IMG/VR virus record: IMGVR_UViG_3300032080_000001 | Coordinates: 1-64,000 of that record | Length of the DNA: 64,000 nt | From: a virus | Strand: one strand, 5' to 3' | Shown: piece by piece, positions 1 to 64,000 of the stretch | Numbering within the stretch: the stretch's first letter is position 1 | How the letters are laid out: each line of letters starts with the position of its first letter | Notes under the pieces: generated by a model | Databases searched by the model: none | Told to the model about the DNA's origin: nothing | What the model saw: only the letters and a program-made list of their open reading frames with translations | Made by a program: the position numbers and the translations under genes

Positions 1-124
1 ACCGGTAGTCGCGCGGCGCTTACCGACAAACGCTCTCCGGTGACGCTGTCTCTCCTGAAATCATACAGGGCAGGTCTGCACCGCACCGTTCGACGGGGCG
101 CCCGCGACACCAAATGTACACGTT

Positions 125-154
125 GGGCCTGTCAGCTTCGGTTGACAGGCCCTT
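125..154 (+). terminator. hairpin, probable intrinsic terminator overlapping a promoter
   Basis: GGGCCTGTCAGC-TTCG-GTTGACAGGCCC-TT; the 3' arm contains TTGACA (142-147), with TATATT at 166-171. Confidence 0.55.
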
Positions 155-213
155 CGTCGTACCGGTATATTACTGGTAGCCAACACAGTAGACTCAAGTC
201 GAAAGGACGCCCC

Positions 214-510
214 GTGTCGCTCCCGACCATCAACATCCTCACCGAGGTCAAGCACCTGATGCCCGACTCGCTCATGGTGCTGCGCGTCGGCAACCCCGGT
301 TCCTTGGACCCCGCTCAGATGCAGGCGCACCTCGTCCGCGTCCGCGATGCCGTCCGTGGCGCCCAGGAGAATGGGGACTTTCCGCAGGGGAAGTTCGTAA
401 TCATGCGGGACGACATCACCCTCGACGTACTGCCGGAGAAGCTGATGAACGACCTTGGGTGGTACCGTCAGTCGGACGCCGCCTGCCTAACCCCGAACCA
501 GACCCCGTAA
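214..510 (+). CDS. hypothetical protein
   Basis: ORF 40..510; GTG at 214 follows GAAAGGA and lies downstream of the hairpin/promoter, so the start was moved. Confidence 0.6.
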   Translation: MSLPTINILTEVKHLMPDSLMVLRVGNPGSLDPAQMQAHLVRVRDAVRGAQENGDFPQGKFVIMRDDITLDVLPEKLMNDLGWYRQSDAACLTPNQTP

Positions 511-513
511 AAC

Positions 514-1182
514 ATGGCGTTCGAGAAGCTGCGTGCCTCCCCGTGTTTCAAGGAGGCGCACGACAAGTTGGAAGCGGGTATCGCGGCCGAGAAGGTGGCC
601 GCCTGGGCGCAAGACGAGCGGAACTGCTACGACGGCATCAAGCGGGACTCCCTCGTCCGGGCGCTTTACCGCTACAAGAAGAGCGAGGTCCCCGTGACGG
701 CGGCGCAGATCGTCGCCTCAGCAGACCCGCATACCGGGAAGCCCGCGCTCACCGTCTGGAATCGTATCCAGGGCATGGAGCGCGGGCTGAACGAGCTGGA
801 GGAGCTGGAGAAGCTCTACATCCTCCAGCTCACGCGCATCAACCGAGGTGTGACCATCGAGGAGACCATCAACTTCACGAACAAGGATGTACGACGGGAC
901 GTGGAGTTGGCGAAGGACATCCTCACCACGATGACCGAACTCAAGATGAAGCTCGGCGTCTACAAGCAGGCCGACCACAACCTCAACATCACGGCGAGCG
1001 TCCAGAGTACGCACCACCAAGTCATCGAGAGTCTCGACCCCAGCTCTCGGAAGCAGTTGGGAGGGGTAGCCCGGACACTTCTGGAGCAGCTTACGAAGGC
1101 GCTGCCGCCCGCCGCTATTCCGGAAGGGATTCCGGCTGGGGGCAAGGTGGTGGAGGCGGACTACGAGCTGGTGGAGAAGTAG
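514..1182 (+). CDS. putative terminase small subunit
   Basis: 222-aa helical/coiled-coil protein upstream of the large terminase; call is mostly positional. Confidence 0.5.
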   Translation: MAFEKLRASPCFKEAHDKLEAGIAAEKVAAWAQDERNCYDGIKRDSLVRALYRYKKSEVPVTAAQIVASADPHTGKPALTVWNRIQGMERGLNELEELEKLYILQLTRINRGVTIEETINFTNKDVRRDVELAKDILTTMTELKMKLGVYKQADHNLNITASVQSTHHQVIESLDPSSRKQLGGVARTLLEQLTKALPPAAIPEGIPAGGKVVEADYELVEK

Positions 1183-1310
1183 TCCCAAAACTCGCGGGGT
1201 AAGGCCAAACTTCTCCCGCGCTGGCGGGAGTGATCGACCCCGTGCCCGCAGGGCCGGGTGATCGCGGCCAGCGGGAACCTCAAACGCCTGCGGGAGCAGC
1301 GGCGTCTCGT

Positions 1311-1564
1311 TGTTGTTTAGTACCTGTAGATTGATAGTATAGTACCTATATATTAAGCGGGCCTTGGCAACTCTCGCTGACCCGAAAGTAAAGTTGTCCT
1401 AACTACCGTCGTAGCGAAGGTTTACGTGAGTTTCGGTGAACAGAACGACCTGGCCGGAAAATCGGCCACCTCCCGATGACCTGGCCGGAAAATCGGCCAG
1501 GAAGAAAAACCGAAAGGGCCGGAAAATCGGCCACCTCCGACGCACCCGGCCGGGAGACCGGCCA
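1311..1564. other. candidate replication origin (AT-rich tract plus four 18-bp palindromic iterons)
   Basis: AT-rich 1311-1356; TGGCCGGAAAATCGGCCA-type repeats at 1451, 1482, 1516 and 1547; same motif occurs inside the initiator gene. Confidence 0.55.
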
Positions 1565-1584
1565 CCCCACAGGAACGACGACCG

Positions 1585-2091
1585 ATGGACAACACGCCGC
1601 GTATTTATCTCGGAGGCCCGATTCACGGCCTCACCCAGGACCAGGCAAACGGCTGGAGGCAGCAGGCCGCTCACCTCCTCGCCCCGGAGTTCGGGGTGCT
1701 CGACCCGATGGAGAACAAAGTCATCATCGGTACCGACTACTCGCACTACACCGACGAAGAGCTGGTCGTGAAGGACCTGCTCTCCATCCAGCGTGCACGG
1801 GCGGTGCTGCGCTACACGCCCGGCCCCACGCACGGGTCGGACATGGAGACTTTCTTCGCCTCCCACAACCACGGCATTCCCGTCGTGACCTGGGGCCCCG
1901 GCCAGGGCGACCGCAGCAAGTTGTCGCTGTGGCTTCGGCGGTTCACCGTCAAGAACTTCGAGACCCTCGAAGAGGCTGTGGCCTACCTCAAGGGGTACTG
2001 GACGTACCCCGGCGACGGCCTGGCCTCAGTACCCGTCATCGACCACCAGAATCTCGACCTGTTTCGCCCCGTACACCGCCTTGCGGCCTAA
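1585..2091 (+). CDS. nucleoside 2-deoxyribosyltransferase / nucleotide N-glycosidase-like protein
   Basis: IYLGGPI...WR...LDP...D...GSDME pattern of the NDT/RCL family. Confidence 0.75.
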   Translation: MDNTPRIYLGGPIHGLTQDQANGWRQQAAHLLAPEFGVLDPMENKVIIGTDYSHYTDEELVVKDLLSIQRARAVLRYTPGPTHGSDMETFFASHNHGIPVVTWGPGQGDRSKLSLWLRRFTVKNFETLEEAVAYLKGYWTYPGDGLASVPVIDHQNLDLFRPVHRLAA

Positions 2092-2106
2092 TCTGGAGAC
2101 ACGCAC

Positions 2107-2451
2107 ATGCCCCGTGGAGTGAAGAAGAAGGACCCGAACGCCCCGCTGCCGAGCACGCCCGAGGAGGCGCTGGCGGGCACCCCCACCGAGGACAAGGCCG
2201 AGGTGGCGCGCATCCTGGAGGCGAACGCCGCGCTCCAGGCGGAGCTGGCCGAGGCCAAGAAGGGAAGTGCTCACGCTGCCGCGCCCTCGGGTGCCGAGAC
2301 GCCTTCGTCCCATCCGGACGAGGAGGCGCTGGCTCCGTCTCTACAGGCCGTGATGGAGCGTATCCGCGCGTTCGGCCGCGACGGCTACCTGGGCCACCTG
2401 CGCGTGGCCGAGGCGGACCTGCGCCGCGTCATCGTGGACCTGTCCCGCTGA
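2107..2451 (+). CDS. hypothetical protein
   Basis: ATG after GGAGA; typical high-GC3 codon use. Confidence 0.65.
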   Translation: MPRGVKKKDPNAPLPSTPEEALAGTPTEDKAEVARILEANAALQAELAEAKKGSAHAAAPSGAETPSSHPDEEALAPSLQAVMERIRAFGRDGYLGHLRVAEADLRRVIVDLSR

Positions 2452-2551
2452 CGCGTGGGAGGATACCGGTACTTGACCAGTACGGTCCGTACCGGTATCT
2501 TACTCGTACGACGAGACACGACTACTACCCCTACGACGACCGGAAGACACG

Positions 2552-2971
2552 ATGCACCGAGACACCCAGCGCGCGCTCGCCCTCATCAACAACCAGGGCA
2601 TCACGGAGCAGATGGCGAAGCGCCTCAACAGCCCCGTGCTGTACCGCGACCTGCCGAAGCAGCTCGCCGCCGCGAACGAGCCCGTGCGCCGGATGGTTTC
2701 GGCCATCGCCACGAACCTGACGCGCACCGACCTGTCGGTCGCCGCCTTCGTGGAGCTTCTCATCGAGAAGGGCGTGTTCACCCAGGACGAGTTCAACAAC
2801 AAGGAGGTCGAGGTGACGCAGCGCTTCGCGGAGGCCATGAGCCTCGCCCAGGAGCAGGCACAGGAGGAGGCCGGGGACAAGAAGGTCGAGCGCCTCGTGG
2901 AGCCCGTGGGGGTGCTGACCGAGGCGCCGGAGTCCGAGAGTGTCCCCCGGAGCCGCCTCGTGGAGGGATGA
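2552..2971 (+). CDS. hypothetical protein
   Basis: clean ORF following a TACCGGTA-containing gap. Confidence 0.65.
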   Translation: MHRDTQRALALINNQGITEQMAKRLNSPVLYRDLPKQLAAANEPVRRMVSAIATNLTRTDLSVAAFVELLIEKGVFTQDEFNNKEVEVTQRFAEAMSLAQEQAQEEAGDKKVERLVEPVGVLTEAPESESVPRSRLVEG

Positions 2972-3165
2972 TGCACTCTGCGATGGTCTATGTCGTGGGT
3001 GTGCTCCACGACACCACCTGGACCGTCGAGGGCGTCTACACGGACCCGAGAGAGGCCGAGGGCATGTGCCTGACGGCCTCTCACTTCGTTGGCCCGGTGT
3101 CGCTGAACACGCCGCTCCCCGAGAGCGTGCACGACTGGCCCGACCTGCTCTTCCCCGTTCCGTGA
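2968..3165 (+). CDS. small hypothetical protein
   Basis: ATGA overlap with the previous gene, GGAGG upstream; C-terminal part of ORF 2455..3165. Confidence 0.55.
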   Translation: MMHSAMVYVVGVLHDTTWTVEGVYTDPREAEGMCLTASHFVGPVSLNTPLPESVHDWPDLLFPVP

Positions 3166-3166
3166 C

Positions 3167-5212
3167 ATGACCCTCGACAGGCAGCTGGTAGGGCTACTGG
3201 ATGAGTTGCGCCGGAAGCTCGACCCCGTGGCACAGAAGCACCTCGAAGACCTCGTCAAGTTGACCTCCGGCCAGCCTGACGAGCTTTTGGCGTTGCTCCG
3301 AGACCTGGCGTCGTTCGACTTCAAGTGGACGCCGGTGGGCATGGAGGAATTCGTCCTCTCGCCGGAGTACATGGGGCTCGACGGCACGCGTGGTCGCATC
3401 TTCCCCCGCCTGCTGGACGACCTCATCGAGTTGTTCGAGGACCCTCTCGGCTACGAGCAGGCTGTGATGATGGGCGGCATCGGGTGGGGCAAGTCCACGC
3501 TCTCCGAAGTTGCCCTCTCCCGGATGGTTTACGAGACCTCCTGCCTTGTGAACCCACAGAAGGCGTACGGCCTCATGGACGGGTCCACCATCGCGTTCAT
3601 CAACGCGTCGGTGAACTTGAAGCAGGCCGAGAAGGTGGTGTTCGAGGGTCTCAAGAACAAGCTCGGCGCCAGTCCTTACTTCAAGGAAAAATTTCCCTTC
3701 GAGAAGGACCTCAAGAAGGAGATGCGCTTCCCCGGTAACCTGCTCATCATGCCTGTGGCGGGCTCGGAGCAGGGCACCGTAGGGTACAACGTGCTCGGCG
3801 GTGTACTGGACGAGGTGAACTTCTGGCAGATTACCGAGAAGTCGAAGCAGAACCGGGGACAGGAGTTCGACCAGGCGCGGCACGTCTACGACATGCTCAT
3901 CCGCCGTATGCAGTCCCGCTTCAACGTGGCCGGTAAGCTGCCCGGCGTGCTGCTCCAGGTCTCGTCGTCTAAATACCCGGACGATTTTACCGAGGAGCGT
4001 GCGCGTGAGGTGGAGCAGGCGATGGCCGACCACCTTGCGGACCCGAAGACGAACGCGCACCCGAAGACGCTGGTGCGCCGGTACTCGACGTGGTCCACGA
4101 AGGACCGCGCGGTGTTCCTGCCCGAGGAGTTCTACCTGTACCGGGGCACGACTTCCGACAAGCCCGCCATCTCCACGAATCGCGATGACTTCGCGGACAA
4201 GGACCCGGAGATGGTGGTGCCGGTGCCGATGGACTTCTACGCGTCATTCAAGCAGGACATCCTCGGGTCACTGCGCGACCTGGGGGGGTTCCCGACGCTC
4301 TCCATTGCCCCGTTCTTCACACAGAAGGACCGGCTGATGGAGGCCATTGAGCGCGGGCGGCGAGCGGGGTTGGTGCACCCGTATACGCTGGATGAGACGA
4401 CGCTCGAAGACGGCGCGTACTTTCTTCGAGAGCGCGTTAAGTTCGACCCGACGAAGTGGTACTACGCGCACGTGGACTTGGCGCTGACGAAGGACCGGGC
4501 GGGCGTGGCCGTCGCCCACGTCGCCGGGTGGAAGGAAGTGCAGCGCGTACGAAACAACGTGCTGGTGACGGAGATGGAACCCATCGTTGTGGTGGACTTC
4601 ATGCTCCGCATCACGCCGCCGGAGCAGGGCGAAATCCAAGTGGCCGAGGTGCGTGCGCTGCTCCTCGAACTGCGCTCGTACGGCTGCAACCTGCGTAAGG
4701 TCACGTACGACCAGTACCAGTCAGCCGAGTCGCGCCAGGCGTTCGAGCGCATGGGCATCGAATCCGACAAGTTCTCGGTCGATACCACGATGGACGCGTA
4801 CCACGCGCTGGCCGAGGCCATCCTGGAGGGTCGCCTCGTCATGTATGATTACGCGCCGTTCGTGGAGGAGTTCGTTCGGCTGGAGAGGAAGACGACCGGG
4901 CGGGGCGAGAAGGTGGACCACCCGCCGAAGGGCTCGAAGGACGTGTCCGATGCCGCTGCGGGTGCCGTCTATCACGCCACGATGGCGCGCCACACCGCGC
5001 AGTTGGACCCGAGCCTGGGCGAGACGACAGACTCCCCGGTGGTGGCTGGCGTGACGCTGTGGGCAACGAAGGACGGACGCACCCTCGAACCCACCGTGGA
5101 CACGGCGGGTCGGCTGCTCCCCGGTAAGAAGCTCCGCACGTTGGACGACGTGATGTGGGGCGAGGTGGCGGAGGATGAGGGGGACGAGGACTTCGTCGTT
5201 GGCTTTGCTTGA
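3167..5212 (+). CDS. terL: terminase large subunit
   Basis: Walker A GIGWGKST, Walker B GVLDE, nuclease motifs HVDLA, YDQYQS and KDVSDA; directly before the portal. Confidence 0.9.
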   Translation: MTLDRQLVGLLDELRRKLDPVAQKHLEDLVKLTSGQPDELLALLRDLASFDFKWTPVGMEEFVLSPEYMGLDGTRGRIFPRLLDDLIELFEDPLGYEQAVMMGGIGWGKSTLSEVALSRMVYETSCLVNPQKAYGLMDGSTIAFINASVNLKQAEKVVFEGLKNKLGASPYFKEKFPFEKDLKKEMRFPGNLLIMPVAGSEQGTVGYNVLGGVLDEVNFWQITEKSKQNRGQEFDQARHVYDMLIRRMQSRFNVAGKLPGVLLQVSSSKYPDDFTEERAREVEQAMADHLADPKTNAHPKTLVRRYSTWSTKDRAVFLPEEFYLYRGTTSDKPAISTNRDDFADKDPEMVVPVPMDFYASFKQDILGSLRDLGGFPTLSIAPFFTQKDRLMEAIERGRRAGLVHPYTLDETTLEDGAYFLRERVKFDPTKWYYAHVDLALTKDRAGVAVAHVAGWKEVQRVRNNVLVTEMEPIVVVDFMLRITPPEQGEIQVAEVRALLLELRSYGCNLRKVTYDQYQSAESRQAFERMGIESDKFSVDTTMDAYHALAEAILEGRLVMYDYAPFVEEFVRLERKTTGRGEKVDHPPKGSKDVSDAAAGAVYHATMARHTAQLDPSLGETTDSPVVAGVTLWATKDGRTLEPTVDTAGRLLPGKKLRTLDDVMWGEVAEDEGDEDFVVGFA

Positions 5213-5231
5213 CCGTACCGGTAGCCTACCG

Positions 5232-5260
5232 TTGCGCTACCGGTTGAGTCTGCTTATCTT
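5232..5260 (+). promoter_or_regulatory. promoter TTGCGC-17-TATCTT with phased TACCGG boxes
   Basis: boxes at 5216, 5227 and 5238 (11-bp period). Confidence 0.55.
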
Positions 5261-5293
5261 TACCGGACTCGGAACCCGAACGATGGAACGCCT

Positions 5294-6853
5294 GTGAACC
5301 TCATTCTGGAGAATCTCCTTGACCGCGTAACGTCGCGCTGGCGCGTGGCGAACCCGGTCGTGCCCGCGAGCCAGACCACCGAGGTCCGGCCCGAGGGCGA
5401 CGACCTGGAGAAGGACCTCCCGCTCGGGTTCGACAACGGGGCGTGGGGCTACTACGTCAGGATGATGAAGCTCGTCCGGTCGCGCCGGGAGCTGTACGCG
5501 ACCTACGACGAGATGGACGAGGAACTCCCCGAGTTCTCTTCGGCCATGAACATCTACGCCGACAATGCCACGCGCGGTGACTCGGACGGGTCCGTGCGGC
5601 TCACGCTCAAGAGCGAAGACGCGCGCGTACAGAAAATCCTCACCGACACGCGCGACCTCCTGCGGCTGGAGGACAAGCTCTGGCCGCTGGCGCGCGACCT
5701 GGCGAAGTACGGCGAGCGGGCGGTCGAGAACATCGTTCACGAGGACACGTTCGACATCATCCGCCTCAAGCCGCTGCCGACCTCGCACATCATCGAGCGG
5801 TACGACGAGTACGGGCGCCCGATGGACCCACCCTTCGCCCAGCTGGACGACAAGGGCGAGCAGGTGGCGACGTTCGAGGACTGGCAGGTCATCTACTTCG
5901 CCAACAAGAAGAGCCTCTCGGACACCTTCGGTACCAGCCTCGCGCGCGCGGCCATCCGCGCGTGGCAGCAGTTGCGGATGATGGAGGACGCCGTCGTGAT
6001 CGCCCGGCTGACTCGGGCGCACAACCGTCTGGCGTACCTGGTGGACACCGGCTCCCTCACCCCGCAGGAGGCGCAGAAGCACCTCCAGAAGGTGAAGGCC
6101 CATCTCTCGAAGCGCCGCACCATCGACCCGAAGACCGGGAAGATGGACACGTCCTACAACCCCATGCAGGTTGAGGCGGACGTGTTCGTGGCGACGAACA
6201 AGGAGTCGAAGGCTGACGTGAAGGTGCTCCAGGGCGACCTGACGGTCGGCAACCTGGCGGACCTGGAGTACTTCCAGCAGAAAATCTTCACCGCGCTCCA
6301 GGTACCGAAGCCGTACCTGGCTCACGAGAAGGACACGCGGACGAAGAGCGTCGTCACCGCGCAGGACATCCAGTTCGCGCGGTCGGTGCGGCGCATCCAG
6401 CAGGTGATGGCCGAGGGGCTGCGCAAGCTGTTCGACTTCGCCCTCCTGCTCAAGGGCATCAACCCGAGGAAGGTGCAGTATACCATCGGGTTCCCTGTCA
6501 TCAGCATCGTGGACGACCTGCGCGTGTGGCAGACCGAGCAGTTGAAGATGCTCGTCGCGCAGATGATGAAGCAGAACTTCTGGCCTTCCGACGAGTGGAT
6601 TTTCATCCATCTACTCGGGTACGACAGCGACGAGGCCAAGCTGGTGCTGCGCGACCAAAAGAAGCCCGACGAGTTCAACGGGCTGTACCAGGCGCCCAAG
6701 GTGGGCGCAACCGCCAACAATGCGAAGACCGGCGAGACGGAATCGGTGGAGTTCGCGGCGCGGTTGGCCGCGCTGGACGAGGGCCAGCGCGAGCAGGTGG
6801 CCGAGGCCATCGAGACGCTGCGGCTCATCACTGACTGGAAGCTGGCTGCGTAA
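5294..6853 (+). CDS. portal protein (T4 gp20-like)
   Basis: QLRMMEDAVVIARLTRA...YLVDTGSL and DLEYFQQKIFTALQVP resemble T4 gp20-family motifs. Confidence 0.9.
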   Translation: MNLILENLLDRVTSRWRVANPVVPASQTTEVRPEGDDLEKDLPLGFDNGAWGYYVRMMKLVRSRRELYATYDEMDEELPEFSSAMNIYADNATRGDSDGSVRLTLKSEDARVQKILTDTRDLLRLEDKLWPLARDLAKYGERAVENIVHEDTFDIIRLKPLPTSHIIERYDEYGRPMDPPFAQLDDKGEQVATFEDWQVIYFANKKSLSDTFGTSLARAAIRAWQQLRMMEDAVVIARLTRAHNRLAYLVDTGSLTPQEAQKHLQKVKAHLSKRRTIDPKTGKMDTSYNPMQVEADVFVATNKESKADVKVLQGDLTVGNLADLEYFQQKIFTALQVPKPYLAHEKDTRTKSVVTAQDIQFARSVRRIQQVMAEGLRKLFDFALLLKGINPRKVQYTIGFPVISIVDDLRVWQTEQLKMLVAQMMKQNFWPSDEWIFIHLLGYDSDEAKLVLRDQKKPDEFNGLYQAPKVGATANNAKTGETESVEFAARLAALDEGQREQVAEAIETLRLITDWKLAA

Positions 6854-6864
6854 GAAAGGGACTC

Positions 6865-8418
6865 ATGGCAATCAAGTGGACGAAGTGCCTGGAGCGCGAG
6901 GTCATTCGCCTCAAGGAGGACGAGGGGATGTCGTGGGACGAGGTGGCGGACGCCCTCGGCTTCGACACCAAGCACCAGGCCCGCATCCGCTACAACCGCC
7001 TCAAGGGCGGGCACGCGTTCGACGTGCCCGAGGGTGAGTGCGGCAACACCGGCGCCCCGCAGGAGGCCCTGAGCAGCACGGCGGCCGAGGCGGAGGACAT
7101 GACCTACGAAATCCAGGCGGCGTTCATCCAGAACGACTACTCGTTCGACGGGGAGACGTACCACTTCCCCGTGGCGAACAAGGTGGTGAAGGTGCCGCGC
7201 GAGACCTGGGAGCGTATCATCGCCTTGTACTCGGGCGAGGGCGCGAACGAGGTGCAGGCGGCCATCGCGCGCACCATCGGGATGCACAAGAAGGTGCTGG
7301 AGGCGTGCCTCCGCGCCTACGGCATGTACAAAACGAACGCCCCAGTGACGCGCGAAGCCCTGGCGGAGGCGCGGACGGAGCAGGACCTGGAGCCGCTGTA
7401 CGAGAAGGCCATCGAGGTCCGCGAGGGGCAGTTCATCAAGCGCCTGAACGAGCGGAAGCTGCGGCGCTTGGAGTCGGAGAACCGCCGCCTGAACGAGCGG
7501 ATGGCCGACCACGAGGGGCTCAAGGGCGAACTGCGCGACACCGTGGCCGCTCTCGTGGCCGACTTCCCAGCGTTCTCCCCGCTGGTGCGCGTGGAGCGCG
7601 AGCCCGGCAGCACCGTGCTCGCGATGAAGTTCGACGCCCACTTCGGCATGAACCACTTCGGGGGCTGGGGCGGCCGGTTCACGACGGACACCGCCGCGCG
7701 CTATTTCCGGCAGTACGTCGCGGAGCTGGTGGCGTACCTGGAGGAGAATCCCGCCGTCAGCAACGCGGTGCTGGTGCTGGGCGGTGATATCTTCCACGCC
7801 ATGCTCCAGCAGACGAAGAAGGGCACGCCCCTGGAGCGAGACCGGCCCGACCGGCTGGTGTTCCGCGCGGCCTTCGCCGCCATCCGCGACGGCGTACGCG
7901 CCCTGCTGCGCACCGGCGCGCGGGTGGACCTGCGGGTCATTCCCGGAAACCACGACCACATCTTCGCGGAACTGCTGGAGGAGACGCTGGCGGCACACTT
8001 CGACGGCGTGCCCGGCGTGACCGTGCCGAACGAGTGGGCGAAGCGTAAGTACGTGGTCGTCGGGGACGCAATGCACGTCTTCGACCACGGCGAGGGCTTC
8101 GAGCGCCTGGCCTGGCAGCAGTTTTCGCAGGCGGAACTCATCGCCCGCATGACCGGCCGTCGCGACTTCTTCCGCGTGCAGCGCATCTACCTCTATGTGG
8201 GGCACACCCACCACCTGGAGATGAAGGCGCACGCCGCCCATCTCGAAATCGTGCGCGTGCCCCACGCGGCGCATACGAACGAGTACGAGGAGGGCAAGAT
8301 GCACGCGGGCGAGCCGCAGGGCGTTTTCTTCCGACTCGACGCGGCCGGTCGTATGAAGACGATGGAGCGCGTGTACTTCGCGGACGACGCGGAGGACGAG
8401 GGCGCCCTGGCGGCGTGA
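6865..8418 (+). CDS. calcineurin-like metallophosphoesterase with N-terminal HTH
   Basis: DAHFG, GGDIFH, GNHD, HG and GHTH motifs; N-terminal MSWDEVADALG helix-turn-helix. Confidence 0.8.
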   Translation: MAIKWTKCLEREVIRLKEDEGMSWDEVADALGFDTKHQARIRYNRLKGGHAFDVPEGECGNTGAPQEALSSTAAEAEDMTYEIQAAFIQNDYSFDGETYHFPVANKVVKVPRETWERIIALYSGEGANEVQAAIARTIGMHKKVLEACLRAYGMYKTNAPVTREALAEARTEQDLEPLYEKAIEVREGQFIKRLNERKLRRLESENRRLNERMADHEGLKGELRDTVAALVADFPAFSPLVRVEREPGSTVLAMKFDAHFGMNHFGGWGGRFTTDTAARYFRQYVAELVAYLEENPAVSNAVLVLGGDIFHAMLQQTKKGTPLERDRPDRLVFRAAFAAIRDGVRALLRTGARVDLRVIPGNHDHIFAELLEETLAAHFDGVPGVTVPNEWAKRKYVVVGDAMHVFDHGEGFERLAWQQFSQAELIARMTGRRDFFRVQRIYLYVGHTHHLEMKAHAAHLEIVRVPHAAHTNEYEEGKMHAGEPQGVFFRLDAAGRMKTMERVYFADDAEDEGALAA

Positions 8419-8422
8419 CCCC

Positions 8423-8496
8423 TTGCGCGTCGATTCTTATACCGGTAGATTACTCTTAGAGTACCCTTGACAGGTTCGTACGAAGTCGTGTAACTT
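8423..8496 (+). promoter_or_regulatory. tandem promoters of the head operon
   Basis: TTGCGC(8423)-17-TAGATT(8446) and TTGACA(8467)-18-TAACTT(8491); contains TACCGGTA (8440) and TTCGTACGAA (8475). Confidence 0.6.
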
Positions 8497-8546
8497 TGTC
8501 GAGGGCTACCGGTACAGTACCCACACCCTACCGGCTGGAGACGGAC

Positions 8547-9875
8547 GTGAGAAAGTACCCCGAGAGTCTGCCGGATGGGCGGAAGCTCTTCGAGGAGAAG
8601 ATGGAGTTCTTCTTCGCGACGGAGGGCAGCGACCCCATCGACGTGGCAATTCGGGAGCACCTCATCGCGCGCGAGGGAGTCGTCCCCGTGCGCGTCCGCC
8701 TTACGGAGGGCGAGGTCCCGAAGGGCACGCTCGGCGTCATCGAGGGCGTGTTCGGCAAGGCAGACATCATCAACCGCAACCGCCGCTTATACAGTACGCC
8801 TGCGTACGAGGGGGCGGTCGGCCGGGCACAGACGCTCGTCCAGGCGGGGAACTTCCTGGGCGAGGTGGACCACCCGGACTTCGCCACCCTGGCGGGCGGT
8901 GCATTCCGCTACACGAAGGTCTGGATGGACGCCGACCTCGGCAAGTTCGAGGCGGTCATCCTGGACACGGCGGGCGGGCGGCACCTCAAGGGGCTGCTCG
9001 ACGGCGGCGTGGGCGTCCAAATCTCTACCCGTGGCTACGCGTCTTCCAAGGTCGAGAAGCGCAACGTCGGCGGCGTCGAGATTCCCGTCCACATCATCGG
9101 TGAGGACCTCACCTTTGAGGGCATCGACGCGGTGCTCTTTGCCAGCAACATCTTCGGCCGCGTCTCGAACGCGACGACTGAGTCGGCGGCGGGCGCCGAC
9201 GACACTACCAACGAGGAGGAGCGAATGACCCTCGCGGAACTGCGCGAGAAGTACGCCGCCCTCGTCGCGGAAATCGAGTCGGCGGCCCGTGAGGGCTACG
9301 TCGCTACGGCGGACGTGGACGCCAAGATTTCCGAGGCGAAGGAGTCGGCCAAGGCCGAGGCCCTGGAGTCGGCCGAGGTGACGAGCCGCGCCACCGCGCT
9401 GTCGGCCATCCTGGAGGCCGTGAAGCCGTTCCTGCCGGAGGCCGCTGCGGCGACCGCCGACGTACAGGAGAGCGAGGCGCAGAAGAACGCGAAGGCCCTG
9501 TCCGAGCAGGTCGAGGCGCTGAATACGCAGGTCGCGGCGCTGGTGGCCGAGCGGGCGGAGGCAGAGCAGGCCAAGCAGGACGCCGAGGCGAAGGTCGAGC
9601 GCACGCAGGCCATCGCGGAGAAGGTGGATGCCCTGCTGGCGGGCTTCCCCGAGGCCGACCTGGTCAAGCCCGCCCTGCTCAAGGCCGAGAGCGTGGAGCA
9701 GGCCGAGCGCCTGTTCGAGGAGCAGAAGGCCCTCATCGAGGCCGCCGCTGCCCGCGCGAAGGTGAAGAGCAAGAGCGGGCAGCGGGAGACCGGTGCCGAC
9801 GTGCGCCGTCCGGAGACCGAGAGCCTCTCGGCCGAGGAGCGTCGTGAGCGGCGCATCGCCGGGCTGGACGCGTAA
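8547..9875 (+). CDS. prohead protease (T4 gp21-like) fused to a scaffold domain
   Basis: NRNRRLY, GEVDHP, ISTRG and DAV motifs, followed by an Ala/Glu-rich coiled coil; GTG 8547 after GGAG. Confidence 0.85.
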   Translation: MRKYPESLPDGRKLFEEKMEFFFATEGSDPIDVAIREHLIAREGVVPVRVRLTEGEVPKGTLGVIEGVFGKADIINRNRRLYSTPAYEGAVGRAQTLVQAGNFLGEVDHPDFATLAGGAFRYTKVWMDADLGKFEAVILDTAGGRHLKGLLDGGVGVQISTRGYASSKVEKRNVGGVEIPVHIIGEDLTFEGIDAVLFASNIFGRVSNATTESAAGADDTTNEEERMTLAELREKYAALVAEIESAAREGYVATADVDAKISEAKESAKAEALESAEVTSRATALSAILEAVKPFLPEAAAATADVQESEAQKNAKALSEQVEALNTQVAALVAERAEAEQAKQDAEAKVERTQAIAEKVDALLAGFPEADLVKPALLKAESVEQAERLFEEQKALIEAAAARAKVKSKSGQRETGADVRRPETESLSAEERRERRIAGLDA

Positions 9876-9945
9876 GTGCCCTTTCCACGTCCCTGGCTAC
9901 CGGTAACGTACCGGTAGCCGCAAACTCTCAGGAGAAGCACACGAC

Positions 9946-11280
9946 ATGAGCAAGCCCGTTTACCCCGGCTTCCTCCGTGAGGACGCGGAGCGCGAGGCGC
10001 GCCACGCGAAGCTCACCGAGGGCCTGAACGACTTCTACATGAAGTCGGTGGTGGAGCAGTTGATGGACAACGTCGGGGTGGCCGAGGCCGACATGCTGGA
10101 GTCCAACAACTCCACCGCGTCGGTGGCGGTGTTCACCCGCATCGCGAAGCCCCTGATTCGCCGCATCTTCCCCCAGCTGGTGGCGAACCAGCTGGTGTCC
10201 ATCCAGCCCATGACGATGCCGACCTACAAGGTCTTCTTCATGGACTTCATGTACGCCAACGACCGCGCGCCGACCAAGGCGGGCGACCGCCTGGACTACG
10301 AGGGCGGGCAGACCAACCGCTTCTACTCGGGCGGCATCATCAAGGGCGAGAGCCTGGGCACCGGTGACGGCACCAACAAGGTGTTCAACACCAAGCTGTA
10401 CCCGGTGCGCCCCGACTCGCTCACGGTGTACGTGAACTCGGCCGCCGTGACTTCGTACGTGGTGGACGAGGAGACCGGCCGCATCGAGTTCGCCGCCGCC
10501 CCGGCGAACGGCGCCACGCTGCTGGCCGACTACGCCCTGGACATGGAGCACCTCGGCCAGAAGGGTAACGCCAGCATCCCCGAGTTGAAGCTCGGGATGA
10601 CCAGCGCGACCGTGGACGCCGAGGAGTTCAAGCTCAAGGTGAGCTACACGCTGGAGGGCGCGCAGGACCTCAAGGCGTACCACGGCGAGGACATGGAGGA
10701 CCTGCTCACGCAGCAGATGGGCGACGAGATTCGCCGGGAAATCGACCGCAGCATCATCACCGACCTGTACACGAAGGCTTCGGCCGCGAACGTGACCTGG
10801 TCGAAGGCGGTGCCGGACGGTACCAAGATGCAGGACCACTTCGAGACGCTGCTGCACGCGTTCGGTGACGTGAGCACCGAGATTTACAAGAAGCGCCAGC
10901 GTCACGCGAACTTCGCGGTGGTCTCGCCCGACACCCTGAACCTGCTGGACAAGCTGAACACGTTCCGCGTGCTCGGCACCGAGGGTTCGGACTCGTGGAA
11001 GCAGACGGCGCGCCTGGCCGCTGGCCCGGCCGTCATCGGCACCCTGTCGGGGCGCTTCGGCATCATCGTGGACCCGCTGTTCCCGAGCAACAAGGTGCTG
11101 CTCGGCTACAAGGGCGAGTCCTGGGACGAGACCGGGTACGTGTACAGCCCGTACACCGCGTTCCAGACGGACACCTTCATCGACCCGAACACCATGCGTC
11201 CGGTGAAGGGGCTGATGCAGCGGTCGGCCCGTCACCTGGTGAACGGTGACTTCTACGGGACCGTCACCATCGCCAACTAA
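9946..11280 (+). CDS. major capsid protein (T4 gp23-like)
   Basis: PLIRRIFPQLVANQLVSIQPM, AQDLKAYHG, EIRREIDR, GYKG and YSPY motifs. Confidence 0.92.
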   Translation: MSKPVYPGFLREDAEREARHAKLTEGLNDFYMKSVVEQLMDNVGVAEADMLESNNSTASVAVFTRIAKPLIRRIFPQLVANQLVSIQPMTMPTYKVFFMDFMYANDRAPTKAGDRLDYEGGQTNRFYSGGIIKGESLGTGDGTNKVFNTKLYPVRPDSLTVYVNSAAVTSYVVDEETGRIEFAAAPANGATLLADYALDMEHLGQKGNASIPELKLGMTSATVDAEEFKLKVSYTLEGAQDLKAYHGEDMEDLLTQQMGDEIRREIDRSIITDLYTKASAANVTWSKAVPDGTKMQDHFETLLHAFGDVSTEIYKKRQRHANFAVVSPDTLNLLDKLNTFRVLGTEGSDSWKQTARLAAGPAVIGTLSGRFGIIVDPLFPSNKVLLGYKGESWDETGYVYSPYTAFQTDTFIDPNTMRPVKGLMQRSARHLVNGDFYGTVTIAN

Positions 11281-11314
11281 GCGTACCTGGCGCTACCGGT
11301 ACGCTGAGGTTAGA

Positions 11315-11348
11315 TTACGGGGGCGGGGGATTCCCCTCGCTCCCGTAA
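11315..11348 (+). terminator. hairpin after the major capsid gene
   Basis: TTACGGGGGCGGGG...CCCCTCGCTCCCGTAA inverted repeat. Confidence 0.6.
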
Positions 11349-11385
11349 TCGTTCAGCCTGGACTCTCAACCACCGAACCAAACCA

Positions 11386-11598
11386 ATGGCCGAGACGAAG
11401 AACGAGACTCCCGCGAAGGAGTCGATGTACCGCAACCGCACCAAGGTGACGCAAATCGTCTATCCTCGGGGCCAGTGGGACAAGCGCATCGTGCATCCGG
11501 GCCACACCGTGTGCCTGACCGAGGCGCAGCACAAGCGGTACTTCTCGCTGTTCGAGGCCGTCAAGCAGGGCGAGAAGCCCGAGACGGCGAAGAAGTAA
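11386..11598 (+). CDS. hypothetical virion-region protein
   Basis: short ORF with normal codon bias. Confidence 0.55.
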   Translation: MAETKNETPAKESMYRNRTKVTQIVYPRGQWDKRIVHPGHTVCLTEAQHKRYFSLFEAVKQGEKPETAKK

Positions 11599-11619
11599 CC
11601 CACCAGAAGGAGCTACCCT

Positions 11620-12303
11620 GTGCCGCTCAAGAAGGATGACCTCAAGGTAGAACTGCGGTCGCGGCTCGGGGACCCTTCCGTAGCGGAACTCCCGGACGCG
11701 CAGGTCGAGCACGCTCTCGACGCCGCGTTGCGGGAGTTTTCGCGTTTCCGGCCCTCGCAGGAGTTCGTGCAGCTCTCCCTGGCCGCGCGCGGCACGACGT
11801 ACCCGCTTCCTGCGGGTGTAACGGGCGTGTCGGACCTGTGGATGATGCCGATCGGGTCCGGGGTCCTCGACCCGCTCCAGTTCAAGCTCGCCCTTGCGAG
11901 CTACGAAGTAGAGACGCTCTACGCCCTCGGAGCCTACGCCGCCGACGACCTGGCGCTGGCCTGGGAGGTGGAGCAGCGGCAGGGCACGGACGGGTCGGAG
12001 CTGCCGCCCGTGCTGACGCTGTTCCCCCCGCCTGCCTTCGACGCCGTCGCGTTCATGCGTGCCGAGCGTACGCGCACGTGGGAGAACGTGGGGCCGCAGG
12101 AGAAGGAAGCGCTGTTGACGTACGCGCGCGGCGAGGCGCTGGAGTACATCGGCCGCAAGCGGTCCCGGAGTGTGAACAAGATTCCCACGGCCGCCGGGAC
12201 ACTGTCGCTGAACACCGGCTACAACGACCGCGCGGACGGGCGCCAGTTCAAGAAGGACTTCTACGCGATGATGGGCGGCGGCGCCACCGTCGCCCTCGGA
12301 TAA
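11620..12303 (+). CDS. putative head-tail adaptor (neck) protein
   Basis: RSRLGDP..ELPDAQVEHALDAAL N-terminus; position after the capsid gene. Confidence 0.65.
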   Translation: MPLKKDDLKVELRSRLGDPSVAELPDAQVEHALDAALREFSRFRPSQEFVQLSLAARGTTYPLPAGVTGVSDLWMMPIGSGVLDPLQFKLALASYEVETLYALGAYAADDLALAWEVEQRQGTDGSELPPVLTLFPPPAFDAVAFMRAERTRTWENVGPQEKEALLTYARGEALEYIGRKRSRSVNKIPTAAGTLSLNTGYNDRADGRQFKKDFYAMMGGGATVALG

Positions 12304-12312
12304 GGAGCGCGG

Positions 12313-12789
12313 ATGCTGACGCAGGAGGAGTTCTCGGATATTCACAACGCGGTGCTCGAAGCGATGGGCTTCGTGGCCCTCCCGGTCACGCTGTACCGCG
12401 TAAGTCCCGCGCAGGAGTTCGACCCGCTGTACCAGGAGGCCAAGGATGGCGAGGAGGCGATGGTCCCGTGGGCGACCGTTCATGCCTCGATGCGCTTCAA
12501 GCCGGACGAGGAATTCCTCACCAAGGCGGGGCTTCGTACGAATGCCGACATCCTCGCCTTCATCCCGCGCGGGCACATCCTTGCCTGGGAGGCCGAGAGC
12601 GGACAGGTGTTCAAGCTGGAGCAGGGCATGGAGCTGGAGTTCGGCGGCATCCGCTACTCGGTGGACCGGGAGCCGCGCACCGACCCGCTGCCGATGCTCA
12701 TGCCGGGAGGCGCGGTAAGCCAGGACTACATCGGGATGGTGGTGATGGGCACCGTGAAGGCGGACACGCATCCGCTGGCGGAGGGCTGA
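12313..12789 (+). CDS. putative head closure / neck protein
   Basis: DPLYQE motif and position. Confidence 0.55.
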   Translation: MLTQEEFSDIHNAVLEAMGFVALPVTLYRVSPAQEFDPLYQEAKDGEEAMVPWATVHASMRFKPDEEFLTKAGLRTNADILAFIPRGHILAWEAESGQVFKLEQGMELEFGGIRYSVDREPRTDPLPMLMPGGAVSQDYIGMVVMGTVKADTHPLAEG

Positions 12790-13310
12790 TGCCGAACGCG
12801 AACTACAATGCGCAGTTTAACCGGGGCTCCCTCCGACTCTCCGGCGACTGGCAGCGGGCGAGGAAGACCTTCCACGGCCTCGGCTTCAAGATGAACAAGG
12901 TCACGCACGGGCGTACCATGCGGGAGGAGGCTGAACTCGTCGCCGCACGCATCAAACGCAACATCAAGAATCAGACATACGCGAGCGAGGGGCGGCACGC
13001 GCCGCTGGCCGAGTCCACGAAGGAAAACAAGAAGAACCCGAGCAACCGGGACAAGATTCTGTTGGACACCGAGGAGTTCGTGAACTCCATCGGCGTCTTC
13101 CAGAACGGCTACCGCACCTGGGTGGTCGGCGTCCAAGGCGACGGGGAGCTGCTCGCCCGCGTGATGGCGAACGAGTTCGGAGCCCCGAGCCGACACCTCC
13201 CGGCGCGCTCCACTTTCCGCATCGAGATGGAGCGCATCAAGGCGGAGGGCCGTCTGGAGAAGCTGGACAAGGCGTTCAAGAACCTGCTGAAAGGGAAGCA
13301 CGTCCCATGA
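12789..13310 (+). CDS. putative tail completion / virion morphogenesis protein
   Basis: APLAEST...ILLDT...NEFG...LPAR pattern; C-terminal part of ORF 11838..13310. Confidence 0.65.
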   Translation: MPNANYNAQFNRGSLRLSGDWQRARKTFHGLGFKMNKVTHGRTMREEAELVAARIKRNIKNQTYASEGRHAPLAESTKENKKNPSNRDKILLDTEEFVNSIGVFQNGYRTWVVGVQGDGELLARVMANEFGAPSRHLPARSTFRIEMERIKAEGRLEKLDKAFKNLLKGKHVP

Positions 13311-14020
13311 CCGCACCGCTGGACCCCACGTACGACCCGCTGCGCGAGTACGACACCGCCGTCGTGCAGAAGCTCGGCGCCCAGGTGGTCACGCCTGCGG
13401 GCGCGCGGCCGTACTACGCGGTGGCGGTGCCGGGCATTTCGGGAGCGGTGCACGTGAACGTGGGCCTGCCCGAGGACTGGTACAAGAACTTCTCGCTCCC
13501 GGCCGTCAACGTGCGGCGCGGTGCCATTCTCCCGGCGCCGTCGCGCCTCCTCCCGAACTTCCGCGCGCGGGAGAGGAGCACGAACCCGGAGACGCCGAAC
13601 ACCTGGAACGTCCAGGCCGTGCCGCCGCAGCCCGTGAACATACTCTACGAGGTGGAGCTGGCGGCGACGAGCGAGGCGCACATGAACCGCCTGACGACGT
13701 ACCTCATGGCGGCGGTTCCGGCGTCTCACTGGGGAACGTTCCTCACCGTGTTCGGGACGTTCACGAACTACCACGGCACGGGGATGCGGGACAAGACCGA
13801 CTACGCGACGAAGGACGGGCGGCAGTTCCTCTACTGCTTCGACTACACCGTCGAAGGATGGTTCGTCCCGAGTCTCGCGTGCGAGAAGGTGCCCGAAATC
13901 CTCTCCACGGACATCGCCCTGGAGACGCACCGGTCGCGCGACGACCTACGCGGTCAGACGCCGGTTGAAGAGACGGAGGCCGTCGAGGTCATCCACATTC
14001 ATACGAACGCGCCGGAGTGA
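13307..14020 (+). CDS. putative tail terminator (T4 gp15-like)
   Basis: PQPVNILYEV motif; position before the sheath gene. Confidence 0.55.
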   Translation: MTAPLDPTYDPLREYDTAVVQKLGAQVVTPAGARPYYAVAVPGISGAVHVNVGLPEDWYKNFSLPAVNVRRGAILPAPSRLLPNFRARERSTNPETPNTWNVQAVPPQPVNILYEVELAATSEAHMNRLTTYLMAAVPASHWGTFLTVFGTFTNYHGTGMRDKTDYATKDGRQFLYCFDYTVEGWFVPSLACEKVPEILSTDIALETHRSRDDLRGQTPVEETEAVEVIHIHTNAPE

Positions 14021-14127
14021 GCCGGGTCTTGTCTTGCGCGTTCATACGCGGTATATTACCCTTAGTGTACCAGTAGCTTACCGGCCGGGTGCGGTGCCGC
14101 CGGGCCAACCGACGAAAAGGAAATCTG

Positions 14128-14388
14128 ATGCCGAACCCGATTGCCCTGTCCGACGTGCAGGTGCGGCGACTCGTCAGCGCGCAGGAGGCCATCCAGGCCG
14201 CGACCGTCGAGGCGCAGCGCGCCCACGCGGCGCTGGTGAACACCCGCGCGCACATGGACAGCCTCCTGGAGGTCATCTTCGACGCCCACGGCGTCCCCGC
14301 CACGGCGACAGTGGACCTCCAGAACGGGGTCATCGTGTTGACGGAGGACTACGAGGATGCCGGGACACTTGTGACCGACACCCCGTAA
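14128..14388 (+). CDS. hypothetical protein
   Basis: ATG after AAAGGA; helical sequence. Confidence 0.55.
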   Translation: MPNPIALSDVQVRRLVSAQEAIQAATVEAQRAHAALVNTRAHMDSLLEVIFDAHGVPATATVDLQNGVIVLTEDYEDAGTLVTDTP

Positions 14389-14415
14389 GCGGCACGCCGC
14401 CGAGAGGAGAACCGT

Positions 14416-14727
14416 ATGGCGCAGCAGCGCAAGAAGAGAGACCCGGCCACCGCCGAGGGGGATGAAACCCCGGTGGCGTCCGTCGTGGAGACCGAGGCGA
14501 CGGAGGTGACTCCAATCGCGGTCGAGGTCATGCCGGTGGAGGAAACTGCCCCGGCCCAGGTGCGTGTCGTGAACATCTCCCTCGACACCCCCGAGTACGT
14601 CCCGCTCGCCAACGGGGCACTTCACCGTCTGGACCCGAAGGGCGCCATCGACGTGGCGCTCGCGGACGTGACGGAGGCAACGCGTCAGGTGGAGTCCACC
14701 GGCCGCATCGTCATCAACCCCCTGTAA
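14416..14727 (+). CDS. hypothetical protein
   Basis: strong GAGGAG Shine-Dalgarno; precedes the sheath gene. Confidence 0.6.
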   Translation: MAQQRKKRDPATAEGDETPVASVVETEATEVTPIAVEVMPVEETAPAQVRVVNISLDTPEYVPLANGALHRLDPKGAIDVALADVTEATRQVESTGRIVINPL

Positions 14728-14745
14728 GCTGGAGACCAAGCACAC

Positions 14746-16296
14746 ATGGCTGAACTGCTTTCGCCTGGCGTGTTCCCGGTCGAGGTGGACTTCTCTGCGT
14801 ACATCCAGGGACAGAGCACCTCGACCTTCGGCATCGCTGGCGTCTTCGAGAAGGGTCCCATCGGGGAGGCCGTCCTCGTGGGCTCGCTGGACGAGGCCGT
14901 CGCGAAGTTCGGGAGCTACCTGAACGGCCGCTACGGGCTCTTCGCGCTCAAGAACTTCTTCGAGAACGGCGGCTCGCGTGCGTACGTCGTGCGCGTCGTG
15001 CACTACGCGGCCGGGGTGGCGACCTCGGCGCTCGCGTCGCTGAACATCGTGGACCGCGCGGGCACCCCGCTCAACACGCTCAAGGTCGAGGCCCTGACCC
15101 CCGGCGTGTGGGGCAACAACCTGACCACCCGCATCGAGGCGAGCACCGCCTACGCGACCACCGGGTTCAACCTGGTGGTGCGCCTGAACGGCACGGTCGT
15201 GGAGACGCACAAGGACCTGCTCATCGGCTCGGCCAACGCCGTGTCCGAGGACTACGTCGAGAAGCGCATCAACGGCGTGTCGGAGTTCATCCGGGTCACG
15301 GACCTGGCGTCGGCCACGGCCGCGCCGAACAACCTCCCGAAGCTGACGGTGGCGGCGAGCGGCGACCCGCTGGCGTCGGGCGCGGACGGCGTGACCGGCC
15401 TGGTCCCCTCGGACTTTCTCGGGGACGTGGTGAGCGGCGCGCCGGGTCTGGCCGCCTTCGACGGCGTGGACGTGAACTTCCTCGCCATCCCCGGCGAGAG
15501 CGCCACCGCCACGGGCCAGACGCTCGCGGCCGGGCTCATCGCCTACGCCGAGGCCCGCAAGGACCTCATCGCCATCGTGGAGGCTCCGCAGGGCCTCAAG
15601 CCCTCGGGCATCGTGGACTTCCGCATGGCGACCGGCACCTTCTCGGGCAGCGGGTCGGCCTTCAACTCCAGCTACGGCGCGCTGTACGGTCCGTGGCTCA
15701 AGGGCAAGCACCCCGTGACCGGCCGCGACATCGTGCTGCCGCCCTCGGGCTTCGTGGCGGGCATCTACGCGCGCAACGACCGCCAGGGCGCCGTGTGGAC
15801 CGCCCCGGCCGGGCTGAACCGCGCCACGGTCATCGGCGCGAACGGCCCCGAGGTGAAGGTGTCGAAGGCCGACGTGGACGTGGCCTACCCGAAGGGCGTG
15901 AACCTCATCCTGCCCGTGGTGGGGGCGCTGACGGTGGACGGCCAGAAGACGCTCCTGCTCAAGGGGTCGAAGCTGGACCGCGTGAACGTGCGGCGCCTGA
16001 TGGCCTTCACGGAGAAGGGCGTGCAGGACGCCTCGCAGTTCCTGCTGTTCGAGCCCAACAACCCGGCGACGTGGAACGCCTTCATTCGCCTGGTCGAGCC
16101 GTTCGTGCGGGGCATCAAGCAGGGCGGCGGGTTCGAGGACTACCGCATCGTGTGCGACGCCAGCATCAACACTCCGGCGGTGGTCAACCGGAACGAGATG
16201 AAGGCGCGTGTGCAGGTCATCCCCGTGGGGACGGCGGAGTTCATCACGGTGGAGTTCGCCATCGCCCCGACCGGGACGGACTTCTCCGAGGCGTAA
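14746..16296 (+). CDS. contractile tail sheath protein
   Basis: LSPGVFPVEVD, FFENGG, PPSGFVAG, APAG, VNVRRL and FEPN motifs. Confidence 0.95.
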   Translation: MAELLSPGVFPVEVDFSAYIQGQSTSTFGIAGVFEKGPIGEAVLVGSLDEAVAKFGSYLNGRYGLFALKNFFENGGSRAYVVRVVHYAAGVATSALASLNIVDRAGTPLNTLKVEALTPGVWGNNLTTRIEASTAYATTGFNLVVRLNGTVVETHKDLLIGSANAVSEDYVEKRINGVSEFIRVTDLASATAAPNNLPKLTVAASGDPLASGADGVTGLVPSDFLGDVVSGAPGLAAFDGVDVNFLAIPGESATATGQTLAAGLIAYAEARKDLIAIVEAPQGLKPSGIVDFRMATGTFSGSGSAFNSSYGALYGPWLKGKHPVTGRDIVLPPSGFVAGIYARNDRQGAVWTAPAGLNRATVIGANGPEVKVSKADVDVAYPKGVNLILPVVGALTVDGQKTLLLKGSKLDRVNVRRLMAFTEKGVQDASQFLLFEPNNPATWNAFIRLVEPFVRGIKQGGGFEDYRIVCDASINTPAVVNRNEMKARVQVIPVGTAEFITVEFAIAPTGTDFSEA

Positions 16297-16387
16297 GCCT
16301 CATCATCTGCGGTCGCGCCCGTAGTGCGCCGGTGAGTACCGGTACACTACGGGTCCGTCCGATTCACCCACAGGAGCACACGAGAGC

Positions 16388-16876
16388 ATGAACAAGGCGA
16401 GCGTGCAGCCCCAGTCTCTGATGCAGAAGTGGCAGTTCGGCATCGAGATTGGCGGCCTGGAGAAGGCGTGGGCATACTTCACCAAGACGGACTTCCCCGA
16501 AATCGAGTTCGATGAGGTGGAGTTCAACCCGGCGGGCTCGATGTTCGCCACGAAGTCGGCGGGCCGGGCGAAGTTCAACGACATCACGATGGAGAAGGGC
16601 GTACCGCAGGACGCGGGCGACCTGGAGGACTCCATCCTGAACTGGGTGAAGCTGTGCATCACGGCGGCGGCCATGACCGGTGGCGTGCCCAAGCAGTACA
16701 TGAAGGACATCGACCTGGTGCGGTACGACCGCCAGGGGAACCCCATCAAGCGGTTCCGCCTGTACGGGGCGTGGGTCAAGAGCGCCAAGTTCGGTGAGGG
16801 CGAGGGTTCCTCGTCCGACAACGAGATGGAGAGCATGACCATCGCGTACCAGTACTTCGACACGGTCGCGGCGTAA
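16388..16876 (+). CDS. tail tube protein (T4 gp19-like)
   Basis: follows the sheath; GRAKFNDITMEKGV...W...YDRQG...GAW pattern. Confidence 0.88.
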   Translation: MNKASVQPQSLMQKWQFGIEIGGLEKAWAYFTKTDFPEIEFDEVEFNPAGSMFATKSAGRAKFNDITMEKGVPQDAGDLEDSILNWVKLCITAAAMTGGVPKQYMKDIDLVRYDRQGNPIKRFRLYGAWVKSAKFGEGEGSSSDNEMESMTIAYQYFDTVAA

Positions 16877-16907
16877 GCCGCGCGGCGCGTCGGCCTCGTA
16901 CGAATCT

Positions 16908-16943
16908 CAAGAGCCAGCCTCGTTCACGCGGGGCTGGCTCTTG
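16908..16943 (+). terminator. hairpin after the tail tube gene
   Basis: CAAGAGCCAGCC...GGCTGGCTCTTG. Confidence 0.6.
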
Positions 16944-17024
16944 CGTTTGGCACCCCGTCACTGTTATCTTACCGGTACAGTACAGGCACACTACTACGCA
17001 ACCTGAGTGGAGAACGGATACGCG

Positions 17025-17732
17025 ATGCCGACGATTTCACTGCCCCTCGGTACGACCGCCGAGATTCGCGGTATGACGGGCCGGGACGAGGACCTCCTGC
17101 TGAACCCCAAGAAGGCCCGCTCCGGCGAGGCCGTGGACGACATCCTCTCGAACTGCACGCTCAAGCTGACGTTCCCGGACGGGCGCGTCGTGAGCCCGGT
17201 GCAGGCGGGGGACGTGAAGCGCCTCAAGTCTCCGGACCGCCTGGCGCTGCTCATCGGCGTGCGCCGCGAGTCCTTCGGAGATGCGCTGGTGGCGGAGCTG
17301 ACCGACCCGCAGACGGGGGAGAAGTTCAACGCCACGGTGGACCTGGCGACCCTGGAGGAGAAGCCCGCCCCGTTCAACGCGGACGGCGGCGTCATCGACC
17401 AGGGCCCGTACGATATCACGCTGTCGAACGGCAAGCGCCTGTCGGTGGACTTCCTCGACGGCAAGAAGGAGCTGCTGCTCGCGAAGGCCGACCCGGCGAG
17501 CGTGCTGACCAGCGCGATGTACCACCGCATCGTGGAGGTCGAGGGCGTACACAAGAACGATATCCGCAACTGGCTGCTAGACCTGCCGGTGCGCGAGCGC
17601 AACGAGCTTCGGGAGAAGCTGGCGGCTCTGGACTGCGGCCCGGTGACGGCCGTGACTGCCGACGCGCCGAGCGGCGTGGAGGTGCAGTTCGACATCCAGG
17701 AGCAGCGCAGTTTTTTCTTCCCGACGACGTAA
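17025..17732 (+). CDS. tail assembly chaperone (G-type)
   Basis: between tube and tape measure; ends in slippery T-TTT-TTC. Confidence 0.75.
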   Translation: MPTISLPLGTTAEIRGMTGRDEDLLLNPKKARSGEAVDDILSNCTLKLTFPDGRVVSPVQAGDVKRLKSPDRLALLIGVRRESFGDALVAELTDPQTGEKFNATVDLATLEEKPAPFNADGGVIDQGPYDITLSNGKRLSVDFLDGKKELLLAKADPASVLTSAMYHRIVEVEGVHKNDIRNWLLDLPVRERNELREKLAALDCGPVTAVTADAPSGVEVQFDIQEQRSFFFPTT

Positions 17733-17902
17733 TCGACCCGGACGATTACGACCCTCGGGAAGACGCATTCTACCTCGCGTACGGGGGCCTACGCTGGCCC
17801 CCGGACGCCGTTCTGGACCTACCTATCCCGCTCCGGCGCTGGTTCGTGCGGCGGTTGGAGGTGCAGAAGAAGTACGAGGAAAAGCAAGCCCGCCAGAAAT
17901 AA
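17711..17902 (+). CDS. -1 frameshift extension of the tail assembly chaperone (GT-type)
   Basis: open -1 frame FFLPDDVIDPDDYDPREDAFYLAYGGLRWPPDAVLDLPIPLRRWFVRRLEVQKKYEEKQARQK*, with no start codon of its own near the 5' end. Confidence 0.75.
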   Translation, partial: FFLPDDVIDPDDYDPREDAFYLAYGGLRWPPDAVLDLPIPLRRWFVRRLEVQKKYEEKQARQK

Positions 17903-17987
17903 CACTGGCGGGCGTCTTCTCACGAAGAACCCGACCACCGATTCCCTCCGTTGACGATTAAGCCGGGTTCTGCGGGCACGTAGGTAC

Positions 17988-20900
17988 ATGAACCAGCTTA
18001 ATCTCGGGATTACAATCGCCCTCCGTGACGCCTTCTCGTTCCGCGCGAAGGCCATCGAGAGTGCGTTCCGGAACCTGGATTCGCGGGCTTATGGTGCAGC
18101 CCGCAGTATCCGGGAGTCCGTAGGCAACATCGAGCTTGGCTTTGCCACCGCCTTCCGCAGCATTGCGGCGGGCGCAGCCGTGTTGTCGGTCCTGGTGTAC
18201 CCGACACGGCAGGCTCTCGCCTTCGGCAAGGCCCTGAGCGAGGTCGCGACCATCGCGGACGAGGCGAACAGCAACATCGCCAAGCTCCGGGACACCATCA
18301 TCGACCAGTCCCTCCGGTACCCCACGTCCCTCGTCAACCAGACGCAGGCGGCGTACGAGGCGGTGTCGGCGGGCTTCCTGCGCACGGTGGACGCCGCGTA
18401 CATCGCGGAGGAGGCCACCAAGACGGCGGTCACGACAATGGCCACGACCGCGACGACCCTCAAGGGCACCGTCGCGCTGATGAACTCGTACAACATGAGC
18501 GCGGACCAGGCGGGCCGCGTGTCTGACCTGCTCTTCCAGACGGTGCGCTTCGGCGTGGTCCGCATGGAGGAGTTGGCGCACAATATCGGCATGGTGTCGG
18601 CGGCGGCGGCCACGTCGGGCGAGTCCATCGAGAACTTGCTCGGCACGTACGCCGGGTTCACGCTCGGCGGCCTGTCGCCCGAGCAGAGCGCGCAGTACAG
18701 CCGCCAGCTGTACTTGTCCATCATCAAGCCGACGAAGCAGGCCGTTGGCGAGGCGGCCAAGTACGGTATCACGCTCAACAAGGAGTACTTCCTGTCGAAG
18801 GGCGGGCTGTTCGGCTCGCTGATCGACATGGCCACGCGGTCCGGCGCACTTCGCCGCGATGGCACGCTCGGGGACCCCGCCAGCTTCTTCCGGATGCTCT
18901 CGGGTCGTCAGGCGGCGGCCGGTGCGTCGGTGCTGCTCCAGAAGCGGTCCTTCATCGCCAACATCCTTGAGCAGATGAAGGTGGACGAGGTCTTCGATGA
19001 CTTCGGCGTCAAGATGACGCACCGCGAGTACGCGCTCCAGCAGCGCGCGCAGTCGCTGGACTACCAGTTGGACCAGTTGAAGTCCACGGTCGGCACGCTC
19101 GCGGCCGTGCTGGGCGAGGCGACGGCGAACGTCATCTCGCCCATCGCGCGCGCAGTGAACGCCATCCTCGGGCCCGTGACGCGCCTGGTGAACGCCTACC
19201 CAGTCATCGGCAAGGTCATCACGGGTCAGGTGTTTGCCTGGGGCGCGGCGCTCATGTGGTGGGGCGCCATCCAGATGCAGAACATCAAGCGGAGTTGGAC
19301 GTTCCTCCGCCTGCTCGCGCGCTTCCGCCGCGAGTACACCATGTTGTTCGGTCTGCGCATCCCCTTGTCGCAGCTCGGGTGGGTGCTTTCGGGCACCGTG
19401 ATGCAGTTGGTGCTGGGGGCGGTGCTCATCCACCGCGCGTGGAAGAAGAACGTGGGCGGGCTCGCGGACACCGTGCGCCACCTCGTTCTGGTCTTCCGCG
19501 CCTTGACTGAGAATTTCCGCACGCAGTACGGCGTGTGGGGCAAGATGTCGGTCGAGCTGAACAACCAGTTGAAGAGTGAGGGCATCCTCACGACGTTCAA
19601 GCTGTGGTTCGCCTGGCTCACCCGCTTCAAGTACTTCGGGAAGGGCTTCGGCACCGGCATGGGCCGCTGGTTCGATGACCTGGGGGACGGCATCACCAGC
19701 GTGGTCACGGCCCTCGGCAGACTGGTGGGGTTCGCGACCGGGCCGATAGGCACGTCCATCAAGGGGTTCTTCGCGGGCCTCAACCCGAAGACGAACACCA
19801 TCCACGAGTGGCGCGTCGCCGGGGAGCGTCTCGGTCGGCTAGTGGGCTTCCTGCTGACCATTTCGCTTCTTACGAAGACGTGGACCTCGACGCTGCTGAC
19901 GGCGCGCATCTTGGGCTACGCCCTGCTGGCGCCGTTCAAGATGCTCAAGTGGTTGTTCTGGTCCGGGCCGAAGGCGTTCCTGCGGAACATGCGGGACGCC
20001 ATCAGCGGCATCAAGCGGGCGGCGCTGAACCTGTGGGGCCTGCTCGCGCGCGTCTTCCGGCTTCTCGCGCGCCCGTTCCGTCGCACCGCGTCTCCGGACG
20101 CGCAGGGGCCCTCCACGGCACTGACGCGTCGCACGGGCGTGGTGCTGCGCGACGAAGGTAAGGAGCGGGCGTCCAGGGCAGGGAAGAGGGACTGCTGCGG
20201 CCCCATGCTGCGGCTGCTGACCCGTATCGCGAACAACACCGGCGCCATGCGCAGCATGATGGCGCGGACGGGCGGGCACGGACTCGGGGGTGGTCGCGGA
20301 GGTAGTCGCGGGGGCCGCCGGGGGCGGCGCGGGGCGGTGGAGATGGTCCACGTCGGCAACGGCGTATACGCGCCCGCAGGGGAGCGTAACCCGCACGCTG
20401 TCGGGACGCGCCCGAACATGGGGTGGTCGTACGGGCGGCGGGACTCTACGGTTTACGAGGGGCGCGCTCCGGAGGAGCCGCGTGCCGCTATCCCGGCGCG
20501 CACGGGCGGCCCCCGCCTGCTCGGCCCGGTGGCCCAGCCGGGTCCCCGCAACGTGCAACGCCCGCGCACGCTGCGGCTGTCGCACCAGGGTGGGGTGTGG
20601 GTGAACCCGCCCGAGAGTCCCACGCTTACGTCGGGTGGCAAGCGCTCGCGGAAGCGGGGCGTGTGGCTGCGTAACTTCTTCTCCAATGCGGCGTCGGCGG
20701 CACCCGAAGAGTCGTTCCAGCCGAGGGGACTACTCTCGGCTGGTGGCCCGGCTCGCCGCGTCGGGCGCTTCGCGCGCCTCGGCGGGCGGATGGGGCGCGT
20801 CGGACGCGGCCTGGGCGGCGCAGCGCGCGGCATTGGCGGCGCTGCGATGGGGGTCGGGGACATGATGACCGGCGGTGCCGTGAGCGGCATCGTCAACACC

Positions 20901-22163
20901 GTGTCGAGCGCGGCGCAGGGCGTGTCCGCCCTGGCAGGCGCCTTCGGCGGCCTGGGAGGCATCATCAAGGGCGTCGGCGCGGCCTTCAAGTTCGCGATGG
21001 GCCCGTGGGGCATCGCCATCATGGCCATCATCGCCGTCATCATCTTGCTCTGGAAGCACTGGGACAAGGTGAAGGTGGTGGTGATGCGGATGTGGGAGAA
21101 GGTGCACGGCTTCTTCAAGCGGGCGCCGGGGTGGGTGGCCATGTTGTTCGGCCCCATCGGACTCCTCATCAAGTACTGGGACAAGGTGAAGCTCGTCGCC
21201 GTCGCGGTGTGGGACGGCATCAAGAGCGGCATCGCGAAGCTCAAGGGGCCGTTCGACTGGCTGGTGGACAAGCTCAAGGCCATCGGCCGCGCCATCGGTC
21301 TCATTGGCGAGGACCCGTGGCAGGGCGTGAAGGACGGCGTCCAGCGGGGTGACATCTACGCGCAGATGCACCGCAGTGCGACGGGGCCGACTGTCCAGCA
21401 GGGCCAGGCCCTCATGGAGCGGTATCAGTCCTACCTGCGTGAGTTCGTGGGCGAGTACCAGGCTGGGGACTTCGAGCGCGACCCGGCCGCGCGGCAGGCG
21501 AAGCAGACGTACATGGCCTTCGCCCGCCGCATGGTGGACGACTACAACATCCTGCGGCGCCAGATGCACGGCGGCTTCTCGTTCGCGGTCGAGGACGAGT
21601 GGATTAACCGCGTGGTGCGCGAGGCCACCGGACGCGCCAGCCCGTTCGCGGTACAGCGGGTCGGGGAGGACGGCGGCAACAACCAGGTGGGCGACCCCGA
21701 GAGTGACGACCAGCAGGCCGAGCAGACGGACGCGCTCCAGGACATCCGGAGCAACACGTCCCGCAGTGCGGCCCTGCTCGACGCCATTCGGCGGGGCGGC
21801 GCGACGCGGCCGTGGGAGGGGCAGAAGTGGCCCGAGAACGTGCAGGACCCGTACGCCGAGTTCTCGCAGTCGCGCATCGAGGCCCTCGCAGCGGAGCGCA
21901 CGCGCGGCTCTCGCGGCGGAGGGCAGGTGGGCTCGAAGACGTTCGAGCAGAGCCTCGCGGACTGGACGGGGATGGTGCGGTCGCTCCAGCAGAAGGTGGA
22001 ACAGCTGGGCAACATCACCATCCATCCGGCGCAGGTGAAGATTGGTAGCCGGGTCGTCGCGGACATCGCGCTGGAGGCGAACCAGCGGTCGTCCCGCGAA
22101 GCGGTGGAGCGTGGGCCGAATGTCACGGCCCCGCAGCCTGGCGTGTACCCCGTGAACCGGTAA
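17988..22163 (+). CDS. tape measure protein
   Basis: 1391 aa; TP901-type core (AYEAVSAG...VSDLLFQTVRFG) and Trp-periodic repeats (WDKVK). Confidence 0.92.
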   Translation: MNQLNLGITIALRDAFSFRAKAIESAFRNLDSRAYGAARSIRESVGNIELGFATAFRSIAAGAAVLSVLVYPTRQALAFGKALSEVATIADEANSNIAKLRDTIIDQSLRYPTSLVNQTQAAYEAVSAGFLRTVDAAYIAEEATKTAVTTMATTATTLKGTVALMNSYNMSADQAGRVSDLLFQTVRFGVVRMEELAHNIGMVSAAAATSGESIENLLGTYAGFTLGGLSPEQSAQYSRQLYLSIIKPTKQAVGEAAKYGITLNKEYFLSKGGLFGSLIDMATRSGALRRDGTLGDPASFFRMLSGRQAAAGASVLLQKRSFIANILEQMKVDEVFDDFGVKMTHREYALQQRAQSLDYQLDQLKSTVGTLAAVLGEATANVISPIARAVNAILGPVTRLVNAYPVIGKVITGQVFAWGAALMWWGAIQMQNIKRSWTFLRLLARFRREYTMLFGLRIPLSQLGWVLSGTVMQLVLGAVLIHRAWKKNVGGLADTVRHLVLVFRALTENFRTQYGVWGKMSVELNNQLKSEGILTTFKLWFAWLTRFKYFGKGFGTGMGRWFDDLGDGITSVVTALGRLVGFATGPIGTSIKGFFAGLNPKTNTIHEWRVAGERLGRLVGFLLTISLLTKTWTSTLLTARILGYALLAPFKMLKWLFWSGPKAFLRNMRDAISGIKRAALNLWGLLARVFRLLARPFRRTASPDAQGPSTALTRRTGVVLRDEGKERASRAGKRDCCGPMLRLLTRIANNTGAMRSMMARTGGHGLGGGRGGSRGGRRGRRGAVEMVHVGNGVYAPAGERNPHAVGTRPNMGWSYGRRDSTVYEGRAPEEPRAAIPARTGGPRLLGPVAQPGPRNVQRPRTLRLSHQGGVWVNPPESPTLTSGGKRSRKRGVWLRNFFSNAASAAPEESFQPRGLLSAGGPARRVGRFARLGGRMGRVGRGLGGAARGIGGAAMGVGDMMTGGAVSGIVNTVSSAAQGVSALAGAFGGLGGIIKGVGAAFKFAMGPWGIAIMAIIAVIILLWKHWDKVKVVVMRMWEKVHGFFKRAPGWVAMLFGPIGLLIKYWDKVKLVAVAVWDGIKSGIAKLKGPFDWLVDKLKAIGRAIGLIGEDPWQGVKDGVQRGDIYAQMHRSATGPTVQQGQALMERYQSYLREFVGEYQAGDFERDPAARQAKQTYMAFARRMVDDYNILRRQMHGGFSFAVEDEWINRVVREATGRASPFAVQRVGEDGGNNQVGDPESDDQQAEQTDALQDIRSNTSRSAALLDAIRRGGATRPWEGQKWPENVQDPYAEFSQSRIEALAAERTRGSRGGGQVGSKTFEQSLADWTGMVRSLQQKVEQLGNITIHPAQVKIGSRVVADIALEANQRSSREAVERGPNVTAPQPGVYPVNR

Positions 22164-22167
22164 GAAT

Positions 22168-22905
22168 ATGAAGCTCTCTCTCCCGTCGCCCTCCGGGGCG
22201 CTGTCTTCGGTCGGGAAGCTCGGGAACAGCAGTGCCGCGATGGTCCTGGGTGCCGCCAACAGCCTTGCAGGCGGTGCCCTGGTCAGCGCGGTCGCCAACA
22301 GCCCCATCGGCAAGGGGCTGCTGGCGGCCGGGTGGAAGTACGCGGCGACCGGCGGACAGACCGTGCAGGGGGTGCTCGCCTGGTTCATGCCGGACGGGTC
22401 CCCGAAGTACTTCAAGTTCCCGATGAACCCCTCGGACATTCAGGAGTCGCTGAGTCCTGAGTGGGCGGACATCAAGGTACCGGGGCAGAACCGCCCCGTG
22501 TACCAGTTCATCAACGGCGGGGAGCGTGAACTCACCTTCACGCTCCACTTCTTCTACGACAACCCGGACCGCCGGACCATCACGCGGCAGCTGGACGAGC
22601 TGCGGTCACTCACCCAGCGCCCGTACGTGTACAGCACGGGTGCCGCAAGTGGGCCGCCCCCTGTATATTTGTACTTCGGGCAGTACATCCAGGGGCAGCG
22701 GTTCATCGTGTCGAAGCTGAACATCAAGGTCTTCGACCTCTTCGACCCGGCCTTCCTCCTCCCGCTGCGGGCGGAAGTGGAGGTGAGCCTCAAGGAAGCG
22801 CTGGACCCGGCACTCACGACCGAGAACGACCCCCGGAAGCGCTTGAATGTGCGCTCCGTGAATGCGGTGAACGCCATCGTGGGGGCCATCGGCAATCCGT
22901 TCTAA
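22168..22905 (+). CDS. tail tube initiator / baseplate tube-like protein
   Basis: FPMNPSDIQE...VPG...YQF..GGERELTF...PPP...FG...PLRAEV. Confidence 0.7.
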   Translation: MKLSLPSPSGALSSVGKLGNSSAAMVLGAANSLAGGALVSAVANSPIGKGLLAAGWKYAATGGQTVQGVLAWFMPDGSPKYFKFPMNPSDIQESLSPEWADIKVPGQNRPVYQFINGGERELTFTLHFFYDNPDRRTITRQLDELRSLTQRPYVYSTGAASGPPPVYLYFGQYIQGQRFIVSKLNIKVFDLFDPAFLLPLRAEVEVSLKEALDPALTTENDPRKRLNVRSVNAVNAIVGAIGNPF

Positions 22906-22920
22906 CCCGTGGGCTACGAC

Positions 22921-23217
22921 ATGGCGTTTTCTTCGACATCCCGCTACCGGTACAGTACCCTCATTCAGACCGGGGCCGACGTGTTCTACGGGCCTCGCGG
23001 GCGCTTCTCGACGGCGCCGTCCGTGGACGACGCGTACTACACCGTGCGCGCCGAGGACGACCTGACCCGCGTGGCGGCCCGGATGCTGGGTGATGCCCGC
23101 TATTGGTGGGTGGTGGCAGACTTCAACGACATCGTGGACCCCTTCACCTCGCTGGTGGAGGGGGCGGAGCTTCGCGTGCCGTCCAGGCGGCGGCTGTTCA
23201 TGGAGGTGTTGCGCTAA
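22921..23217 (+). CDS. LysM / gpX-like baseplate protein
   Basis: YTVRAEDDLTRVAARMLGDARYWWVVADFN..DP...G..LRVP. Confidence 0.8.
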   Translation: MAFSSTSRYRYSTLIQTGADVFYGPRGRFSTAPSVDDAYYTVRAEDDLTRVAARMLGDARYWWVVADFNDIVDPFTSLVEGAELRVPSRRRLFMEVLR

Positions 23218-24863
23218 TGTCCGACCCGACAGGCGGCGCTAGTCTCGGGGGCGTCAATCGCGCTACGAATACGGCGAACACAACGCAGATGCTGGCGGGT
23301 ATCAGCGTCACCGCCAACCAGGGCGGGGACGCACTCGCGCTCGCGGAGAGTCCCGGCTACCCGGTGTTCTACGTGGACGTGAAGCGACGCGGCAAGGAGG
23401 GGAAGATGAGCTTCGCCATCCTCCCCACGTCGTTCGAGTACGTGTCGTCCATCCACAACTCGGACAAGCTGGAGTTCACGGTCCCCGACCCGTCGTATTT
23501 CCTCATCGACAGCGAGTGGCTCCAGGAGGACTTGAAGACGACGGTGGAGTTCTCGTTCGGGTTCGAGCACGTGGGCCACATGAGTCCCGTGCAGTCGCTC
23601 GTCTTCTTCCGGCAGGGCCCGAGCTTCGAGCAGGGGTCGGAGGTGCAGACGACCATTGTGGCGTACGACAAGGGCGTGTTCCTGGCGCTGCCCACCGTCC
23701 CCCGCACCATTACGAAGAAGGGGACGCGCGGCGGGCAGGACGTGCTCTTGACGTACAATGAGGTGGTGGAGAACGTCGTGAATGAGGTCAACACCTTGTT
23801 CAAGGACCACCTCGACCATCCGCTCCGCGTGGACACCGGCGGGCACGAGTTCCGAGGGCGGTTCTTCCGCATGGCGCAGCACGCGGGCTCCGCGCTGGAG
23901 TACCTCATCTGGCTGCGGAAGTTCGCGGAGGAGCAGACCGGGACGGAGCGGCAGACCATCGAGGTGTTCGTCAAGGGTAACACTGTGTACTTCCGCCCCG
24001 CACAGAAGCGGGTGAACCCCATCGCCGTGTACGACTACTTCTCGGTCATCGACGGCGAGCGGCTGCTGTCGTTCAAGCCGGAGGTGAATCTCGTTCTTAC
24101 GCGGAAGACCCTCCCGGACGTGGATAGCGTCACCGGCCAGGCGACCGAGACCACGGTGAGCAACCGGCAGAACGCGCCCGACCGCCCGCGCCAGACGGGG
24201 TTCGTAAGCACCAGCGGCGCGAACATGACGCAGGTGGTCACGCCCGCGCGCACGGGCGACCAGCCGCGCGCGACGGCGCAAGCCGACGACGTGGTCTACA
24301 CGCACACCTACAAGGCGGGCGAGACACTAGCCAGCATCGGTGCGCAGTACGGGGTCACGGCCGACGAGGTGTTCGCGCAGAACGCCGACGCCCTCGGCGG
24401 TGACAAGGCGGCACCGAAGTTTACGCCCGGCATGACGCTGAACATCCGCACCGAAAATCCGGCGCGGAGCCAGGCGAGCGCCAACGTGACGCCGGAGAAC
24501 CGCATCCGGGCCGCGCTCTCGTACGTCTACGAAGAGGACGAGGTCGTGAAGGCCACGGCCACCGTCATCGGGGACCCGCGCCTCGAAGCGGGCTGGCCCA
24601 TCGTCGTGCGGAACGTCGGCAAGAAGTGGGAAGGGCTGTGGTACATCGAAGAGGTGAAGCACAAGTTCGAGACCGGCGGCTACATCTGCGAGATGAGCCT
24701 GACACGAGACGGGTTCGCCATCGCGGAAGAGATGGAGGAGAGCACCGGCGAGAAGATTCTGGAGACGGACGCGCAGGACGCGCAGACGCAGCGCCAGACA
24801 CAGTCGCGCGAGGTCATCAACACGAGCGGCGCCGACATGACGCAGACCCGGACGAGGAACTGA
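23217..24863 (+). CDS. baseplate hub (gpD-like) with an inserted LysM domain
   Basis: C-terminal ATVIGDPRLEAG...GLWYIEEVKHKF; LysM HTYKAGETLASIGAQYGVT. Confidence 0.78.
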   Translation: MSDPTGGASLGGVNRATNTANTTQMLAGISVTANQGGDALALAESPGYPVFYVDVKRRGKEGKMSFAILPTSFEYVSSIHNSDKLEFTVPDPSYFLIDSEWLQEDLKTTVEFSFGFEHVGHMSPVQSLVFFRQGPSFEQGSEVQTTIVAYDKGVFLALPTVPRTITKKGTRGGQDVLLTYNEVVENVVNEVNTLFKDHLDHPLRVDTGGHEFRGRFFRMAQHAGSALEYLIWLRKFAEEQTGTERQTIEVFVKGNTVYFRPAQKRVNPIAVYDYFSVIDGERLLSFKPEVNLVLTRKTLPDVDSVTGQATETTVSNRQNAPDRPRQTGFVSTSGANMTQVVTPARTGDQPRATAQADDVVYTHTYKAGETLASIGAQYGVTADEVFAQNADALGGDKAAPKFTPGMTLNIRTENPARSQASANVTPENRIRAALSYVYEEDEVVKATATVIGDPRLEAGWPIVVRNVGKKWEGLWYIEEVKHKFETGGYICEMSLTRDGFAIAEEMEESTGEKILETDAQDAQTQRQTQSREVINTSGADMTQTRTRN

Positions 24864-24864
24864 T

Positions 24865-25968
24865 ATGCAGCGGCTCTACGGTAAGTACCGAGGCATTTGC
24901 CGCGACAACAACGACCCCCGCAAGGTCGGGCGCATCCGGGCCGAGGTACCGTTCCCCCTCGGCACCGGCCCCGACGCGTGGTCCGTGTGGGCGTGGCCGT
25001 CACTCCCGCCCGGCGTGTTCGACGTGCCGAACGAGGGAGACGGCGTCTGGATTGAGTTTGAGGCCGGGGACATCAACTCCCCCATCTGGAGCGGCATCTG
25101 GTACAAGGGCGACGGAGAGACTTCGGACGCGCCGTGGCAGGTTGACCACCCGCCGCTCACGGACATGGCAGGCGTCGAAGTCGATTGGGACAAGCGCGAC
25201 CACACCGAGGCCGCGAACCCGTTGGACGACTTCGAGCACAAGGAGTACCACGACCACACGAGCCTCTTCTACTCGCCGCACCGGCGCGGCACGTACACGG
25301 CTACGGGGCATTCCTTGGAGTTCAACGACCACCCCGGCCTCGAAGGCGTGGTGCGCCTGTCGGAGCGGTTCGGGCGCCTGGTGGAGATGACCGCGCGGGG
25401 TGTGCTGCGGCTGCGGAGCCACCTCTACCCCGCCTCGACGCAGGAGTGGCAAGACCTGAACGGGGCTTTCGTGGACGCGTCCCACTCCATCACGCTCCAG
25501 GATAAGGGGAAGGACAACGCGGCTCAGTTCGTAGAGATTCGCGACATGGCGGGCGCGCAGGTGAAGTTGAACTCGACGCCCGGAGAGGAGAGCATCCTCG
25601 TCCAGGACTTTTGGGGGCAGCGGCTGCTCGTCTCCTCGAAGAGCGGCGCACAGTTCATCGAGCTTCGCGACAAGGCTGACCAGAAGGTGGTGCTGGACCC
25701 GGTGGACGGCTCCGTTCGCGTGTCCGACTCCCACGGCAACTTCATCCTCTTGGCGGACGGCAAAGTCGTCATCAGCGTGCCAACCGGGAAGACGGTCCAC
25801 GTCGGCGGCGAGGGCGGGCAGGAACTCGCGACGAAGGCGTTCGTGCAGCAGCAGTACAACACGCACACGCACCTCTCCGGCGCACCGGGCTCGCCCACGT
25901 CGCCGCCGATGGTGCAGTCCCCGCTGGTGCCGGGGAACGACATCACCAAAAAGCAAAAGTCGGAGTAG
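24865..25968 (+). CDS. baseplate central spike (gp5/gpV-like)
   Basis: YRG....NDP...GRIRAEVP...PNEGDGVWIEFEAGD OB-fold; C-terminal HTH (His-x-His) metal-binding tip. Confidence 0.85.
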   Translation: MQRLYGKYRGICRDNNDPRKVGRIRAEVPFPLGTGPDAWSVWAWPSLPPGVFDVPNEGDGVWIEFEAGDINSPIWSGIWYKGDGETSDAPWQVDHPPLTDMAGVEVDWDKRDHTEAANPLDDFEHKEYHDHTSLFYSPHRRGTYTATGHSLEFNDHPGLEGVVRLSERFGRLVEMTARGVLRLRSHLYPASTQEWQDLNGAFVDASHSITLQDKGKDNAAQFVEIRDMAGAQVKLNSTPGEESILVQDFWGQRLLVSSKSGAQFIELRDKADQKVVLDPVDGSVRVSDSHGNFILLADGKVVISVPTGKTVHVGGEGGQELATKAFVQQQYNTHTHLSGAPGSPTSPPMVQSPLVPGNDITKKQKSE

Positions 25969-25972
25969 CGAC

Positions 25973-26230
25973 ATGGCTTTGACGAAGGCAGGACTCAAGG
26001 CGGCCATCATCGCGGCTCTGGATGCTGTGTCCCCCACGGGGACAACGGACCAGGGTGTGAGCGGGGCCGCCATCCGGGCGCAGTACGCGGACGCCGAGGC
26101 GGACGCCATCCTCAACTACTTCATGCAAAACGCGGAGGTAGTGAGTCTCTCGCCCCTCCCCGTGACGCACCCGATGGGTCCGGGCACGGTGAATCCGTTC
26201 ACGCTCCCGGCGGGCACCACGCTCAAGTGA
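25973..26230 (+). CDS. small baseplate-region protein
   Basis: follows the spike gene; GGAG Shine-Dalgarno. Confidence 0.55.
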   Translation: MALTKAGLKAAIIAALDAVSPTGTTDQGVSGAAIRAQYADAEADAILNYFMQNAEVVSLSPLPVTHPMGPGTVNPFTLPAGTTLK

Positions 26231-26245
26231 GAGAAAGGACGATGA

Positions 26246-27400
26246 ATGAGCGCCACGACTCTTCGGGACGCCATCAAGTCGCAGTTGGACACGGCGCTCG
26301 GGACGCTCACCGGGACTCCGGACACCGCCCGATTGAGCATTGCAAACGCCTTCGCGCAGGCCGTCTACGCTGACGCCAGCCTGGTCAACGGCACGGCTAC
26401 CGGCGCGACGGCCGCCGCGCTGGGTCTGGTGAAGATTTCCGGCACCCCCACGGACGCGTCCAACCCGGTCGTCTACGTGAAGGAGCAGGCGGACACCCTG
26501 CTCTCCGGTAAGGCGTCCCTCGCTGCGAACACGTTCACCGGCTTCCAGACGGTGAAGGTCGGCGCGCAGAGTCTCGTGTTGCAGGAGCCCGACACGACGA
26601 CCACCCACACTTATATCGCCTGGAAGGACAGCACGGGCACCCGCCGGGGCTACATCGGCATCCCGTCGAACGGCTCTCCCACGATGGAGTGGGGCAACGA
26701 GAACCTGAACGGCAGCATCAACCTCAAGACCAACGGCACCGGCCAGGTGCAGGTCAACGGGTTCAACGTTCGGAGTGCCTCCTCGCTGAACACCGGGACC
26801 CTCTCGGACACCCTGCTGTCGTCGAACGTCGTTCTTAAGAACGCGACCAACACATTCGCGGCCTACCAGGAGTTCGTGTGGGGCACGGCCGTGGACTGGC
26901 TGCTCGCCGGGCGAATCCCGACCGATACCTCTACCTTCCGCCGGGTGGTCCTGCGGATGGACGGCCAGATGGAGTGGGGGAACGGGGCAGGGGTGCGCGA
27001 CGTGACGCTGCGTCGCTCGGGCGTCGGGAAGCTGGAGGTGAGCGGCGACCTCCGCATCGTCGGAACCCTCACGGCGGGACAAATCGCGGGCACGCGGCAG
27101 ACCATCGCGCAGAGCACGGCCACCTGTGCCATCGACTGGACCGTCGGGATGGCCGCCGCCGTGACGCTGTCCACCGGCGTGACCGCCGTCACCCTGACCA
27201 ACCCCGTGGCGGGGGCGACCTACACCCTGGAGGTCATCCAGGACGCGACGGGCGGGCGGGGCTTCACCGGCTGGCCTGCCTCCGTCCTGTGGGCGGGCGG
27301 CGCGGCCTACACCCCCACCCTGACGCCCAACAAGCGAGACCTCGTCACGCTCTACTGGAACGGCACGAACTACCTCGGGGCGTTCTACAAGGACTACTGA
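26246..27400 (+). CDS. putative tail fibre / spike protein
   Basis: Thr/Gly-rich beta sequence; C-terminal QDATGGR..TGWP...WAGG domain typical of fibre tips. Confidence 0.65.
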   Translation: MSATTLRDAIKSQLDTALGTLTGTPDTARLSIANAFAQAVYADASLVNGTATGATAAALGLVKISGTPTDASNPVVYVKEQADTLLSGKASLAANTFTGFQTVKVGAQSLVLQEPDTTTTHTYIAWKDSTGTRRGYIGIPSNGSPTMEWGNENLNGSINLKTNGTGQVQVNGFNVRSASSLNTGTLSDTLLSSNVVLKNATNTFAAYQEFVWGTAVDWLLAGRIPTDTSTFRRVVLRMDGQMEWGNGAGVRDVTLRRSGVGKLEVSGDLRIVGTLTAGQIAGTRQTIAQSTATCAIDWTVGMAAAVTLSTGVTAVTLTNPVAGATYTLEVIQDATGGRGFTGWPASVLWAGGAAYTPTLTPNKRDLVTLYWNGTNYLGAFYKDY

Positions 27401-27473
27401 CCCCGGTTGACCGGTGGCCCCAAGACCGCTATTCTTGAGGCTACCGGTACACTACCATTACCTTGGACGCAGC

Positions 27474-27878
27474 ATGGCCTTCGACCGCACTTCTCTTTAC
27501 GGCGCGGGGTTCAACTACCCGTTTGCCTTCGACAGCAACACCGGCGGCGCGCAGGTGGTGACGGCGGTGGACAGCGTCCGCGCCAGCCTGCTGCGCCTCT
27601 TCGACACGGCACCGGGCGAGGAGTTTATGAACCCGGCATACGGGTGTGCTCTCAAGAGCCTCCTGTTCGAGCCGGACACGGACATCCTCCGGGCGCTGGC
27701 CGAGCAGGTGGTGCGTCAGGCGGTCGCCCGGTGGGAGCCGCGCATCGCGGAGGTGCTCCGCGTGGACGTAGAGACGGACCCGAGCAACGAGCACGCGATG
27801 ACTCTCCGCGTGTACTTCCGGCTCATCGAGAGCCAGACCATCGACAACATGGTCTACCCTTTCGTACGAACGGCGTAA
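27474..27878 (+). CDS. baseplate wedge protein (gp25/gpW-like)
   Basis: TAPGE.FMNPAYGC...LFEP...WEPRI. Confidence 0.9.
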   Translation: MAFDRTSLYGAGFNYPFAFDSNTGGAQVVTAVDSVRASLLRLFDTAPGEEFMNPAYGCALKSLLFEPDTDILRALAEQVVRQAVARWEPRIAEVLRVDVETDPSNEHAMTLRVYFRLIESQTIDNMVYPFVRTA

Positions 27879-27884
27879 GAACCG

Positions 27885-29642
27885 ATGCCCCTCATCCGCT
27901 ACACTGCGAAGGACTTCGACGCCCTCAAGTCCGCAATGCTCGCGCAGCTTCCCGTCCTTGCCCCGGCGTGGACGAACCTGAACGAGGGCGAACTCGGCAT
28001 GGCGCTCCTGAACCTGCTCGCAGGGAGTGGGGACATGCTCGGGTACTACATCGACCGGTTGCAGGACGAGATGTACCTGCCGACCGCCACCCTGCGGGAG
28101 TCGGTGATGAAGCTGACGCGGCTCATCGACTACAAGCTCTCGCGTCCGGTCGCGGCGAAGACGGTGCTGCGCTTCTCGCTGCCTTCGGCGGCCGGGGCGA
28201 GCCTCGTCATCCCCGCGTACACCCAGGCGCGGACGGCCGACGGAGCGGTTTTCACCACGAAGGCAGCGGCAACGCTCTTCGCCGGGACCACCTTCGTGGA
28301 CGTGGAGGCGTACCAGGGCGAATTCGTGTCGGATACGTTCACTGGCAACGGCGCGGACGTGCAGACGTTCTTGCTGGCGAAGAACAACGTCGCGCAGAAC
28401 TTCCTCGACGTGTTCGTCAGCAACGTGCTCTGGACCGAGGACAACTCCACGGTCAGCCCGAAGGAGACGAGCGTGTACGAGGTGCAGACGGACGTGAACG
28501 AGAACGCCGTCCTGCGCTTTTCCCGCTTCATGGGGGACGTGCCCTCGCAGAACGCCACCGTCCAGGTGAATTACATCAGCACACGTGGCGCGGCCGGTAA
28601 CATCGGCGCGGGGCTGGTCACGACCCTGGTCAGCACCATTTCGGGCGGGCAGAACCTCGCCGTCACGAACACGACCGTGGCCTCGGGCGGCAAGGACCGA
28701 GAGACGCTGGACGAGGCGCGGGTGAATGCCCCGCGCCAGCTCCGTACGCTCAATCGGGCCGTGACGCTCCAGGACTACGTGGACCTGCTGGAGACCTTCC
28801 CGAAGGTCGCGAAGGCCCAGGCCATCAACCACAACGGCTACGTGGAGTGCTACGTGGCTCCGGACGACGGTGCGAGCCTGTTCATTCCGTCGTACAACGG
28901 GTTCACCCTGAACGGCAACGTGAACGGCGGCACGCTCGCGCCTGGGCTGCTCGTGTACGTGCAGGTGACGGTGAAGGACGCCAACGGCGGCGAGACGACG
29001 ACGTGGGAGTACAACCCCGCCGACCGGGCTGTTCTTACGAAGTACAAGTCCTTCACGACCGGGGGCTCCGGCACGGCCAGCATCACCGTGAACCGGGGCA
29101 CGCTCCCGGCGGGCGCCACGGCGTGGCGGGTGTACGTCGGCACCAGCCCGACGACGATGCGCCTGGCCACCGAGAGTTCGTTGGTGCTTAGCGCGTACAA
29201 CATCACGGCACTCCCCGCCGGGACGCAGCCGCTGGCTCCGACCGTCAACACGACGGGCGTGCGCGCGGAGTCGGGTGCCGTCTCGCTGCGGCAGGCAGCG
29301 GAGTCGTTTCTGGAGGACCGGAGGGCCATCGGGACGAACTTCGCCCTGTTCAACCCGACGTACGTGCCGGTCAACGTGACGGCGACCATCACGGTCTACT
29401 CGAACTTCTCGCAGGTGGCCGTGAAGGGCGCTGTGCAGGAGGCGCTGGCGGACTTGTTCTCCTTCGATTCGCAGCGATTCGAGGAGGACGTGACGCTCGC
29501 CTCGCTCTACATGGCCATTATGGGCGTCGAGGGCGTTCGTACTGTCGCGTTCACCGCGCCCTCCGGTGACGTGGCCATCGCGAACGGGCAGCTTGCTACA
29601 TTGGGTACGGTCGCGCTCACGATGCAGGGAGGGGTAGTGTAA
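27885..29642 (+). CDS. baseplate J-like (T4 gp6-like) protein
   Basis: YTAKDFD, RGAAGNI, GGKDRET and RAVTLQDY motifs. Confidence 0.9.
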   Translation: MPLIRYTAKDFDALKSAMLAQLPVLAPAWTNLNEGELGMALLNLLAGSGDMLGYYIDRLQDEMYLPTATLRESVMKLTRLIDYKLSRPVAAKTVLRFSLPSAAGASLVIPAYTQARTADGAVFTTKAAATLFAGTTFVDVEAYQGEFVSDTFTGNGADVQTFLLAKNNVAQNFLDVFVSNVLWTEDNSTVSPKETSVYEVQTDVNENAVLRFSRFMGDVPSQNATVQVNYISTRGAAGNIGAGLVTTLVSTISGGQNLAVTNTTVASGGKDRETLDEARVNAPRQLRTLNRAVTLQDYVDLLETFPKVAKAQAINHNGYVECYVAPDDGASLFIPSYNGFTLNGNVNGGTLAPGLLVYVQVTVKDANGGETTTWEYNPADRAVLTKYKSFTTGGSGTASITVNRGTLPAGATAWRVYVGTSPTTMRLATESSLVLSAYNITALPAGTQPLAPTVNTTGVRAESGAVSLRQAAESFLEDRRAIGTNFALFNPTYVPVNVTATITVYSNFSQVAVKGAVQEALADLFSFDSQRFEEDVTLASLYMAIMGVEGVRTVAFTAPSGDVAIANGQLATLGTVALTMQGGVV

Positions 29643-30646
29643 TGTCGGACGGCTTTGACACGGCGGGGGAACTCCCTCCGGAGGAGCCGCCCCCGGAGTT
29701 GGGCGACGGTGACCCGGCCGGTGGAGGCAGTGAGGTTGGGGCTTTTGACCCCACCCCCCCGCCAGGGTACCTGCTCGCCAAGGTAAAGGGTCTCCTTCCC
29801 GGCTACACCGTACGGACGGCCCTGGGCGGTCCCTCGCCGGTGACGGCCGACGCGCTGGGCGTGGCCTCGGTGCAGCTGCCCACAGGGGCGGAGGAGGACC
29901 TGACAGTGTGGAGCACGACAGGCGACCCGGCGGGGACCGTGCATGCCGTCGCGGGTGCCACGGTCGTTTACGCCACCCTGATGGCGGACTGGATGTACTC
30001 CCGCCTGCCGGACATGCTGCGCGCCCGCGACGAGGTGGCCGGGTCGCCGCTGCGGCAGCTGGTGCGGGTCCTCGGGTTCGGAATGCAGGACGTGCGGGAC
30101 CTGGCCGACACGGCGGTGGACTTCATTGACGTGGACACCTGTCCGGCGGACCAGCTACCCCTGCTTGGGAACCTGCTCGGATTTGAGTTCCCCTACGACC
30201 TCGCGGAGGACATGCAGCGGAACTTCGTACGAAGCATCGTGAGCATGTACCGCATCAAGGGGACGCCGCTCGCACTCAAGTTCGTGGTGAACCGCCTCAT
30301 CGCGGGGAAGGGCTTCAAGCTCGACATCGTGAACGAGGACGTGGTCGGCAAGACGTTCGACCTGAGTCTAACGGCCGAGGACGGGGCGGAGTCTTCCGAC
30401 GCGCTCCAGAGCAAGATTACCTACCTGGTCGGGCTGTACTCCCCCGCCGGGATGGTCCCTCGCGTGGTAGTGGTCTACTACTACGACGAACAGGTGGACA
30501 GCACGCGGCGCTCCGACGCCACCCACACGACCGTCGAGTACACCCGGTGGGGGTTCAACCTGGCCGGGCACACGTTCAACACGCGGAAGAGCAGCGGCTC
30601 GGTCGTGTCCTTCAACAACCTCGGGCAGCAGACACTCTCCATTTAG
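29642..30646 (+). CDS. baseplate wedge / tail protein I-like
   Basis: DVDTCPADQLPLLG...YRIKGT motif after baseplate J. Confidence 0.75.
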   Translation: MSDGFDTAGELPPEEPPPELGDGDPAGGGSEVGAFDPTPPPGYLLAKVKGLLPGYTVRTALGGPSPVTADALGVASVQLPTGAEEDLTVWSTTGDPAGTVHAVAGATVVYATLMADWMYSRLPDMLRARDEVAGSPLRQLVRVLGFGMQDVRDLADTAVDFIDVDTCPADQLPLLGNLLGFEFPYDLAEDMQRNFVRSIVSMYRIKGTPLALKFVVNRLIAGKGFKLDIVNEDVVGKTFDLSLTAEDGAESSDALQSKITYLVGLYSPAGMVPRVVVVYYYDEQVDSTRRSDATHTTVEYTRWGFNLAGHTFNTRKSSGSVVSFNNLGQQTLSI

Positions 30647-30674
30647 CTGCTTCCTGTGACCCGTACGACCTTGG

Positions 30675-30701
30675 CGGGGCTGGACTAACCAGCCCCGTTT
30701 T
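30675..30701 (+). terminator. intrinsic terminator
   Basis: CGGGGCTGG-ACTAA-CCAGCCCCG-TTTT. Confidence 0.7.
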
Positions 30702-30755
30702 CGTATCTTACAGGTAAGCTACAGGTACTGTACCCCTCAGCACACGGCGACTACG

Positions 30756-31322
30756 ATGCGCGGTGATTGGCAAGATTTTGCGGTGCACCCGGACGGGCGA
30801 CGGGAACTCGTGGACGAGGGCCAGAACCTCATCCTGAACTCGGCCTACGTCCTCATGGCCCTGGCAATGACGCAGGACGCGTCCGTCTCGGGGCTACTGT
30901 GGTGGGCCGTGGGGGACGGCAACCTCGGCGCCACGACGGGCGAGACGACGACCTGGGATGCCGGGGTCGCCAGCGGCACCATCAAGCCCGCCGCCACCGA
31001 CACGCAGCTGCTCCGTGAGACATTCCGGAAGGCTATTCAGCCCTCGGATATCGTTTTCGTGGACGACGCGGGCAACGTGAGCGTGGCCCCGACGAACCGA
31101 CTGCGCATCAAGGTGACGCTGGACTACAACGAGCCCGTGGGCGGCGGAAAGCTGCGCGAGTGGTCGCTGTTCGGAGGCTCCACGGCGGCCTTGAGCGCCA
31201 GCAACCCGAAGCCGGTCAGCAGCGCCGCGAACAGCGGTTACGCGGTGAACCGCAAGGTCCACAAGACGTACGACAAGCTCACCTCCGTGCAGCTTGAGCG
31301 TCAGTTGATTCTCACATTTTGA
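30756..31322 (+). CDS. tail fibre collar / attachment protein
   Basis: NLILNS...AVGDG...DTQL..E..RK...LRE..LFGG pattern. Confidence 0.6.
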   Translation: MRGDWQDFAVHPDGRRELVDEGQNLILNSAYVLMALAMTQDASVSGLLWWAVGDGNLGATTGETTTWDAGVASGTIKPAATDTQLLRETFRKAIQPSDIVFVDDAGNVSVAPTNRLRIKVTLDYNEPVGGGKLREWSLFGGSTAALSASNPKPVSSAANSGYAVNRKVHKTYDKLTSVQLERQLILTF

Positions 31323-31326
31323 CGCG

Positions 31327-31864
31327 ATGAATACGCCTGGCGTTTACCGCATTCAGAACGTCCTGACCGGGGGCGTCTACATCGGTTCGACCGCTCGGTC
31401 GATACGGAAGCGGCTGTGGGAGCACCGGAGAAAGCTGGAGTTGGGTGGACATGTTAACCCGAAGCTACAGGCAGCGTGGAACAAATACGGCGCGGACGCT
31501 TTCGTGTTTGAACCGCTGGTGGCGCTCGCTCCGGAAGAGACTCGGGAGTTTGAGCAGCGTGCTCTCGACCACTTCGCAAGCTCGGGCCGCAGCTACAACC
31601 TGGCGAGGGACGCGCGGGGAGCAATGAAGGGTCGGCGGCACTCTGCTAAGACGAAGGAGCAGCTTTCGCGCGCGCAGTGGCAAGCCGCTCTCGGAAGAAC
31701 ACCGGCGGTCCATCAGCAAGGGCGGTCAAGGCTTGAAACGTTCCGACGCGACGAAAGAACGGATTCGACAGGCGCGTCTTGGAAAGAAGCACTCGCTTGA
31801 AACACGCGAGAAAATCAAGGAAGGTCTACGGCAACGCCGAGCCTCCACTACTTTGACCTTCTAA
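31327..31864 (+). pseudogene. GIY-YIG homing endonuclease with NUMOD3-like repeats, frameshifted
   Basis: GVYRI...VYIGS...R..EH N-terminus; the repeats continue in another frame after the CG run at 31667-31675, to TAA 31862-31864. Confidence 0.75.
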
Positions 31865-31874
31865 GGGGTCGCGC

Positions 31875-33911
31875 ATGGCCAACATCTCCAAGGATACCTT
31901 CAACGCCGCTAACGGCTACCAGAAGGTCATCTTCACTCAGCAGGGCGCGCTCCTCGACTTCGACTTCAACGAGGCGCAGGACATCATCCGCGAGCGCGTG
32001 CAGGCCGTCGTCAGCCAGCTGGCGGATGGCGTGTCCGTGCTCGGCTCTGCGGGTCGGGTTACCCCGGCCGTCTCCGCGCTCGCCCGTATGGTGGACGTGG
32101 CGGCGGGCGTGGCGTTCAACGGCGGCGTCGTCGTCCGCATCCCCGCGACGACCAACCTACAGGTCTTCGACAACGCCACCACGTCGGGCAGCGCGAGCAG
32201 CCTCGTGTACGTCGAGTGGTGGGACGCCGAGGTGGACTACACCGGAGACGCGAACCTCAAGCCGACTGATACGGGCCTCGGCAACGGCCACGCGCGCCTC
32301 AAGCGGACCGTCCAGGTGAAGGCCAACGTCGGCTCGACCGCGCTCCCGACCCCGGTGGCCGGGCACAACGTGTTCGCCCTGGCGACCGTTACTCACAACT
32401 TCACCACCAACGGTACGGTGGTCCTGGCCTCCGACGTGGCGCAGAGCCCCTACGGCGTCACGCCGGGAGAGCTGGCGGGTTACGGCGCCGCGCGCACGCT
32501 GCGGCTCGTCTCGAATGGCCCGGCCAACGGCGTGGCGCACGAGCGCGACACCCGCGCGACGTACACGTCGGGCAAGCTGCTGAGTCTTAAGAACGCCGGA
32601 GTGGAGAAGGCGTTCCTGGACTTCGCGGGCGCCCTCACGCTGCTCGGCGGGCTGACGGCGACCACCGGCACGTTCAGCAGCAACGTCAGTATTACCGGCA
32701 ACTTGACCATCTCCGGCACCGTGGACGGCGTGGACGTATCCGCGCACGCGCACGACGGGACGACGGTAGGCGGGCCGAAGGTTGCGCACGCTAACCTCAC
32801 CGGGTTGGCGGTCGGGGATGACCATGCGCAGTACGTGCACATCAGCACCGCGCGCACCGTCAGCGCCGTGCACACGCTCAACCCGGCCGTAGCCGGGGCG
32901 CCGTTTCTCCTGGGGGCCAACGCTCAGGGGCAGTTGGTGGTGGGGCTGAACGCAGACAAGCTGGATGGGTACGACGGGTCTCAGCTCGCCGCACTCGCGG
33001 AGGCCGAGACCGTCACCGGGTCGTGGACGTTCAATGCGAACGTGCTGGCCCCGGCGGGCGTCACCTTCGACGGGGTGGACCTGTCGGCCGTCAAGGACGG
33101 GAGCACCGGCATCGACCACGCGAAGCTGACCGGACTGACCGGGACCGACCACCACACGCAGTACGTGCACATCTCGACGGCCCGAACCATCGCGGCCGTG
33201 CACACGTTCAACCCGGCGGTTGCCGGGGCTCCCTTCCTCCTGGGCGCCAACGCGTCCGGGCAGCTGGTCACGGGGCTGAACGCCGAGAGGCTGGGCGGGC
33301 AAACGCTCGCCAACCTGGACGCGCGCTACCTGGCGCTCGCGGGAGGGACAGTCACGGGAGTGACCTCGTTCTCCGCGCAGACCAACGTGAAGGGCGACCT
33401 GTCCCTGTTCCTCACGGGGGACACGCAGGCGCGCCTCTACATTCGGTCGTCGGACGGCTCGCTCGCGTGGGGGCAGGGTGGCTCGACTACCCAGGACACG
33501 ACGCTCGCGCGCTCGGGAGCTTCCGCCCTGACGCTGACCGGGCATCTGTCGGTGACGGGTCGCCTGCGGTCGCCTGGCAACTTCTTGGACAGCGCGACGG
33601 CCAACGCTGCCATCTCGGCCACGGGCAGCATCCCGGTGGCGAACGTCGGCAAGCGGGCACTGGTGGTTCGCCTGAACGTTGACCCCGGCGCGTACAGCGG
33701 CAACTACGACGTGTACGTGTACGCGGACAACAACACCACGTCCACGTCCCTCGCGAAGTGGCAGGGGCAGACGGGCGTGCTTACGGACCCCATCCCGTGG
33801 CACTTCCGCAACGACCGGTCGGACGAGACGCTGTACGTCCAGGTGGTGAAGGCGACCACGGGGACCGCGCACACCTTCACGGTGACGCTGTCCGCCGAGC
33901 GGTTCGCGTAA
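31875..33911 (+). CDS. tail fibre protein
   Basis: QQGALLDFDFNEAQD baseplate-anchor-type N-terminus; internal duplication 110 aa apart with HxQY and NAD.LDG motifs. Confidence 0.75.
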   Translation: MANISKDTFNAANGYQKVIFTQQGALLDFDFNEAQDIIRERVQAVVSQLADGVSVLGSAGRVTPAVSALARMVDVAAGVAFNGGVVVRIPATTNLQVFDNATTSGSASSLVYVEWWDAEVDYTGDANLKPTDTGLGNGHARLKRTVQVKANVGSTALPTPVAGHNVFALATVTHNFTTNGTVVLASDVAQSPYGVTPGELAGYGAARTLRLVSNGPANGVAHERDTRATYTSGKLLSLKNAGVEKAFLDFAGALTLLGGLTATTGTFSSNVSITGNLTISGTVDGVDVSAHAHDGTTVGGPKVAHANLTGLAVGDDHAQYVHISTARTVSAVHTLNPAVAGAPFLLGANAQGQLVVGLNADKLDGYDGSQLAALAEAETVTGSWTFNANVLAPAGVTFDGVDLSAVKDGSTGIDHAKLTGLTGTDHHTQYVHISTARTIAAVHTFNPAVAGAPFLLGANASGQLVTGLNAERLGGQTLANLDARYLALAGGTVTGVTSFSAQTNVKGDLSLFLTGDTQARLYIRSSDGSLAWGQGGSTTQDTTLARSGASALTLTGHLSVTGRLRSPGNFLDSATANAAISATGSIPVANVGKRALVVRLNVDPGAYSGNYDVYVYADNNTTSTSLAKWQGQTGVLTDPIPWHFRNDRSDETLYVQVVKATTGTAHTFTVTLSAERFA

Positions 33912-33945
33912 TCTTTCGTCCCTCGCTACCGGTAGAGTAACGGTA

Positions 33946-36900
33946 ATGCCCATCGTCAGTGGTGTCATCGTCATCGGCACGCCCTGGCTCCAGAGCCGGA
34001 CACGCGGCGTCGTCATCGCGGAAGTACTGTCGCGCTTTTATCCGCGCTACGCGCCGGTGCCTCCGGCCGGGCCGCCCGTTTCACCCTCGGCGGCTACGGC
34101 GGCCGAAGAGCAGGCTATCGACCTGGCGTGGTCGAACGGGGCGGCGCTTCCGAGCGTGACGGAGATTTGGGTCTCGAACGACGGGGTGGGCGGCTGGGCG
34201 CTACTCGCCACCGTGCCGCTCGCGCAGACCACGTACAAGCACTTCACCGGCGCGTTCAACGTCACCCGGTTCTACCGGTTCCGGCACGTCAACGTGACCG
34301 ACAACTCGGCGTACACGGCGGTCGTCTCGGCCACGTCGCAGGTGGACCTGCCGGGAGGGGCGCCGTCGAGCTTGGCCGCCACGGTGCCGACGACACGTCC
34401 GGCGGGGGAGACCACGGCCACCGTGAGCTGGGCCAACAGCGACGCCACGGCGGCGACGCGGATTTATCGGCGTCCGGTCGGCGGCACGTTCGCCCTCGTG
34501 AACACCGCCGCTCCGACCGCCGCGTCGTGGCTGGACAGCGGGCTTGTCCCGAACACGGCTTACGAGTGGCAGGCCGTTCACGAGAAGAGCGGCGTACTGT
34601 CCTCGCTCTCGAACATCGCCAGCGCCACAACGCTGGTGGACGGGCCCGACGCGGACCCCACCAGCCTGGTCGCGACGGGCGGGACCGGCGTGGCGGGGCA
34701 GGGCAAGAACAACCTCACCTGGACCAACGGTGACGCGACGGCGCTGACGTACATCTACGCGGCGACGGCTTCGGGGGGCACCCTCTCACTGGTTGGCACG
34801 GTCGGGACAGGGGTATCGTCCTTCACGCACGCGGTGGGCGCGTTCGCGGCGGTGCGGTACTACAAGGTACGCCACTTCAAGAACGGCGTCTACTCGGTCA
34901 ACTACTCGAACGAGTCGAGCGCCACGTCGGGGCAAGACATCCCCGATGCCGACCCGACCGGGCTGGCCGTGGTTGTGCCCGCGCGGCCGACCGGCGAGAC
35001 GCAGCTGGTGCTGAACTGGACCAACGGCGATGCTACGGCGCAGACCCGCATCTACCGGGGCGGCGCGCTGCTCACGACGGTGGCGGCCGGGGTGGTCACG
35101 TTCACGGACACGGGGCGCACGCCCAACACGGCGTACTCGTACCAGGTTGAGCACCTCAAAAACTCCGTGGCGAGCGGGCGCACGGCGGCGGTGAGCGGCA
35201 CGACCCTCGTGGACGGCCCTGACGCGCCGCCGACCAGCCTCACGGCCGGAAACCCCGGCGCGGGCCAGGTGAACTTGACCTGGACCAACGGCGACGCGAC
35301 GGCGGCCACGGAGGTGTACCGCACCGTCAACGGGGTCGATACCCTGGTCGCTACGGTTGCGGCGGGCGTGGCGGCGTACATCGACGCGCCCGGCGGTAAC
35401 ACGGTTGTCGCCTACAAGGTGCGACACATGAAGAACGCCGTCGTCTCGGCGTACTCGAACTCGGCCAGCCTGACGACGCTCGCCGCGCCGGGAGCGCCGA
35501 CACTCTCCAGCGTCACCGCGCAGCCGGGGCAGTTCACGCTCGCGTGGACGAACAGCGACCCGGCGGCCACCCCGGTGGTCTTCCGCTCTGCGGACGGCAG
35601 CACGTTCACCGAAGTGGCCGCCCTCGCGGCGGCGACGGCGGGGTACACCGACAACGGCGCCTACGCCGAGCTGACGGTGCGCTACTTCAAGGTGGCCGCG
35701 CGTAAGAACGGCTTCGACGTGTTCTCGGGCACCTTGAGCGCGACGACCCCGGACATCCCCAACGCTCCGCCGACTGCGCTGGCCGGGGCGAACAACGGGG
35801 CGGGCAACGTCACGCTCACCTGGACCAACGGCGACGCGACGGCGGCCACGGAGGTGCTGCGGGCGGGCACCGTCATCGCGACGGTGGCGCCGGGGACGGC
35901 GGTGTACGCGTACAACCAGGGCGCGAACGCCACCTACAGCTACACCGTGCGGCACGCGAAGAACGGGTACACCTCGGCGCAGTCGAACGCGGCCAGCATC
36001 ACGACGGGTAAGCAGCCCGCCGGGGCGCCGACGCTGACGGGCGTGACCGGGGGTGACGGGCGCTTCGACCTCGCCTGGACGAATGCGGACGTGTACTCGC
36101 AGGTCGAAGTGTACGGCGCATTCAATAGCGGGTCTTACTCGCTCTTGACGACGCTGGCTGCGGGCACGGCGAGTTACGCGCTCACCGGGCGGCCGAAGGA
36201 CCAGCAGGGGCAGTTCTACCTGCGGCACAAGAACGACGGGTACGCTTCCGCGAACTCGGCGTCCTTGACGGCCTACACGAACAACCCGCCGGTGGCCGCG
36301 TCCGGCCTCGTCGTGCAGAACGTGGCGTGGAACTACGGCGAAGCCCGGTGGACGGTAAACGACACCGGAGCCGACACCAGCATGGGGCTGTACTACCGCG
36401 TGCAGGGTGCGGGTCCGTGGTCGGCGGTGGCTTCGTGGGGTCTCGACAGCGCGGCCGTGGGCTCCGTGTTCAACGTGGCGCTCCCGGCACTCATGCCGCA
36501 GACCACTTACGAGGTGCTGGTTGAGCTGTACCGGCGAGACCGGGGCGGGCGGGACTGGTGGGTGGATTCGTCGGTCGTGGCGTTCACGACGCCCCAGCTT
36601 CCCGTGCCGTCCACGGTGTCGTCGTCGTACCTCGGGGCGGACAATAACGCGCGGGGAGGCGACTACGCGTTTTCCTGGACGCGGGGCGCGACAGGCGTCG
36701 TCACGGAGTGGGCCCTCACGCGCCCTTCGGACGGCGCGTGGCTCGCCAACGGCGAGTGGCCGCTCGACGCCACCGGCGGGGAGGCCGACGCGAACATCGG
36801 GCCCAACACGGCCATCACCGCGTGGGTTCGGCACCGCAAGGCATGGGGCGGCACGACGGTGTACTCGGCGTGGTTGTCGGTGTTCTCCGGCACTACGCCC

Positions 36901-37863
36901 GGCGACAACCTGAGTGGCGTGAGCGCGGGCGGCGGCACGGTCAACAACGTGCGGTTCCTGCGGAACAACGCGACGACCCTGTGGTTCCTGTGGGACGAGG
37001 CAGGCAACTCTCAGCCCGACAACAACGCCTACGACTGGGAGATTTACTACCCGAGCGGGGCGCTGCACTCCTCCGGGTACGAGGGGCGGACGGGCGCGAC
37101 GTGGTTCCACTTCGCCAGCGAGACGCAGACCGGTGTGTGGATGGGACGCGTCCGGTGGCGGGTGAACGGGTACGTCGGGCCGTGGCAGTCGGCCACGTTC
37201 AACAACGGCACGCCGGTGCCGACCCTACAGGTGTTCGATGTGTCCGCCTGTATGGGGGATGTGCCGCAGTACATGGCCCGCATCGTGTGGACGGCCACCG
37301 ACGTGGAGACGGAGGTGCAGCTCTACAACACGAGCACTGGCGCGTGGGGCACGCTGTACCCGCCGGAGCCCAAGGGCGCGAACGGGCTGTACCACGTCGG
37401 CGTCACGGAAGAGCCCACGCACATCCTCGCGGGGCCGGGCACCGTGACCTACCGCGCACGGCACCTTAAGAACGGGTCTTACTCGGCCTGGTCTGCGAGC
37501 GCCAGCGCGACTATCGGTACGCTGAACTGCAACGTTCCGCCGAGCGCTCCGCCCAGCGGGCTGACGGCGACGAACACCTCGGTGTGTTCGGGGACGACCC
37601 CGGTCTACCGGGCGGTGCTGAACTGGACCAACGGGGATACGACGGCGCAGACGCGGGTCTATCGAGGGTCCACGCTTGTCACCACGGCAGTGGCGGGCGG
37701 GGCGACGTACACGGTTAACAATGCGCCGACCGGCACCTACACCTACACCGTCCGGCACTACAAGAACGGCGTGGAGTCCACCGGGTCGAGCTACACACTG
37801 ACGGTAGGGGCGATGGACTGCTCCTCCACCGGCGGAGGTGGCGGGAGTTCGCAGTTCCAGTAA
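33946..37863 (+). CDS. large fibronectin type III repeat virion protein
   Basis: repeated P..L....L.WTNGDATA.T..YR...Y.Y.VRH.KN...S..S modules. Confidence 0.8.
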   Translation: MPIVSGVIVIGTPWLQSRTRGVVIAEVLSRFYPRYAPVPPAGPPVSPSAATAAEEQAIDLAWSNGAALPSVTEIWVSNDGVGGWALLATVPLAQTTYKHFTGAFNVTRFYRFRHVNVTDNSAYTAVVSATSQVDLPGGAPSSLAATVPTTRPAGETTATVSWANSDATAATRIYRRPVGGTFALVNTAAPTAASWLDSGLVPNTAYEWQAVHEKSGVLSSLSNIASATTLVDGPDADPTSLVATGGTGVAGQGKNNLTWTNGDATALTYIYAATASGGTLSLVGTVGTGVSSFTHAVGAFAAVRYYKVRHFKNGVYSVNYSNESSATSGQDIPDADPTGLAVVVPARPTGETQLVLNWTNGDATAQTRIYRGGALLTTVAAGVVTFTDTGRTPNTAYSYQVEHLKNSVASGRTAAVSGTTLVDGPDAPPTSLTAGNPGAGQVNLTWTNGDATAATEVYRTVNGVDTLVATVAAGVAAYIDAPGGNTVVAYKVRHMKNAVVSAYSNSASLTTLAAPGAPTLSSVTAQPGQFTLAWTNSDPAATPVVFRSADGSTFTEVAALAAATAGYTDNGAYAELTVRYFKVAARKNGFDVFSGTLSATTPDIPNAPPTALAGANNGAGNVTLTWTNGDATAATEVLRAGTVIATVAPGTAVYAYNQGANATYSYTVRHAKNGYTSAQSNAASITTGKQPAGAPTLTGVTGGDGRFDLAWTNADVYSQVEVYGAFNSGSYSLLTTLAAGTASYALTGRPKDQQGQFYLRHKNDGYASANSASLTAYTNNPPVAASGLVVQNVAWNYGEARWTVNDTGADTSMGLYYRVQGAGPWSAVASWGLDSAAVGSVFNVALPALMPQTTYEVLVELYRRDRGGRDWWVDSSVVAFTTPQLPVPSTVSSSYLGADNNARGGDYAFSWTRGATGVVTEWALTRPSDGAWLANGEWPLDATGGEADANIGPNTAITAWVRHRKAWGGTTVYSAWLSVFSGTTPGDNLSGVSAGGGTVNNVRFLRNNATTLWFLWDEAGNSQPDNNAYDWEIYYPSGALHSSGYEGRTGATWFHFASETQTGVWMGRVRWRVNGYVGPWQSATFNNGTPVPTLQVFDVSACMGDVPQYMARIVWTATDVETEVQLYNTSTGAWGTLYPPEPKGANGLYHVGVTEEPTHILAGPGTVTYRARHLKNGSYSAWSASASATIGTLNCNVPPSAPPSGLTATNTSVCSGTTPVYRAVLNWTNGDTTAQTRVYRGSTLVTTAVAGGATYTVNNAPTGTYTYTVRHYKNGVESTGSSYTLTVGAMDCSSTGGGGGSSQFQ

Positions 37864-37933
37864 GCAGCACCGTGCGCCGCCCGACATCAGGGCGGCGCCC
37901 TTCTTCATCACCAGCTACAGGTAAGTTACCGGT

Positions 37934-38518
37934 ATGCAGGATATTACGGCACTCAAGGCACTCATTCCGGCCCTGGCGGGCCTTCCGGCGCGCCCGAAGC
38001 GCGTCGTGCTTCACTGGACGGGCGGCGGTCCCACGGCCAACGACATCGACAAGGCGCACTACCACTTCATCGTCAACCGCGATGGCACGGTGGTGCGGGG
38101 AGCGCACACGGTCGCGCAGAACATGAAGCAGTTGTCCGCGCGCGACAGCTACGCCGGGCACACCGGCGGCTTCAACAGCTTCTCCATCGGCGTCTCGTTC
38201 GCGGGGATGGCGGACTCGGGGCCGGTGACGGCGAAGCACCCGAAGGGGGTGTTCGGGCCGTACCCACTGACCGAGGCGCAGGTGCGGGCGGGCCTCATCT
38301 TCGTGGCGCTACTCTGCAAGACCTACGGGCTCGACCCGAAGAACGTGAACCATGTCTTCACCCACTACGAGGCGTGGACGGTGCACAAGGTCAAGGGGCA
38401 GATGAACGACCAGAAGTTCGACATCACCATGCTCCAGTTCATGCCGTCGCTGGGCAAGGACCAGGTCGGGCCCTGGCTGCGGGAGAACGCCGCGCTGCAC
38501 CTCAAAGAGCTTGCGTAG
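37934..38518 (+). CDS. endolysin, N-acetylmuramoyl-L-alanine amidase
   Basis: VVLHWTGG, YHFIV..DG, HT...NS.SIGV and TH...D Amidase_2 motifs. Confidence 0.85.
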   Translation: MQDITALKALIPALAGLPARPKRVVLHWTGGGPTANDIDKAHYHFIVNRDGTVVRGAHTVAQNMKQLSARDSYAGHTGGFNSFSIGVSFAGMADSGPVTAKHPKGVFGPYPLTEAQVRAGLIFVALLCKTYGLDPKNVNHVFTHYEAWTVHKVKGQMNDQKFDITMLQFMPSLGKDQVGPWLRENAALHLKELA

Positions 38519-38635
38519 GGCTTGCGCTACCGGTAGTATACCGGTAGATTTGAGGCGCTTTCTGTAGTGCGACCCCGGCCGGTGCGGGGGTCAGACGGCT
38601 CCGTGCTTTCTACCCCCGACTCGGCTAACTTTTCA

Positions 38636-39178
38636 ATGCTGTCGTTTCCTTTCTTCAAGCTCGGCTACTTCACGGACAACGTTCCGGCGAAGGCCAGTCT
38701 GGCAACCGGCGCTGTCTTCATCGAGCGCCTGTGTGCCTATTCTCCTGATGCGTGCGCCTTCCTCGGTGGCATCCACCAGTCCGTCAAGGCGCTCCTGCTG
38801 CTGATGGCCCTCGACCTGCTGACGGGGGTCATGGCCGCCCGTGCGGAGGGGCAGCGCATCCAGAGCCGCCGATTCGGCCTGGGCGCCCAGCGTAAGTTCG
38901 GGATGCTGCTGGTGATTTACGCGGCCCACCTGCTTGACGGCGTGTTCGGCACGGGGAGTGCCATTTTCGTCGGGGCGACGTGGTGGTACATCGCGACCGA
39001 GACCATCTCGTTCTACGAGAACGCGGACCGCATGGGCGTGCCGATGCCGCCGGGGTTGAAGCGGCTGATGGAGACCGTGCTCCAGAAGGCGAATGACACG
39101 CTCGGGGCGCTGACGCCTACCTCGGCCAAGCCTGCGTCTGAGGTGGTGAGACCGGCGGAGAACGCGCCGGACGCGTAA
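38636..39178 (+). CDS. holin (phage holin 4_1-like)
   Basis: LDLLTG.....IQS...RK...E.ISFYEN...G.P.P with transmembrane segments. Confidence 0.82.
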   Translation: MLSFPFFKLGYFTDNVPAKASLATGAVFIERLCAYSPDACAFLGGIHQSVKALLLLMALDLLTGVMAARAEGQRIQSRRFGLGAQRKFGMLLVIYAAHLLDGVFGTGSAIFVGATWWYIATETISFYENADRMGVPMPPGLKRLMETVLQKANDTLGALTPTSAKPASEVVRPAENAPDA

Positions 39179-39200
39179 GAGCCGCGTGACTTTAGTATGC

Positions 39201-39231
39201 AAGACCCCGCCTTCACCGGCGGGGTTTTCTT
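39201..39231 (+). terminator. intrinsic terminator ending the late/lysis region
   Basis: AAGACCCCGCC-TTCACC-GGCGGGGTTTT-CTT. Confidence 0.8.
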
Positions 39232-39264
39232 GTTAGTAAGAACGGCCGCACCGGTAAACTACCC

Positions 39265-39293
39265 TTGACAAAGCGGTGTGACCCTATTAGCTT
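39265..39293 (+). promoter_or_regulatory. sigma70-type promoter with TGACCCTAT spacer motif
   Basis: TTGACA-17-TAGCTT. Confidence 0.7.
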
Positions 39294-39340
39294 ACTCTCA
39301 CGTTGAAGGTACGGGCACTTACGACTGGTGGAGGACGCAC

Positions 39341-39532
39341 ATGAACGCACGGCACTTGGGCATCGCCCTTACTTTCGGTCACATTGCCGCCGACGTAGCG
39401 ATGGGTGGCGGGCACCTGGTGGTGGACGCGGCCCTCTGGCTGGCGCTTGCCCTCGGGTTCGGGAAGGTCGTGAGCACGTGGTGGGCGCGGCGCCACACCG
39501 CCGGGGCGTGCTGTGTTCACGGGCAGCACTGA
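39341..39532 (+). CDS. small membrane protein
   Basis: GGAGGA Shine-Dalgarno; hydrophobic segment; His/Cys-rich C-terminus. Confidence 0.55.
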   Translation: MNARHLGIALTFGHIAADVAMGGGHLVVDAALWLALALGFGKVVSTWWARRHTAGACCVHGQH

Positions 39533-39712
39533 GCGCTTCCGTACCGATACGGCTTGCTTTTCTGGTAGGGTACTGTTAGCCTGTATGTAACGTACTCCGA
39601 ACATCCGGGCAATCTGCCGCTGTACCACGGTCTAAGATGTGCACTGTCAAGCTGATGGCACCGTAGCTGTACAACACAGCTACACGACGCGCAACGAACG
39701 ACGGAGGACACG

Positions 39713-39955
39713 ATGGCTCGCACAAACCTTGACGCAACTTCGGTTTACCACAACGCCGCGCAGGGCGAGGCGCTCAAGAAGGCGGCGGCGCTGGAGAACC
39801 GGAGCGTATCGAACTTCCTGCTGAACCTCGGCATCCAGAAGGCCGCCGAGATGGGCATTCCGGTCTTCAACGTGAGCGCGGTGGAGGAGCCGGAGACCCG
39901 GCCGCGCAAGCTGGCGGTCGGTGGCGGGGGCAAGAATCGGCGGTCTCGGCGTTAA
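39713..39955 (+). CDS. ribbon-helix-helix-like DNA-binding protein
   Basis: ALKKAAALENRSVSNFLL pattern (DUF1778/Arc-like); strong Shine-Dalgarno. Confidence 0.65.
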   Translation: MARTNLDATSVYHNAAQGEALKKAAALENRSVSNFLLNLGIQKAAEMGIPVFNVSAVEEPETRPRKLAVGGGGKNRRSRR

Positions 39956-40007
39956 TCCGCTGCGGCGACCGCCGCGCACCTGATGGACTCTGACGGGAGA
40001 GGCACCT

Positions 40008-41249
40008 GTGGCGCAAGCTGCACTTTCGGTCGGGGTGTCCAACCGAGACACCCCGGCTGACGCCACGTACCAGGCGTTCTTTGGTACGCGGTCCGGGCCG
40101 TTCGTCCCGATGTTGTCAGGGCTGCTCCGCGCACTTGGAGCAGCTTCTCTTTCGGACGGCGCTACCGGTACACTACTGTTATTGTACAGTGAGTACGTCC
40201 CGATGTCGCTCCGGAACGGGCACCTCGGGGACGATGGCTGGGTGATGGTGTGGCCGTCAAAGGAGCGGCTGGCCGAGGAGACGGGGAGGCGGCGCTCGAC
40301 GGTGAAGGAGCACCTTGCGGCGCTCGAAGCCCTCGGGGCTATCCGCCGCTCCAGAGAGCGGGTGAACGGACGCACGGGGGTGCTGTGGGTGCGCCCCACC
40401 CCCGCCCTCCTCGCGCACCTGGAGGCGAGGCCGGAGGTGCAGGCCACCCTGCGTCAGCGATTCAAGAGGCGCTACGACCCGCAGGTGACGCCCATCGAGT
40501 CGAGGTTCTTCCTGGCCGAAAATTCGGCCAGCACCTGGCCGGAAAACCGGCCACAACGGAAGAGTACTACGACCGAAGAAGAAGTAAACAGCAACACGCC
40601 GCAGGGGCGCCGCGCAGAGGACCGGACGCCGCTGGCGGAAATGGCCTGGCCGGAGGGCTGGGACGAGGGGCGGTTCGCCCGCTGGTTCGAGTACACGCAT
40701 GACGAAACGGTAGCCGACGTGAAGAGCATCTACGCGAGAATGGCCGAACTGCGGCAGACGCAGGACGCGGCCGAGGACGAGAGCGCCGAGGCCCGCGAAA
40801 AGCGGTTGGCGAAGCCGAAGTCGCAGCGGATGAACGGGGGCAGGAAGCAGGCGCCCAAGGTCGCGCGCACCGACACAGCGTCCGCTCTGATGCGGGACTT
40901 TAAGGCGCTGGTCACGACGAACTTCCCCAACGCGTACAACCCGCCGAACGACGTGAAGGCGCTTTCGCAGATGCGCATGCTCCTCGACCGGTACGGCGAG
41001 GCCGAGGTCCGGCGGCTCATGGAGTTCGTCGCTGACCCGACAACGTGGGGGCGTATCAAGACCAAGTGGCCGAAAATCGAGCTGTTTCAGCCCACTCCTG
41101 GTTGGCTGCTGGCCTGGAGCGAGTCGCTACTCCAGTGGATGAAGAGCGGCGCCCCCGATGCGGGGCAGGCTACCGGTCCGAAGCGCAGCGGCGGAGCCGA
41201 GGTTTACGACCGCGCTACGACCGACGCGAAGGGTCGCTCGACGTTCTGA
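40008..41249 (+). CDS. HTH replication initiator protein
   Basis: WPSKERLAEETGRRRSTVKEHLAALEALGAI winged HTH; internal iterons; upstream of DnaC/DnaB. Confidence 0.72.
   Translation: MAQAALSVGVSNRDTPADATYQAFFGTRSGPFVPMLSGLLRALGAASLSDGATGTLLLLYSEYVPMSLRNGHLGDDGWVMVWPSKERLAEETGRRRSTVKEHLAALEALGAIRRSRERVNGRTGVLWVRPTPALLAHLEARPEVQATLRQRFKRRYDPQVTPIESRFFLAENSASTWPENRPQRKSTTTEEEVNSNTPQGRRAEDRTPLAEMAWPEGWDEGRFARWFEYTHDETVADVKSIYARMAELRQTQDAAEDESAEAREKRLAKPKSQRMNGGRKQAPKVARTDTASALMRDFKALVTTNFPNAYNPPNDVKALSQMRMLLDRYGEAEVRRLMEFVADPTTWGRIKTKWPKIELFQPTPGWLLAWSESLLQWMKSGAPDAGQATGPKRSGGAEVYDRATTDAKGRSTF
40513..40553. repeat. two palindromic iterons within the initiator gene
   Basis: TGGCCGAAAATTCGGCCA (40513) and TGGCCGGAAAACCGGCCA (40536). 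Confidence 0.75.
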
Positions 41250-41293
41250 CCAGCTACCGGTGCTCTACACGCAGAGCACCGGCGCTTGACCCC

Positions 41294-41322
41294 TTGACAA
41301 AAGTAGCTGACCCTATTAAACT
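41294..41322 (+). promoter_or_regulatory. sigma70-type promoter, probably leaderless
   Basis: TTGACA-17-TAAACT; ATG at +7 after the -10 with no Shine-Dalgarno. Confidence 0.7.
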
Positions 41323-41328
41323 GTTCGT

Positions 41329-42888
41329 ATGACGCAGACGTTTCGAGAGGGGGACCAAGTGGCGGTCCAAGGTGCGCTGCCCCGCGAAGAGGCTAAAGTC
41401 GTTCGTGTGTTTGGTGACTTCGCAGATTTGCCGCCTACCCGTGCAATTGTGCAGTACGCGTCGGGGCGGCGCGGCGTGCGGTCCCTTAGTGAACTCAAGC
41501 CGCTACACCCAGTGACACCTGCCGAGGAGAACACACCCCGCGTGACTACCGTAGATAGCGAGAACGGACCTTTTAAGCTCGCCTTCCCGCAGATGAAGCC
41601 GGGCATGCGCGTGCAAGAGGTGAACCTGCACGGCCAGACGATGCACGGCCGCATTCTTGGGAAGATAAATGCGTCCAAGGAGTTGCTGGTCCTTTTCGAC
41701 GGCAACACGCAGCCTTTAACGGTGCCTGCGGGGGCGGTCTCCGTACTCCCGGCGGACCCGTTGGACCAGATTCACCCGATGCTGGCGAAGAACCTGGACG
41801 ACTACAAGAGCCTCTCTCTCGACCAGTTGCTCCAGGATGACTCGTGGGGCGCCGAGGAGAAGTACGACGGCGAACGGACCATCCTCGCGGTGAACCTGAC
41901 CGGCCAGTCCTTCCGCGCAACGACGCGCGTAGTCGGTAAGAATACTGGCACGCTCGGAGAGAACACGGCTCGTTTGCCGCATCTCAAAGGGCTATTCCCG
42001 GTGCCCGAGGAGGGCACTACGGTCTTCGATGGCGAGCTGATGCACGAGAACGGCTTTCAAGCTCTCCGGAGCATCATGGGGAGCGACCCTGCGCTCGCTG
42101 TCGAGAAGCAGCGCGACCTGGGCTTCGTCGGCGTGCGTCTGTTCGACATCCTCTGGTTTGGCGGCAACGACCTGCGGGGGATGGAGTTCAAACAGCGGCG
42201 GGTGGTGCTGGAGACATGGTTCCGGGAGTCGTGGACGTGGCTCCAGGCGAACTACCCGATGACGCACGCCCTGTTCGCGGAGCACGTGTCCCTTTCGCCA
42301 CTCAAGTGGACGGCGGACGAGAAGCAGCATCTCCTTGAAACGGTGCTCGACGCGGGAGGTGAGGGCATAATGCTCAAGCACGCCCGTGGGCGGTACACCG
42401 ATACGACGGTCTCCGGCCAGCGGTCGGCGGACCTGCTCAAGGTGAAGCCGTTCGCGGAGACCGATGTCATCGTGGTGGGTTTCGAGGAAGGGAAGGGGCA
42501 GTTCAACACCGACAAGTACGGCGCCATTCACGTCGCGCAGTGGGTACCGCGCGACCGGGTGACGGCGGAGATGGCGAAGAACGAGTACGTGGCAGCGAAC
42601 GGTTTCGGCCTGCACAACAACGTCAGCGCACTCTACGACGACGCTTCCCGGTCCGGCCTGTTCCGGACGCACATGCTGGTTTACATGGGCACCACCGGCG
42701 GCTTCACGCAGGAGCAGGAGCAGGCGTTCCGCGCGGCGCCGGGGGATTTCATCGGCAAGGCGATGGAGGTCTCCTACCAGGAGAACGGCCGCTGGCCGAA
42801 GACGGGGCGACTCCGCCACTCCCACTTCGTGCGGATGCGCGATGACAAGAGCACCGATGACTGCACGTATGAGCCGAACACTGCGTGA
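41329..42888 (+). CDS. ATP-dependent DNA ligase with N-terminal extension
   Basis: EEKYDGER, FDGEL, FDIL, EGIMLK and LKVK motifs; C-terminal OB-fold LRH..F.RMRDDK. Confidence 0.92.
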   Translation: MTQTFREGDQVAVQGALPREEAKVVRVFGDFADLPPTRAIVQYASGRRGVRSLSELKPLHPVTPAEENTPRVTTVDSENGPFKLAFPQMKPGMRVQEVNLHGQTMHGRILGKINASKELLVLFDGNTQPLTVPAGAVSVLPADPLDQIHPMLAKNLDDYKSLSLDQLLQDDSWGAEEKYDGERTILAVNLTGQSFRATTRVVGKNTGTLGENTARLPHLKGLFPVPEEGTTVFDGELMHENGFQALRSIMGSDPALAVEKQRDLGFVGVRLFDILWFGGNDLRGMEFKQRRVVLETWFRESWTWLQANYPMTHALFAEHVSLSPLKWTADEKQHLLETVLDAGGEGIMLKHARGRYTDTTVSGQRSADLLKVKPFAETDVIVVGFEEGKGQFNTDKYGAIHVAQWVPRDRVTAEMAKNEYVAANGFGLHNNVSALYDDASRSGLFRTHMLVYMGTTGGFTQEQEQAFRAAPGDFIGKAMEVSYQENGRWPKTGRLRHSHFVRMRDDKSTDDCTYEPNTA

Positions 42889-43528
42889 CCTGACCCCGGC
42901 CGACCTCCAGCGGGCGAACATCCCCGAGAGGTACTGGAGCGCGACGTTCAAGGACGTACCGAAGGGGGCCGAGCACTGGGGCCCGGTGAAGACCTACCTG
43001 ACGGACCTGGAGTCCTTCCTCGACAACGGGGAGGGACTCTACCTCTGGTCCGTCGAGAACGGAACCGGCAAGACGGCGCTCGCGACGCTCATCCTGCGCC
43101 GCGCGCTGCGGCTGGGGTACACCGGCTACTACACGCGGTCCGAGGCGGCGAAGCGGGCGATGCAGGTGCCTGAGCGCGTGCTATTCGATGAGGCGACCAC
43201 GGTGGAGCAGCGTCTCCGCGCGGTGGACGTGCTGGTGTTGGACGACTTCGGCAAGGAGTACCGCTCGCAGAACGGCAGTATGTTCACCGAGAGCGCCATC
43301 GAGGACCTGGTGCGCGAACGCGTCCAGCGGCGCAAGGTGACGCTCTACACGGCGAACATTCCGCCGCGCAAGCTCGCGGATAACGGGCTGTTCACGGTGG
43401 ACCTCGCGGACGTACTTCGCGAGAGCGTGGGACACATCGAAGTGGTCGGCCCCGACCGGGGCGGGAAGTTGTGGCGCCGGGACGCCGCCACGGACCTCAT
43501 GGACCGCCTGTACGACGGGGATTCGTAA
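42869..43528 (+). CDS. DnaC/IstB-like helicase loader ATPase
   Basis: IPERY..ATF, GTGKT, LVLDDFGKE and TAN motifs. Confidence 0.85.
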   Translation: MSRTLRDLTPADLQRANIPERYWSATFKDVPKGAEHWGPVKTYLTDLESFLDNGEGLYLWSVENGTGKTALATLILRRALRLGYTGYYTRSEAAKRAMQVPERVLFDEATTVEQRLRAVDVLVLDDFGKEYRSQNGSMFTESAIEDLVRERVQRRKVTLYTANIPPRKLADNGLFTVDLADVLRESVGHIEVVGPDRGGKLWRRDAATDLMDRLYDGDS

Positions 43529-43532
43529 GAAC

Positions 43533-44813
43533 ATGGATTACGGCAAGTTGGCCATTGCGAGGGCGCTGACCGACCAGAGTGTCGGAGCGTTCCTCGACCG
43601 GGACGTGCGCCCGGATATGATGCCGACCCCGGAGGACGGGGCGGTGCTCAAGTTCATTCTCGACTTCTTCCGGCAGCACCAGGCGGTGCCCGCGCCCCGG
43701 ACGGTCGAGACGCAGTTCCCCGGCTACGCTCTCGGGTACGCGCCGGACCCCGCGACGGCGTACGTGGACGCCATCGTGAAGCAGCACGTCCGCGTGCGGG
43801 CGCAGGAGGAGATTCTTCACGACGTGAAGCTCTTCCAGCACGGAGACCCACTCCAGGTCGCAGCGGGACTCCAGACGAAGCTCGCGCGGCTCTCCTCTCT
43901 CACGGAGGGGAACCGGGTTAAGCTGTACAACGAGCACGCGAGCGGGCGCTTCGCGCGGTACTTGAACCGCAAGAATCGCGTGGGCCTGCTCGGTATTCCG
44001 ACCCCGTGGTCGTCGCTGGACGACCTGACGCAGGGGTGGCTTCCCGAGATGTACGTCGGCGTGGCGGCGCGGCCCAAGACAGGTAAGACGTTCTGGATGC
44101 TCCGTGTGGCGTTGGCCGCGTGGCAGGCGGGGTACAAGGTCCTGTTCGTCAACAAGGAGTTGCCGGACGAGATGATGGAGAACCGCTCCGACGCCATCGG
44201 GGCGAAGCTCCCGTATGAGAAGCTCCGCACCGGCGCCCTCACGATGTTCGAGGAGCAGCGGCTGGAGCAGTACCTCAAGGACCTTGAGGCGAACCCGCCG
44301 TCCGACTGGTGGTGGCTGCACGACGTGTCGAACGTCTCGGCCATCCGGGCGAAGGTGGAGGAGTACAAGCCGGACATCGTGTTCATCGACGGCGCGTACC
44401 TGCTCGAAGACGAGATGGGCGGCCGGACGGAACGTGAGCAGCAGAAGAACCTGTCGCGAAACATCAAGCGCCTCGCACAGAAGACGAAGCTGCCGGTCAT
44501 CATTTCCATCCAGTTGAACCGGGACGGAGACCAGAAGAAGAGCAAGACGCAGTTGACCATGTCGAACGTGTACGGCTCTGACGCCTTCGCGCAGGACGTG
44601 GACCTGCTCATCGGCCTGGAGCAGTCGGACGACCAGCGGATGAACCGACAGCTCCAGATTACTCCGCTTGCCGTCCGCGAGGCCGAGGGCAAGCCCATCA
44701 TCGTGGGCTGGGACTTCGACACGATGGAGTCGCCGGACTACGGCTATCCGTCGAGCGTGGCCGGGATGGCGAACGACAAGGATGACGACGACGTGTTGAC
44801 CTTCAAGGACTGA
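43533..44813 (+). CDS. dnaB: replicative DNA helicase (DnaB family)
   Basis: ARPKTGKT, IDG.YL, QLNR and SDAFAQDVD motifs. Confidence 0.9.
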   Translation: MDYGKLAIARALTDQSVGAFLDRDVRPDMMPTPEDGAVLKFILDFFRQHQAVPAPRTVETQFPGYALGYAPDPATAYVDAIVKQHVRVRAQEEILHDVKLFQHGDPLQVAAGLQTKLARLSSLTEGNRVKLYNEHASGRFARYLNRKNRVGLLGIPTPWSSLDDLTQGWLPEMYVGVAARPKTGKTFWMLRVALAAWQAGYKVLFVNKELPDEMMENRSDAIGAKLPYEKLRTGALTMFEEQRLEQYLKDLEANPPSDWWWLHDVSNVSAIRAKVEEYKPDIVFIDGAYLLEDEMGGRTEREQQKNLSRNIKRLAQKTKLPVIISIQLNRDGDQKKSKTQLTMSNVYGSDAFAQDVDLLIGLEQSDDQRMNRQLQITPLAVREAEGKPIIVGWDFDTMESPDYGYPSSVAGMANDKDDDDVLTFKD

Positions 44814-44831
44814 GGGTTAGATTCGTTTTAT

Positions 44832-44924
44832 CAAGGCGCCGTGCAGAAAGGCTCCTGCCGTTGAGAGGCGGCGGGGCGGTCCTCCCCAGGTCCGCGAAGT
44901 GGCCTTACCCTGTACGGCGCTTTG
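44832..44924 (+). ncRNA. candidate structured non-coding RNA (three-way junction)
   Basis: 15-bp terminal stem, second stem, GAGA-tetraloop hairpin and CCCC-loop hairpin; TTGACC-16-TAGATT immediately upstream. Confidence 0.5.
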
Positions 44925-44933
44925 CTGTACCCC

Positions 44934-44962
44934 TTGACAAATGTACATGACTCTATTAACTT
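44934..44962 (+). promoter_or_regulatory. sigma70-type promoter with TGACTCTAT spacer motif
   Basis: TTGACA-17-TAACTT. Confidence 0.7.
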
Positions 44963-45006
44963 ACTGGCACGTTGCTGGTACGGTGTGCTTACGAACGGAG
45001 ACAAGC

Positions 45007-45237
45007 ATGTTGGTAGACGCTAAGGGATATCTCACCCGCGAAGGGTGGGAGGCTTTCGGGTTCGAGGCGCACGGGAAAGTGCCGGGCTTCTACTACCACC
45101 GCGAACTCGGCCTGGAGTTCGACATGAACGCCGCGCGGAGCCCCGCAGGCTTTGTGAAGTGGGTGTTCGTAATGGGCAAGGCCGAAGGGAGCCGGGAGAA
45201 GCTCCGTCAGATACAGCGCATGCTGGGGGTTCTATGA
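45007..45237 (+). CDS. hypothetical protein
   Basis: ATG after GGAGA; ATGA overlap with the primase gene. Confidence 0.55.
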   Translation: MLVDAKGYLTREGWEAFGFEAHGKVPGFYYHRELGLEFDMNAARSPAGFVKWVFVMGKAEGSREKLRQIQRMLGVL

Positions 45238-46331
45238 ACGCGGACAGCATCGTCTATGTACTGGAGGAGCTGGGCTCCCCGCGCGTGAAGAACCTCGGCA
45301 AGAACGTGCAGGCGTCCTGTCCGCTGGCTCCGTGGAACCACGGGTCGGGGAGTGACGCCTCCATGAAGCTCGGCGTGCTCGTCACGCAGGGGATGAGCCC
45401 GGCGAACTGCTTCTACCCCGGCTGCTTCCACGGCACGCTGCTGGAGTTGGTGGACGCCGTCGCGACGAAGAAAATCACAGACGGAGACTGGGAACTCGGC
45501 GGCGACGAGGTCTCTAACCTCAAGGCATTCGTAATGCTCGCGGAGGAGACCGACGAGGTGGACCTCTCCGGCGGTCGCGGCGCGGCCGTCGTGGAGCCCA
45601 TCCCACAGGACGTACTCGCCCTGGTCGGCGGCGGCTCCCCCTACTGGACGGAGCGGGGCGTCGGCCTGGTGACGGCGGACTTGTGGAAGCTCGGGGAGGG
45701 GAAGGGCCGTGCGTTCATCCCGCTCATCGACCGTCAGGGACAGGTCGTCGCCGTGAAGGGCCGCCTGCTGCCGGGCGAGGAGTACGACGAAATGCCCGGC
45801 ACGGGGAAGGCGCGCTCGGCCAAGTACCGGCTCTTCCCGGCGAGCTTCCCCTCCGGCGACTACCTTGTCGGGGAGCACCTGCTCACGAAGCCGGTGGACT
45901 TCCTGGTGGTTGTGGAGTCGGAGGCGGACGCCATCCTGCTGAACGAGTGGTTCCTCGACCCTGCGTTCCGTGACGCGTTCCCGTTCGGGCAGGCCACGGA
46001 CGGTGCGCTCGCGGTGTCCACGGCGGGCGGCGAGTTCACTGCGCGGCAGGTGCAGAAGATGGTCGAGGCCCTGACGGCGCAGGGTGAGGTCGCGGTCGGC
46101 ATGGACGCCGACCACGCTGGGCGACTCGCCACGCGGAAACTGGTGGACGCGCTGCGGAAGCGTGTACCCCGTGTGTCGGAAATCGAGTGGGAGCGGAAGG
46201 ACCCGTCCGATGACGACGACGGGAACGGCGGGAAGCTCTCCCGCGATGTGGTCAAGGCTGACGCGCGGCGGTCCATCGAGACGCGCATGGACTGGTTCCA
46301 GAAACGCATCACCGCCGCGCTCCGTACTTGA
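45234..46331 (+). CDS. DNA primase (zinc finger + TOPRIM)
   Basis: CPL..WNH...CF.PGC zinc finger; VVESEADA and MDADHAG TOPRIM motifs. Confidence 0.82.
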   Translation: MNADSIVYVLEELGSPRVKNLGKNVQASCPLAPWNHGSGSDASMKLGVLVTQGMSPANCFYPGCFHGTLLELVDAVATKKITDGDWELGGDEVSNLKAFVMLAEETDEVDLSGGRGAAVVEPIPQDVLALVGGGSPYWTERGVGLVTADLWKLGEGKGRAFIPLIDRQGQVVAVKGRLLPGEEYDEMPGTGKARSAKYRLFPASFPSGDYLVGEHLLTKPVDFLVVVESEADAILLNEWFLDPAFRDAFPFGQATDGALAVSTAGGEFTARQVQKMVEALTAQGEVAVGMDADHAGRLATRKLVDALRKRVPRVSEIEWERKDPSDDDDGNGGKLSRDVVKADARRSIETRMDWFQKRITAALRT

Positions 46332-46356
46332 CAAACCGGTAGCATACCGGTACATT
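46328..46356 (+). promoter_or_regulatory. promoter whose spacer is filled by two ACCGGTA boxes
   Basis: TTGACA-AACCGGTAGCATACCGG-TACATT. Confidence 0.7.
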
Positions 46357-46436
46357 CCCGGTGTCTGAGCAAAGGCCAGACATCGAGCAACCCAACAGAG
46401 TGACCGCTACGGCACTCACACAGGAGACAACACCGT

Positions 46437-47150
46437 ATGAGCTTCGTCATCCAGAGCGGCTTCGACCAGGTGGACCGCATCGGTCTCGAAATCGAGGCGC
46501 GCAAGGCGCAGCAGAGCAATGGCGGCCAGTACCGCTTCTTCATGAGGTCGGGCGAGGAGAAGAAGGTCATCTTCCTCACCTCGAACCCGCCGGTCATCAA
46601 GGAGCACAACATCAAGCTGAACGGCAAGTGGGGGAACACCTTCACCTGCCTCGCGCAGATGGGTCAGGCGTGCCCTCTGTGCGATTCCGGCGACCGGCCG
46701 AGTGATGTGGGCTTCTTCTCCATCATCGACCGCACGGAGTTCACGGACAAGAACGGCGTGAAGCGCGCCGACAGCGTGAAGGTCTTCCCCGCGAAGTACA
46801 AGGTGCTCGCGCAGTTGAAGAAGTTCGCGCTCAAGTACGAGAAGACCGGCGGGCTGGTCGGCCGCGAGTTCGAGGTGTCGCGCTCCAGCGACAAGGCGCC
46901 CTCGACGGGCGACACGTTCATCCCCGAAGGGGTGTTCGACACCGACGAGATGGTGGCGCTCATCAACAAGCAGCGCGCGAAGGTGAAGACGCAGGACGGC
47001 ACGCCGCTCAAGCCCATCGCCTCGCTGGCGGACGTGGTGCCCGACTGGCGCGAGTACCTGGCGCCGAAGGAGGCGTCGGCCATCCGCGCGCTGCTCGGCC
47101 AGAAGGCCGACGAGTCGGACGAGGACGACAACGTGAACTTCGACGACTGA
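46437..47150 (+). CDS. single-stranded DNA-binding protein (gp32-like)
   Basis: H...C......CPLC zinc site; acidic tail DESDEDDNVNFDD. Confidence 0.75.
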   Translation: MSFVIQSGFDQVDRIGLEIEARKAQQSNGGQYRFFMRSGEEKKVIFLTSNPPVIKEHNIKLNGKWGNTFTCLAQMGQACPLCDSGDRPSDVGFFSIIDRTEFTDKNGVKRADSVKVFPAKYKVLAQLKKFALKYEKTGGLVGREFEVSRSSDKAPSTGDTFIPEGVFDTDEMVALINKQRAKVKTQDGTPLKPIASLADVVPDWREYLAPKEASAIRALLGQKADESDEDDNVNFDD

Positions 47151-47183
47151 GCCCCGAAGGCTCGGACAGGTGACGTAAGAACG

Positions 47184-47215
47184 GACGGGCGCGTGCGGCA
47201 CGCGCCCGCCTTCTT
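47184..47215 (+). terminator. hairpin after the ssDNA-binding protein gene
   Basis: GGGCGCGTGC-G-GCACGCGCCC followed by CTTCTT. Confidence 0.55.
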
Positions 47216-47282
47216 AGGCCCCTTGACAAGTGCTGGTGTAACGTACCCACTACGGGTACTACACCCTTACGAACGGTAAACG

Positions 47283-49883
47283 ATGCGCGTAGTGAGGACG
47301 CTTCCGGGGTGGAAGGACCTGCTGTACAAGCTCTGGAACAGCCGGGACAAGGATGGACTTCACGTCATCGGGTTCGACACCGAGACGCTGGACAGGGGAT
47401 TCCCTGACGTGCAAATCGTCGGCTTCTCGGCCGCGTGGTACGAGTGGAACCAGTTCGGCATCCTGGACAAGAATCGCGCGTACGTGCCGGTCGGCCACGC
47501 CACCGGCGAGTTGCAGATTACACTCGTGGAGGTGGTGCCGGGGCTTAAGGCGTTGCTGGAGGATGGTTCCGTCGAGGTCACGGGGCAGAACCTCAAGTAC
47601 GACGCGAAGGTGGTGCGCCTGCTCGGCATCGAACTTACCGAGAACGTGTTCGATACCCTTATCGCGTCGTGGCTGCTGAACACTAACGGTGTCGGCTCGA
47701 AGCTCCAGGTGTTGCTGGGGGAGGGGGAGCACGGGTTGAAGGCCCTGTCGAAGCACCTCCTCAAGAAGGAGATGACGGAGCTTACTGAGCTTGCGCCGAG
47801 GGAGAAGTATACGCGGGGCGGCGTCGAGTTCGAGACGCTGCGCGTGGACCTGGTCCCCATCGAAGACCAGTACGACCCGGTGAGCGGTGCGCTGGTGAAG
47901 AAGGGCATCGCGAACTACGCGGGTGACGACGCCGAGCGGGTGCTCGACCTGCGCGAACTCTTCAAGCCACAGTTGGACGAGGACCCGAGGACGCGGCGCG
48001 TGTACTACGCCATCCAGCGGGAGTTCATCTTCGTGCTGGTGGACATGGAGTCCTTCGGCGTCGAGCTGGACGAAGACCTGCTGGCCGACATGCGCGTGCG
48101 CATCGAGGCGGAGCTGGTCCTGGTGAAGGAGAGCATGTACCGCCAGCGCCGGGGCGAGGACTTCCCCGCTTTCGCGGACGCGGCCCTCGTCAAGAAGTTC
48201 GTGGAGCAGTGGGACGAGTACGAGGCGCGGTTCACGCTCGGAAAGGACCACCCCAACTACCCGAAGAAGGTGGTGGAGAAGGGTCCGCGCGGCAACAAGA
48301 CCACGTCGCTGGAGCCCGCGTCGAAGGCAACCGTTCGTAAGAACCTTATCGACGCGTTCGGTCTCCAGGGGCACCCGGTCGTGGACAAGGTCCGGGATGA
48401 CAAGTTGCGCCCCGAGGTGAAGATGTTCCCGCACCTCGCGCACAAAATCTTCAACCCCAGCTCGGTCAACGAGCTGAACAAGGTCCTGTTCCAGGAGCAG
48501 GGGTTGGCGCCCATCGGAGAGCGCGGCGCGAATGGCCTGTTCTCCACGAAGGCCGAGTACGTCGAGGTCTGGAAGAACTACGGCGACCCGCTGGCGAAGG
48601 AGCTGGACCGTCTCCGGGAAATCGACAAGCTGCGCGGCACGTACCTCGTCGGCATGGTGGCGCTGCTCTCGGCCGACCGGCGCCTGCGCGGGCGCATGAA
48701 CCAGGGCGGGACGCGGACCGGGCGGCTCTCGATGTCCGACCCGAACCTCCAGAACCAGCCGAACAATAAGGAGTTCCCCATCCGCCAGTCGTTCGTGGCG
48801 ATGGGGCTCACGGCTTCCGCCGTGACGATTCACGACTGGTACCTGGATGACAAGGGGAAGAAGACGAAGCCGAAGCACCTAACGGTGCAGGCGCTTGCCC
48901 CGGACGACCCGAAGCATCAGGCGTGGACCGCGCGCACTGGTGTCGTGCTCGACGGCGGCTACGAAATCCGGGAGAAGCAGGTCGTCCGCTGGTGGGGCAC
49001 GCGTCCCCCGTACGTGCTGTTCGTGGGCGACTACTCGCAGCTGGAAATCTGCCTGCTCGCGCACGAGTCCTCTGACGAGAAGCTGGTGACGGCCGTGAAG
49101 GAGGGGCAGGACATCCACGCGCTGACGGCGCAGGCGGTGTTCGACGCCATCCCGAAGACGATGTCTCTGGAGGACGTGAAGAAGAACTTCCCTGACCTGC
49201 GCAAGAAGGCGAAGCCCATCAACTTCGGCATCCTGTACGGGATGGGGCCGCAGAAGCTTGCGGGGACGCTCGGCATCTCGGTGGAGGAGGCGAAGGACAT
49301 CATCGAGAACCGCTACATGAGCTTCTACGTCGGCGTGGCGCGGTGGATTCAGAAGATGCACACCTTCGCCGTTGCGAACGGGTTCGTGACGACGGCAGTG
49401 GGGAGGAAGCGGCACCTGCCTGCCGCGCAGTTGCCGAGAGACGGTGAGACGTTGGGGTACAAGAACTCCATGCTCATCTCGAAGGCGAAGCGGCAGGCGC
49501 AGAATACTCCCATTCAGGGACTCGCGGCGGACCTGGTCGCGCTCGCGATGCGTGACCTCCGGCGGCGGTTCAAGAGCCTGGTGATTCAGGACCTCGCCTC
49601 GGAGATGCTGGTGGGAGCGAACGGCGAGCAGCCTACGCCGATGCCGGTGACGCTTCCTGGCCTGACGCACTGGGGCGCGGGGCCGGACGAGCTGTGGGGC
49701 AACTGGGTGCGCTCCCTCCTCCAGGTGCACGACGAGCTGGTGCAGGAGGCCCACCCCGCCGTCGCGAACTGGGTTGCGACGGAGTCGGTGGAGCTGATGG
49801 AGAACGCCGGGGGTATGTCGCTACGCGTCCCGATTCACGTGGACGCCGCCCTCGGTACCGATTGGTTCCTGACGAAGGAGTAA
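47283..49883 (+). CDS. polA: DNA polymerase family A with 3'-5' exonuclease
   Basis: FDTET, NLKYD, TGRLS..PNLQN, DYSQLE, KPINFGILYG, NTPIQG and VHDE motifs. Confidence 0.95.
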   Translation: MRVVRTLPGWKDLLYKLWNSRDKDGLHVIGFDTETLDRGFPDVQIVGFSAAWYEWNQFGILDKNRAYVPVGHATGELQITLVEVVPGLKALLEDGSVEVTGQNLKYDAKVVRLLGIELTENVFDTLIASWLLNTNGVGSKLQVLLGEGEHGLKALSKHLLKKEMTELTELAPREKYTRGGVEFETLRVDLVPIEDQYDPVSGALVKKGIANYAGDDAERVLDLRELFKPQLDEDPRTRRVYYAIQREFIFVLVDMESFGVELDEDLLADMRVRIEAELVLVKESMYRQRRGEDFPAFADAALVKKFVEQWDEYEARFTLGKDHPNYPKKVVEKGPRGNKTTSLEPASKATVRKNLIDAFGLQGHPVVDKVRDDKLRPEVKMFPHLAHKIFNPSSVNELNKVLFQEQGLAPIGERGANGLFSTKAEYVEVWKNYGDPLAKELDRLREIDKLRGTYLVGMVALLSADRRLRGRMNQGGTRTGRLSMSDPNLQNQPNNKEFPIRQSFVAMGLTASAVTIHDWYLDDKGKKTKPKHLTVQALAPDDPKHQAWTARTGVVLDGGYEIREKQVVRWWGTRPPYVLFVGDYSQLEICLLAHESSDEKLVTAVKEGQDIHALTAQAVFDAIPKTMSLEDVKKNFPDLRKKAKPINFGILYGMGPQKLAGTLGISVEEAKDIIENRYMSFYVGVARWIQKMHTFAVANGFVTTAVGRKRHLPAAQLPRDGETLGYKNSMLISKAKRQAQNTPIQGLAADLVALAMRDLRRRFKSLVIQDLASEMLVGANGEQPTPMPVTLPGLTHWGAGPDELWGNWVRSLLQVHDELVQEAHPAVANWVATESVELMENAGGMSLRVPIHVDAALGTDWFLTKE

Positions 49884-49887
49884 GACG

Positions 49888-50247
49888 ATGGTGAAGCGTA
49901 TGGATGGGGGTGCGGGGGAGACTGTGGTGCCGCGCATCCAGCCGGGCACCACGGTGACGTGGACTTCCCAAGGAGGAAGCCACCAGAAGGAGAAGACGGG
50001 GACTGTGCTGGGGTTCGTCCCGGCGTGGGTGAACGCTCGGTACCTCGCGAGCGCGGAGTTCGCCGCGCTGCCGCAGCACACGCCCCGGCGCCGGTTCGAC
50101 GGACTCACTTCGGCGGTGGACCGGTACATCGTGGAGGTGCCGCGTACCGGCGCCAAGGGGCAGGCGCTCCCCGCGTATTTCTACGCGCCGCTGGCGGACG
50201 TGCTGGAGCGGCAGAACAAGGACAAGGTCACTCTGGAGGTAGGGTGA
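49888..50247 (+). CDS. hypothetical protein
   Basis: clean ORF; PGTTVTWTSQ..G..KEKTG.V SH3-like pattern. Confidence 0.6.
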   Translation: MVKRMDGGAGETVVPRIQPGTTVTWTSQGGSHQKEKTGTVLGFVPAWVNARYLASAEFAALPQHTPRRRFDGLTSAVDRYIVEVPRTGAKGQALPAYFYAPLADVLERQNKDKVTLEVG

Positions 50248-50549
50248 TGGCTTCCGCCTCTAAGACCGCGCGCGTGCGGGAGATGCTGAACCATCCCAAG
50301 CATCACCCGAGCGACCGGGACCGCGTCTCCGAAGAGTTGCGGGAGCGCACAGGCAGCGTGAACGACGGACGGCCCCTGGTGGTGTTCCTGTACATGCTGC
50401 TCCGTGACCACGTGCTGCCGGGCGACATCGAGAAGATGATGCGCGGCCTGTCGGACGCCGAGGCGCGGGGCATCCACGCCTTCGAGTTCACGAACGGCCA
50501 CCTGGCGCGCTACGCCCAGGACCTCGCGGACCGCCTGGAGGGCGAGTGA
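50247..50549 (+). CDS. hypothetical protein
   Basis: TGATG coupling, GGAGG Shine-Dalgarno. Confidence 0.6.
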   Translation: MASASKTARVREMLNHPKHHPSDRDRVSEELRERTGSVNDGRPLVVFLYMLLRDHVLPGDIEKMMRGLSDAEARGIHAFEFTNGHLARYAQDLADRLEGE

Positions 50550-50800
50550 CCGTCCACCCGTACGACCACGACTACTACGAAGGGCTCGCGCACAACAACC
50601 AGGGGTGCAACCGCCCGCCACCGGGCTGGTGGTGCTCCCGCGAGCCCGACCACGACGGACCGTGTGCGGCGCGGCCAGTGCCGCCCAAACCGAAGCCGCC
50701 GGGGCTGGTAGATGTGCGGGACTACGGTGCGCCGGTAGGCGGATTCCCGTGGCTGCTGCTCCTGGTCGCCGTCGCGGCGCTCATCCCTTCCTGTTCGTAA
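50546..50800 (+). CDS. small protein with C-terminal membrane anchor
   Basis: C..WWC..H.GPC motif and hydrophobic tail. Confidence 0.5.
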   Translation: MTVHPYDHDYYEGLAHNNQGCNRPPPGWWCSREPDHDGPCAARPVPPKPKPPGLVDVRDYGAPVGGFPWLLLLVAVAALIPSCS

Positions 50801-50807
50801 GAAGGCC

Positions 50808-51134
50808 ATGCGCAAGAAGACCTACAGCATCGACTACGACGACACCTTCACCTCGGACCCGGACGCGTTCACGGACATCGCGAACGTCCTCCGGAACCGG
50901 GGGCACGAAGTCATCATCACGTCGCAGCGGTGCGAGAAGTACGAGGCGGACATGCGGAAGGTCGTTGGCCAGACCCTTCCCATCGTGTTCGCGTCCGGGA
51001 TGAGTAAGGAGGCCGCCGCGCGTCTTCACGGCTACGCGGTGGACGTGTGGATGGATGACGTACCGTGGTCGGTGGACAACGCGCGGACGTATGGCGGCTG
51101 CGTCGGGGAAAGCTGGCCGACGAGGCACGTATGA
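50808..51134 (+). CDS. minimal HAD-superfamily phosphatase
   Basis: IDYDDT, IIT.QR, K and WMDD motifs. Confidence 0.75.
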   Translation: MRKKTYSIDYDDTFTSDPDAFTDIANVLRNRGHEVIITSQRCEKYEADMRKVVGQTLPIVFASGMSKEAAARLHGYAVDVWMDDVPWSVDNARTYGGCVGESWPTRHV

Positions 51135-51391
51135 CGCTCGCAGACGCGGAAGGCACCGCTCTCAACATCGGGGCGGACGTGGCCTTCTACTTCGCGGACG
51201 CGGAGGTAAAGCGGGGAACGGTTGTCAGCCTGTCTCAGTCGGTGTGGGAGCATCGACACGGCCTGTTTACCGGGGACGCGTATATCGTACTTAAGCCGGG
51301 CGGGAAGAAGTACAAGCGGCGCGCGAGCACAGTCATCGTGCTTTCTCCCCAAGACGCCGGACGGCGAGTAGACGCGACAGGGGACCGGTAA
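51131..51391 (+). CDS. hypothetical protein
   Basis: ATGA overlap; D..G..L.IG..V pattern. Confidence 0.5.
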   Translation: MTLADAEGTALNIGADVAFYFADAEVKRGTVVSLSQSVWEHRHGLFTGDAYIVLKPGGKKYKRRASTVIVLSPQDAGRRVDATGDR

Positions 51392-51402
51392 GAATGTACC
51401 CC

Positions 51403-51431
51403 TTGACAAACAGCCGGTGAAACGTTACATT
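51403..51431 (+). promoter_or_regulatory. sigma70-type promoter
   Basis: TTGACA-17-TACATT. Confidence 0.7.
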
Positions 51432-51441
51432 CGAGCTTGTC

Positions 51442-52869
51442 ATGGATGAACAGACTCTTATCGTAGACCGGCACCTTTGGGTGCATGAGAACCACCCGCT
51501 CGCGGCGAGTATCCGCAAGCGGATGGTTTTCGCGAATCCGGTTTACGAGAACGCCCAGCGGGCGGGGCGGCGTGTGCCGGACGGCGTGGAGAAGGAAATC
51601 GTCCTGTACGAGAAGGTCGGGGTGTACTACCGCTTCCCGCGTGCACTGGTCCACAAGCTACGCGACCGGTTTCCCGTAGTAGACCGGACGGTCGTGGGAG
51701 AGGCAGTGGACATGCCGGTGCTGGTGTCCCCGCGTGACTACCAGGTCGGCGTGCTCGACACCGTGGAGACGGCGCTCCGCGCCAACTACGGCACCGTGAT
51801 GCAGGCAGAAGCTGGGTGGGGCAAGACCATCGGGTCGCTCATTCTGGCGTCGAAGCTCGGGCGGAAGACACTCATCATGGTCCACAAGGAGTTCCTGATG
51901 ACCCAGTGGGTCGAGCGAATCCTGGGGACCGAGGCGGGTCGTAAGAAGCTCGGGGTCAAGGCGAAGCCGAAAGAGGTGCTCGGTCCCGCTCTCGGGTTGG
52001 ACCCCGATGAGGTGGGCATCGTGCAGCAGGACCGCGTCGAGTGGCGCGGAAAGAAAATCGTGGTGGCGATGGTGCAGAGTCTCGCGGCGCGCGAATACGA
52101 AGCAGAGTTCTACGAGAGCTTCGGGCTCATCATCACCGACGAGACGCACCGCGCGGCGGCCCCGACATTCCAAAAGGCTATCACGCTGTTCCCGGCGGCG
52201 AAGCGGCTGGGGGTGACGGCGACGCCGAAGAGGAAGGACGGGTTGGAGGACATCTTCTTCTACCACATTGGCTCCATCTCGGCGCGGGGCAAGGTCCCTC
52301 GGGTCACGCCGCGCATCCAGGTGGTGAAGATGCCGGTGGCGCCGACGCCGGAGGAAGAGAAGAAGATGAAGCGGTTCGGGAAGTGGGACAACGTGCGGGT
52401 CATCGACTACATCACAACCCACCCCTCCCGGAACGCGAAGCTGGTGCAGCTGCTTCTCCAGGCGGCGAGCAAGGGCCGCAAGATTCTGGTACTCTCCGAG
52501 CGGCGGGCGCACCTGGAACTGCTCAAAGAAGAGTTCGTGACGGCCGCGCAGGCGCAGGAGGCTCCGTATTCGACCGACTTCTACGTCGGCGGGATGGACC
52601 TCACGGCGCGGACGCGGGCCGAGCAGATGCAGGTTCTCTTCGCCACCTGGCAGATGGCGGAGGAGGGGCTGGACATCGCCAGCTTGGACACGCTGTTGAT
52701 GGCGACTCCGCGCACCGGCATCGAGCAGGCCGTAGGGCGCATCCAGCGCATCAAGGAAGGCAAGAAGACGCCGGTGGTCGTGGACCCGGTGGACAACCAT
52801 ATCCCGCCGCTCAAGAAGCGCTACGACAAGCGGGACGACGAATACCGTAAACTCGGGTGGGCAGCATGA
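51442..52869 (+). CDS. SF2 DNA helicase (UvsW/XPB-like)
   Basis: RDYQ, AGWGKT, DETH, TAT, EGLD and QAVGRIQR motifs. Confidence 0.88.
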   Translation: MDEQTLIVDRHLWVHENHPLAASIRKRMVFANPVYENAQRAGRRVPDGVEKEIVLYEKVGVYYRFPRALVHKLRDRFPVVDRTVVGEAVDMPVLVSPRDYQVGVLDTVETALRANYGTVMQAEAGWGKTIGSLILASKLGRKTLIMVHKEFLMTQWVERILGTEAGRKKLGVKAKPKEVLGPALGLDPDEVGIVQQDRVEWRGKKIVVAMVQSLAAREYEAEFYESFGLIITDETHRAAAPTFQKAITLFPAAKRLGVTATPKRKDGLEDIFFYHIGSISARGKVPRVTPRIQVVKMPVAPTPEEEKKMKRFGKWDNVRVIDYITTHPSRNAKLVQLLLQAASKGRKILVLSERRAHLELLKEEFVTAAQAQEAPYSTDFYVGGMDLTARTRAEQMQVLFATWQMAEEGLDIASLDTLLMATPRTGIEQAVGRIQRIKEGKKTPVVVDPVDNHIPPLKKRYDKRDDEYRKLGWAA

Positions 52870-53513
52870 CCGCACCTGCCGTAAGTCTTAACCTGTACGA
52901 ACAGAGCGTTCTTCAAGACCTCGACCTGACAGCTTCCGAACTGGAGAGCCTACTCTCCCGGATGGACAAGGACGTGGTCGGGGAGTCGCTACCGATGAGT
53001 ACGGCGGCCATAGCGGACGCGTACCGTCACGCGCACTACGCGGAGAAGTACGCCAGCGAAGCGAAGGGCCGCATTCGAGTCGAATTGCTCGCCCGGCTGG
53101 GCGCAGGGAAAGAGGACGCGAAGGGCACGGTCGCCTTTCAAGGTTCTACGGCCCGCATCGAGGCTCGACCCCGTACGGCCGCAAAGATGGACGAGGCCGC
53201 GATGACGGCCCTGCTCCAGACGAGGGGGCTGTACGACGAGGCGACCGACGAGACCGTGGCGGTGAACGTGGCTGGGCTCCTCGACGCCATGAGGATGGTG
53301 ACGGACTTCCTCGATAGTAAGGGTCTGGACACGGCGGCGCGGATGCTGAACAACGCGCTCACCGCGAACCTGACCATCACGAAGACCGTCAACGAGAAGA
53401 AGGTGGAGAAGCTCGCTAAGGCGGGCAAGTTGGACCCTCAAGAGGCGGCGGCGTGCTACACGACGACCACCACCTATGCTCTGTACGATGTGACGCAAGG
53501 CTCAACCCCATGA
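52866..53513 (+). CDS. hypothetical protein
   Basis: coupled ORF, helical. Confidence 0.6.
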   Translation: MTAPAVSLNLYEQSVLQDLDLTASELESLLSRMDKDVVGESLPMSTAAIADAYRHAHYAEKYASEAKGRIRVELLARLGAGKEDAKGTVAFQGSTARIEARPRTAAKMDEAAMTALLQTRGLYDEATDETVAVNVAGLLDAMRMVTDFLDSKGLDTAARMLNNALTANLTITKTVNEKKVEKLAKAGKLDPQEAAACYTTTTTYALYDVTQGSTP

Positions 53514-54127
53514 CCCCCCTGACTATGACCCCACGAAAGCGCAAGAAGTCCGAGCGGGAGCTTGCGCGTAACATCGAGTACCAGAAGGAGTACTACGCCG
53601 CCAACCGCGACGAACTCCTCAAGAAGAAGAAGGAGCGGTACCAGGGTGACCCCGAGTACCGGCGCGGCATCAAGGTGCGGGCAAAGCGCAAGCGGTGGCT
53701 GGAGGAGAGGCCGGAACAGAAGGAGTTCCCGCCCTTCGGTATCCTGGCCGAGCTGGAGCCGAAGGGCTCCATCGAGGTGAAGGTGAAGGACCGCCACGAC
53801 GCCCGCCACGGTCAGACCGTCTCGGTGCCCGTCTTCTCGACCGGCGCGGTGGCCGAGCTGCTCGGCCGGGCGCCGGAGGTGCTTCGCCTCTGGTGGAAGC
53901 GCAAGCAGATTCCCGAGCCGTACCACCGGGGTTCGATGGTCCCGGAGAACATGGTGAAGGGGCGCAACCCGCGCCTGTTCACTCTGGACGAGATGCGGGC
54001 CATCGACAACGTGAAGGAGATGCTCAACCTCCCCAGCCGGGGGAGCAGCCACGCGCTGTTCTCGGACAGGCTGACGGAGGAGTTCGAGAAGATGGACCAG
54101 GGTCTCTACCAGGTCCCGAACGCGTAA
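53510..54127 (+). CDS. MerR-type HTH DNA-binding protein
   Basis: FSTGAVAELLGRAPEVLRLW...IP.P...R.FTLDE; basic N-terminus. Confidence 0.7.
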   Translation: MTPLTMTPRKRKKSERELARNIEYQKEYYAANRDELLKKKKERYQGDPEYRRGIKVRAKRKRWLEERPEQKEFPPFGILAELEPKGSIEVKVKDRHDARHGQTVSVPVFSTGAVAELLGRAPEVLRLWWKRKQIPEPYHRGSMVPENMVKGRNPRLFTLDEMRAIDNVKEMLNLPSRGSSHALFSDRLTEEFEKMDQGLYQVPNA

Positions 54128-54188
54128 GCGTTCGTAAGAAGACGCACTCCGAGGGGTTCTTACGAGCCCCTCGGTCGCTTTCTGCCCC

Positions 54189-54226
54189 TTGACAAGTGCC
54201 GGTGCTACGCCTATACTCTACCGGTA
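54189..54226 (+). promoter_or_regulatory. promoter of the recA operon with TACCGGTA at the start site
   Basis: TTGACA-17-TATACT, then TACCGGTA at 54219. Confidence 0.7.
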
Positions 54227-54257
54227 CACCCGACGAACCCGAACGACGAGAACCTAG

Positions 54258-54581
54258 ATGCCCCCCACTCCGCCCACCGCGCAGACCCCGAAGATTTGGG
54301 TCGAGCGGACCTTCCCGCAGGGCCAGGGCCAGACCTACGAGGAAACTCACCTCGAAGCCCGGACCTTCGCTTCCGTCCCGGCGCGCGTCACCGCCGAGGT
54401 CTCCCGCACCATCAACATGGGGAACTTCGAGTCCATCCGCATCGCGGTGGGCGTCGAGCTTCCGTGCTACCTCGAAGAGGTCGCGGCGGGGCTGCACGAG
54501 GCGTCCTACATCGCCTCGAATTTCCTGGAGGCCGAGAAGGACGCCATCTACCAGGCGCTACAGGGTCCCGGCGGCACCTGA
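54258..54581 (+). CDS. hypothetical phage protein
   Basis: RTINMGNFESIRI.V motif; fills the gap before recA. Confidence 0.65.
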   Translation: MPPTPPTAQTPKIWVERTFPQGQGQTYEETHLEARTFASVPARVTAEVSRTINMGNFESIRIAVGVELPCYLEEVAAGLHEASYIASNFLEAEKDAIYQALQGPGGT

Positions 54582-54615
54582 CCCTCCCGCGTCCATCCCA
54601 AGGAATGAGCGACAC

Positions 54616-55902
54616 ATGGCAAACGCAGTTCAGCAGAAGAAGAACCTCATGGCGGCGCTCGGCGCGGTCAACAAGGCGTACGGGGCGGGCACCATCGCGC
54701 TCGCCTCTCAGGTCGCCTTCGCGCACCTGACGCGCATCCCGACCGGCATCTTCTCCCTCGACATGGAAATCGGGGGCGGCCTGCCGAAGGGACGCTTCAC
54801 GATGGTCGTGGGCGAGGAGGCGACCGCGAAGACCACGCTCTTCCTCTTCATCGCGGCAAACTTCCAGCACACTTGCCGGAAGTGCCTCTCGCCGTTCCAG
54901 TGGTACACCGACGAGGAGGTAGACCCGGCGACGGGCGAAATCCTCAAGCAGGACATGGTCGTGACGGAGGCGTGCGCCTGCGGCGCGAACGAGCCGCACA
55001 CCGTCGCACTGTTCGACTCCGAGGGGCACTTCGACCCGATGTGGGCGGCGAGCCTCGGCGTGGACGTTCCCACGCTCATCGTCATCCAGCCGCAGCATGC
55101 GGAGCAGGGCGTGGACGTGGTCAACAAGCTCCTGCGGACCGGGGAGCTGGACCTCGTCGGCATCGACTCCGTGGCGATGATGACGCCCGGCGTCGAGGTG
55201 GAGGAGAGCGCCGAGAAGATGACGGTGGGCAGCATGGCCCGCATCTGGAACAAGGCTATGCGCACTTTCCAGGCGAGCCTCAACTCGCTCGGGATGAACA
55301 ACCCGAACAAGCCCGCCATCTACATGGTGAACCAGTTCCGTGAGAAGGTCGGCGTGATGTACGGCGACCCGACGACCTGGCCGGGCGGCAAGGGGCAGAA
55401 CTTCGCGTCGAGCATCATCATCTCGATGCGGCGCGGGAAGGCCATCGACCAGAACGGAAACGTCGGGGGCAAGGATGATACGAAGGTCGGGAGTGAGTTC
55501 TTCTTCAAGACCGAGAAGAACAAGGTCTTCCCGCCCCTCAAGAAGGGGTCGTTCAAGCTGTACAGCACCGACGTGCCCGCGCTCGGCGTGCGCAAGGGGT
55601 CGGTGAACAACTTCGAGCAGATGATGGGGTACGCGGTGAAGCTCGGCGTCATCAAGCAGAGCGGGGCGTGGTACGACCTGACTTCCACGTTCGGGGACGC
55701 GTTCAAGAACCCTCTCTCGAAGAACGGCACGTTCCAGGGCCTCGACTCGGTGGTCTCCTTCCTCCAGCAGGACAAGGCCAAGGTGAAGACGGTCAGCGAC
55801 CGCATCCTGGCCGAGGTGAAGATGCAGAATCGGGGTGCGCTGCCGTCGAGCGGAGACGAGCCCGAGGTGGTAGACCTGGTGCCGGACGAGGCGGCGGCTT
55901 AA
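54616..55902 (+). CDS. recA: RecA/UvsX-like recombinase
   Basis: IPTG..SLD..IGGGLPKGR, DSE, LGVD, IDSVA, NQFREKVGVMYGDP..PGG, KNKV.PP and SGAWY motifs. Confidence 0.92.
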   Translation: MANAVQQKKNLMAALGAVNKAYGAGTIALASQVAFAHLTRIPTGIFSLDMEIGGGLPKGRFTMVVGEEATAKTTLFLFIAANFQHTCRKCLSPFQWYTDEEVDPATGEILKQDMVVTEACACGANEPHTVALFDSEGHFDPMWAASLGVDVPTLIVIQPQHAEQGVDVVNKLLRTGELDLVGIDSVAMMTPGVEVEESAEKMTVGSMARIWNKAMRTFQASLNSLGMNNPNKPAIYMVNQFREKVGVMYGDPTTWPGGKGQNFASSIIISMRRGKAIDQNGNVGGKDDTKVGSEFFFKTEKNKVFPPLKKGSFKLYSTDVPALGVRKGSVNNFEQMMGYAVKLGVIKQSGAWYDLTSTFGDAFKNPLSKNGTFQGLDSVVSFLQQDKAKVKTVSDRILAEVKMQNRGALPSSGDEPEVVDLVPDEAAA

Positions 55903-55949
55903 CGGCCGCTCCTCCTTTCGTACGAACAGAGACGAGCAAAGGACGAGCA

Positions 55950-56240
55950 GTGGCGACGACGAACGAAATCCTGATGGCCGCGCTAGAGCGCGAGGTGAAA
56001 GCGGCCCAGGGCAAGCTGCGCACAGCGCTGGGCGAGGGGCTCAAGGAGTACAACGAGCGGTTTTCTTCCTACAACGGCCTTCCCGAGTACCAGCGCGCGC
56101 ACCAGGAGGAGCCGAAGCTGCGGAGCACGGTGGACACGTACATCGCCCGCCTTACTGAGGCGCGGGACTACTACGACCAGGTCATGGAGCAGTACCAGAC
56201 CGCGCGCCACGCGGTCGTACGCGAGAGGAGCACCGTATGA
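55950..56240 (+). CDS. hypothetical coiled-coil protein
   Basis: GTG after AAAGGA; ATGA overlap with thyX. Confidence 0.55.
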   Translation: MATTNEILMAALEREVKAAQGKLRTALGEGLKEYNERFSSYNGLPEYQRAHQEEPKLRSTVDTYIARLTEARDYYDQVMEQYQTARHAVVRERSTV

Positions 56241-57187
56241 CTACGAAGGGCCCCGAGTACCAGGACCTGCCGCTCACGCGAGCTTCGGTGCCCGCCCTGG
56301 ATGACTTGCTCGGCAAGGCGGCTCACGTGGGACCCTACGGGTGGGTGCGCGCGCTCGACTACATGGGAAGTGACGCGGCCGTCGTGGAAGCAGCGCGGCA
56401 GTCGTACTACCAACTGGCGGGGAAGCGCCTGGCCGACGACCGGCACCTGCTGCGCTACCTGATGCGGCACTGGCACACGACGCCGTTCGAGATGGCCGTC
56501 ATCAAGTTCCACGTGCGCGCGCCGCTGTATGTGGTGCGGCAGTGGTTCCGGCACCGGACCGGCTCGTTCAACGAGTACAGCTTCCGGTACAGCGAGGCGC
56601 TGCCGTACATCGAGGAGACCGGGGAAGGAAACTTCCGCCTCCAGAGCACGGCGAACAAGCAGGGCTCGGGCGGCATCCTGGGAGAGCAAAAGAACGCGGA
56701 CCTTACAGAAGCCTCGGCATTCGAGGAGAGCCGGACGGCGTACGCGGAATTACTGGAGGCGGGGGTTGCGCGCGAGCAGGCCCGCAAGGTCCTCCCGATG
56801 GCGCAGTACACCGAGTTCGTGTGGAAGGTGGACCTCCACAACCTGCTCAACTTCCTGCGGCTGCGGCTGGACGAGCACGCGCAGGAGGAGATTCGTGAAT
56901 TCGCGGAAGCGGTCGCGGCCTTCGTTACGGCCTGGGTGCCGCACGCGTGGGAGGCGTTCGTGGACTACCGCCTGGAGTCGATGACCCTCACGCGGCTGGA
57001 CATCGAGGTGATGCAGCATCTCGCTTGGTCGGACGCAGAGAGCGCGATGCAGGCGGCCGAGAAGTTTGGCTGGCTCGTCACGCTTCCGGACGGGTCGTGG
57101 AAGACGGTGCGCGAGCGCAGCGAGTTCGAGGTGAAGATGAAGCGCCTCGGCGTAGGGGTCCCCTGGCTGGAGGGGAGCGCGGCATGA
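56237..57187 (+). CDS. thyX: FAD-dependent thymidylate synthase
   Basis: H.TPFE, RQWFRHRTGSFNEYSFRY, EQAR.VLP and HAQ.EIR motifs. Confidence 0.95.
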   Translation: MTTKGPEYQDLPLTRASVPALDDLLGKAAHVGPYGWVRALDYMGSDAAVVEAARQSYYQLAGKRLADDRHLLRYLMRHWHTTPFEMAVIKFHVRAPLYVVRQWFRHRTGSFNEYSFRYSEALPYIEETGEGNFRLQSTANKQGSGGILGEQKNADLTEASAFEESRTAYAELLEAGVAREQARKVLPMAQYTEFVWKVDLHNLLNFLRLRLDEHAQEEIREFAEAVAAFVTAWVPHAWEAFVDYRLESMTLTRLDIEVMQHLAWSDAESAMQAAEKFGWLVTLPDGSWKTVRERSEFEVKMKRLGVGVPWLEGSAA

Positions 57188-57242
57188 GCACCCCGCGCGA
57201 GGCGGCGGCAGCGGTGTTCTACCTGGACTTCAACTACACGGG

Positions 57243-57446
57243 ATGATGAGCAACGGACTACGCATCGAGGTGCGCTACGGCAAGAACGAGCTGTGGCCGA
57301 GTGGCGCGCAGAAGGCCCGCGCACTGCGGGGCATTCAGGAGTTCGCGGAAGCCCTCGACCTGGGTGCCGTGACGATGGACGCGGACCAGGAGGAGCAGGA
57401 ATACCTCCTTCTCTTTACCGCAGGAGACCAGCCGGAGCACGCCTGA
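57243..57446 (+). CDS. hypothetical protein
   Basis: short coupled ORF. Confidence 0.5.
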   Translation: MMSNGLRIEVRYGKNELWPSGAQKARALRGIQEFAEALDLGAVTMDADQEEQEYLLLFTAGDQPEHA

Positions 57447-57841
57447 TGAAGCGGCTCAAGAACGGCACCACCATTGAGGTGACGGAGCGGTCGGGGCAGG
57501 TGCGACAAATCGGTCACGTGCAGGGAGAAACGTTCGTGGCGTTCCGGCGGGACGAGGAGCGCCACCTCTTCCGGGGAGGCTCGGAGACCGCGCAGGACGC
57601 GAGGGAGAACGGCACGGCGGCGTGGGGCTTGGACCTGTCCGCGATGCGGCAGTTGCACGAGAACCACGGCATCCAGTACGTCGAAATCCCGACCGCGCGC
57701 GGCACGTACCGCGCGAAGATGGAGACGGTCATCGGTCCGAAGAGCTTCCAGAAGGAGTTCAGCGGACACCGAGTGCAAACGTTTCTGCCGCTGGGGTACT
57801 GGACGCTGACGCGCGGGGACGCGCGAAAGAAGAGCGCATGA
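57446..57841 (+). CDS. hypothetical protein
   Basis: TGATG coupling; normal codon bias. Confidence 0.6.
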   Translation: MKRLKNGTTIEVTERSGQVRQIGHVQGETFVAFRRDEERHLFRGGSETAQDARENGTAAWGLDLSAMRQLHENHGIQYVEIPTARGTYRAKMETVIGPKSFQKEFSGHRVQTFLPLGYWTLTRGDARKKSA

Positions 57842-58026
57842 ACGAGGCGGTCGCGGACTACTGGTTCGAGAACTACATCGACAAGCACTGCACCCTCTGC
57901 GGCAACAGCGGCGTCATTGACACGACCGGCGTGACTACGGCCGCCGGGGTGCCGGTCGGTCGTAAGAACTACTGCGGTTGCCCGAACGGGCAGCAGAAGC
58001 GCGCACTCAAGGCCAGCATCGTATGA
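57838..58026 (+). CDS. small zinc-finger protein
   Basis: CTLC...CGC motifs. Confidence 0.55.
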   Translation: MNEAVADYWFENYIDKHCTLCGNSGVIDTTGVTTAAGVPVGRKNYCGCPNGQQKRALKASIV

Positions 58027-58262
58027 ACGGCATCATCTACATCACGGCCGAGGAACACTCAGGGCACCCGCTCAACATCGAGCATACGCACACCAAGCCG
58101 CCGGTCATTCGGGAAGACGACGACACCGGAGCGGGCGGCATCGTCCTCCCACTCGCGGTGGCCCAGGAGGCGAAGGTGACGTGCGTCGTCTGCGGCGTGC
58201 GCCTCATCGAAGGTGAGGACTACGTGGTCCAGGAAGACGAGGTGGAGCCGTGGCGAACCTGA
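58023..58262 (+). CDS. hypothetical protein
   Basis: ATGA overlap; CVVC motif. Confidence 0.5.
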   Translation: MNGIIYITAEEHSGHPLNIEHTHTKPPVIREDDDTGAGGIVLPLAVAQEAKVTCVVCGVRLIEGEDYVVQEDEVEPWRT

Positions 58263-58435
58263 ACATTACGGCGCGCGGGCACCATAATCACCGGCTGTAC
58301 CTCTCGCTGCCGACTACCCTGGCGCCCGTAGCCGTGACCGGAACGGTACACTGGGACGTATGGTGTGCCACTTGCGGGGTGTTCTTGCCCGAGACGGAGT
58401 ACGACGCGGAGGTGGCGCGTGCCCCTCGGGAGTAG
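58250..58435 (+). CDS. hypothetical protein
   Basis: GGAG Shine-Dalgarno; CATC motif. Confidence 0.45.
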   Translation: MANLNITARGHHNHRLYLSLPTTLAPVAVTGTVHWDVWCATCGVFLPETEYDAEVARAPRE

Positions 58436-58844
58436 GCGGGAGCCGCGCTTCCTGGGCGAGGACCCGAACGAGCGGCGCAAGAAAGGCTTCACCCGACACG
58501 AGAAGAAGCTCGCCAAGGACCTCGGGGGCGTCACGACGGTCGGGTCCGGCAACAAGGGTATGAAGGGCGACGTACACGGCGGCGACCGGGACGCAGGGCA
58601 GCGCATCATGGCTGAGGCCAAGAGCACCCAGGCCCGCCAGATCGCGCTCAAGCTGGACTGGCTGGAGAAGTTGGTCAACGAGGCGTTCGACGCGAGAATG
58701 GAGCCCGCGCTGTTCCTGCGGTTCGACAGCCTGGGCTCGTCCAACTATCAGGACTGGGCGGTCATCCCGAAGAACCGCTACCTGGAGTTGCTCGAACAGG
58801 AGGCCAGCCAGCGCCGCGCCTCCGGCTCTTCGCACGAACCCTAG
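58419..58844 (+). CDS. PD-(D/E)XK nuclease, putative Holliday junction resolvase
   Basis: E...A...GSG...KGD...EAKST motifs. Confidence 0.7.
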   Translation: MPLGSRREPRFLGEDPNERRKKGFTRHEKKLAKDLGGVTTVGSGNKGMKGDVHGGDRDAGQRIMAEAKSTQARQIALKLDWLEKLVNEAFDARMEPALFLRFDSLGSSNYQDWAVIPKNRYLELLEQEASQRRASGSSHEP

Positions 58845-58876
58845 TACCGGTAGAGTACCGGCTCCGCCATGCGGGG

Positions 58877-58905
58877 TTGACAACTCTCCTTGATGCGATT
58901 ACATT
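58877..58905 (+). promoter_or_regulatory. sigma70-type promoter
   Basis: TTGACA-17-TACATT, preceded by tandem TACCGG boxes at 58845 and 58856. Confidence 0.65.
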
Positions 58906-58922
58906 CCACTACGAGTAAGACG

Positions 58923-59516
58923 ATGTACTACTTGAAGCCGGGCGACGTTACCGTGCTCGGAATCTCCGGGCAGATGGGGAACGGCAAGAGCACGTTGACG
59001 CAGGTGGCGGTCGAGGAGTACGGGTTCGTCCCGCAGTCTCTCGCGCGCCACTTCAAGGTGGACGCCGTCGCGAAGGACGGCCGTAACCCCGCAAGCATCT
59101 TCGGTCCGCACAAGGACCCGGAGGACCGGGACGTGTTGCAGAAGCGCGGGACGGAGGAGGGGCGGATGGTCTACGGCGAGGACGTGTGGCTGCGGCACGC
59201 CGAGGCGCATATGTTCGACCTGGCCGAGCACGGGGTGAAGCTCATCGTCGTGCCCGACGTGCGGTTTCCGAACGAGGTGCGGTGGGTGCAGAGCCTCGGA
59301 GGGAAGGTCTACCGCGTGTTCGGTCGCAAGCCCGAGATGACTGAGGGGCACGAGAGCGAGACCGCCCTGAACGGCTGGAGCTGGCAGAGCCCGGACGGCG
59401 GACGCGGCTTCGACAGCATGCTGGCGAACAGCACCACGCTGGAGGACTTGCAGCGGCAGATGCGGGCGTGCCTGGAGACGGACTACAACCTTCGGAGACT
59501 ACTGAGGACGGCCTAA
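58923..59516 (+). CDS. deoxynucleoside monophosphate kinase
   Basis: GISGQMGNGKST, R..LQ..GTE, DVRFPNE and HESE motifs. Confidence 0.88.
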   Translation: MYYLKPGDVTVLGISGQMGNGKSTLTQVAVEEYGFVPQSLARHFKVDAVAKDGRNPASIFGPHKDPEDRDVLQKRGTEEGRMVYGEDVWLRHAEAHMFDLAEHGVKLIVVPDVRFPNEVRWVQSLGGKVYRVFGRKPEMTEGHESETALNGWSWQSPDGGRGFDSMLANSTTLEDLQRQMRACLETDYNLRRLLRTA

Positions 59517-59518
59517 CG

Positions 59519-59830
59519 ATGCTCACATCGACGCCTGAGCGGGTAGCTATAGGGCTACGCGACTACATCGCCTGGGAGAGCCGCGCGGTCGCGGACGTGG
59601 AGGTGCGGACGCGGCTCGGACGCCGGTGTGAGGTGCTCATTTCCATGAAGGCGAGCGAGGCGTTGCCCTCCCCCAAGCACCTGGAGCGGGACCTGACGGA
59701 CATGCTCCCCGAGGGGTACACCCTGACGATGAACTGGAAGGCGGATGAACCCGACCGACGAAAGAAGCACCCTGCCAAGCGGAATGCCCGTAAGCGACCG
59801 CCGCCTCGAAAGGGCCGCCGCCGTGAGTGA
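59519..59830 (+). CDS. hypothetical protein
   Basis: fills the gap between kinase and dUTPase; basic tail. Confidence 0.5.
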   Translation: MLTSTPERVAIGLRDYIAWESRAVADVEVRTRLGRRCEVLISMKASEALPSPKHLERDLTDMLPEGYTLTMNWKADEPDRRKKHPAKRNARKRPPPRKGRRRE

Positions 59831-60362
59831 GCGCGCCCGTTTCGCGCACCCCGCGCACGTCGCCCGCTGGCACCGGCTGCACGCGGACGCCGAGCTTCCG
59901 GCGCGCGGCACCCCGCACGCCGCCGGGTACGACCTCAAGGCGTACCTACTCGGCTCGCCGGTGCAGATGACGCAGGGTCCCGAGCTGTTCACGCGGCATG
60001 CGGACACGGAGGCGGAGACGCCGTTCATCGCGCTGATGCCGGGGCAGCGTGCTGTCATCCCCACCGGTCTGCGCGTAGCGCTGCCCGAGAGCGTGGTGAT
60101 GGACGTGCGCCCGCGCAGCGGCACGAGCCTGCGGAAGGGGCTGGAAATCGTGAACGCCCCCGGCACGATTGACGAGGACTACCGGGGCGAGGTGGGCATC
60201 ATCGTGAAGAACGCAACCTCCGCGATGCTGTTTATCGAGCACGGCGAGCGCATCGCCCAGGTGGTCTTCCTCCGGGTCGAACACCCGTTCTTCGAGGACG
60301 CCGACGCGCTGGACGAGACCGAGCGCGGAAACGGCGCCTTCGGCTCTACCGGAGTGAAGTGA
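59823..60362 (+). CDS. dut: dUTPase (trimeric type)
   Basis: AAGYDL, PRSG, GTIDEDYRGE, RIAQ and RG.GAFGSTG motifs. Confidence 0.95.
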   Translation: MSERARFAHPAHVARWHRLHADAELPARGTPHAAGYDLKAYLLGSPVQMTQGPELFTRHADTEAETPFIALMPGQRAVIPTGLRVALPESVVMDVRPRSGTSLRKGLEIVNAPGTIDEDYRGEVGIIVKNATSAMLFIEHGERIAQVVFLRVEHPFFEDADALDETERGNGAFGSTGVK

Positions 60363-60619
60363 TGACCATGACGACTACGAATCTGCTGCTCCTCCTCCTC
60401 GCCGCCTACCTCTGGTTTCAGGGCGGCCTCGGCTGGGCGGCGTGGCACGAACTCAAGGGAGGGCTCAAGCTGACCCTCCTCGGCAAGTCCATCATCGTGG
60501 CGGCGAGCCCCATCTTCACGGCCATCTCCTTCGGGGCGATGGCGCTGGAGGGGTTCAATGTCAACGTCCTCCAGCCCTGGCGGGACTGGCGGAACCGTAG
60601 AAAGGGCATAGGCGCGTGA
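60359..60619 (+). CDS. small membrane protein
   Basis: two hydrophobic segments. Confidence 0.55.
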   Translation: MMTMTTTNLLLLLLAAYLWFQGGLGWAAWHELKGGLKLTLLGKSIIVAASPIFTAISFGAMALEGFNVNVLQPWRDWRNRRKGIGA

Positions 60620-61512
60620 GCGCATTCCTCAAGGCCATCGCCAAGAACAACGCCAAGAAGCGCACCGGCTACGCGGTCCCGCTCATCGAAGAGCACTTAC
60701 TACTCACCGACTTGAGCGAGGACCGCCGCGACAAGATGTTCCACCCGTCTTCCCTGGCGGGTGGCTTTTGTCCACGCGAGTGGTCGCTCTATAACTATCA
60801 CCCCGAGGGGTACACCATCCGCGAGGGTTCGGTAGACCCGCGCCTCGGCCGCATCTTCGGGAATGGCCACGACGTGCACGCCCGCATCCAGTCGTACCTC
60901 GGCGCCCACCTGTGGGGGCTGTGGGTCCGCCGGGTCGATTGGGACAAGCAGAATGACCGCCCGGTGCTGGAGACCCACAAGGGGTTCCGGCCGAGCGGCA
61001 ACGGATGGACCTATGCCGAGGTGAAGCTGCGGCACGAGCCGCACCGCATCCTCGGGAGCACGGACGGGCTGCTGCACATCGACGGCGAGAAGTGGGGCCT
61101 CGAAATCAAGAGCATCAACCCGGACGGCTACCGCTGGCTCCAGGACAAGCCGAGGGTGGTTCATACGAATCAGGTGCTCATTTACGAGCACGCGCTGGAG
61201 TGGGAGCGCACGGCCTCCGGCAAGAAGCACCGGGACGCATTCGACGCATTGCCCCTACGCGGCTTTATCGTCCTGTATGAGAACAAGGGCACGCAGGAGT
61301 TGAAGGAGTACGTCGTGCCCTTCGACGCGCAGCAGGTCGAGGCGTTCATGCAGAGCCGCTTGCTGCTGATGGATGAGGCACTGGAGTTCGAGCGGTCCGG
61401 GGAGCACCCGGCGTGCACGTGCGACGTGGGGAAGGAGTCGCCGCTGTGCAAGGCGTTCCCCGACCCGAACCGCTTCGCCAACTTGTTCAACAAGCTCGTC
61501 GCCTCGCCTTGA
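60616..61512 (+). CDS. Cas4/RecB-like PD-(D/E)XK exonuclease
   Basis: HPSSL...CPR, G...H, G..DG...EIKS, Q..IY and three C-terminal Cys. Confidence 0.8.
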   Translation: MSAFLKAIAKNNAKKRTGYAVPLIEEHLLLTDLSEDRRDKMFHPSSLAGGFCPREWSLYNYHPEGYTIREGSVDPRLGRIFGNGHDVHARIQSYLGAHLWGLWVRRVDWDKQNDRPVLETHKGFRPSGNGWTYAEVKLRHEPHRILGSTDGLLHIDGEKWGLEIKSINPDGYRWLQDKPRVVHTNQVLIYEHALEWERTASGKKHRDAFDALPLRGFIVLYENKGTQELKEYVVPFDAQQVEAFMQSRLLLMDEALEFERSGEHPACTCDVGKESPLCKAFPDPNRFANLFNKLVASP

Positions 61513-61537
61513 CAAAACGGCGTGACCCTATTATCTT
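61509..61537 (+). promoter_or_regulatory. sigma70-type promoter with TGACCCTAT spacer motif
   Basis: TTGACA-17-TATCTT. Confidence 0.7.
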
Positions 61538-61588
61538 GGGTGACGCTTCTTCTTAAAGCCACGCTAACGGTACACTGACGGTACGCTG

Positions 61589-62026
61589 ATGATTCGAGTC
61601 TACCTGGCGGGCGGTCTCAAGACGGACTGGCAGCAGAACGTCATCGACGCTTTCGCGGATGACCGCGAGGTCGAGTTCCTGGACCCACGAGAAGTGAGTC
61701 CGGACGGGGGAGGGATGCTGTTCCTCGCCGCGCAGGTAGAGCGGGAGTGGCTCGACCGCGCGGACATCGTATTTGGTTACGTCGAGGTGGCGAATACGGT
61801 CCCCATCGGACTTGCCGCCGAGTTTGGGTACATCGCCGGAAAGCGGCGCGCGATGACCGGCTCTGCGCCCACGCTCATCCTGGTGAACCAGCTTGAGACG
61901 AGGGGCATGGAGTGGGTTGCCTTCTTCGTGCAGCCCGACCAGTACACTACGTCGCTCGGCCGAGGGCTGGACTTGCTGCGGCACGCTGTCGAGGCGCACC
62001 GGCCCCATCAGCGAAAGGCGGCGTGA
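61589..62026 (+). CDS. second nucleoside 2-deoxyribosyltransferase-like protein
   Basis: VYLAGG...WQ...LDP...ADIV...G...EFGY. Confidence 0.7.
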   Translation: MIRVYLAGGLKTDWQQNVIDAFADDREVEFLDPREVSPDGGGMLFLAAQVEREWLDRADIVFGYVEVANTVPIGLAAEFGYIAGKRRAMTGSAPTLILVNQLETRGMEWVAFFVQPDQYTTSLGRGLDLLRHAVEAHRPHQRKAA

Positions 62027-62027
62027 T

Positions 62028-62603
62028 ATGGCGCGCCTCCTGGTGTCTGGAAGTCGCCACATCGTCAACCCCGAGGCGGTGTCAACCATCCTCGACACGG
62101 TTGTCGAGCTGATGGGATTCCCCCTCGATACGGTGGGCTATTTCGACACACTGTGGGGGGTGTCCCTCGCGGCAGGTGAGTGGGTACAGGCAAGGGGCCA
62201 CCCCGAGAGGGTGTTCTACTCCGTTACTGAGGCCGTGAAATGGGTAGCGGCGGACCCGGAGAGTGCTCTGGTCTACATCTACGACGACCCGAGTGACACG
62301 GGGGTGATGGACGAAGCGCGGCGTAGAGGCGTGGCGGTACTGGAATACTTCGTAGACCGGGAAGCCACTAGCCCGCCAGAGGCGGCTCCGGACCCGAACG
62401 TCGAGGCGGCCCTCGTTCGGGAGATACAGGCGCACCTCGACGCGGAGATACTGCGCGAACAGGACTACTGGGCAGCTACGAAGAAAACTGCTGCGGTAGA
62501 TACGCTCTTCGAGCAGGCGTTCGCCAAGTGGGGCGCAGTCCGTCCCGAGGATGCCTTCAACCGGTTCGCTAAGAACCCACTTGACGGGTGGGAGTTCAAA
62601 TGA
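62028..62603 (+). CDS. putative SLOG/DUF2493-like protein
   Basis: RLLVSGSR N-terminus and ARRRGV motif. Confidence 0.45.
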   Translation: MARLLVSGSRHIVNPEAVSTILDTVVELMGFPLDTVGYFDTLWGVSLAAGEWVQARGHPERVFYSVTEAVKWVAADPESALVYIYDDPSDTGVMDEARRRGVAVLEYFVDREATSPPEAAPDPNVEAALVREIQAHLDAEILREQDYWAATKKTAAVDTLFEQAFAKWGAVRPEDAFNRFAKNPLDGWEFK

Positions 62604-63217
62604 CGCTGAACGACAACTGGCTCGGCTTCGGGCGATGGAACGAGGAGTTTGCTGCCACCGCCGCGCAGGTGGACACGGCGGGGCTGTACGGGCCCCTGCG
62701 GGGCGTCACGGAAATCGAGTTCGGCCGCCTGCGGCGTGCTCTGCGCTGTACGGTGACGCCCTTCGACGGCGGTTACCACGTCTACGACCCGAAGGGTCGG
62801 GAAGGGGTACCCGAGGACGCGCTTCCGGGGGAGTTCGTGAACCTGGACGACGGCGCCGCCACCACGCGCTGTTACTGCGAGGACTTCCTCCTGCCGGGTG
62901 GCGCGCGTGGTGAGGGCGACGAGGCCCGGTCCGGCGAGGAGAGCGGCCGACCGTGTAAACACATCCTAGCAGCGTGCCTTGCTCACCCCGAGCATCGCAA
63001 GCAGCTGGAGCCCTTCGTACGAACGATGGAGCACCAGGACCGCGTCGCGGCAGCGGCTAAGAAGACCGTCACCGGCGAGGAGGCCGAGGCGGTGGCCCTG
63101 GCCGAGGAGGAAGGTGTGGGCCGCCTGCATGCACAGGTGGCTCTTACGGAAGCGAAGGGCGACGTGGACGCGGCGCGTAACCTCCTCCGTCAACGGGCGA
63201 AATGGATGCTACGATGA
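62600..63217 (+). CDS. SWIM zinc-finger protein with C-terminal UBA/EF-Ts-N-like domain
   Basis: CYCEDF...CKHILA; GVG.L.A..AL.EA.GDVDAA..LLR. Confidence 0.65.
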   Translation: MTLNDNWLGFGRWNEEFAATAAQVDTAGLYGPLRGVTEIEFGRLRRALRCTVTPFDGGYHVYDPKGREGVPEDALPGEFVNLDDGAATTRCYCEDFLLPGGARGEGDEARSGEESGRPCKHILAACLAHPEHRKQLEPFVRTMEHQDRVAAAAKKTVTGEEAEAVALAEEEGVGRLHAQVALTEAKGDVDAARNLLRQRAKWMLR

Positions 63218-63423
63218 ACAAAGAGCGACCGACTCTCACTGGGGCCCTGCTGTACAGTGTGGAGGCAGTGCCCGGCATGACCGCGAGCCAGTGGGCCTCG
63301 CGTCTGGACGAAGACCCCGCCACCGTCTCCAGCCTTCTCCTTCGGCTGTACCGACGAGGGGCGGTGGAACGACGCTGTTGCGGACCGCGCGGCGGCTTCA
63401 CCTACCATCCGGGTGCGGAGTGA
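63214..63423 (+). CDS. small winged-helix DNA-binding protein
   Basis: PGMTASQWASRL......VSSLL.RLYRRG.VER. Confidence 0.6.
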   Translation: MNKERPTLTGALLYSVEAVPGMTASQWASRLDEDPATVSSLLLRLYRRGAVERRCCGPRGGFTYHPGAE

Positions 63424-63431
63424 GAAAAGTG

Positions 63432-63701
63432 ATGACTGAGTACTTCCTCGCTGCGTACGAGGGCATTCGTGCGCTGCGGAGTGGCTGGAAGCTGCGGGAC
63501 TTGCGCGGCACGCTGCGCGGCCCGATTCGAGATTTCAAAGGCAACGTGCTGTCGTGGTGCCACTTCTGTAACCAGGGCATATACGAGGGCGAGGGCATCT
63601 ATGCCCCGCCAGAGAAGCTGGGGTGGGACGGCCCGTACGTGGCGGTCGAAGTCTGCCCTCGCTGCCTGCGGGGGCCCACCGACGACAACGAGAACACATG
63701 A
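63432..63701 (+). CDS. small zinc-finger protein
   Basis: CHFC...CPRC. Confidence 0.5.
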   Translation: MTEYFLAAYEGIRALRSGWKLRDLRGTLRGPIRDFKGNVLSWCHFCNQGIYEGEGIYAPPEKLGWDGPYVAVEVCPRCLRGPTDDNENT

Positions 63702-64000
63702 ACGAAATCGAGCGTAAGTACTTGGCGTCCTACCAGCTCGCGTTTTTCAACGGCGAGATGGAGAAGGACCTGACCGTGAAGCAGGGGTACATTGTGGCCC
63801 TGTCGTTCATGGAGTGGCGCCTCCGCGCGACAGACTACCACATCCCCGCCAAGGGGCTGCGGTTCCACACGGCGTTCAAGTTCGGCAACGGCTTCGTGCG
63901 CAAGGAGTACGAGTGGGAGATTCCGGGATGGGCCTGGAAGACGCTCTCGGTGCTCGTGTCGAACTGGCTGTCGAAGACGCGGTACTCGCGCGGTGGCTGG
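63698..64000 (+). CDS. CYTH-domain protein (truncated by the window end)
   Basis: MNEIERKYL (ExERK motif), QGY, RLR, R.EYE.EI and KTRY; not in the supplied ORF track. Confidence 0.8.
   Translation, partial: MNEIERKYLASYQLAFFNGEMEKDLTVKQGYIVALSFMEWRLRATDYHIPAKGLRFHTAFKFGNGFVRKEYEWEIPGWAWKTLSVLVSNWLSKTRYSRGGW

Follow-up and report, generated by a model that had tools for sequence, protein, structure and literature searches.

The 8-bp palindrome TACCGGTA, here called the box, is enriched in the genome of an uncultured soil phage of about 124 kb, where it is phased at 11 bp, oriented with transcription, in register with -10 and -35 elements, conserved at syntenic positions and biased towards one gene module. 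We put at roughly 45% the probability that it serves as an operator embedded in promoters, at which an oligomerising DNA-binding protein encoded by the phage would repress by occlusion. Occlusion appears to be the likelier mode of action, a positive late-promoter element being the main rival. If the operator reading is true, one DNA-binding protein most likely switches nearly all late genes together.

Enrichment and placement of the box

The box is confirmed as an observation. The window (the whole stretch of DNA analysed, 64,000 nucleotides) carries a perfect copy at all 21 coordinates given in the initial annotation, which had expected fewer than one by chance; 100 dinucleotide-preserving shuffles of the window contain 0.30 copies on average and 2 at most. 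The Markov-background count that it had proposed gives 38 perfect boxes in the complete genome (G000, 123,873 bp) versus 1.95 expected under an order-2 model. Among all 8-mers the box is outranked only by TTGACA-containing words, which belong to a second family of 41 promoters.

Outside coding DNA lie 36 of the 38 genomic boxes and 20 of the 21 in the window, so that the earlier description of the boxes as mostly intergenic stands while its count of 19 is corrected. Non-coding DNA makes up 21.7% of the genome, and the probability of finding at least 36 of 38 boxes there is 6e-22. These figures rest on our own rough, GC3-based gene calls, whose first pass placed 35 of the 38 in non-coding DNA; the box at 27442 is counted as non-coding because a conserved ATG at 27482 is the true start of the downstream gene. 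The box at 40163 is truly intragenic. Around the 38 sites no sequence conservation is seen outside about -17 to +23, which indicates that the box does not belong to any longer repeat or mobile element.

Palindromy and 11-bp phasing

The palindrome is perfect and both of its halves are constrained. Half-site TACCGG occurs at 80 sites genome-wide (55 non-coding) and CCGGTA at 78 (49 non-coding), and the 38 perfect boxes compare with 53 one-mismatch variants distributed over 21 types. At 22 of 38 genomic sites, and at 13 of 21 in the window, the 8-mer at +11 shares at least 6 of its 8 bases with the box. An upstream partner at -11 is found at only 5 of 38 sites in the genome, three of which are reciprocal perfect pairs, and at 4 of 21 in the window; over the 38 sites, each other offset from 8 to 44 yields three matches at most. 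Every 11-bp pair listed previously is present, with 0-2 mismatches. A T at +11, which completes a TAnnnT hexamer opened by the final TA of the box, is found at 17 of the 21 window boxes and at 29 of the 38 genomic ones, in agreement with the initial annotation, which had described such hexamers as frequent. The composite site always points along the direction of transcription.

Most arrays pair a strong unit with a weak one; some have three units. The idea of a protein polymerising over promoter spacers keeps its one-face, 11-bp phasing but loses the long polymer, which is not the pattern, and the spacer-centred site.

Position relative to promoters

A stringent sigma-type promoter (TTG.. as -35, a 16-18-bp spacer and TAnnnT) overlaps 15 of the 38 boxes, versus 155 of 2000 control non-coding positions. 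In these promoters the -10 begins at box+6 in seven cases, at box-5 in four and at box+17 in one, three slots spaced 11 bp, which places the box on the spacer, the -10 or the start site in 12 of 15; the other three boxes fall just after the -10. This variable location fits an occluding repressor rather than an element needing a fixed polymerase contact. The usual pair covers about -18 to +1 and is centred on the -10 hexamer, with spacers of 17-18 bp, and the 17-bp examples reported at 5232, 8423, 38522 and 46328 read exactly as claimed. Complete TTGACA promoters with a box on or just past the -10 are found at 54189, 97681 and 112133, and at 29320 in a relative. Because the boxes at 27442, 54219, 97710 and 112162 lie at or beyond the start sites of complete promoters, occlusion is favoured over spacer remodelling.

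Hairpins of -22 kcal/mol or stronger lie no more than 70 nt upstream of the box in 9 of 38 cases; the corresponding counts are 10 of 41 for TTGACA promoters and 31 of 300 for random positions. Boxes thus match TTGACA promoters and exceed random positions in this respect, suggesting that they sit where transcription restarts. The proposal of a phage-wide regulon of promoter-associated sites is supported. Where a -35 is recognisable, the boxes are in 11-bp register with the -10.

Sites in the window

All sites described here are on the + strand. The first, at 160..178, is a box with a one-mismatch partner (TACCGGTA tat TACTGGTA) upstream of the first gene (214), with TTGACA at 142, 18 bp ahead of TAtatT. 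Two composite sites (2464/2475 and 2490/2501, spanning 2464..2508) precede the gene at 2552; the second has TTGACC 17 bp ahead of TAtctT. A phased triple at 5216..5245 (5216 perfect, 5227 with two mismatches, 5238 with one) separates the terminase gene from a 519-aa gene at 5294, a putative portal gene by position. The boxes 8440 and 8507 (8440..8525) flank the structural module's only TTGACA-family promoter (8467), and TTGCGC at 8423 stands 17 bp ahead of TAgatT. A perfect tandem pair at 9898..9916 is followed by a 444-aa gene that begins 29 nt downstream, at 9946, while a single box at 11294..11301 follows the gene that stops at 11280.

Further on, a degenerate pair at 14068..14086 (one and two mismatches) lies 10 nt past a promoter-like TTGTCT-17-TATATT; a relative has a perfect box at the syntenic site. 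A box with a weak partner at 16337..16355 separates the tail sheath gene from the next gene; the relative keeps this site, with two boxes. Pairs at 16970..16988, downstream of a -30.9 kcal/mol hairpin, and at 22945..22963, upstream of a small gene at 23071, are likewise conserved. At 27407..27460 a complete promoter, TTGACC-N17-TATTCT, precedes the gene starting at ATG 27482; box 27442 begins 6 nt past its -10, that is, over the start site. Two one-mismatch boxes (TACAGGTA twice) at 30709..30727 are directly 3' of a hairpin and T-run, and the relative has a perfect box at the matching junction.

At 33927..33945 a box and its one-mismatch partner end one base short of ATG 33946, a geometry that fits a leaderless mRNA for the gene of a 1305-aa tail protein. 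The geometry is again leaderless at the amidase (endolysin) gene, where a one-mismatch box is followed by a perfect one (37916..37934), the latter, at 37927, giving its final A to the ATG. Upstream of the holin gene (38522..38552), TTGCGC and TAgatT enclose two perfect boxes in a 17-bp spacer, and the relative has a perfect pair too. An intragenic phased triple at 40163..40195 lies in the replication-initiator gene and uses rare Leu codons; the relative carries a degenerate phased triple at the matching place. A one-mismatch box at 41255..41262 precedes the ligase gene, where the relative has two perfect boxes.

The conserved junction at 46328..46358 has TTGACA, a one-mismatch and a perfect box in a 17-bp spacer, and TAcatT. 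Upstream of the DNA polymerase gene a one-mismatch box (47251..47258) lies past TTGACA at 47223, and in the relative a perfect box overlaps the last -10 base at that junction. The recA gene is preceded by a TTGACA-N17-TATACT promoter whose box is 1 nt past the -10 (54189..54226), and a dNMP kinase-like gene by a box with a two-mismatch partner (58845..58863).

Conservation in related phages

The relative, with about 50% amino-acid identity, carries 17 boxes versus 0.37 expected, with the same +11 partner at 9 of them. Upstream of 24 shared genes, a box is present in both phages at 11 junctions and in neither at 10; the three discordant junctions have it in the relative only (2) or in this phage only (1; Fisher P 6e-4). 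The promoter and box at 27407-27449 are kept together even though protein identity is only about 63%. A third relative, represented by 1.7 kb, has two boxes. The exact 8-mer is kept in three relatives with G+C contents of 59-68%, which probably have different hosts. Arrays of TACCGGTA with 11-bp phasing also occur in the replication modules of unrelated phage contigs: 13 boxes in L024, inside a gene with weak, non-significant DnaD_N/HTH_36 matches (E 0.04-0.1), and four in L012, adjoining DUF6291 and G39P-like genes.

Distribution over gene modules

The structural and lysis module, in which boxes dominate, holds 17 of the 38 boxes versus 1 of the 41 TTGACA promoters; the latter dominate the other regions, 32 of them lying in the small-gene right arm. 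No box accompanies about 35 of the 41. By 8-mer ranking and site-flank comparison, no recurrent motif other than the box heads the late operons. The roughly 36 boxed transcription units comprise every recognisable structural or lysis operon together with recA, nucleotide-metabolism genes and the integrase operon. The phage looks temperate: a tyrosine integrase and an Xis-like gene are present, and inspection by eye shows a tRNA-like fragment adjoining the integrase. An ori-like A+T-rich stretch with five GGGTCCC copies is followed, about 350-450 bp downstream, by three boxes.

A proposed promoter-embedded operator and its alternatives

In the reading that we prefer, TACCGGTA would be a recognition unit repeated every 11 bp along one helix face, the TA of one unit, the 3-bp gap and the T of the next forming a TAnnnT -10 of the housekeeping-sigma type. 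At the usual site a perfect box would occupy about -18 to -11 and a weaker one about -7 to +1. We infer that a phage-encoded protein, as a dimer or as an oligomer assembled head to tail, binds the perfect box; it would then spread cooperatively to the weaker box, cover the -10 hexamer and start site, and exclude RNA polymerase. Some 36 transcription units could in this way be held off together and released together. Given the temperate look of the phage, silencing in lysogeny or early infection would be the likely purpose. The boxless TTGACA promoters imply, however, that a box-binding protein alone could not silence a prophage.

Two further points weigh on repression. Where one motif stands ahead of all late operons of a large phage, it classically acts as a positive promoter element. 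Moreover, a recognisable -35 is absent at 23 of the 38 boxes; under a pure repressor model, the phage's most strongly expressed genes would have to be driven by promoters consisting of a -10 only, which are plausible in high-G+C Gram-positive hosts. The main alternative, unlikely in our opinion but far from negligible, is that the box acts positively, as an element of late or middle promoters. On this view TACCGGTAnnnT would be a -35-less promoter of the extended -10 type, either read by host polymerase with a phage sigma-like or sigma-appropriating factor or switched on by a back-face activator, with boxes marking a late and TTGACA promoters an early class. The module bias, the box as sole motif of late operons, its constant orientation, the T at +11 and the missing -35 elements all agree with this, as do the start codons 33946 and 37934, which stand exactly at a leaderless start, 6-7 nt past the -10. 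Late promoters of T4 (TATAAATA, read with gp55) or SPO1 (with gp33/34) would match such an element: they too are dozens of copies of a short motif at -10, lacking a -35 and heading late operons. Their motifs, however, are asymmetric, single, fixed in position and read by a phage sigma, whereas the box is a palindrome that occurs in tandem and changes position. A sigma -10 element would not be expected to be perfectly palindromic or to come in repeated units; these features, with both halves constrained, better fit a symmetric duplex-binding protein than a sigma reading a single strand. The box also shifts slot relative to the -10 (box+6, box-5, box+17 or after it) and lies over the start site of complete promoters at 27442 and 54219. 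The phage genome yields no match to sigma-70 region 2 or a T7-type RNA polymerase, and no sigma factor is present among the 25 families inspected out of 33 PHROG families for 74 small proteins, although profile searches often miss divergent phage sigmas.

It is improbable that the box is the site of the replication initiator (40008-41249), doubling as a global regulator like DnaA and coupling late transcription to replication. The phased arrays in L024 and L012 point that way: the L024 boxes lie inside a gene, as the lambda ori lies within the O gene, and the protein of this phage is O-like/DnaD-like with an HTH_36 domain. One of only two intragenic boxes lies in the initiator gene, as the phased triple written with rare Leu codons (CTA 2.4%, TTA 0.5% and TTG 7.7% of Leu) and matched by the relative's degenerate triple at the same codons, and the three boxes near the ori-like stretch would fit as well. 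Yet the initiator has no detectable sequence similarity to the L024 protein, whose own domain matches are not significant, dispersal across 36 promoters is unlike iterons, and a conserved protein motif alone could explain part of the intragenic DNA similarity.

Still less probable is recognition by a host transcription factor, through which the phage would tie late gene expression to host state. OmpR/PhoB-type response regulators bind 11-bp-phased repeats, and 8-bp units with 3-bp gaps and 11-bp phasing are the layout reported for some actinobacterial ones; no protein of the phage can be linked to the box. The retention of the exact 8-mer in relatives with probably different hosts speaks against it.

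Action through nucleic-acid structure (a cruciform or RNA hairpin, serving as processing or stability signal or as hairpin promoter) is very improbable: although two palindromic boxes 3 nt apart make an 8-bp inverted repeat, so that an 8-bp stem closed by a 3-nt loop is open to the perfect pairs 9898, 38528 and 123735, a usable partner is absent (fewer than 6 of 8 matches) at 16 of 38 sites, the invariance of the first box leaves every mismatch in the partner uncompensated, the genome yielded no N4-like or T7-like polymerase, and where the -35 is clear the transcript would start at the end of the second box, leaving the hairpin out of it.

Candidate binding proteins

The foremost candidate binder, though a doubtful one, is a 205-aa protein (53510..54127, + strand) with an N-terminal helical region and a MerR-type winged HTH at about aa 108-170. 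It belongs to phrog_19880 ('transcriptional regulator'). The fold, already proposed in the initial annotation, is supported by a Pfam MerR_1 match (E 0.014), a Foldseek top list made up almost entirely of MerR-family DNA-binding domains (all E >= 0.08) and viral MerR_1 clusters as ESM Atlas neighbours. The classical MerR mechanism, in which the dyad must lie at the centre of a spacer of 19-20 bp, is not supported, since spacers are 17-18 bp here and the pair is centred on the -10.

An 80-aa protein (39713..39955, + strand), previously named as a ribbon-helix-helix (RHH), is RHH-like by a TacA1 match (E 2.4e-4) and a two-helix structure model, and its N-terminal strand is conserved in three homologues. 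We regard it as an unlikely binder, and the Xis-like protein (121974) equally so. Taken jointly, the 73-aa protein at 63202..63423 (+ strand; the ORF formerly called 63214, a small MarR-like winged HTH, E 8.8e-5), a host factor or something else are no likelier. The replication initiator (40008..41249, + strand), with its HTH_36 winged helix, is a minority view and quite improbable. The 53510 and 39713 genes sit behind TTGACA-family promoters and are presumed early; with its best candidates made early, the repressor model requires a release step.

Related systems

The stoperators of Cluster A mycobacteriophages (L5/Bxb1) are 13-bp asymmetric sites of a monomeric HTH repressor that mostly block elongation. 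Like the box, they occur in tens of copies throughout the genome of a temperate, actinophage-like virus, oriented with transcription and for the most part in short gaps between genes; the box differs in that its unit is palindromic and 8 bp long, is repeated at 11 bp and keeps a fixed register with the -10 hexamer. No L5-type repressor was found in this phage. In Arc/Mnt/MetJ-type RHH operators, a dimer occupies each short symmetric subsite and neighbours within one helical turn bind cooperatively and occlude the promoter. The short symmetric subsites resemble the box, and this phage encodes an RHH protein conserved in relatives, but those systems control one or a few promoters.

BldC, like CarH and CarA a MerR-like winged-helix protein, reportedly acts on tandem direct repeats. 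Cluster O mycobacteriophages carry a 17-bp dyad repeat, TGTTCGGNNNCCGAACA (PMC4351075). According to the available part of that source, its copies, like those of the box, number over 30, are invariant and lie in many cases between genes, and both are inverted repeats whose arms are 3 bp apart; this formal likeness in layout would fit a structural role for the tandem. The same part describes no orientation with transcription and reports no promoter fusion. The box differs in that each arm is palindromic, single arms occur, and the site is directional and overlaps TAnnnT. CarH, which has a MerR-type DNA-binding domain, represses from tandem 11-bp direct repeats on one DNA face that overlap the -35/-10 and mix strong with weak units, as the boxes do; its unit, in the portion consulted, is nnnnTnnACAn, and it needs a B12 domain (PMC9304148). 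Gp36 of mycobacteriophage D29, a small MerR-family protein, is phage-encoded like the proposed binder and represses phage genes by binding direct repeats, which are, as far as the accessible text goes, few and about 20 bp apart (PMC12266134). Compared with what these partial sources give for CarH and Gp36, the present system has a palindromic 8-mer at about 38 sites and a 205-aa MerR-type candidate with a different domain layout.

Distribution and structure of the box

The palindromic 8-mer TACCGGTA, hereafter the box, occurs in 21 perfect copies in the window (0.30 expected), and all 21 coordinates reported in the initial annotation were recovered. A k-mer enrichment check of the whole record, to which coordinates beyond 64,000 refer, gives 38 boxes versus 1.95 expected. 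Thirty-six of them are non-coding in a genome of which 21.7% is non-coding (P = 6e-22). The box at 27442 first looked intragenic but is non-coding, being upstream of a conserved ATG at 27482. The box at 40163 is truly within a gene, that of the replication initiator, whose N-terminus is conserved in G001, a relative of this phage from IMG/VR.

The unit is an 8-bp perfect palindrome, both halves of which are constrained. A weaker box-like 8-mer, or partner, with at least 6 of 8 matches is found 11 bp downstream (+11) in 22 of the 38 sites and at -11 in 5; other offsets account for 0-3 sites each. Each site therefore pairs a strong box with a weaker one downstream, and its asymmetry comes only from that partner. 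The composite sites point without exception along the single coding strand, and phased triples are seen at 5216 and 40163. The degenerate partners 11 bp away and the boxes filling 17-bp spacers, both picked out by eye in the initial annotation, were borne out in every instance. In a position matrix, conservation around the boxes ends at -17 and +23, which rules out the box as a piece of a longer repeat. We hold with high confidence that the box is real and functional; that it serves as a regulatory site at promoters and is bound by a protein has a probability of about 0.85.

Register with the promoter

The trinucleotide TTG lies 17 bp upstream of the box-terminal TA in 9 of the 38 sites and 28 bp upstream in 7 (other offsets, 0-3), and a T at +11 completes TAnnnT in 29. 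A stringent promoter, defined as a -35 hexamer starting with TTG and having at least 4 of 6 matches, a 16-18-bp spacer and TAnnnT, overlaps 15 of the 38 boxes versus 155 of 2000 control non-coding positions. In seven of these 15 the -10 hexamer starts at box+6, counted from the start of the box, which thus contributes the TA of the -10. In four it starts at box-5, the last T of the -10 being the start of the box, and in one at box+17, with the box directly 3' of the -35. The remaining three boxes begin 1, 6 or 10 nt past the -10. It follows from these counts that the -10 hexamer is the joint of two box positions and that a perfect box fits any of three slots. Boxes overlap the -10 and the start site; the usual pair runs from about -18 to +1, its midpoint lying on the -10, and the spacers are of 17 bp, or 18 bp at two sites.

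TTGCGC-type -35 hexamers (8423, 38522 and 64316) keep the same register, though they fall outside the stringent definition. By that definition, a -35 is not recognisable at 23 of the 38 boxes. The sequence at 27407-27449 holds a complete TTGACC-N17-TATTCT promoter with the box 6 nt later, and the same promoter and box are present in G001. The start codons at 33946 and 37934 are exactly 6-7 nt past a box-derived -10, a geometry consistent with leaderless mRNAs but, with two cases only, anecdotal.

Strong hairpins (<= -22 kcal/mol) precede 9 of the 38 boxes and 10 of 41 copies of a second promoter family described below, compared with 31 of 300 random positions, so boxes stand where transcription must restart. 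On average, hairpins upstream of boxes are hardly stronger than those at random positions (mean energy -18.2 versus -16.0, sd 4.3); a difference appears only in the strong tail. A generic promoter and terminator scan of positions 1-20000 was uninformative.

Conservation among relatives

When IMG/VR was scanned for pairs of boxes spaced by 11 bp, 31 loci emerged. One lies in G001, a contig of 31.5 kb and 68% G+C that shares synteny with genes 14-43 of the present phage, the encoded proteins being 30-63% identical. G001 carries 17 perfect boxes versus 0.37 expected, and the reversed control pattern has 0 matches. A +11 partner accompanies 9 of the 17, and 13 have a T at +11. We compared the regions upstream of the 24 genes common to both phages, accepting a box with at most one mismatch. 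It is present in both phages at 11 junctions and in neither at 10, in G001 only at 2 and in the present phage only at 1 (Fisher P = 6e-4). Two further boxes lie upstream of genes in a 1.7-kb metagenome fragment (G+C 59%) whose sheath N-terminus is 62% identical. An exact 8-mer kept at the same junctions while the adjoining proteins diverged by half argues strongly for function.

The relatives compared here are fragments. Megablast against a phage collection found no close relative, and all tblastn matches to the terminase and sheath were below 40% identity. IMG/VR scans with the sheath and with the 547-aa gene at 27999 returned G001 as the sole true relative, and a scan of metagenomes for relatives the 1.7-kb fragment alone. 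No prophage relative was found in representative bacterial genomes, where two patterns of 7-8 residues per scan make this weak evidence of absence. A low-G+C group of contigs from the two-box scan was set aside: in the sole locus inspected (L007) the boxes lie within a coding region and look coincidental.

Among the literature matches listed, the main texts offered no description of the 8-mer and nothing relevant to phage regulation; a Streptomyces phage paper contains it by chance, within a list of predicted promoters. A wider literature search on palindromic motifs of actinophages yielded nothing useful.

Genome organization and a second promoter family

The record of this uncultured phage (123,873 bp, G+C 65%) is 100% complete by CheckV estimate and has direct terminal repeats according to IMG/VR. 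The first and last 127 bp are identical (window 1-127 = genome 123747-123873), the repeat beginning within the box at 123746. A length of 127 is a frequent assembler word size, and the repeat may come from overlapping ends in the assembly of a circular or permuted genome and not represent true physical ends. The only sequencing run found to contain the phage DNA is a soil metagenome, which may be its source; no RNA run is listed as containing the phage.

Our own rough gene call, from third-position G+C, yields 155 genes, all on the plus strand, the minus-strand ORFs being compositionally shadow frames. Functions were assigned with Pfam and PHROGs. The presence of a terminase (3167) and a tail sheath (14746) makes this a myovirus. 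A 1391-aa gene at 17988 is called the tape measure from its size only, and an amidase (37934) and a holin (38567) were also assigned. The replication block comprises an O-like initiator (40008), ligase, DnaB, primase, PolA, helicase, RecA, ThyX, a dNMP kinase-like protein and dUTPase. The right arm (64-124 kb) holds mostly small genes, together with a class II ribonucleotide reductase, RNA ligase, RtcB, an AAA_5/CobT-like pair, thioredoxin reductase and SpoVS. At its end are an HTH_17/Xis-like gene (121974-122267) and a tyrosine integrase starting at 122287 (L003:18287-19600 = genome 122287-123600; Pfam E 1.9e-11), where L003, like L001 below, is a later stretch of the same genome. A tRNA 5'-half-like fragment, with a D-arm and a CCT anticodon loop, was seen by eye just downstream of the integrase; Rfam has no match at this fragment. 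The integrase, the Xis-like gene and this fragment suggest that the phage may be temperate, and a temperate 124-kb myovirus would be unusual. A tmRNA (L001:13689-14087 = genome 77689-78087; Rfam 58.9 bits) and two tRNAs, Lys-CTT (L001:15596-15668) and Leu-CAA (L001:18095-18178), are also encoded. A TTGACA promoter whose spacer contains a box is found at genome 76809, some 870 nt upstream of this gene for tmRNA.

The most over-represented words of the genome belong to the family cCCTTGACAA-N7-TGACCC(G/T)(A/T)T-TAnnTT, in which 17 bp separate a TTGACA -35 from a TAnnTT -10. Of its 41 copies, 32 are in the right arm, 8 in the replication block and 1 in the structural/lysis module. Those in the window are at 8467, 39265, 41294, 44934, 46328, 47223, 51403, 54189 and 61509; 32 more lie beyond it. 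The conserved 9-bp block immediately upstream of the -10 is foreign to a normal housekeeping promoter and may be a second operator or an extended recognition element. The 38 boxes are distributed as 17 in the left, 4 in the middle and 17 in the right part of the genome, and the box is the sole recurrent motif before the structural and lysis operons. The 124-kb genome is divided between two sharply defined promoter families.

Mode of action

A palindrome constrained in both halves and repeated once per turn points to a duplex-binding, oligomerising protein and not to a sigma element read single-stranded. Coverage of the -10 and the start site, together with a slot that shifts in 11-bp steps, argues for a promoter-embedded operator and an occluding repressor. 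Occluding repressors vary in slot; fixed-contact activators and core promoter elements do not. We consider repression the likelier mode, tentatively and at slightly under even odds. Some sites span both the -10 hexamer and the transcription start, and others lie on the start of a promoter that is otherwise complete. If the phage is temperate, genome-wide silencing would have a natural use. About 35 of the 41 TTGACA promoters are without a box, and a box-binding protein could therefore not be the sole silencer.

The main rival explanation, that the box is a positive element of late promoters, is in our estimation rather unlikely. It would account for the module bias of boxes versus TTGACA promoters and for the boxes at which no -35 is recognised, and it would follow the general rule in large phages. 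It sits poorly with the palindromy, the tandem repeat and the shifting slot of the box. Nor was a sigma factor or polymerase gene detected to read such an element, a weak point since divergent sigmas escape profile searches. A profile search of the genome gave no match to Sigma70_r2 or to T7-type RNA_pol, the RNA_pol search being without a positive control. For Sigma70_r4_2 the sole match, in a 517-aa structural-module gene, was below threshold. No sigma factor is among the PHROG families listed. To our knowledge, late-gene timing in phages of high-G+C hosts is poorly understood, and several genome-wide repeats of these phages are without an assigned function.

It is improbable that the O-like/DnaD-like initiator itself reads the boxes, binding the origin and also gating late promoters across the genome in the manner of a phage DnaA. 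One argument for this comes from three unrelated phage contigs (L024, L012 and L023; G+C 34-55%) that carry 11-bp-phased arrays of TACCGGTA, two of them in replication modules. At L024:4223-4405 (G+C 34%), 13 boxes lie inside a gene with weak DnaD_N/HTH_36 matches, their spacing alternating between 11 and 13 bp. Four boxes adjoin DUF6291 and G39P-like replication genes at L012:9792-9854, and five lie between divergent genes at L023:3094-3151. These arrays look like origin iterons, and a widespread DNA-binding module with TACCGGTA specificity may exist. The other argument is the sole convincing intragenic site, a phased triple of box-like units at 40163-40195, inside the initiator gene (40008-41249). 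It uses the rare Leu codons CTA (2.4% of all Leu codons), TTA (0.5%) and TTG (7.7%), and a degenerate phased triple occupies the corresponding codons in G001. These features suggest a constraint at the DNA level within the initiator coding region. Against the initiator as reader stand the lack of detectable sequence similarity between it and the L024 protein and the dispersal of the sites over about 36 loci. Were it true, late operons would be released only once replication has made enough copies of the roughly 38 sites per genome to titrate away the protein, and a -10 at the junction of two boxes would let every late promoter sense genome copy number.

Candidate binding proteins

The initiator is one of five candidates for the protein that binds the box, the likelier role of which we take to be repression. 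The initial annotation had proposed a single protein polymerising over promoter spacers and suggested two of the others. The first of these (53510-54127, 205 aa) matches PHROG 19880, "transcriptional regulator", in its N-terminal part (E 2.4e-12) and MerR_1 weakly (E 0.014). Foldseek neighbours of its model (mean pLDDT 74.6) are nearly all MerR-family DNA-binding domains (among them CarH, RacA, GlnR and BldC), all at E >= 0.08, and its ESM Atlas neighbours are viral MerR_1 clusters. Only two homologues were found in 5.8 billion proteins, the 68%-identical one being encoded on a 106.7-kb contig. The second (39713-39955, 80 aa) is RHH-like, with an N-terminal MAR-NL-A-SVY invariant in 3 homologues (41-70% identical), including that of G001. 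The protein at 63202-63423 (73 aa) is a MarR-like winged helix. The promoters of these three genes are all without a box. The HTH_17/Xis-like gene at 121974 has three boxes within 115 bp before its operon and a perfect pair after it, and its product joins the 53510 protein as a putative MerR-like candidate for the phased repeats. Searches of the unrelated array-bearing contigs gave no homologue of the 53510 or 39713 protein and no MerR_1/HTH_17 domain, bar one non-significant HTH_17 match (E 0.027).

Comparison with known systems

At a classical MerR activation site, a dyad operator is centred in an over-long spacer of 19-20 bp. Here the spacers measure 17-18 bp and the midpoint of the pair falls on the -10, so the classical MerR spacer mechanism is not a reasonable reading. 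Classical MerR regulators begin with a winged HTH, behind which come a long coiled-coil and an effector domain; in the 53510 protein, by contrast, the HTH is internal (about aa 108-170), behind a helical N-terminal region, and just two short helices follow. The box sites resemble those of CarH, BldC and the mycobacteriophage regulator D29 Gp36 in one-turn phasing, strong and weak units and overlap with the core promoter. BldC reportedly places a MerR-type domain on phased tandem repeats overlapping a promoter. The same arrangement is described for CarH (PMC9304148) and for D29 Gp36 (PMC12266134). In view of these precedents, the 53510 protein is by analogy a reasonable putative binder.

Cluster A stoperators are 13-bp asymmetric sites with many intergenic copies, oriented with transcription, in temperate phages. 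The box shares their number, placement and orientation, and an integrase and Xis-like gene are likewise present, but its unit is an 8-bp palindrome. Sigma-dependent late promoters of the T4/SPO1 type depend on a phage sigma or polymerase, and their motif is fixed relative to the start, unlike the box, which, where a -35 can be recognised, occupies at least three slots 11 bp apart as well as positions past the -10. The start-associated sequences of Cluster K keep a fixed short distance to the start codon, whereas the distance from box to next start codon varies from -1 to >100 nt. Replication-origin iterons are packed densely into one place, either within the initiator gene or close to it; the boxes are dispersed, yet the initiator gene does contain a conserved phased triple. 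RHH operators are another close kind. A 17-bp dyad repeat of Cluster O phages is also genome-wide and has no known function (PMC4351075). The present system departs from each near kind in at least one tested defining feature, and is distinguished by its palindromic 8-bp unit, its strict 11-bp register with the -10 hexamer and its three slots. A -10 hexamer that is the joint of two palindromic protein-binding units is an unusually readable design, and the box promoter could serve as a compact, orthogonal promoter-operator cassette.

Other repeats and regions

The decamer TTCGTA(A/C)GAA and its complement occur 28 times in the genome, where each word is expected about 0.1-0.3 times, and are found both within and outside coding DNA. 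Eleven copies are the palindromic TTCGTACGAA; the A form is found 9 and 8 times on the two strands. Examples in the window are at 8475, 12533, 27861, 30224, 43522, 48334, 50794, 54131, 55917 and 63014. Modification, nicking or recognition are possible roles of the decamer. Six copies of CAGCTTCATA within 145 bp (L003:7495-7640 = genome 111495-111640) form an iteron-like array that could be an origin or partition site; of the 9 copies genome-wide, others are at 107923, 109112 and 109130.

Upstream of the Xis-like/integrase operon, a 900-bp non-coding region (L003:16500-17200 = genome 120500-121200) contains an A+T-rich stretch, five GGGTCCC within 80 bp and three perfect boxes, and looks like an origin or regulatory hub. 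The lowest G+C of the genome, 25% over 40 bp, is found at window 1316-1540, where degenerate 11-bp-phased box-like units are followed by three copies of GGCCGGAAAATCGGCC; a packaging site and a small RNA are possibilities. Lastly, a (TC)n microsatellite of about 12 units is located at the start of a right-arm ORF (L003:15192-15215 = genome 119192-119215).

Follow-up and report, generated by a model that had tools for sequence, protein, structure and literature searches.

An undescribed three-way-junction RNA element in the helicase-primase spacer of an uncultured soil phage and its only reachable relative

What lies in the space that separates the helicase gene from the primase gene in an uncultured soil phage, and does it act as a gene of its own or as part of its neighbors? 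The phage is known from an IMG/VR virus record of 123,873 bp, of which the first 64 kb constitute the stretch of DNA analyzed here (hereafter, the window), and the one sequencing run found to carry the phage sequence, a DNA run that may be its source, is labelled as a soil metagenome. The phage has a G+C content of 65%, and its + strand carries nearly all genes. An initial annotation, made from the sequence alone, had placed a candidate RNA with its own promoter in this space, and had regarded it as a standalone non-coding RNA, possibly a protein decoy, an anti-defense RNA or a replication-associated RNA, or as a processing element. The surrounding replication module is composed as follows.

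40008-41249: initiator-like protein
41329-42888: ATP-dependent DNA ligase
42842-43528: DnaC-like loader
43533-44813, + strand: dnaB-like replicative helicase (Pfam DnaB_C, 2e-27; PHROG 19, 1.7e-57)
45007-45237, + strand: small ORF of 76 aa, belonging to no family
45234-46331, + strand: Toprim primase (Pfam Toprim_2, 4.8e-07; PHROG 47, 7.2e-15)
between the primase and the family A DNA polymerase: SSB-like protein
47283-49883: family A DNA polymerase

The dnaB gene closes a ligase-dnaC-dnaB unit that starts after a promoter at 41294, a member of the promoter family described below. The spacer from dnaB to the small ORF is 193 nt long and contains a three-way-junction element, which is thus located, as first reported, between dnaB and the unit consisting of the small ORF and the primase (45007-46331).

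We folded the 93-nt element (44832-44924, + strand) with RNAfold, and the minimum free energy (MFE) structure and the centroid structure were identical both to each other and to the three-way junction proposed earlier, all of whose pairings, loops and joiner were found in place. The parts of the element are listed below, together with some of the corresponding bases in a related phage locus, L002.

44832-44846, + strand: 5' arm of P1, CAAG and then the GC-rich GCGCCGUGCAG; pairs with 44910-44924 (15 bp including 2 G-U)
44847, + strand: unpaired A between P1 and P2 (AA in L002)
44848-44853, + strand: 5' arm of P2, AAGGCU, within the sequence-conserved block GAARGGSUCCUG
44854-44875, + strand: P3 hairpin, 9 bp (3 G-U), with the GNRA tetraloop GAGA at 44863-44866
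44876-44895, + strand: P4 hairpin, 4 bp, a U/U and 3 bp, with the C-rich loop CCCC at 44884-44887
44896-44900, + strand: junction strand GAAGU (GAAGA in L002)
44901-44906, + strand: 3' arm of P2, GGCCUU; P2 has 6 bp, one being U-G
44907-44909, + strand: unpaired ACC between P2 and P1 (CAUC in L002)
44910-44924, + strand: 3' arm of P1; its GC-rich CUGUACGGCGC ends at 44920, and UUUG (44921-44924) pairs with CAAG
44921-44933, + strand: 13-nt tail UUUGCUGUACCCC, from the GC-rich stem to the -35 hexamer of the next promoter, a distance also seen behind plain terminators of the phage

The MFE of the + strand element was -60.1 kcal/mol (z -5.64), and none of 200 dinucleotide-shuffled sequences was as stable, whereas the reverse strand reached -44.7 kcal/mol (z -2.28) with three of 200 shuffled sequences as stable. 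When DNA parameters were used, the two strands were nearly equal (-28.8 with z -3.83 for the + strand and -25.8 with z -2.91 for the - strand), so that the asymmetry between the strands amounts to 15 kcal/mol with RNA parameters and only 3 with DNA parameters. We also scanned the entire 123,873-bp genome in 100-nt segments with a step of 25 (approximately 4,950 segments), and the segment starting at 44826 ranked first on the + strand with a G+C-corrected z of -4.61, followed by -4.03 for the next one. Based on the shuffling z-score and this first rank, the structure of the element exceeds what is expected by chance. In addition, the element of the window contains six G-U pairs in total, and these pairs, the GNRA loops seen in both phages and the strand asymmetry under RNA parameters indicate that the element acts as + strand RNA rather than DNA, in agreement with the initial annotation.

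The place of the element in the replication module, with the helicase gene before it, the primase gene after it and the initiator gene 3.6 kb upstream, might also suggest a signal in single-stranded DNA of the + strand, such as a priming or helicase-loading site or a part of the origin, and the + strand does fold well as DNA by the above values. However, the large asymmetry between the strands appears with RNA parameters only, and the conserved GNRA loops and the many G-U pairs favor RNA. Moreover, we found no turn of the GC skew near 44.9 kb, and neither iterons nor an AT-rich stretch was seen. A DNA signal is therefore a very improbable explanation.

The only reachable relative is the above-mentioned L002, which is located on a contig of 31,557 bases from IMG/VR and has the same gene order as the window, with DnaB 57% and the primase 45% identical to those of the window. 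Its spacer between dnaB and the small ORF (4273-4463) folds into the same architecture. We built a covariance model from the window sequence alone (R1) and used it, with filters switched off, to search both strands of 84,170 bases. The model matched positions 4299-4396 of L002 over its full length with 39.3 bits (E 2.7e-6), and the best unrelated match scored 19.7 bits. P1 has 15 bp in both phages (arms 4299-4313 and 4382-4396 in L002), and P2 has 6 bp in the window versus 5 bp in L002. P3 of L002 consists of 6 bp, a tandem G.A, one G-C pair and the loop GGAA, so that it keeps the same nine-position length and is also capped by a GNRA loop, and the loop of P4 is CCCCAA, which is C-rich like the CCCC of the window.

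Covariation with homologues had been proposed in the initial annotation as a test of the structure, and in the one relative available it turned out positive, with 19 of the 37 pairs changed on both sides between the window and L002, including 11 of the 15 pairs that make up P1. In the two-row alignment, 95.9% of 73 cells were standard pairs, a share that is inflated because the alignment was fitted to the structure model and comprises only two sequences. As controls, we slid the partners by one to three columns, which gave 40-47% paired cells and three to five double changes, and none of 500 shuffles reached the observed pairing and covariation values. RNAalifold recovered 31 pairs, of which 19 were compensatory. 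While the helices covary, the junction is nearly identical in the two phages, reading GAARGGSUCCUG in its 5' part and GAAGWGSCCYYAYCCYG in its 3' part. The tips of the two hairpins are also complementary in both phages, the G-rich tip of P3 matching the C-rich tip of P4 (GAGG/CCUC in the window and GGGAA/UUCCC in L002).

We also performed BLASTP comparisons of the surrounding and overlapping ORFs between the two phages. No similarity was found between the small ORF after the element and the ORF at the same position in L002, or between the - strand ORFs that overlap the element in each phage. A protein-coding region was thus rejected, in that no conserved ORF runs across the element and the compensatory changes fit RNA pairing. 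Given that the helices covary, the junction is nearly identical and the small ORFs and - strand ORFs are unrelated, we infer that the constraint acts on the RNA structure of the + strand. The element is very probably a real and conserved RNA structure of this strand.

If so, it introduces the question of which RNA class the element belongs to. The initial annotation had not been able to match it to the tRNA, SRP, hammerhead or riboswitch consensus and had proposed an Rfam search. No match to any Rfam 15 family, with hammerhead, twister, 6C, c-di-GMP-I, purine, pRNA and Y RNA-like among those covered, was obtained at the gathering score over the 64-kb window, or at E values up to 10 in 44600-45100, and ARAGORN detected no tRNA or tmRNA gene in the window. 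The hammerhead ribozyme is a three-way junction with the core strands CUGANGA and GAAA. The junction strands of the present element are 0, 0 and 5 nt (GAAGU), and CUGANGA does not occur in 44826-44930 or in 4299-4396 of L002, so that this class was rejected. A retron RNA was also rejected, as the neighbors are DnaB, the 76-aa ORF and the primase, and a reverse transcriptase gene is absent among them. The packaging RNA of phage phi29 is closed by a helix of its two ends and has a three-way junction at its center as well as two hairpin loops. The present element resembles it in its end helix, its three-way junction and two hairpin loops and its phage origin, but is not a member of that class by the tests used here, as it has no Rfam match, approximately half the size and a different location, and its 124-kb genome has a replication module of the DnaB/primase/PolA type and not a phi29-like one.

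These results raise the possibility of a new class of functional RNA, namely a protein-binding scaffold or a self-cleaving or ligand-binding RNA whose adjacency to a promoter is incidental. The covarying helices, the two nearly identical junction blocks, the GNRA loop at a fixed distance and the complementary tips of P3 and P4 in both phages would all agree with such a class. However, it is an unlikely explanation in this general form, considering that even weak Rfam matches (E up to 10) are lacking, that the conserved unpaired bases are few (approximately 10), that a P1 of 15 bp is too stable for a switch and that a core cannot be established from two sequences. Somewhat less doubtful, and possible in our view, is that the elements of the window and L002 are the first two members of a new kind of structured phage RNA tied to the replication module, with a three-way-junction core conserved in sequence, a GNRA loop, a C-rich loop and a protein-binding, regulatory or catalytic role, and that the terminator-like P1 serves only as its closing helix. 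If this is true, the RNA may couple the output of the helicase operon to primase expression or to replication.

To see the element in its transcriptional context, the promoters of the phage have to be considered. The TTGACA hexamer occurs 52 times on the + strand versus six times on the - strand of the genome, and TTGACA-N17-TAnnnT occurs 43 times on the + strand versus once on the - strand, all within 39-120 kb. The copies mostly share ccccTTGACAaa...tGACCCtATTAnnTT, and their spacer usually contains TGACCCTATTA. One member of this family directly follows the element.

44934-44962, + strand: family promoter TTGACA-N17-TAACTT, with the spacer TGACtCTATTA; drives the small ORF and the primase

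This promoter shows every feature of the family, starts 9 nt downstream of P1 and is separated from the UUUG of P1 by CUGUACCCC. L002 has its equivalent, TTGACG-N17-CATACT, at the same place.

When the family sites were folded, approximately 13 of 45, as counted by visual reading of the folds rather than by a calibrated predictor, were found to follow a simple GC-rich hairpin with AAGAA before it and UUCUU behind it. The hairpins of these plain terminators end 13-14 nt before TTGACA (13 nt at 66666 and 14 nt at 72902), and the GC-rich part of P1 likewise ends 13 nt before it. The element thus occupies a terminator slot, after the last gene of a unit and before a family promoter, with a GC-rich stem flanked by CAAG and UUUG, that is, with the GC-rich stem at the unit end by which an intrinsic terminator is recognized. 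P1 by itself has an energy of -27.4 kcal/mol, which is inside the range of the plain terminators of the phage. Our terminator scan accepts loops of 3-8 nt only, and P1, which encloses 63 nt, is out of its range. The U-tract after P1, UUUGCUGU, is weak, with five U in eight bases and the first four bases paired with CAAG, and that of L002, UAUCCGUUGGGU, is poorer still. The element is therefore like the phage's own intrinsic terminators in its slot at a unit end, the family promoter downstream, the GC stem with A-rich and U-rich flanks and the stem energy, but unlike them in that its loop is a 63-nt branched module, its U-tract is weaker and its architecture is conserved in the relative.

Based on these features, we favor, although only tentatively, an explanation in which the ligase-dnaC-dnaB unit has the element as its structured 3' end and P1 is a terminator or 3'-end stem that encloses a conserved module of two hairpins. 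P3, P4 and P2 would fold first while RNA polymerase passes, and the subsequent closure of the 15-bp P1 (a GC-rich part of 11 bp and the CAAG/UUUG flanks, then UUUGCUGU) would act as the intrinsic terminator of the unit. Once closed, P1 would form a barrier to 3' exonucleases for the ligase-dnaC-dnaB unit, and termination at P1 would insulate the promoter behind it, a role that plain AAGAA-hairpin-UUCUU terminators may have elsewhere in the genome. The 'loop' of the terminator would in this case have been replaced by a selected module comprising the GNRA loop at a constant distance of 9 bp, the C-rich loop and the conserved junction, for which the two phages give the consensus GAARGGSUCCUG...GAAGWGSCC. 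The module may lend a second function to the stable 3' end or to a 3'-derived RNA of approximately 93-130 nt, most plausibly protein binding or the pairing of its C-rich loop to ribosome-binding sites rich in G. When targets of this loop were sought, only generic matches resembling Shine-Dalgarno sequences turned up, and none was common to both phages.

A simpler form of the same idea is that the element is an oversized terminator only and that its inner hairpins have no function, as its position and its A/U-tract design resemble those of the plain terminators. However, in the inner module the helices keep their lengths, the loops their types and the junction its sequence, while DnaB and the primase have diverged to the identities given above and the similarity of the small ORFs has been lost. 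Furthermore, the terminators before polA, which are syntenic in both phages, are plain hairpins of unequal length with different loops, so that plain terminators at corresponding positions are not conserved in such detail. By this comparison the detailed conservation of the junction is exceptional, and it argues for a function beyond termination. We consider a mere terminator to be highly unlikely.

We also examined the promoter that the initial annotation had assigned to the RNA itself.

44796-44823, + strand: promoter-like TTGACC-16-TAGATT (9 of 12 positions matching); also terminator-like, with the hairpin H0 and a U-rich tail, AUUCGUUUUAU

With this site, the element would be a standalone small RNA transcribed from a sigma-70-type promoter inside the end of dnaB (a 'type I' 3'-UTR small RNA) and running from approximately 44830 to P1, since the site places the start 1-2 nt before P1. 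Near-family matches of the form TTGAC[CGT]-N16-18-TAnnnT are rare, with four on the + strand and none on the - strand, and according to crude gene calls the other three lie in spacers. The sequence conservation of the junction core would also be expected of a functional RNA. However, the site does not belong to the 43-copy family and lacks its conserved spacer motif. By a hand estimate from base composition, approximately 0.9 near-family matches are expected by chance on each strand, and therefore one such site inside a coding sequence is unremarkable. Nor is its position conserved, as L002 has no TTGAC-type site there. The best promoter-like equivalent in L002 is TTGATT-17-TACGCT (4269-4297), which stops 1 nt short of P1 (starting at 4299) and would place the transcription start inside P1. 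In addition, the bases of the site can instead form the hairpin H0 (-13.1 kcal/mol), and L002 also has a hairpin just after the dnaB stop codon. A separate promoter is rather unlikely from this evidence, and the proposal of a standalone RNA is further weakened by the slot of the element, which in other units is taken by a hairpin terminator. On the other hand, H0 (44796-44831), a weak hairpin with a U-rich tail, could be the real terminator of dnaB, and the junction would then have no assigned role.

The other role considered initially, that of a processing element, can be compared with the early mRNA of phage T7, which undergoes processing by RNase III. By analogy, the element might be an RNase III-type site at which the transcript of the helicase is parted from read-through RNA of the primase unit and keeps a protective stem at its 3' end. 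RNase III acts on double-stranded RNA of approximately 20 bp or more, and P1 (15 bp) and P2 (6 bp) together give a nearly continuous helix of 21 bp with one internal loop (1x3), which is kept as a 2x4 loop in L002. The element is also positioned between two units. However, it is present only once in 123,873 bases, whereas phages dependent on RNase III have several such sites. A separate promoter serves the downstream unit, and processing would leave the conservation of the GNRA loop, the C-rich loop and the junction sequence unexplained. The RNase III signals of T7 are simple irregular hairpins in many copies. The present element is like them in being intergenic, spanning approximately two helix turns with an internal loop and lying between phage units, but unlike them in being branched and single-copy. 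A processing site of this type thus seems unlikely.

Next, we consider how widely the element is distributed. A covariance model built from the two sequences (R2) detected one copy in the phage genome (123,873 bases) and one in the contig of L002. BLASTN analysis of the spacer and the surrounding 1.1 kb against 50,697 GenBank phages gave no match. In the same phages, TBLASTN with DnaB yielded 610 records, all below 60% identity (23-29% for the best 40 of the 610), and TBLASTN with the primase yielded two records that matched at the N-terminus only. Scans of IMG/VR with DnaB, the primase and alignments recovered the contig of L002 as the sole close relative. The first scan of JGI metagenomes found no relatives, and the second scan found 122. 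Among the 80 kept, only one locus (L005) reached 45% identity; its synteny differs, and the RNA element was not found in it. The species-genome contigs that we scanned contained no relatives. We also applied R2 to 113 further dnaB loci (636,476 bases). There were no matches in 96 of these loci, and the remaining 17 gave a single match of 17.1 bits over 37 nt. A degenerate DNA pattern retrieved seven stretches from IMG/VR, among which only the contig of L002 scored, and 90 stretches from 185,579 species genomes, where the best among the 80 listed reached 27.2 bits. The top Mesorhizobium matches to this pattern were plain long hairpins, and their identity as tRNAs was also excluded. In Stenotrophomonas phage DLP_5, which shares the order of dnaB, a small gene and the primase, the spacer is 60 nt and R2 scored at most 10.2 bits. 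Finally, a protein search identified 19 relatives of DnaB with 38-59% identity, mostly from Logan/ENA assemblies.

A full-text search of the literature did not find a description of such an element. An IMG/VR-wide survey (PMC10690425), as far as its main pipeline is described, demanded homology at the BLASTN level and at least three IMG/VR regions. Since at least three BLASTN-related regions were required, this pipeline probably missed a motif with two members.

Judged by analogy with known systems, the element would behave most like an intrinsic terminator with a functional insert, or like an RNA derived from a 3' UTR. Small RNAs derived from 3' UTRs share the terminator of the mRNA, for example DapZ and CpxQ. 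Terminator loops that base-pair with targets have also been described (bioRxiv 10.1101/2024.01.16.575843). As far as the described cases go, the likeness is that a functional RNA module lies at or inside the terminator of a coding unit. The difference is that in those cases the module lies upstream of a plain hairpin or in its simple loop, whereas here a junction lies inside the stem, and that the present context is a phage. As an observation in its own right, a branched insert of 63 nt within a terminator stem is unusual.

In summary, the element is an undescribed RNA that matches no Rfam family and has two known members. To our knowledge, tRNAs aside, phages have yielded few structured RNAs, and intergenic hairpins are mostly dismissed as terminators. 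Here, an element at a terminator position carries a branched module that appears to have been kept by selection while the identity of the flanking proteins fell to 45-57%. If this module serves only termination, it still documents an unusual branched design of a terminator. If the module has a partner, the terminator stem would be a scaffold for a second function in the replication operon, and the element would represent a new RNA family that can be searched for in approximately 17 other relatives of which only the DnaB protein is known.

The initiator-like protein encoded first in the replication module matches RP-C/HTH_36 and lambda O-like PHROGs. A small ORF between the family promoter and the primase gene has kept its position and size in this phage and in L002, the locus of the one close relative recovered from IMG/VR, despite the absence of BLASTP similarity between the two products, and no Pfam or PHROG family was found for it.

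Window 40008-41249, initiator-like protein
Window 45007-45237, small ORF
L002 4464-4712, small ORF

In the three-way-junction RNA of both phages, hairpin P3 has a G-rich tip that could base-pair with the C-rich tip of hairpin P4, the two being complementary.

Window 44865-44868 with 44881-44884, GAGG/CCUC
L002 4329-4333 with 4350-4354, GGGAA/UUCCC

From the sequences, this match may reflect an intra- or intermolecular loop-loop contact; it could also have arisen by chance, the RNA being GC-rich. We also considered a hairpin repeat (CUAGCCCCUCCCCACAAGGGGG...) of two Mesorhizobium genomes (L184 1969-2042; L165 5886-5959), which scored 26-27 bits with R2, the covariance model built from the two phage RNAs, and rejected it as an unrelated, long GC-rich hairpin.

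The first 127 nt of the whole phage genome (G000 1-127) are identical to the last (123747-123873). This exact prefix-suffix overlap is labelled a 'direct terminal repeat'; however, 127 is a common assembler k-mer size, and the overlap may therefore be a sign of circular assembly rather than of physical terminal repeats.

Across G000, the very uniform promoter family TTGACA-N17-TAnnnT has 43 copies on the plus strand and one on the minus strand, in most cases as ccccTTGACAaa...tGACCCtATTAnnTT. They span positions 39265-120164 (39265-61509 inside the window), and the genome-wide count gave none in the first 39 kb, where, given this absence, a different promoter type is probably in use. Plain terminators, recognized by folding as a GC hairpin (frequently with a UUCG loop) between AAGAA and UUCUU, lie 13-14 nt 5' of family promoters, and terminator and promoter together form a predicted cassette between transcription units. 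Examples, among others, are as follows.

Window 47151-47222, plain terminator
Window 54100-54188, plain terminator
G000 66620-66665, plain terminator
G000 72866-72901, plain terminator

The palindrome TACCGGTA frequently adjoins the -10/+1 region of family promoters.

Window 46338-46352, example palindrome site
Window 54200-54230, example palindrome site

It occurs 38 times in G000, compared with approximately 1.3 expected from base composition, and is also present in the relative's contig (G001). TACCGGTA is thus a candidate operator, to which a regulator of the phage would bind.
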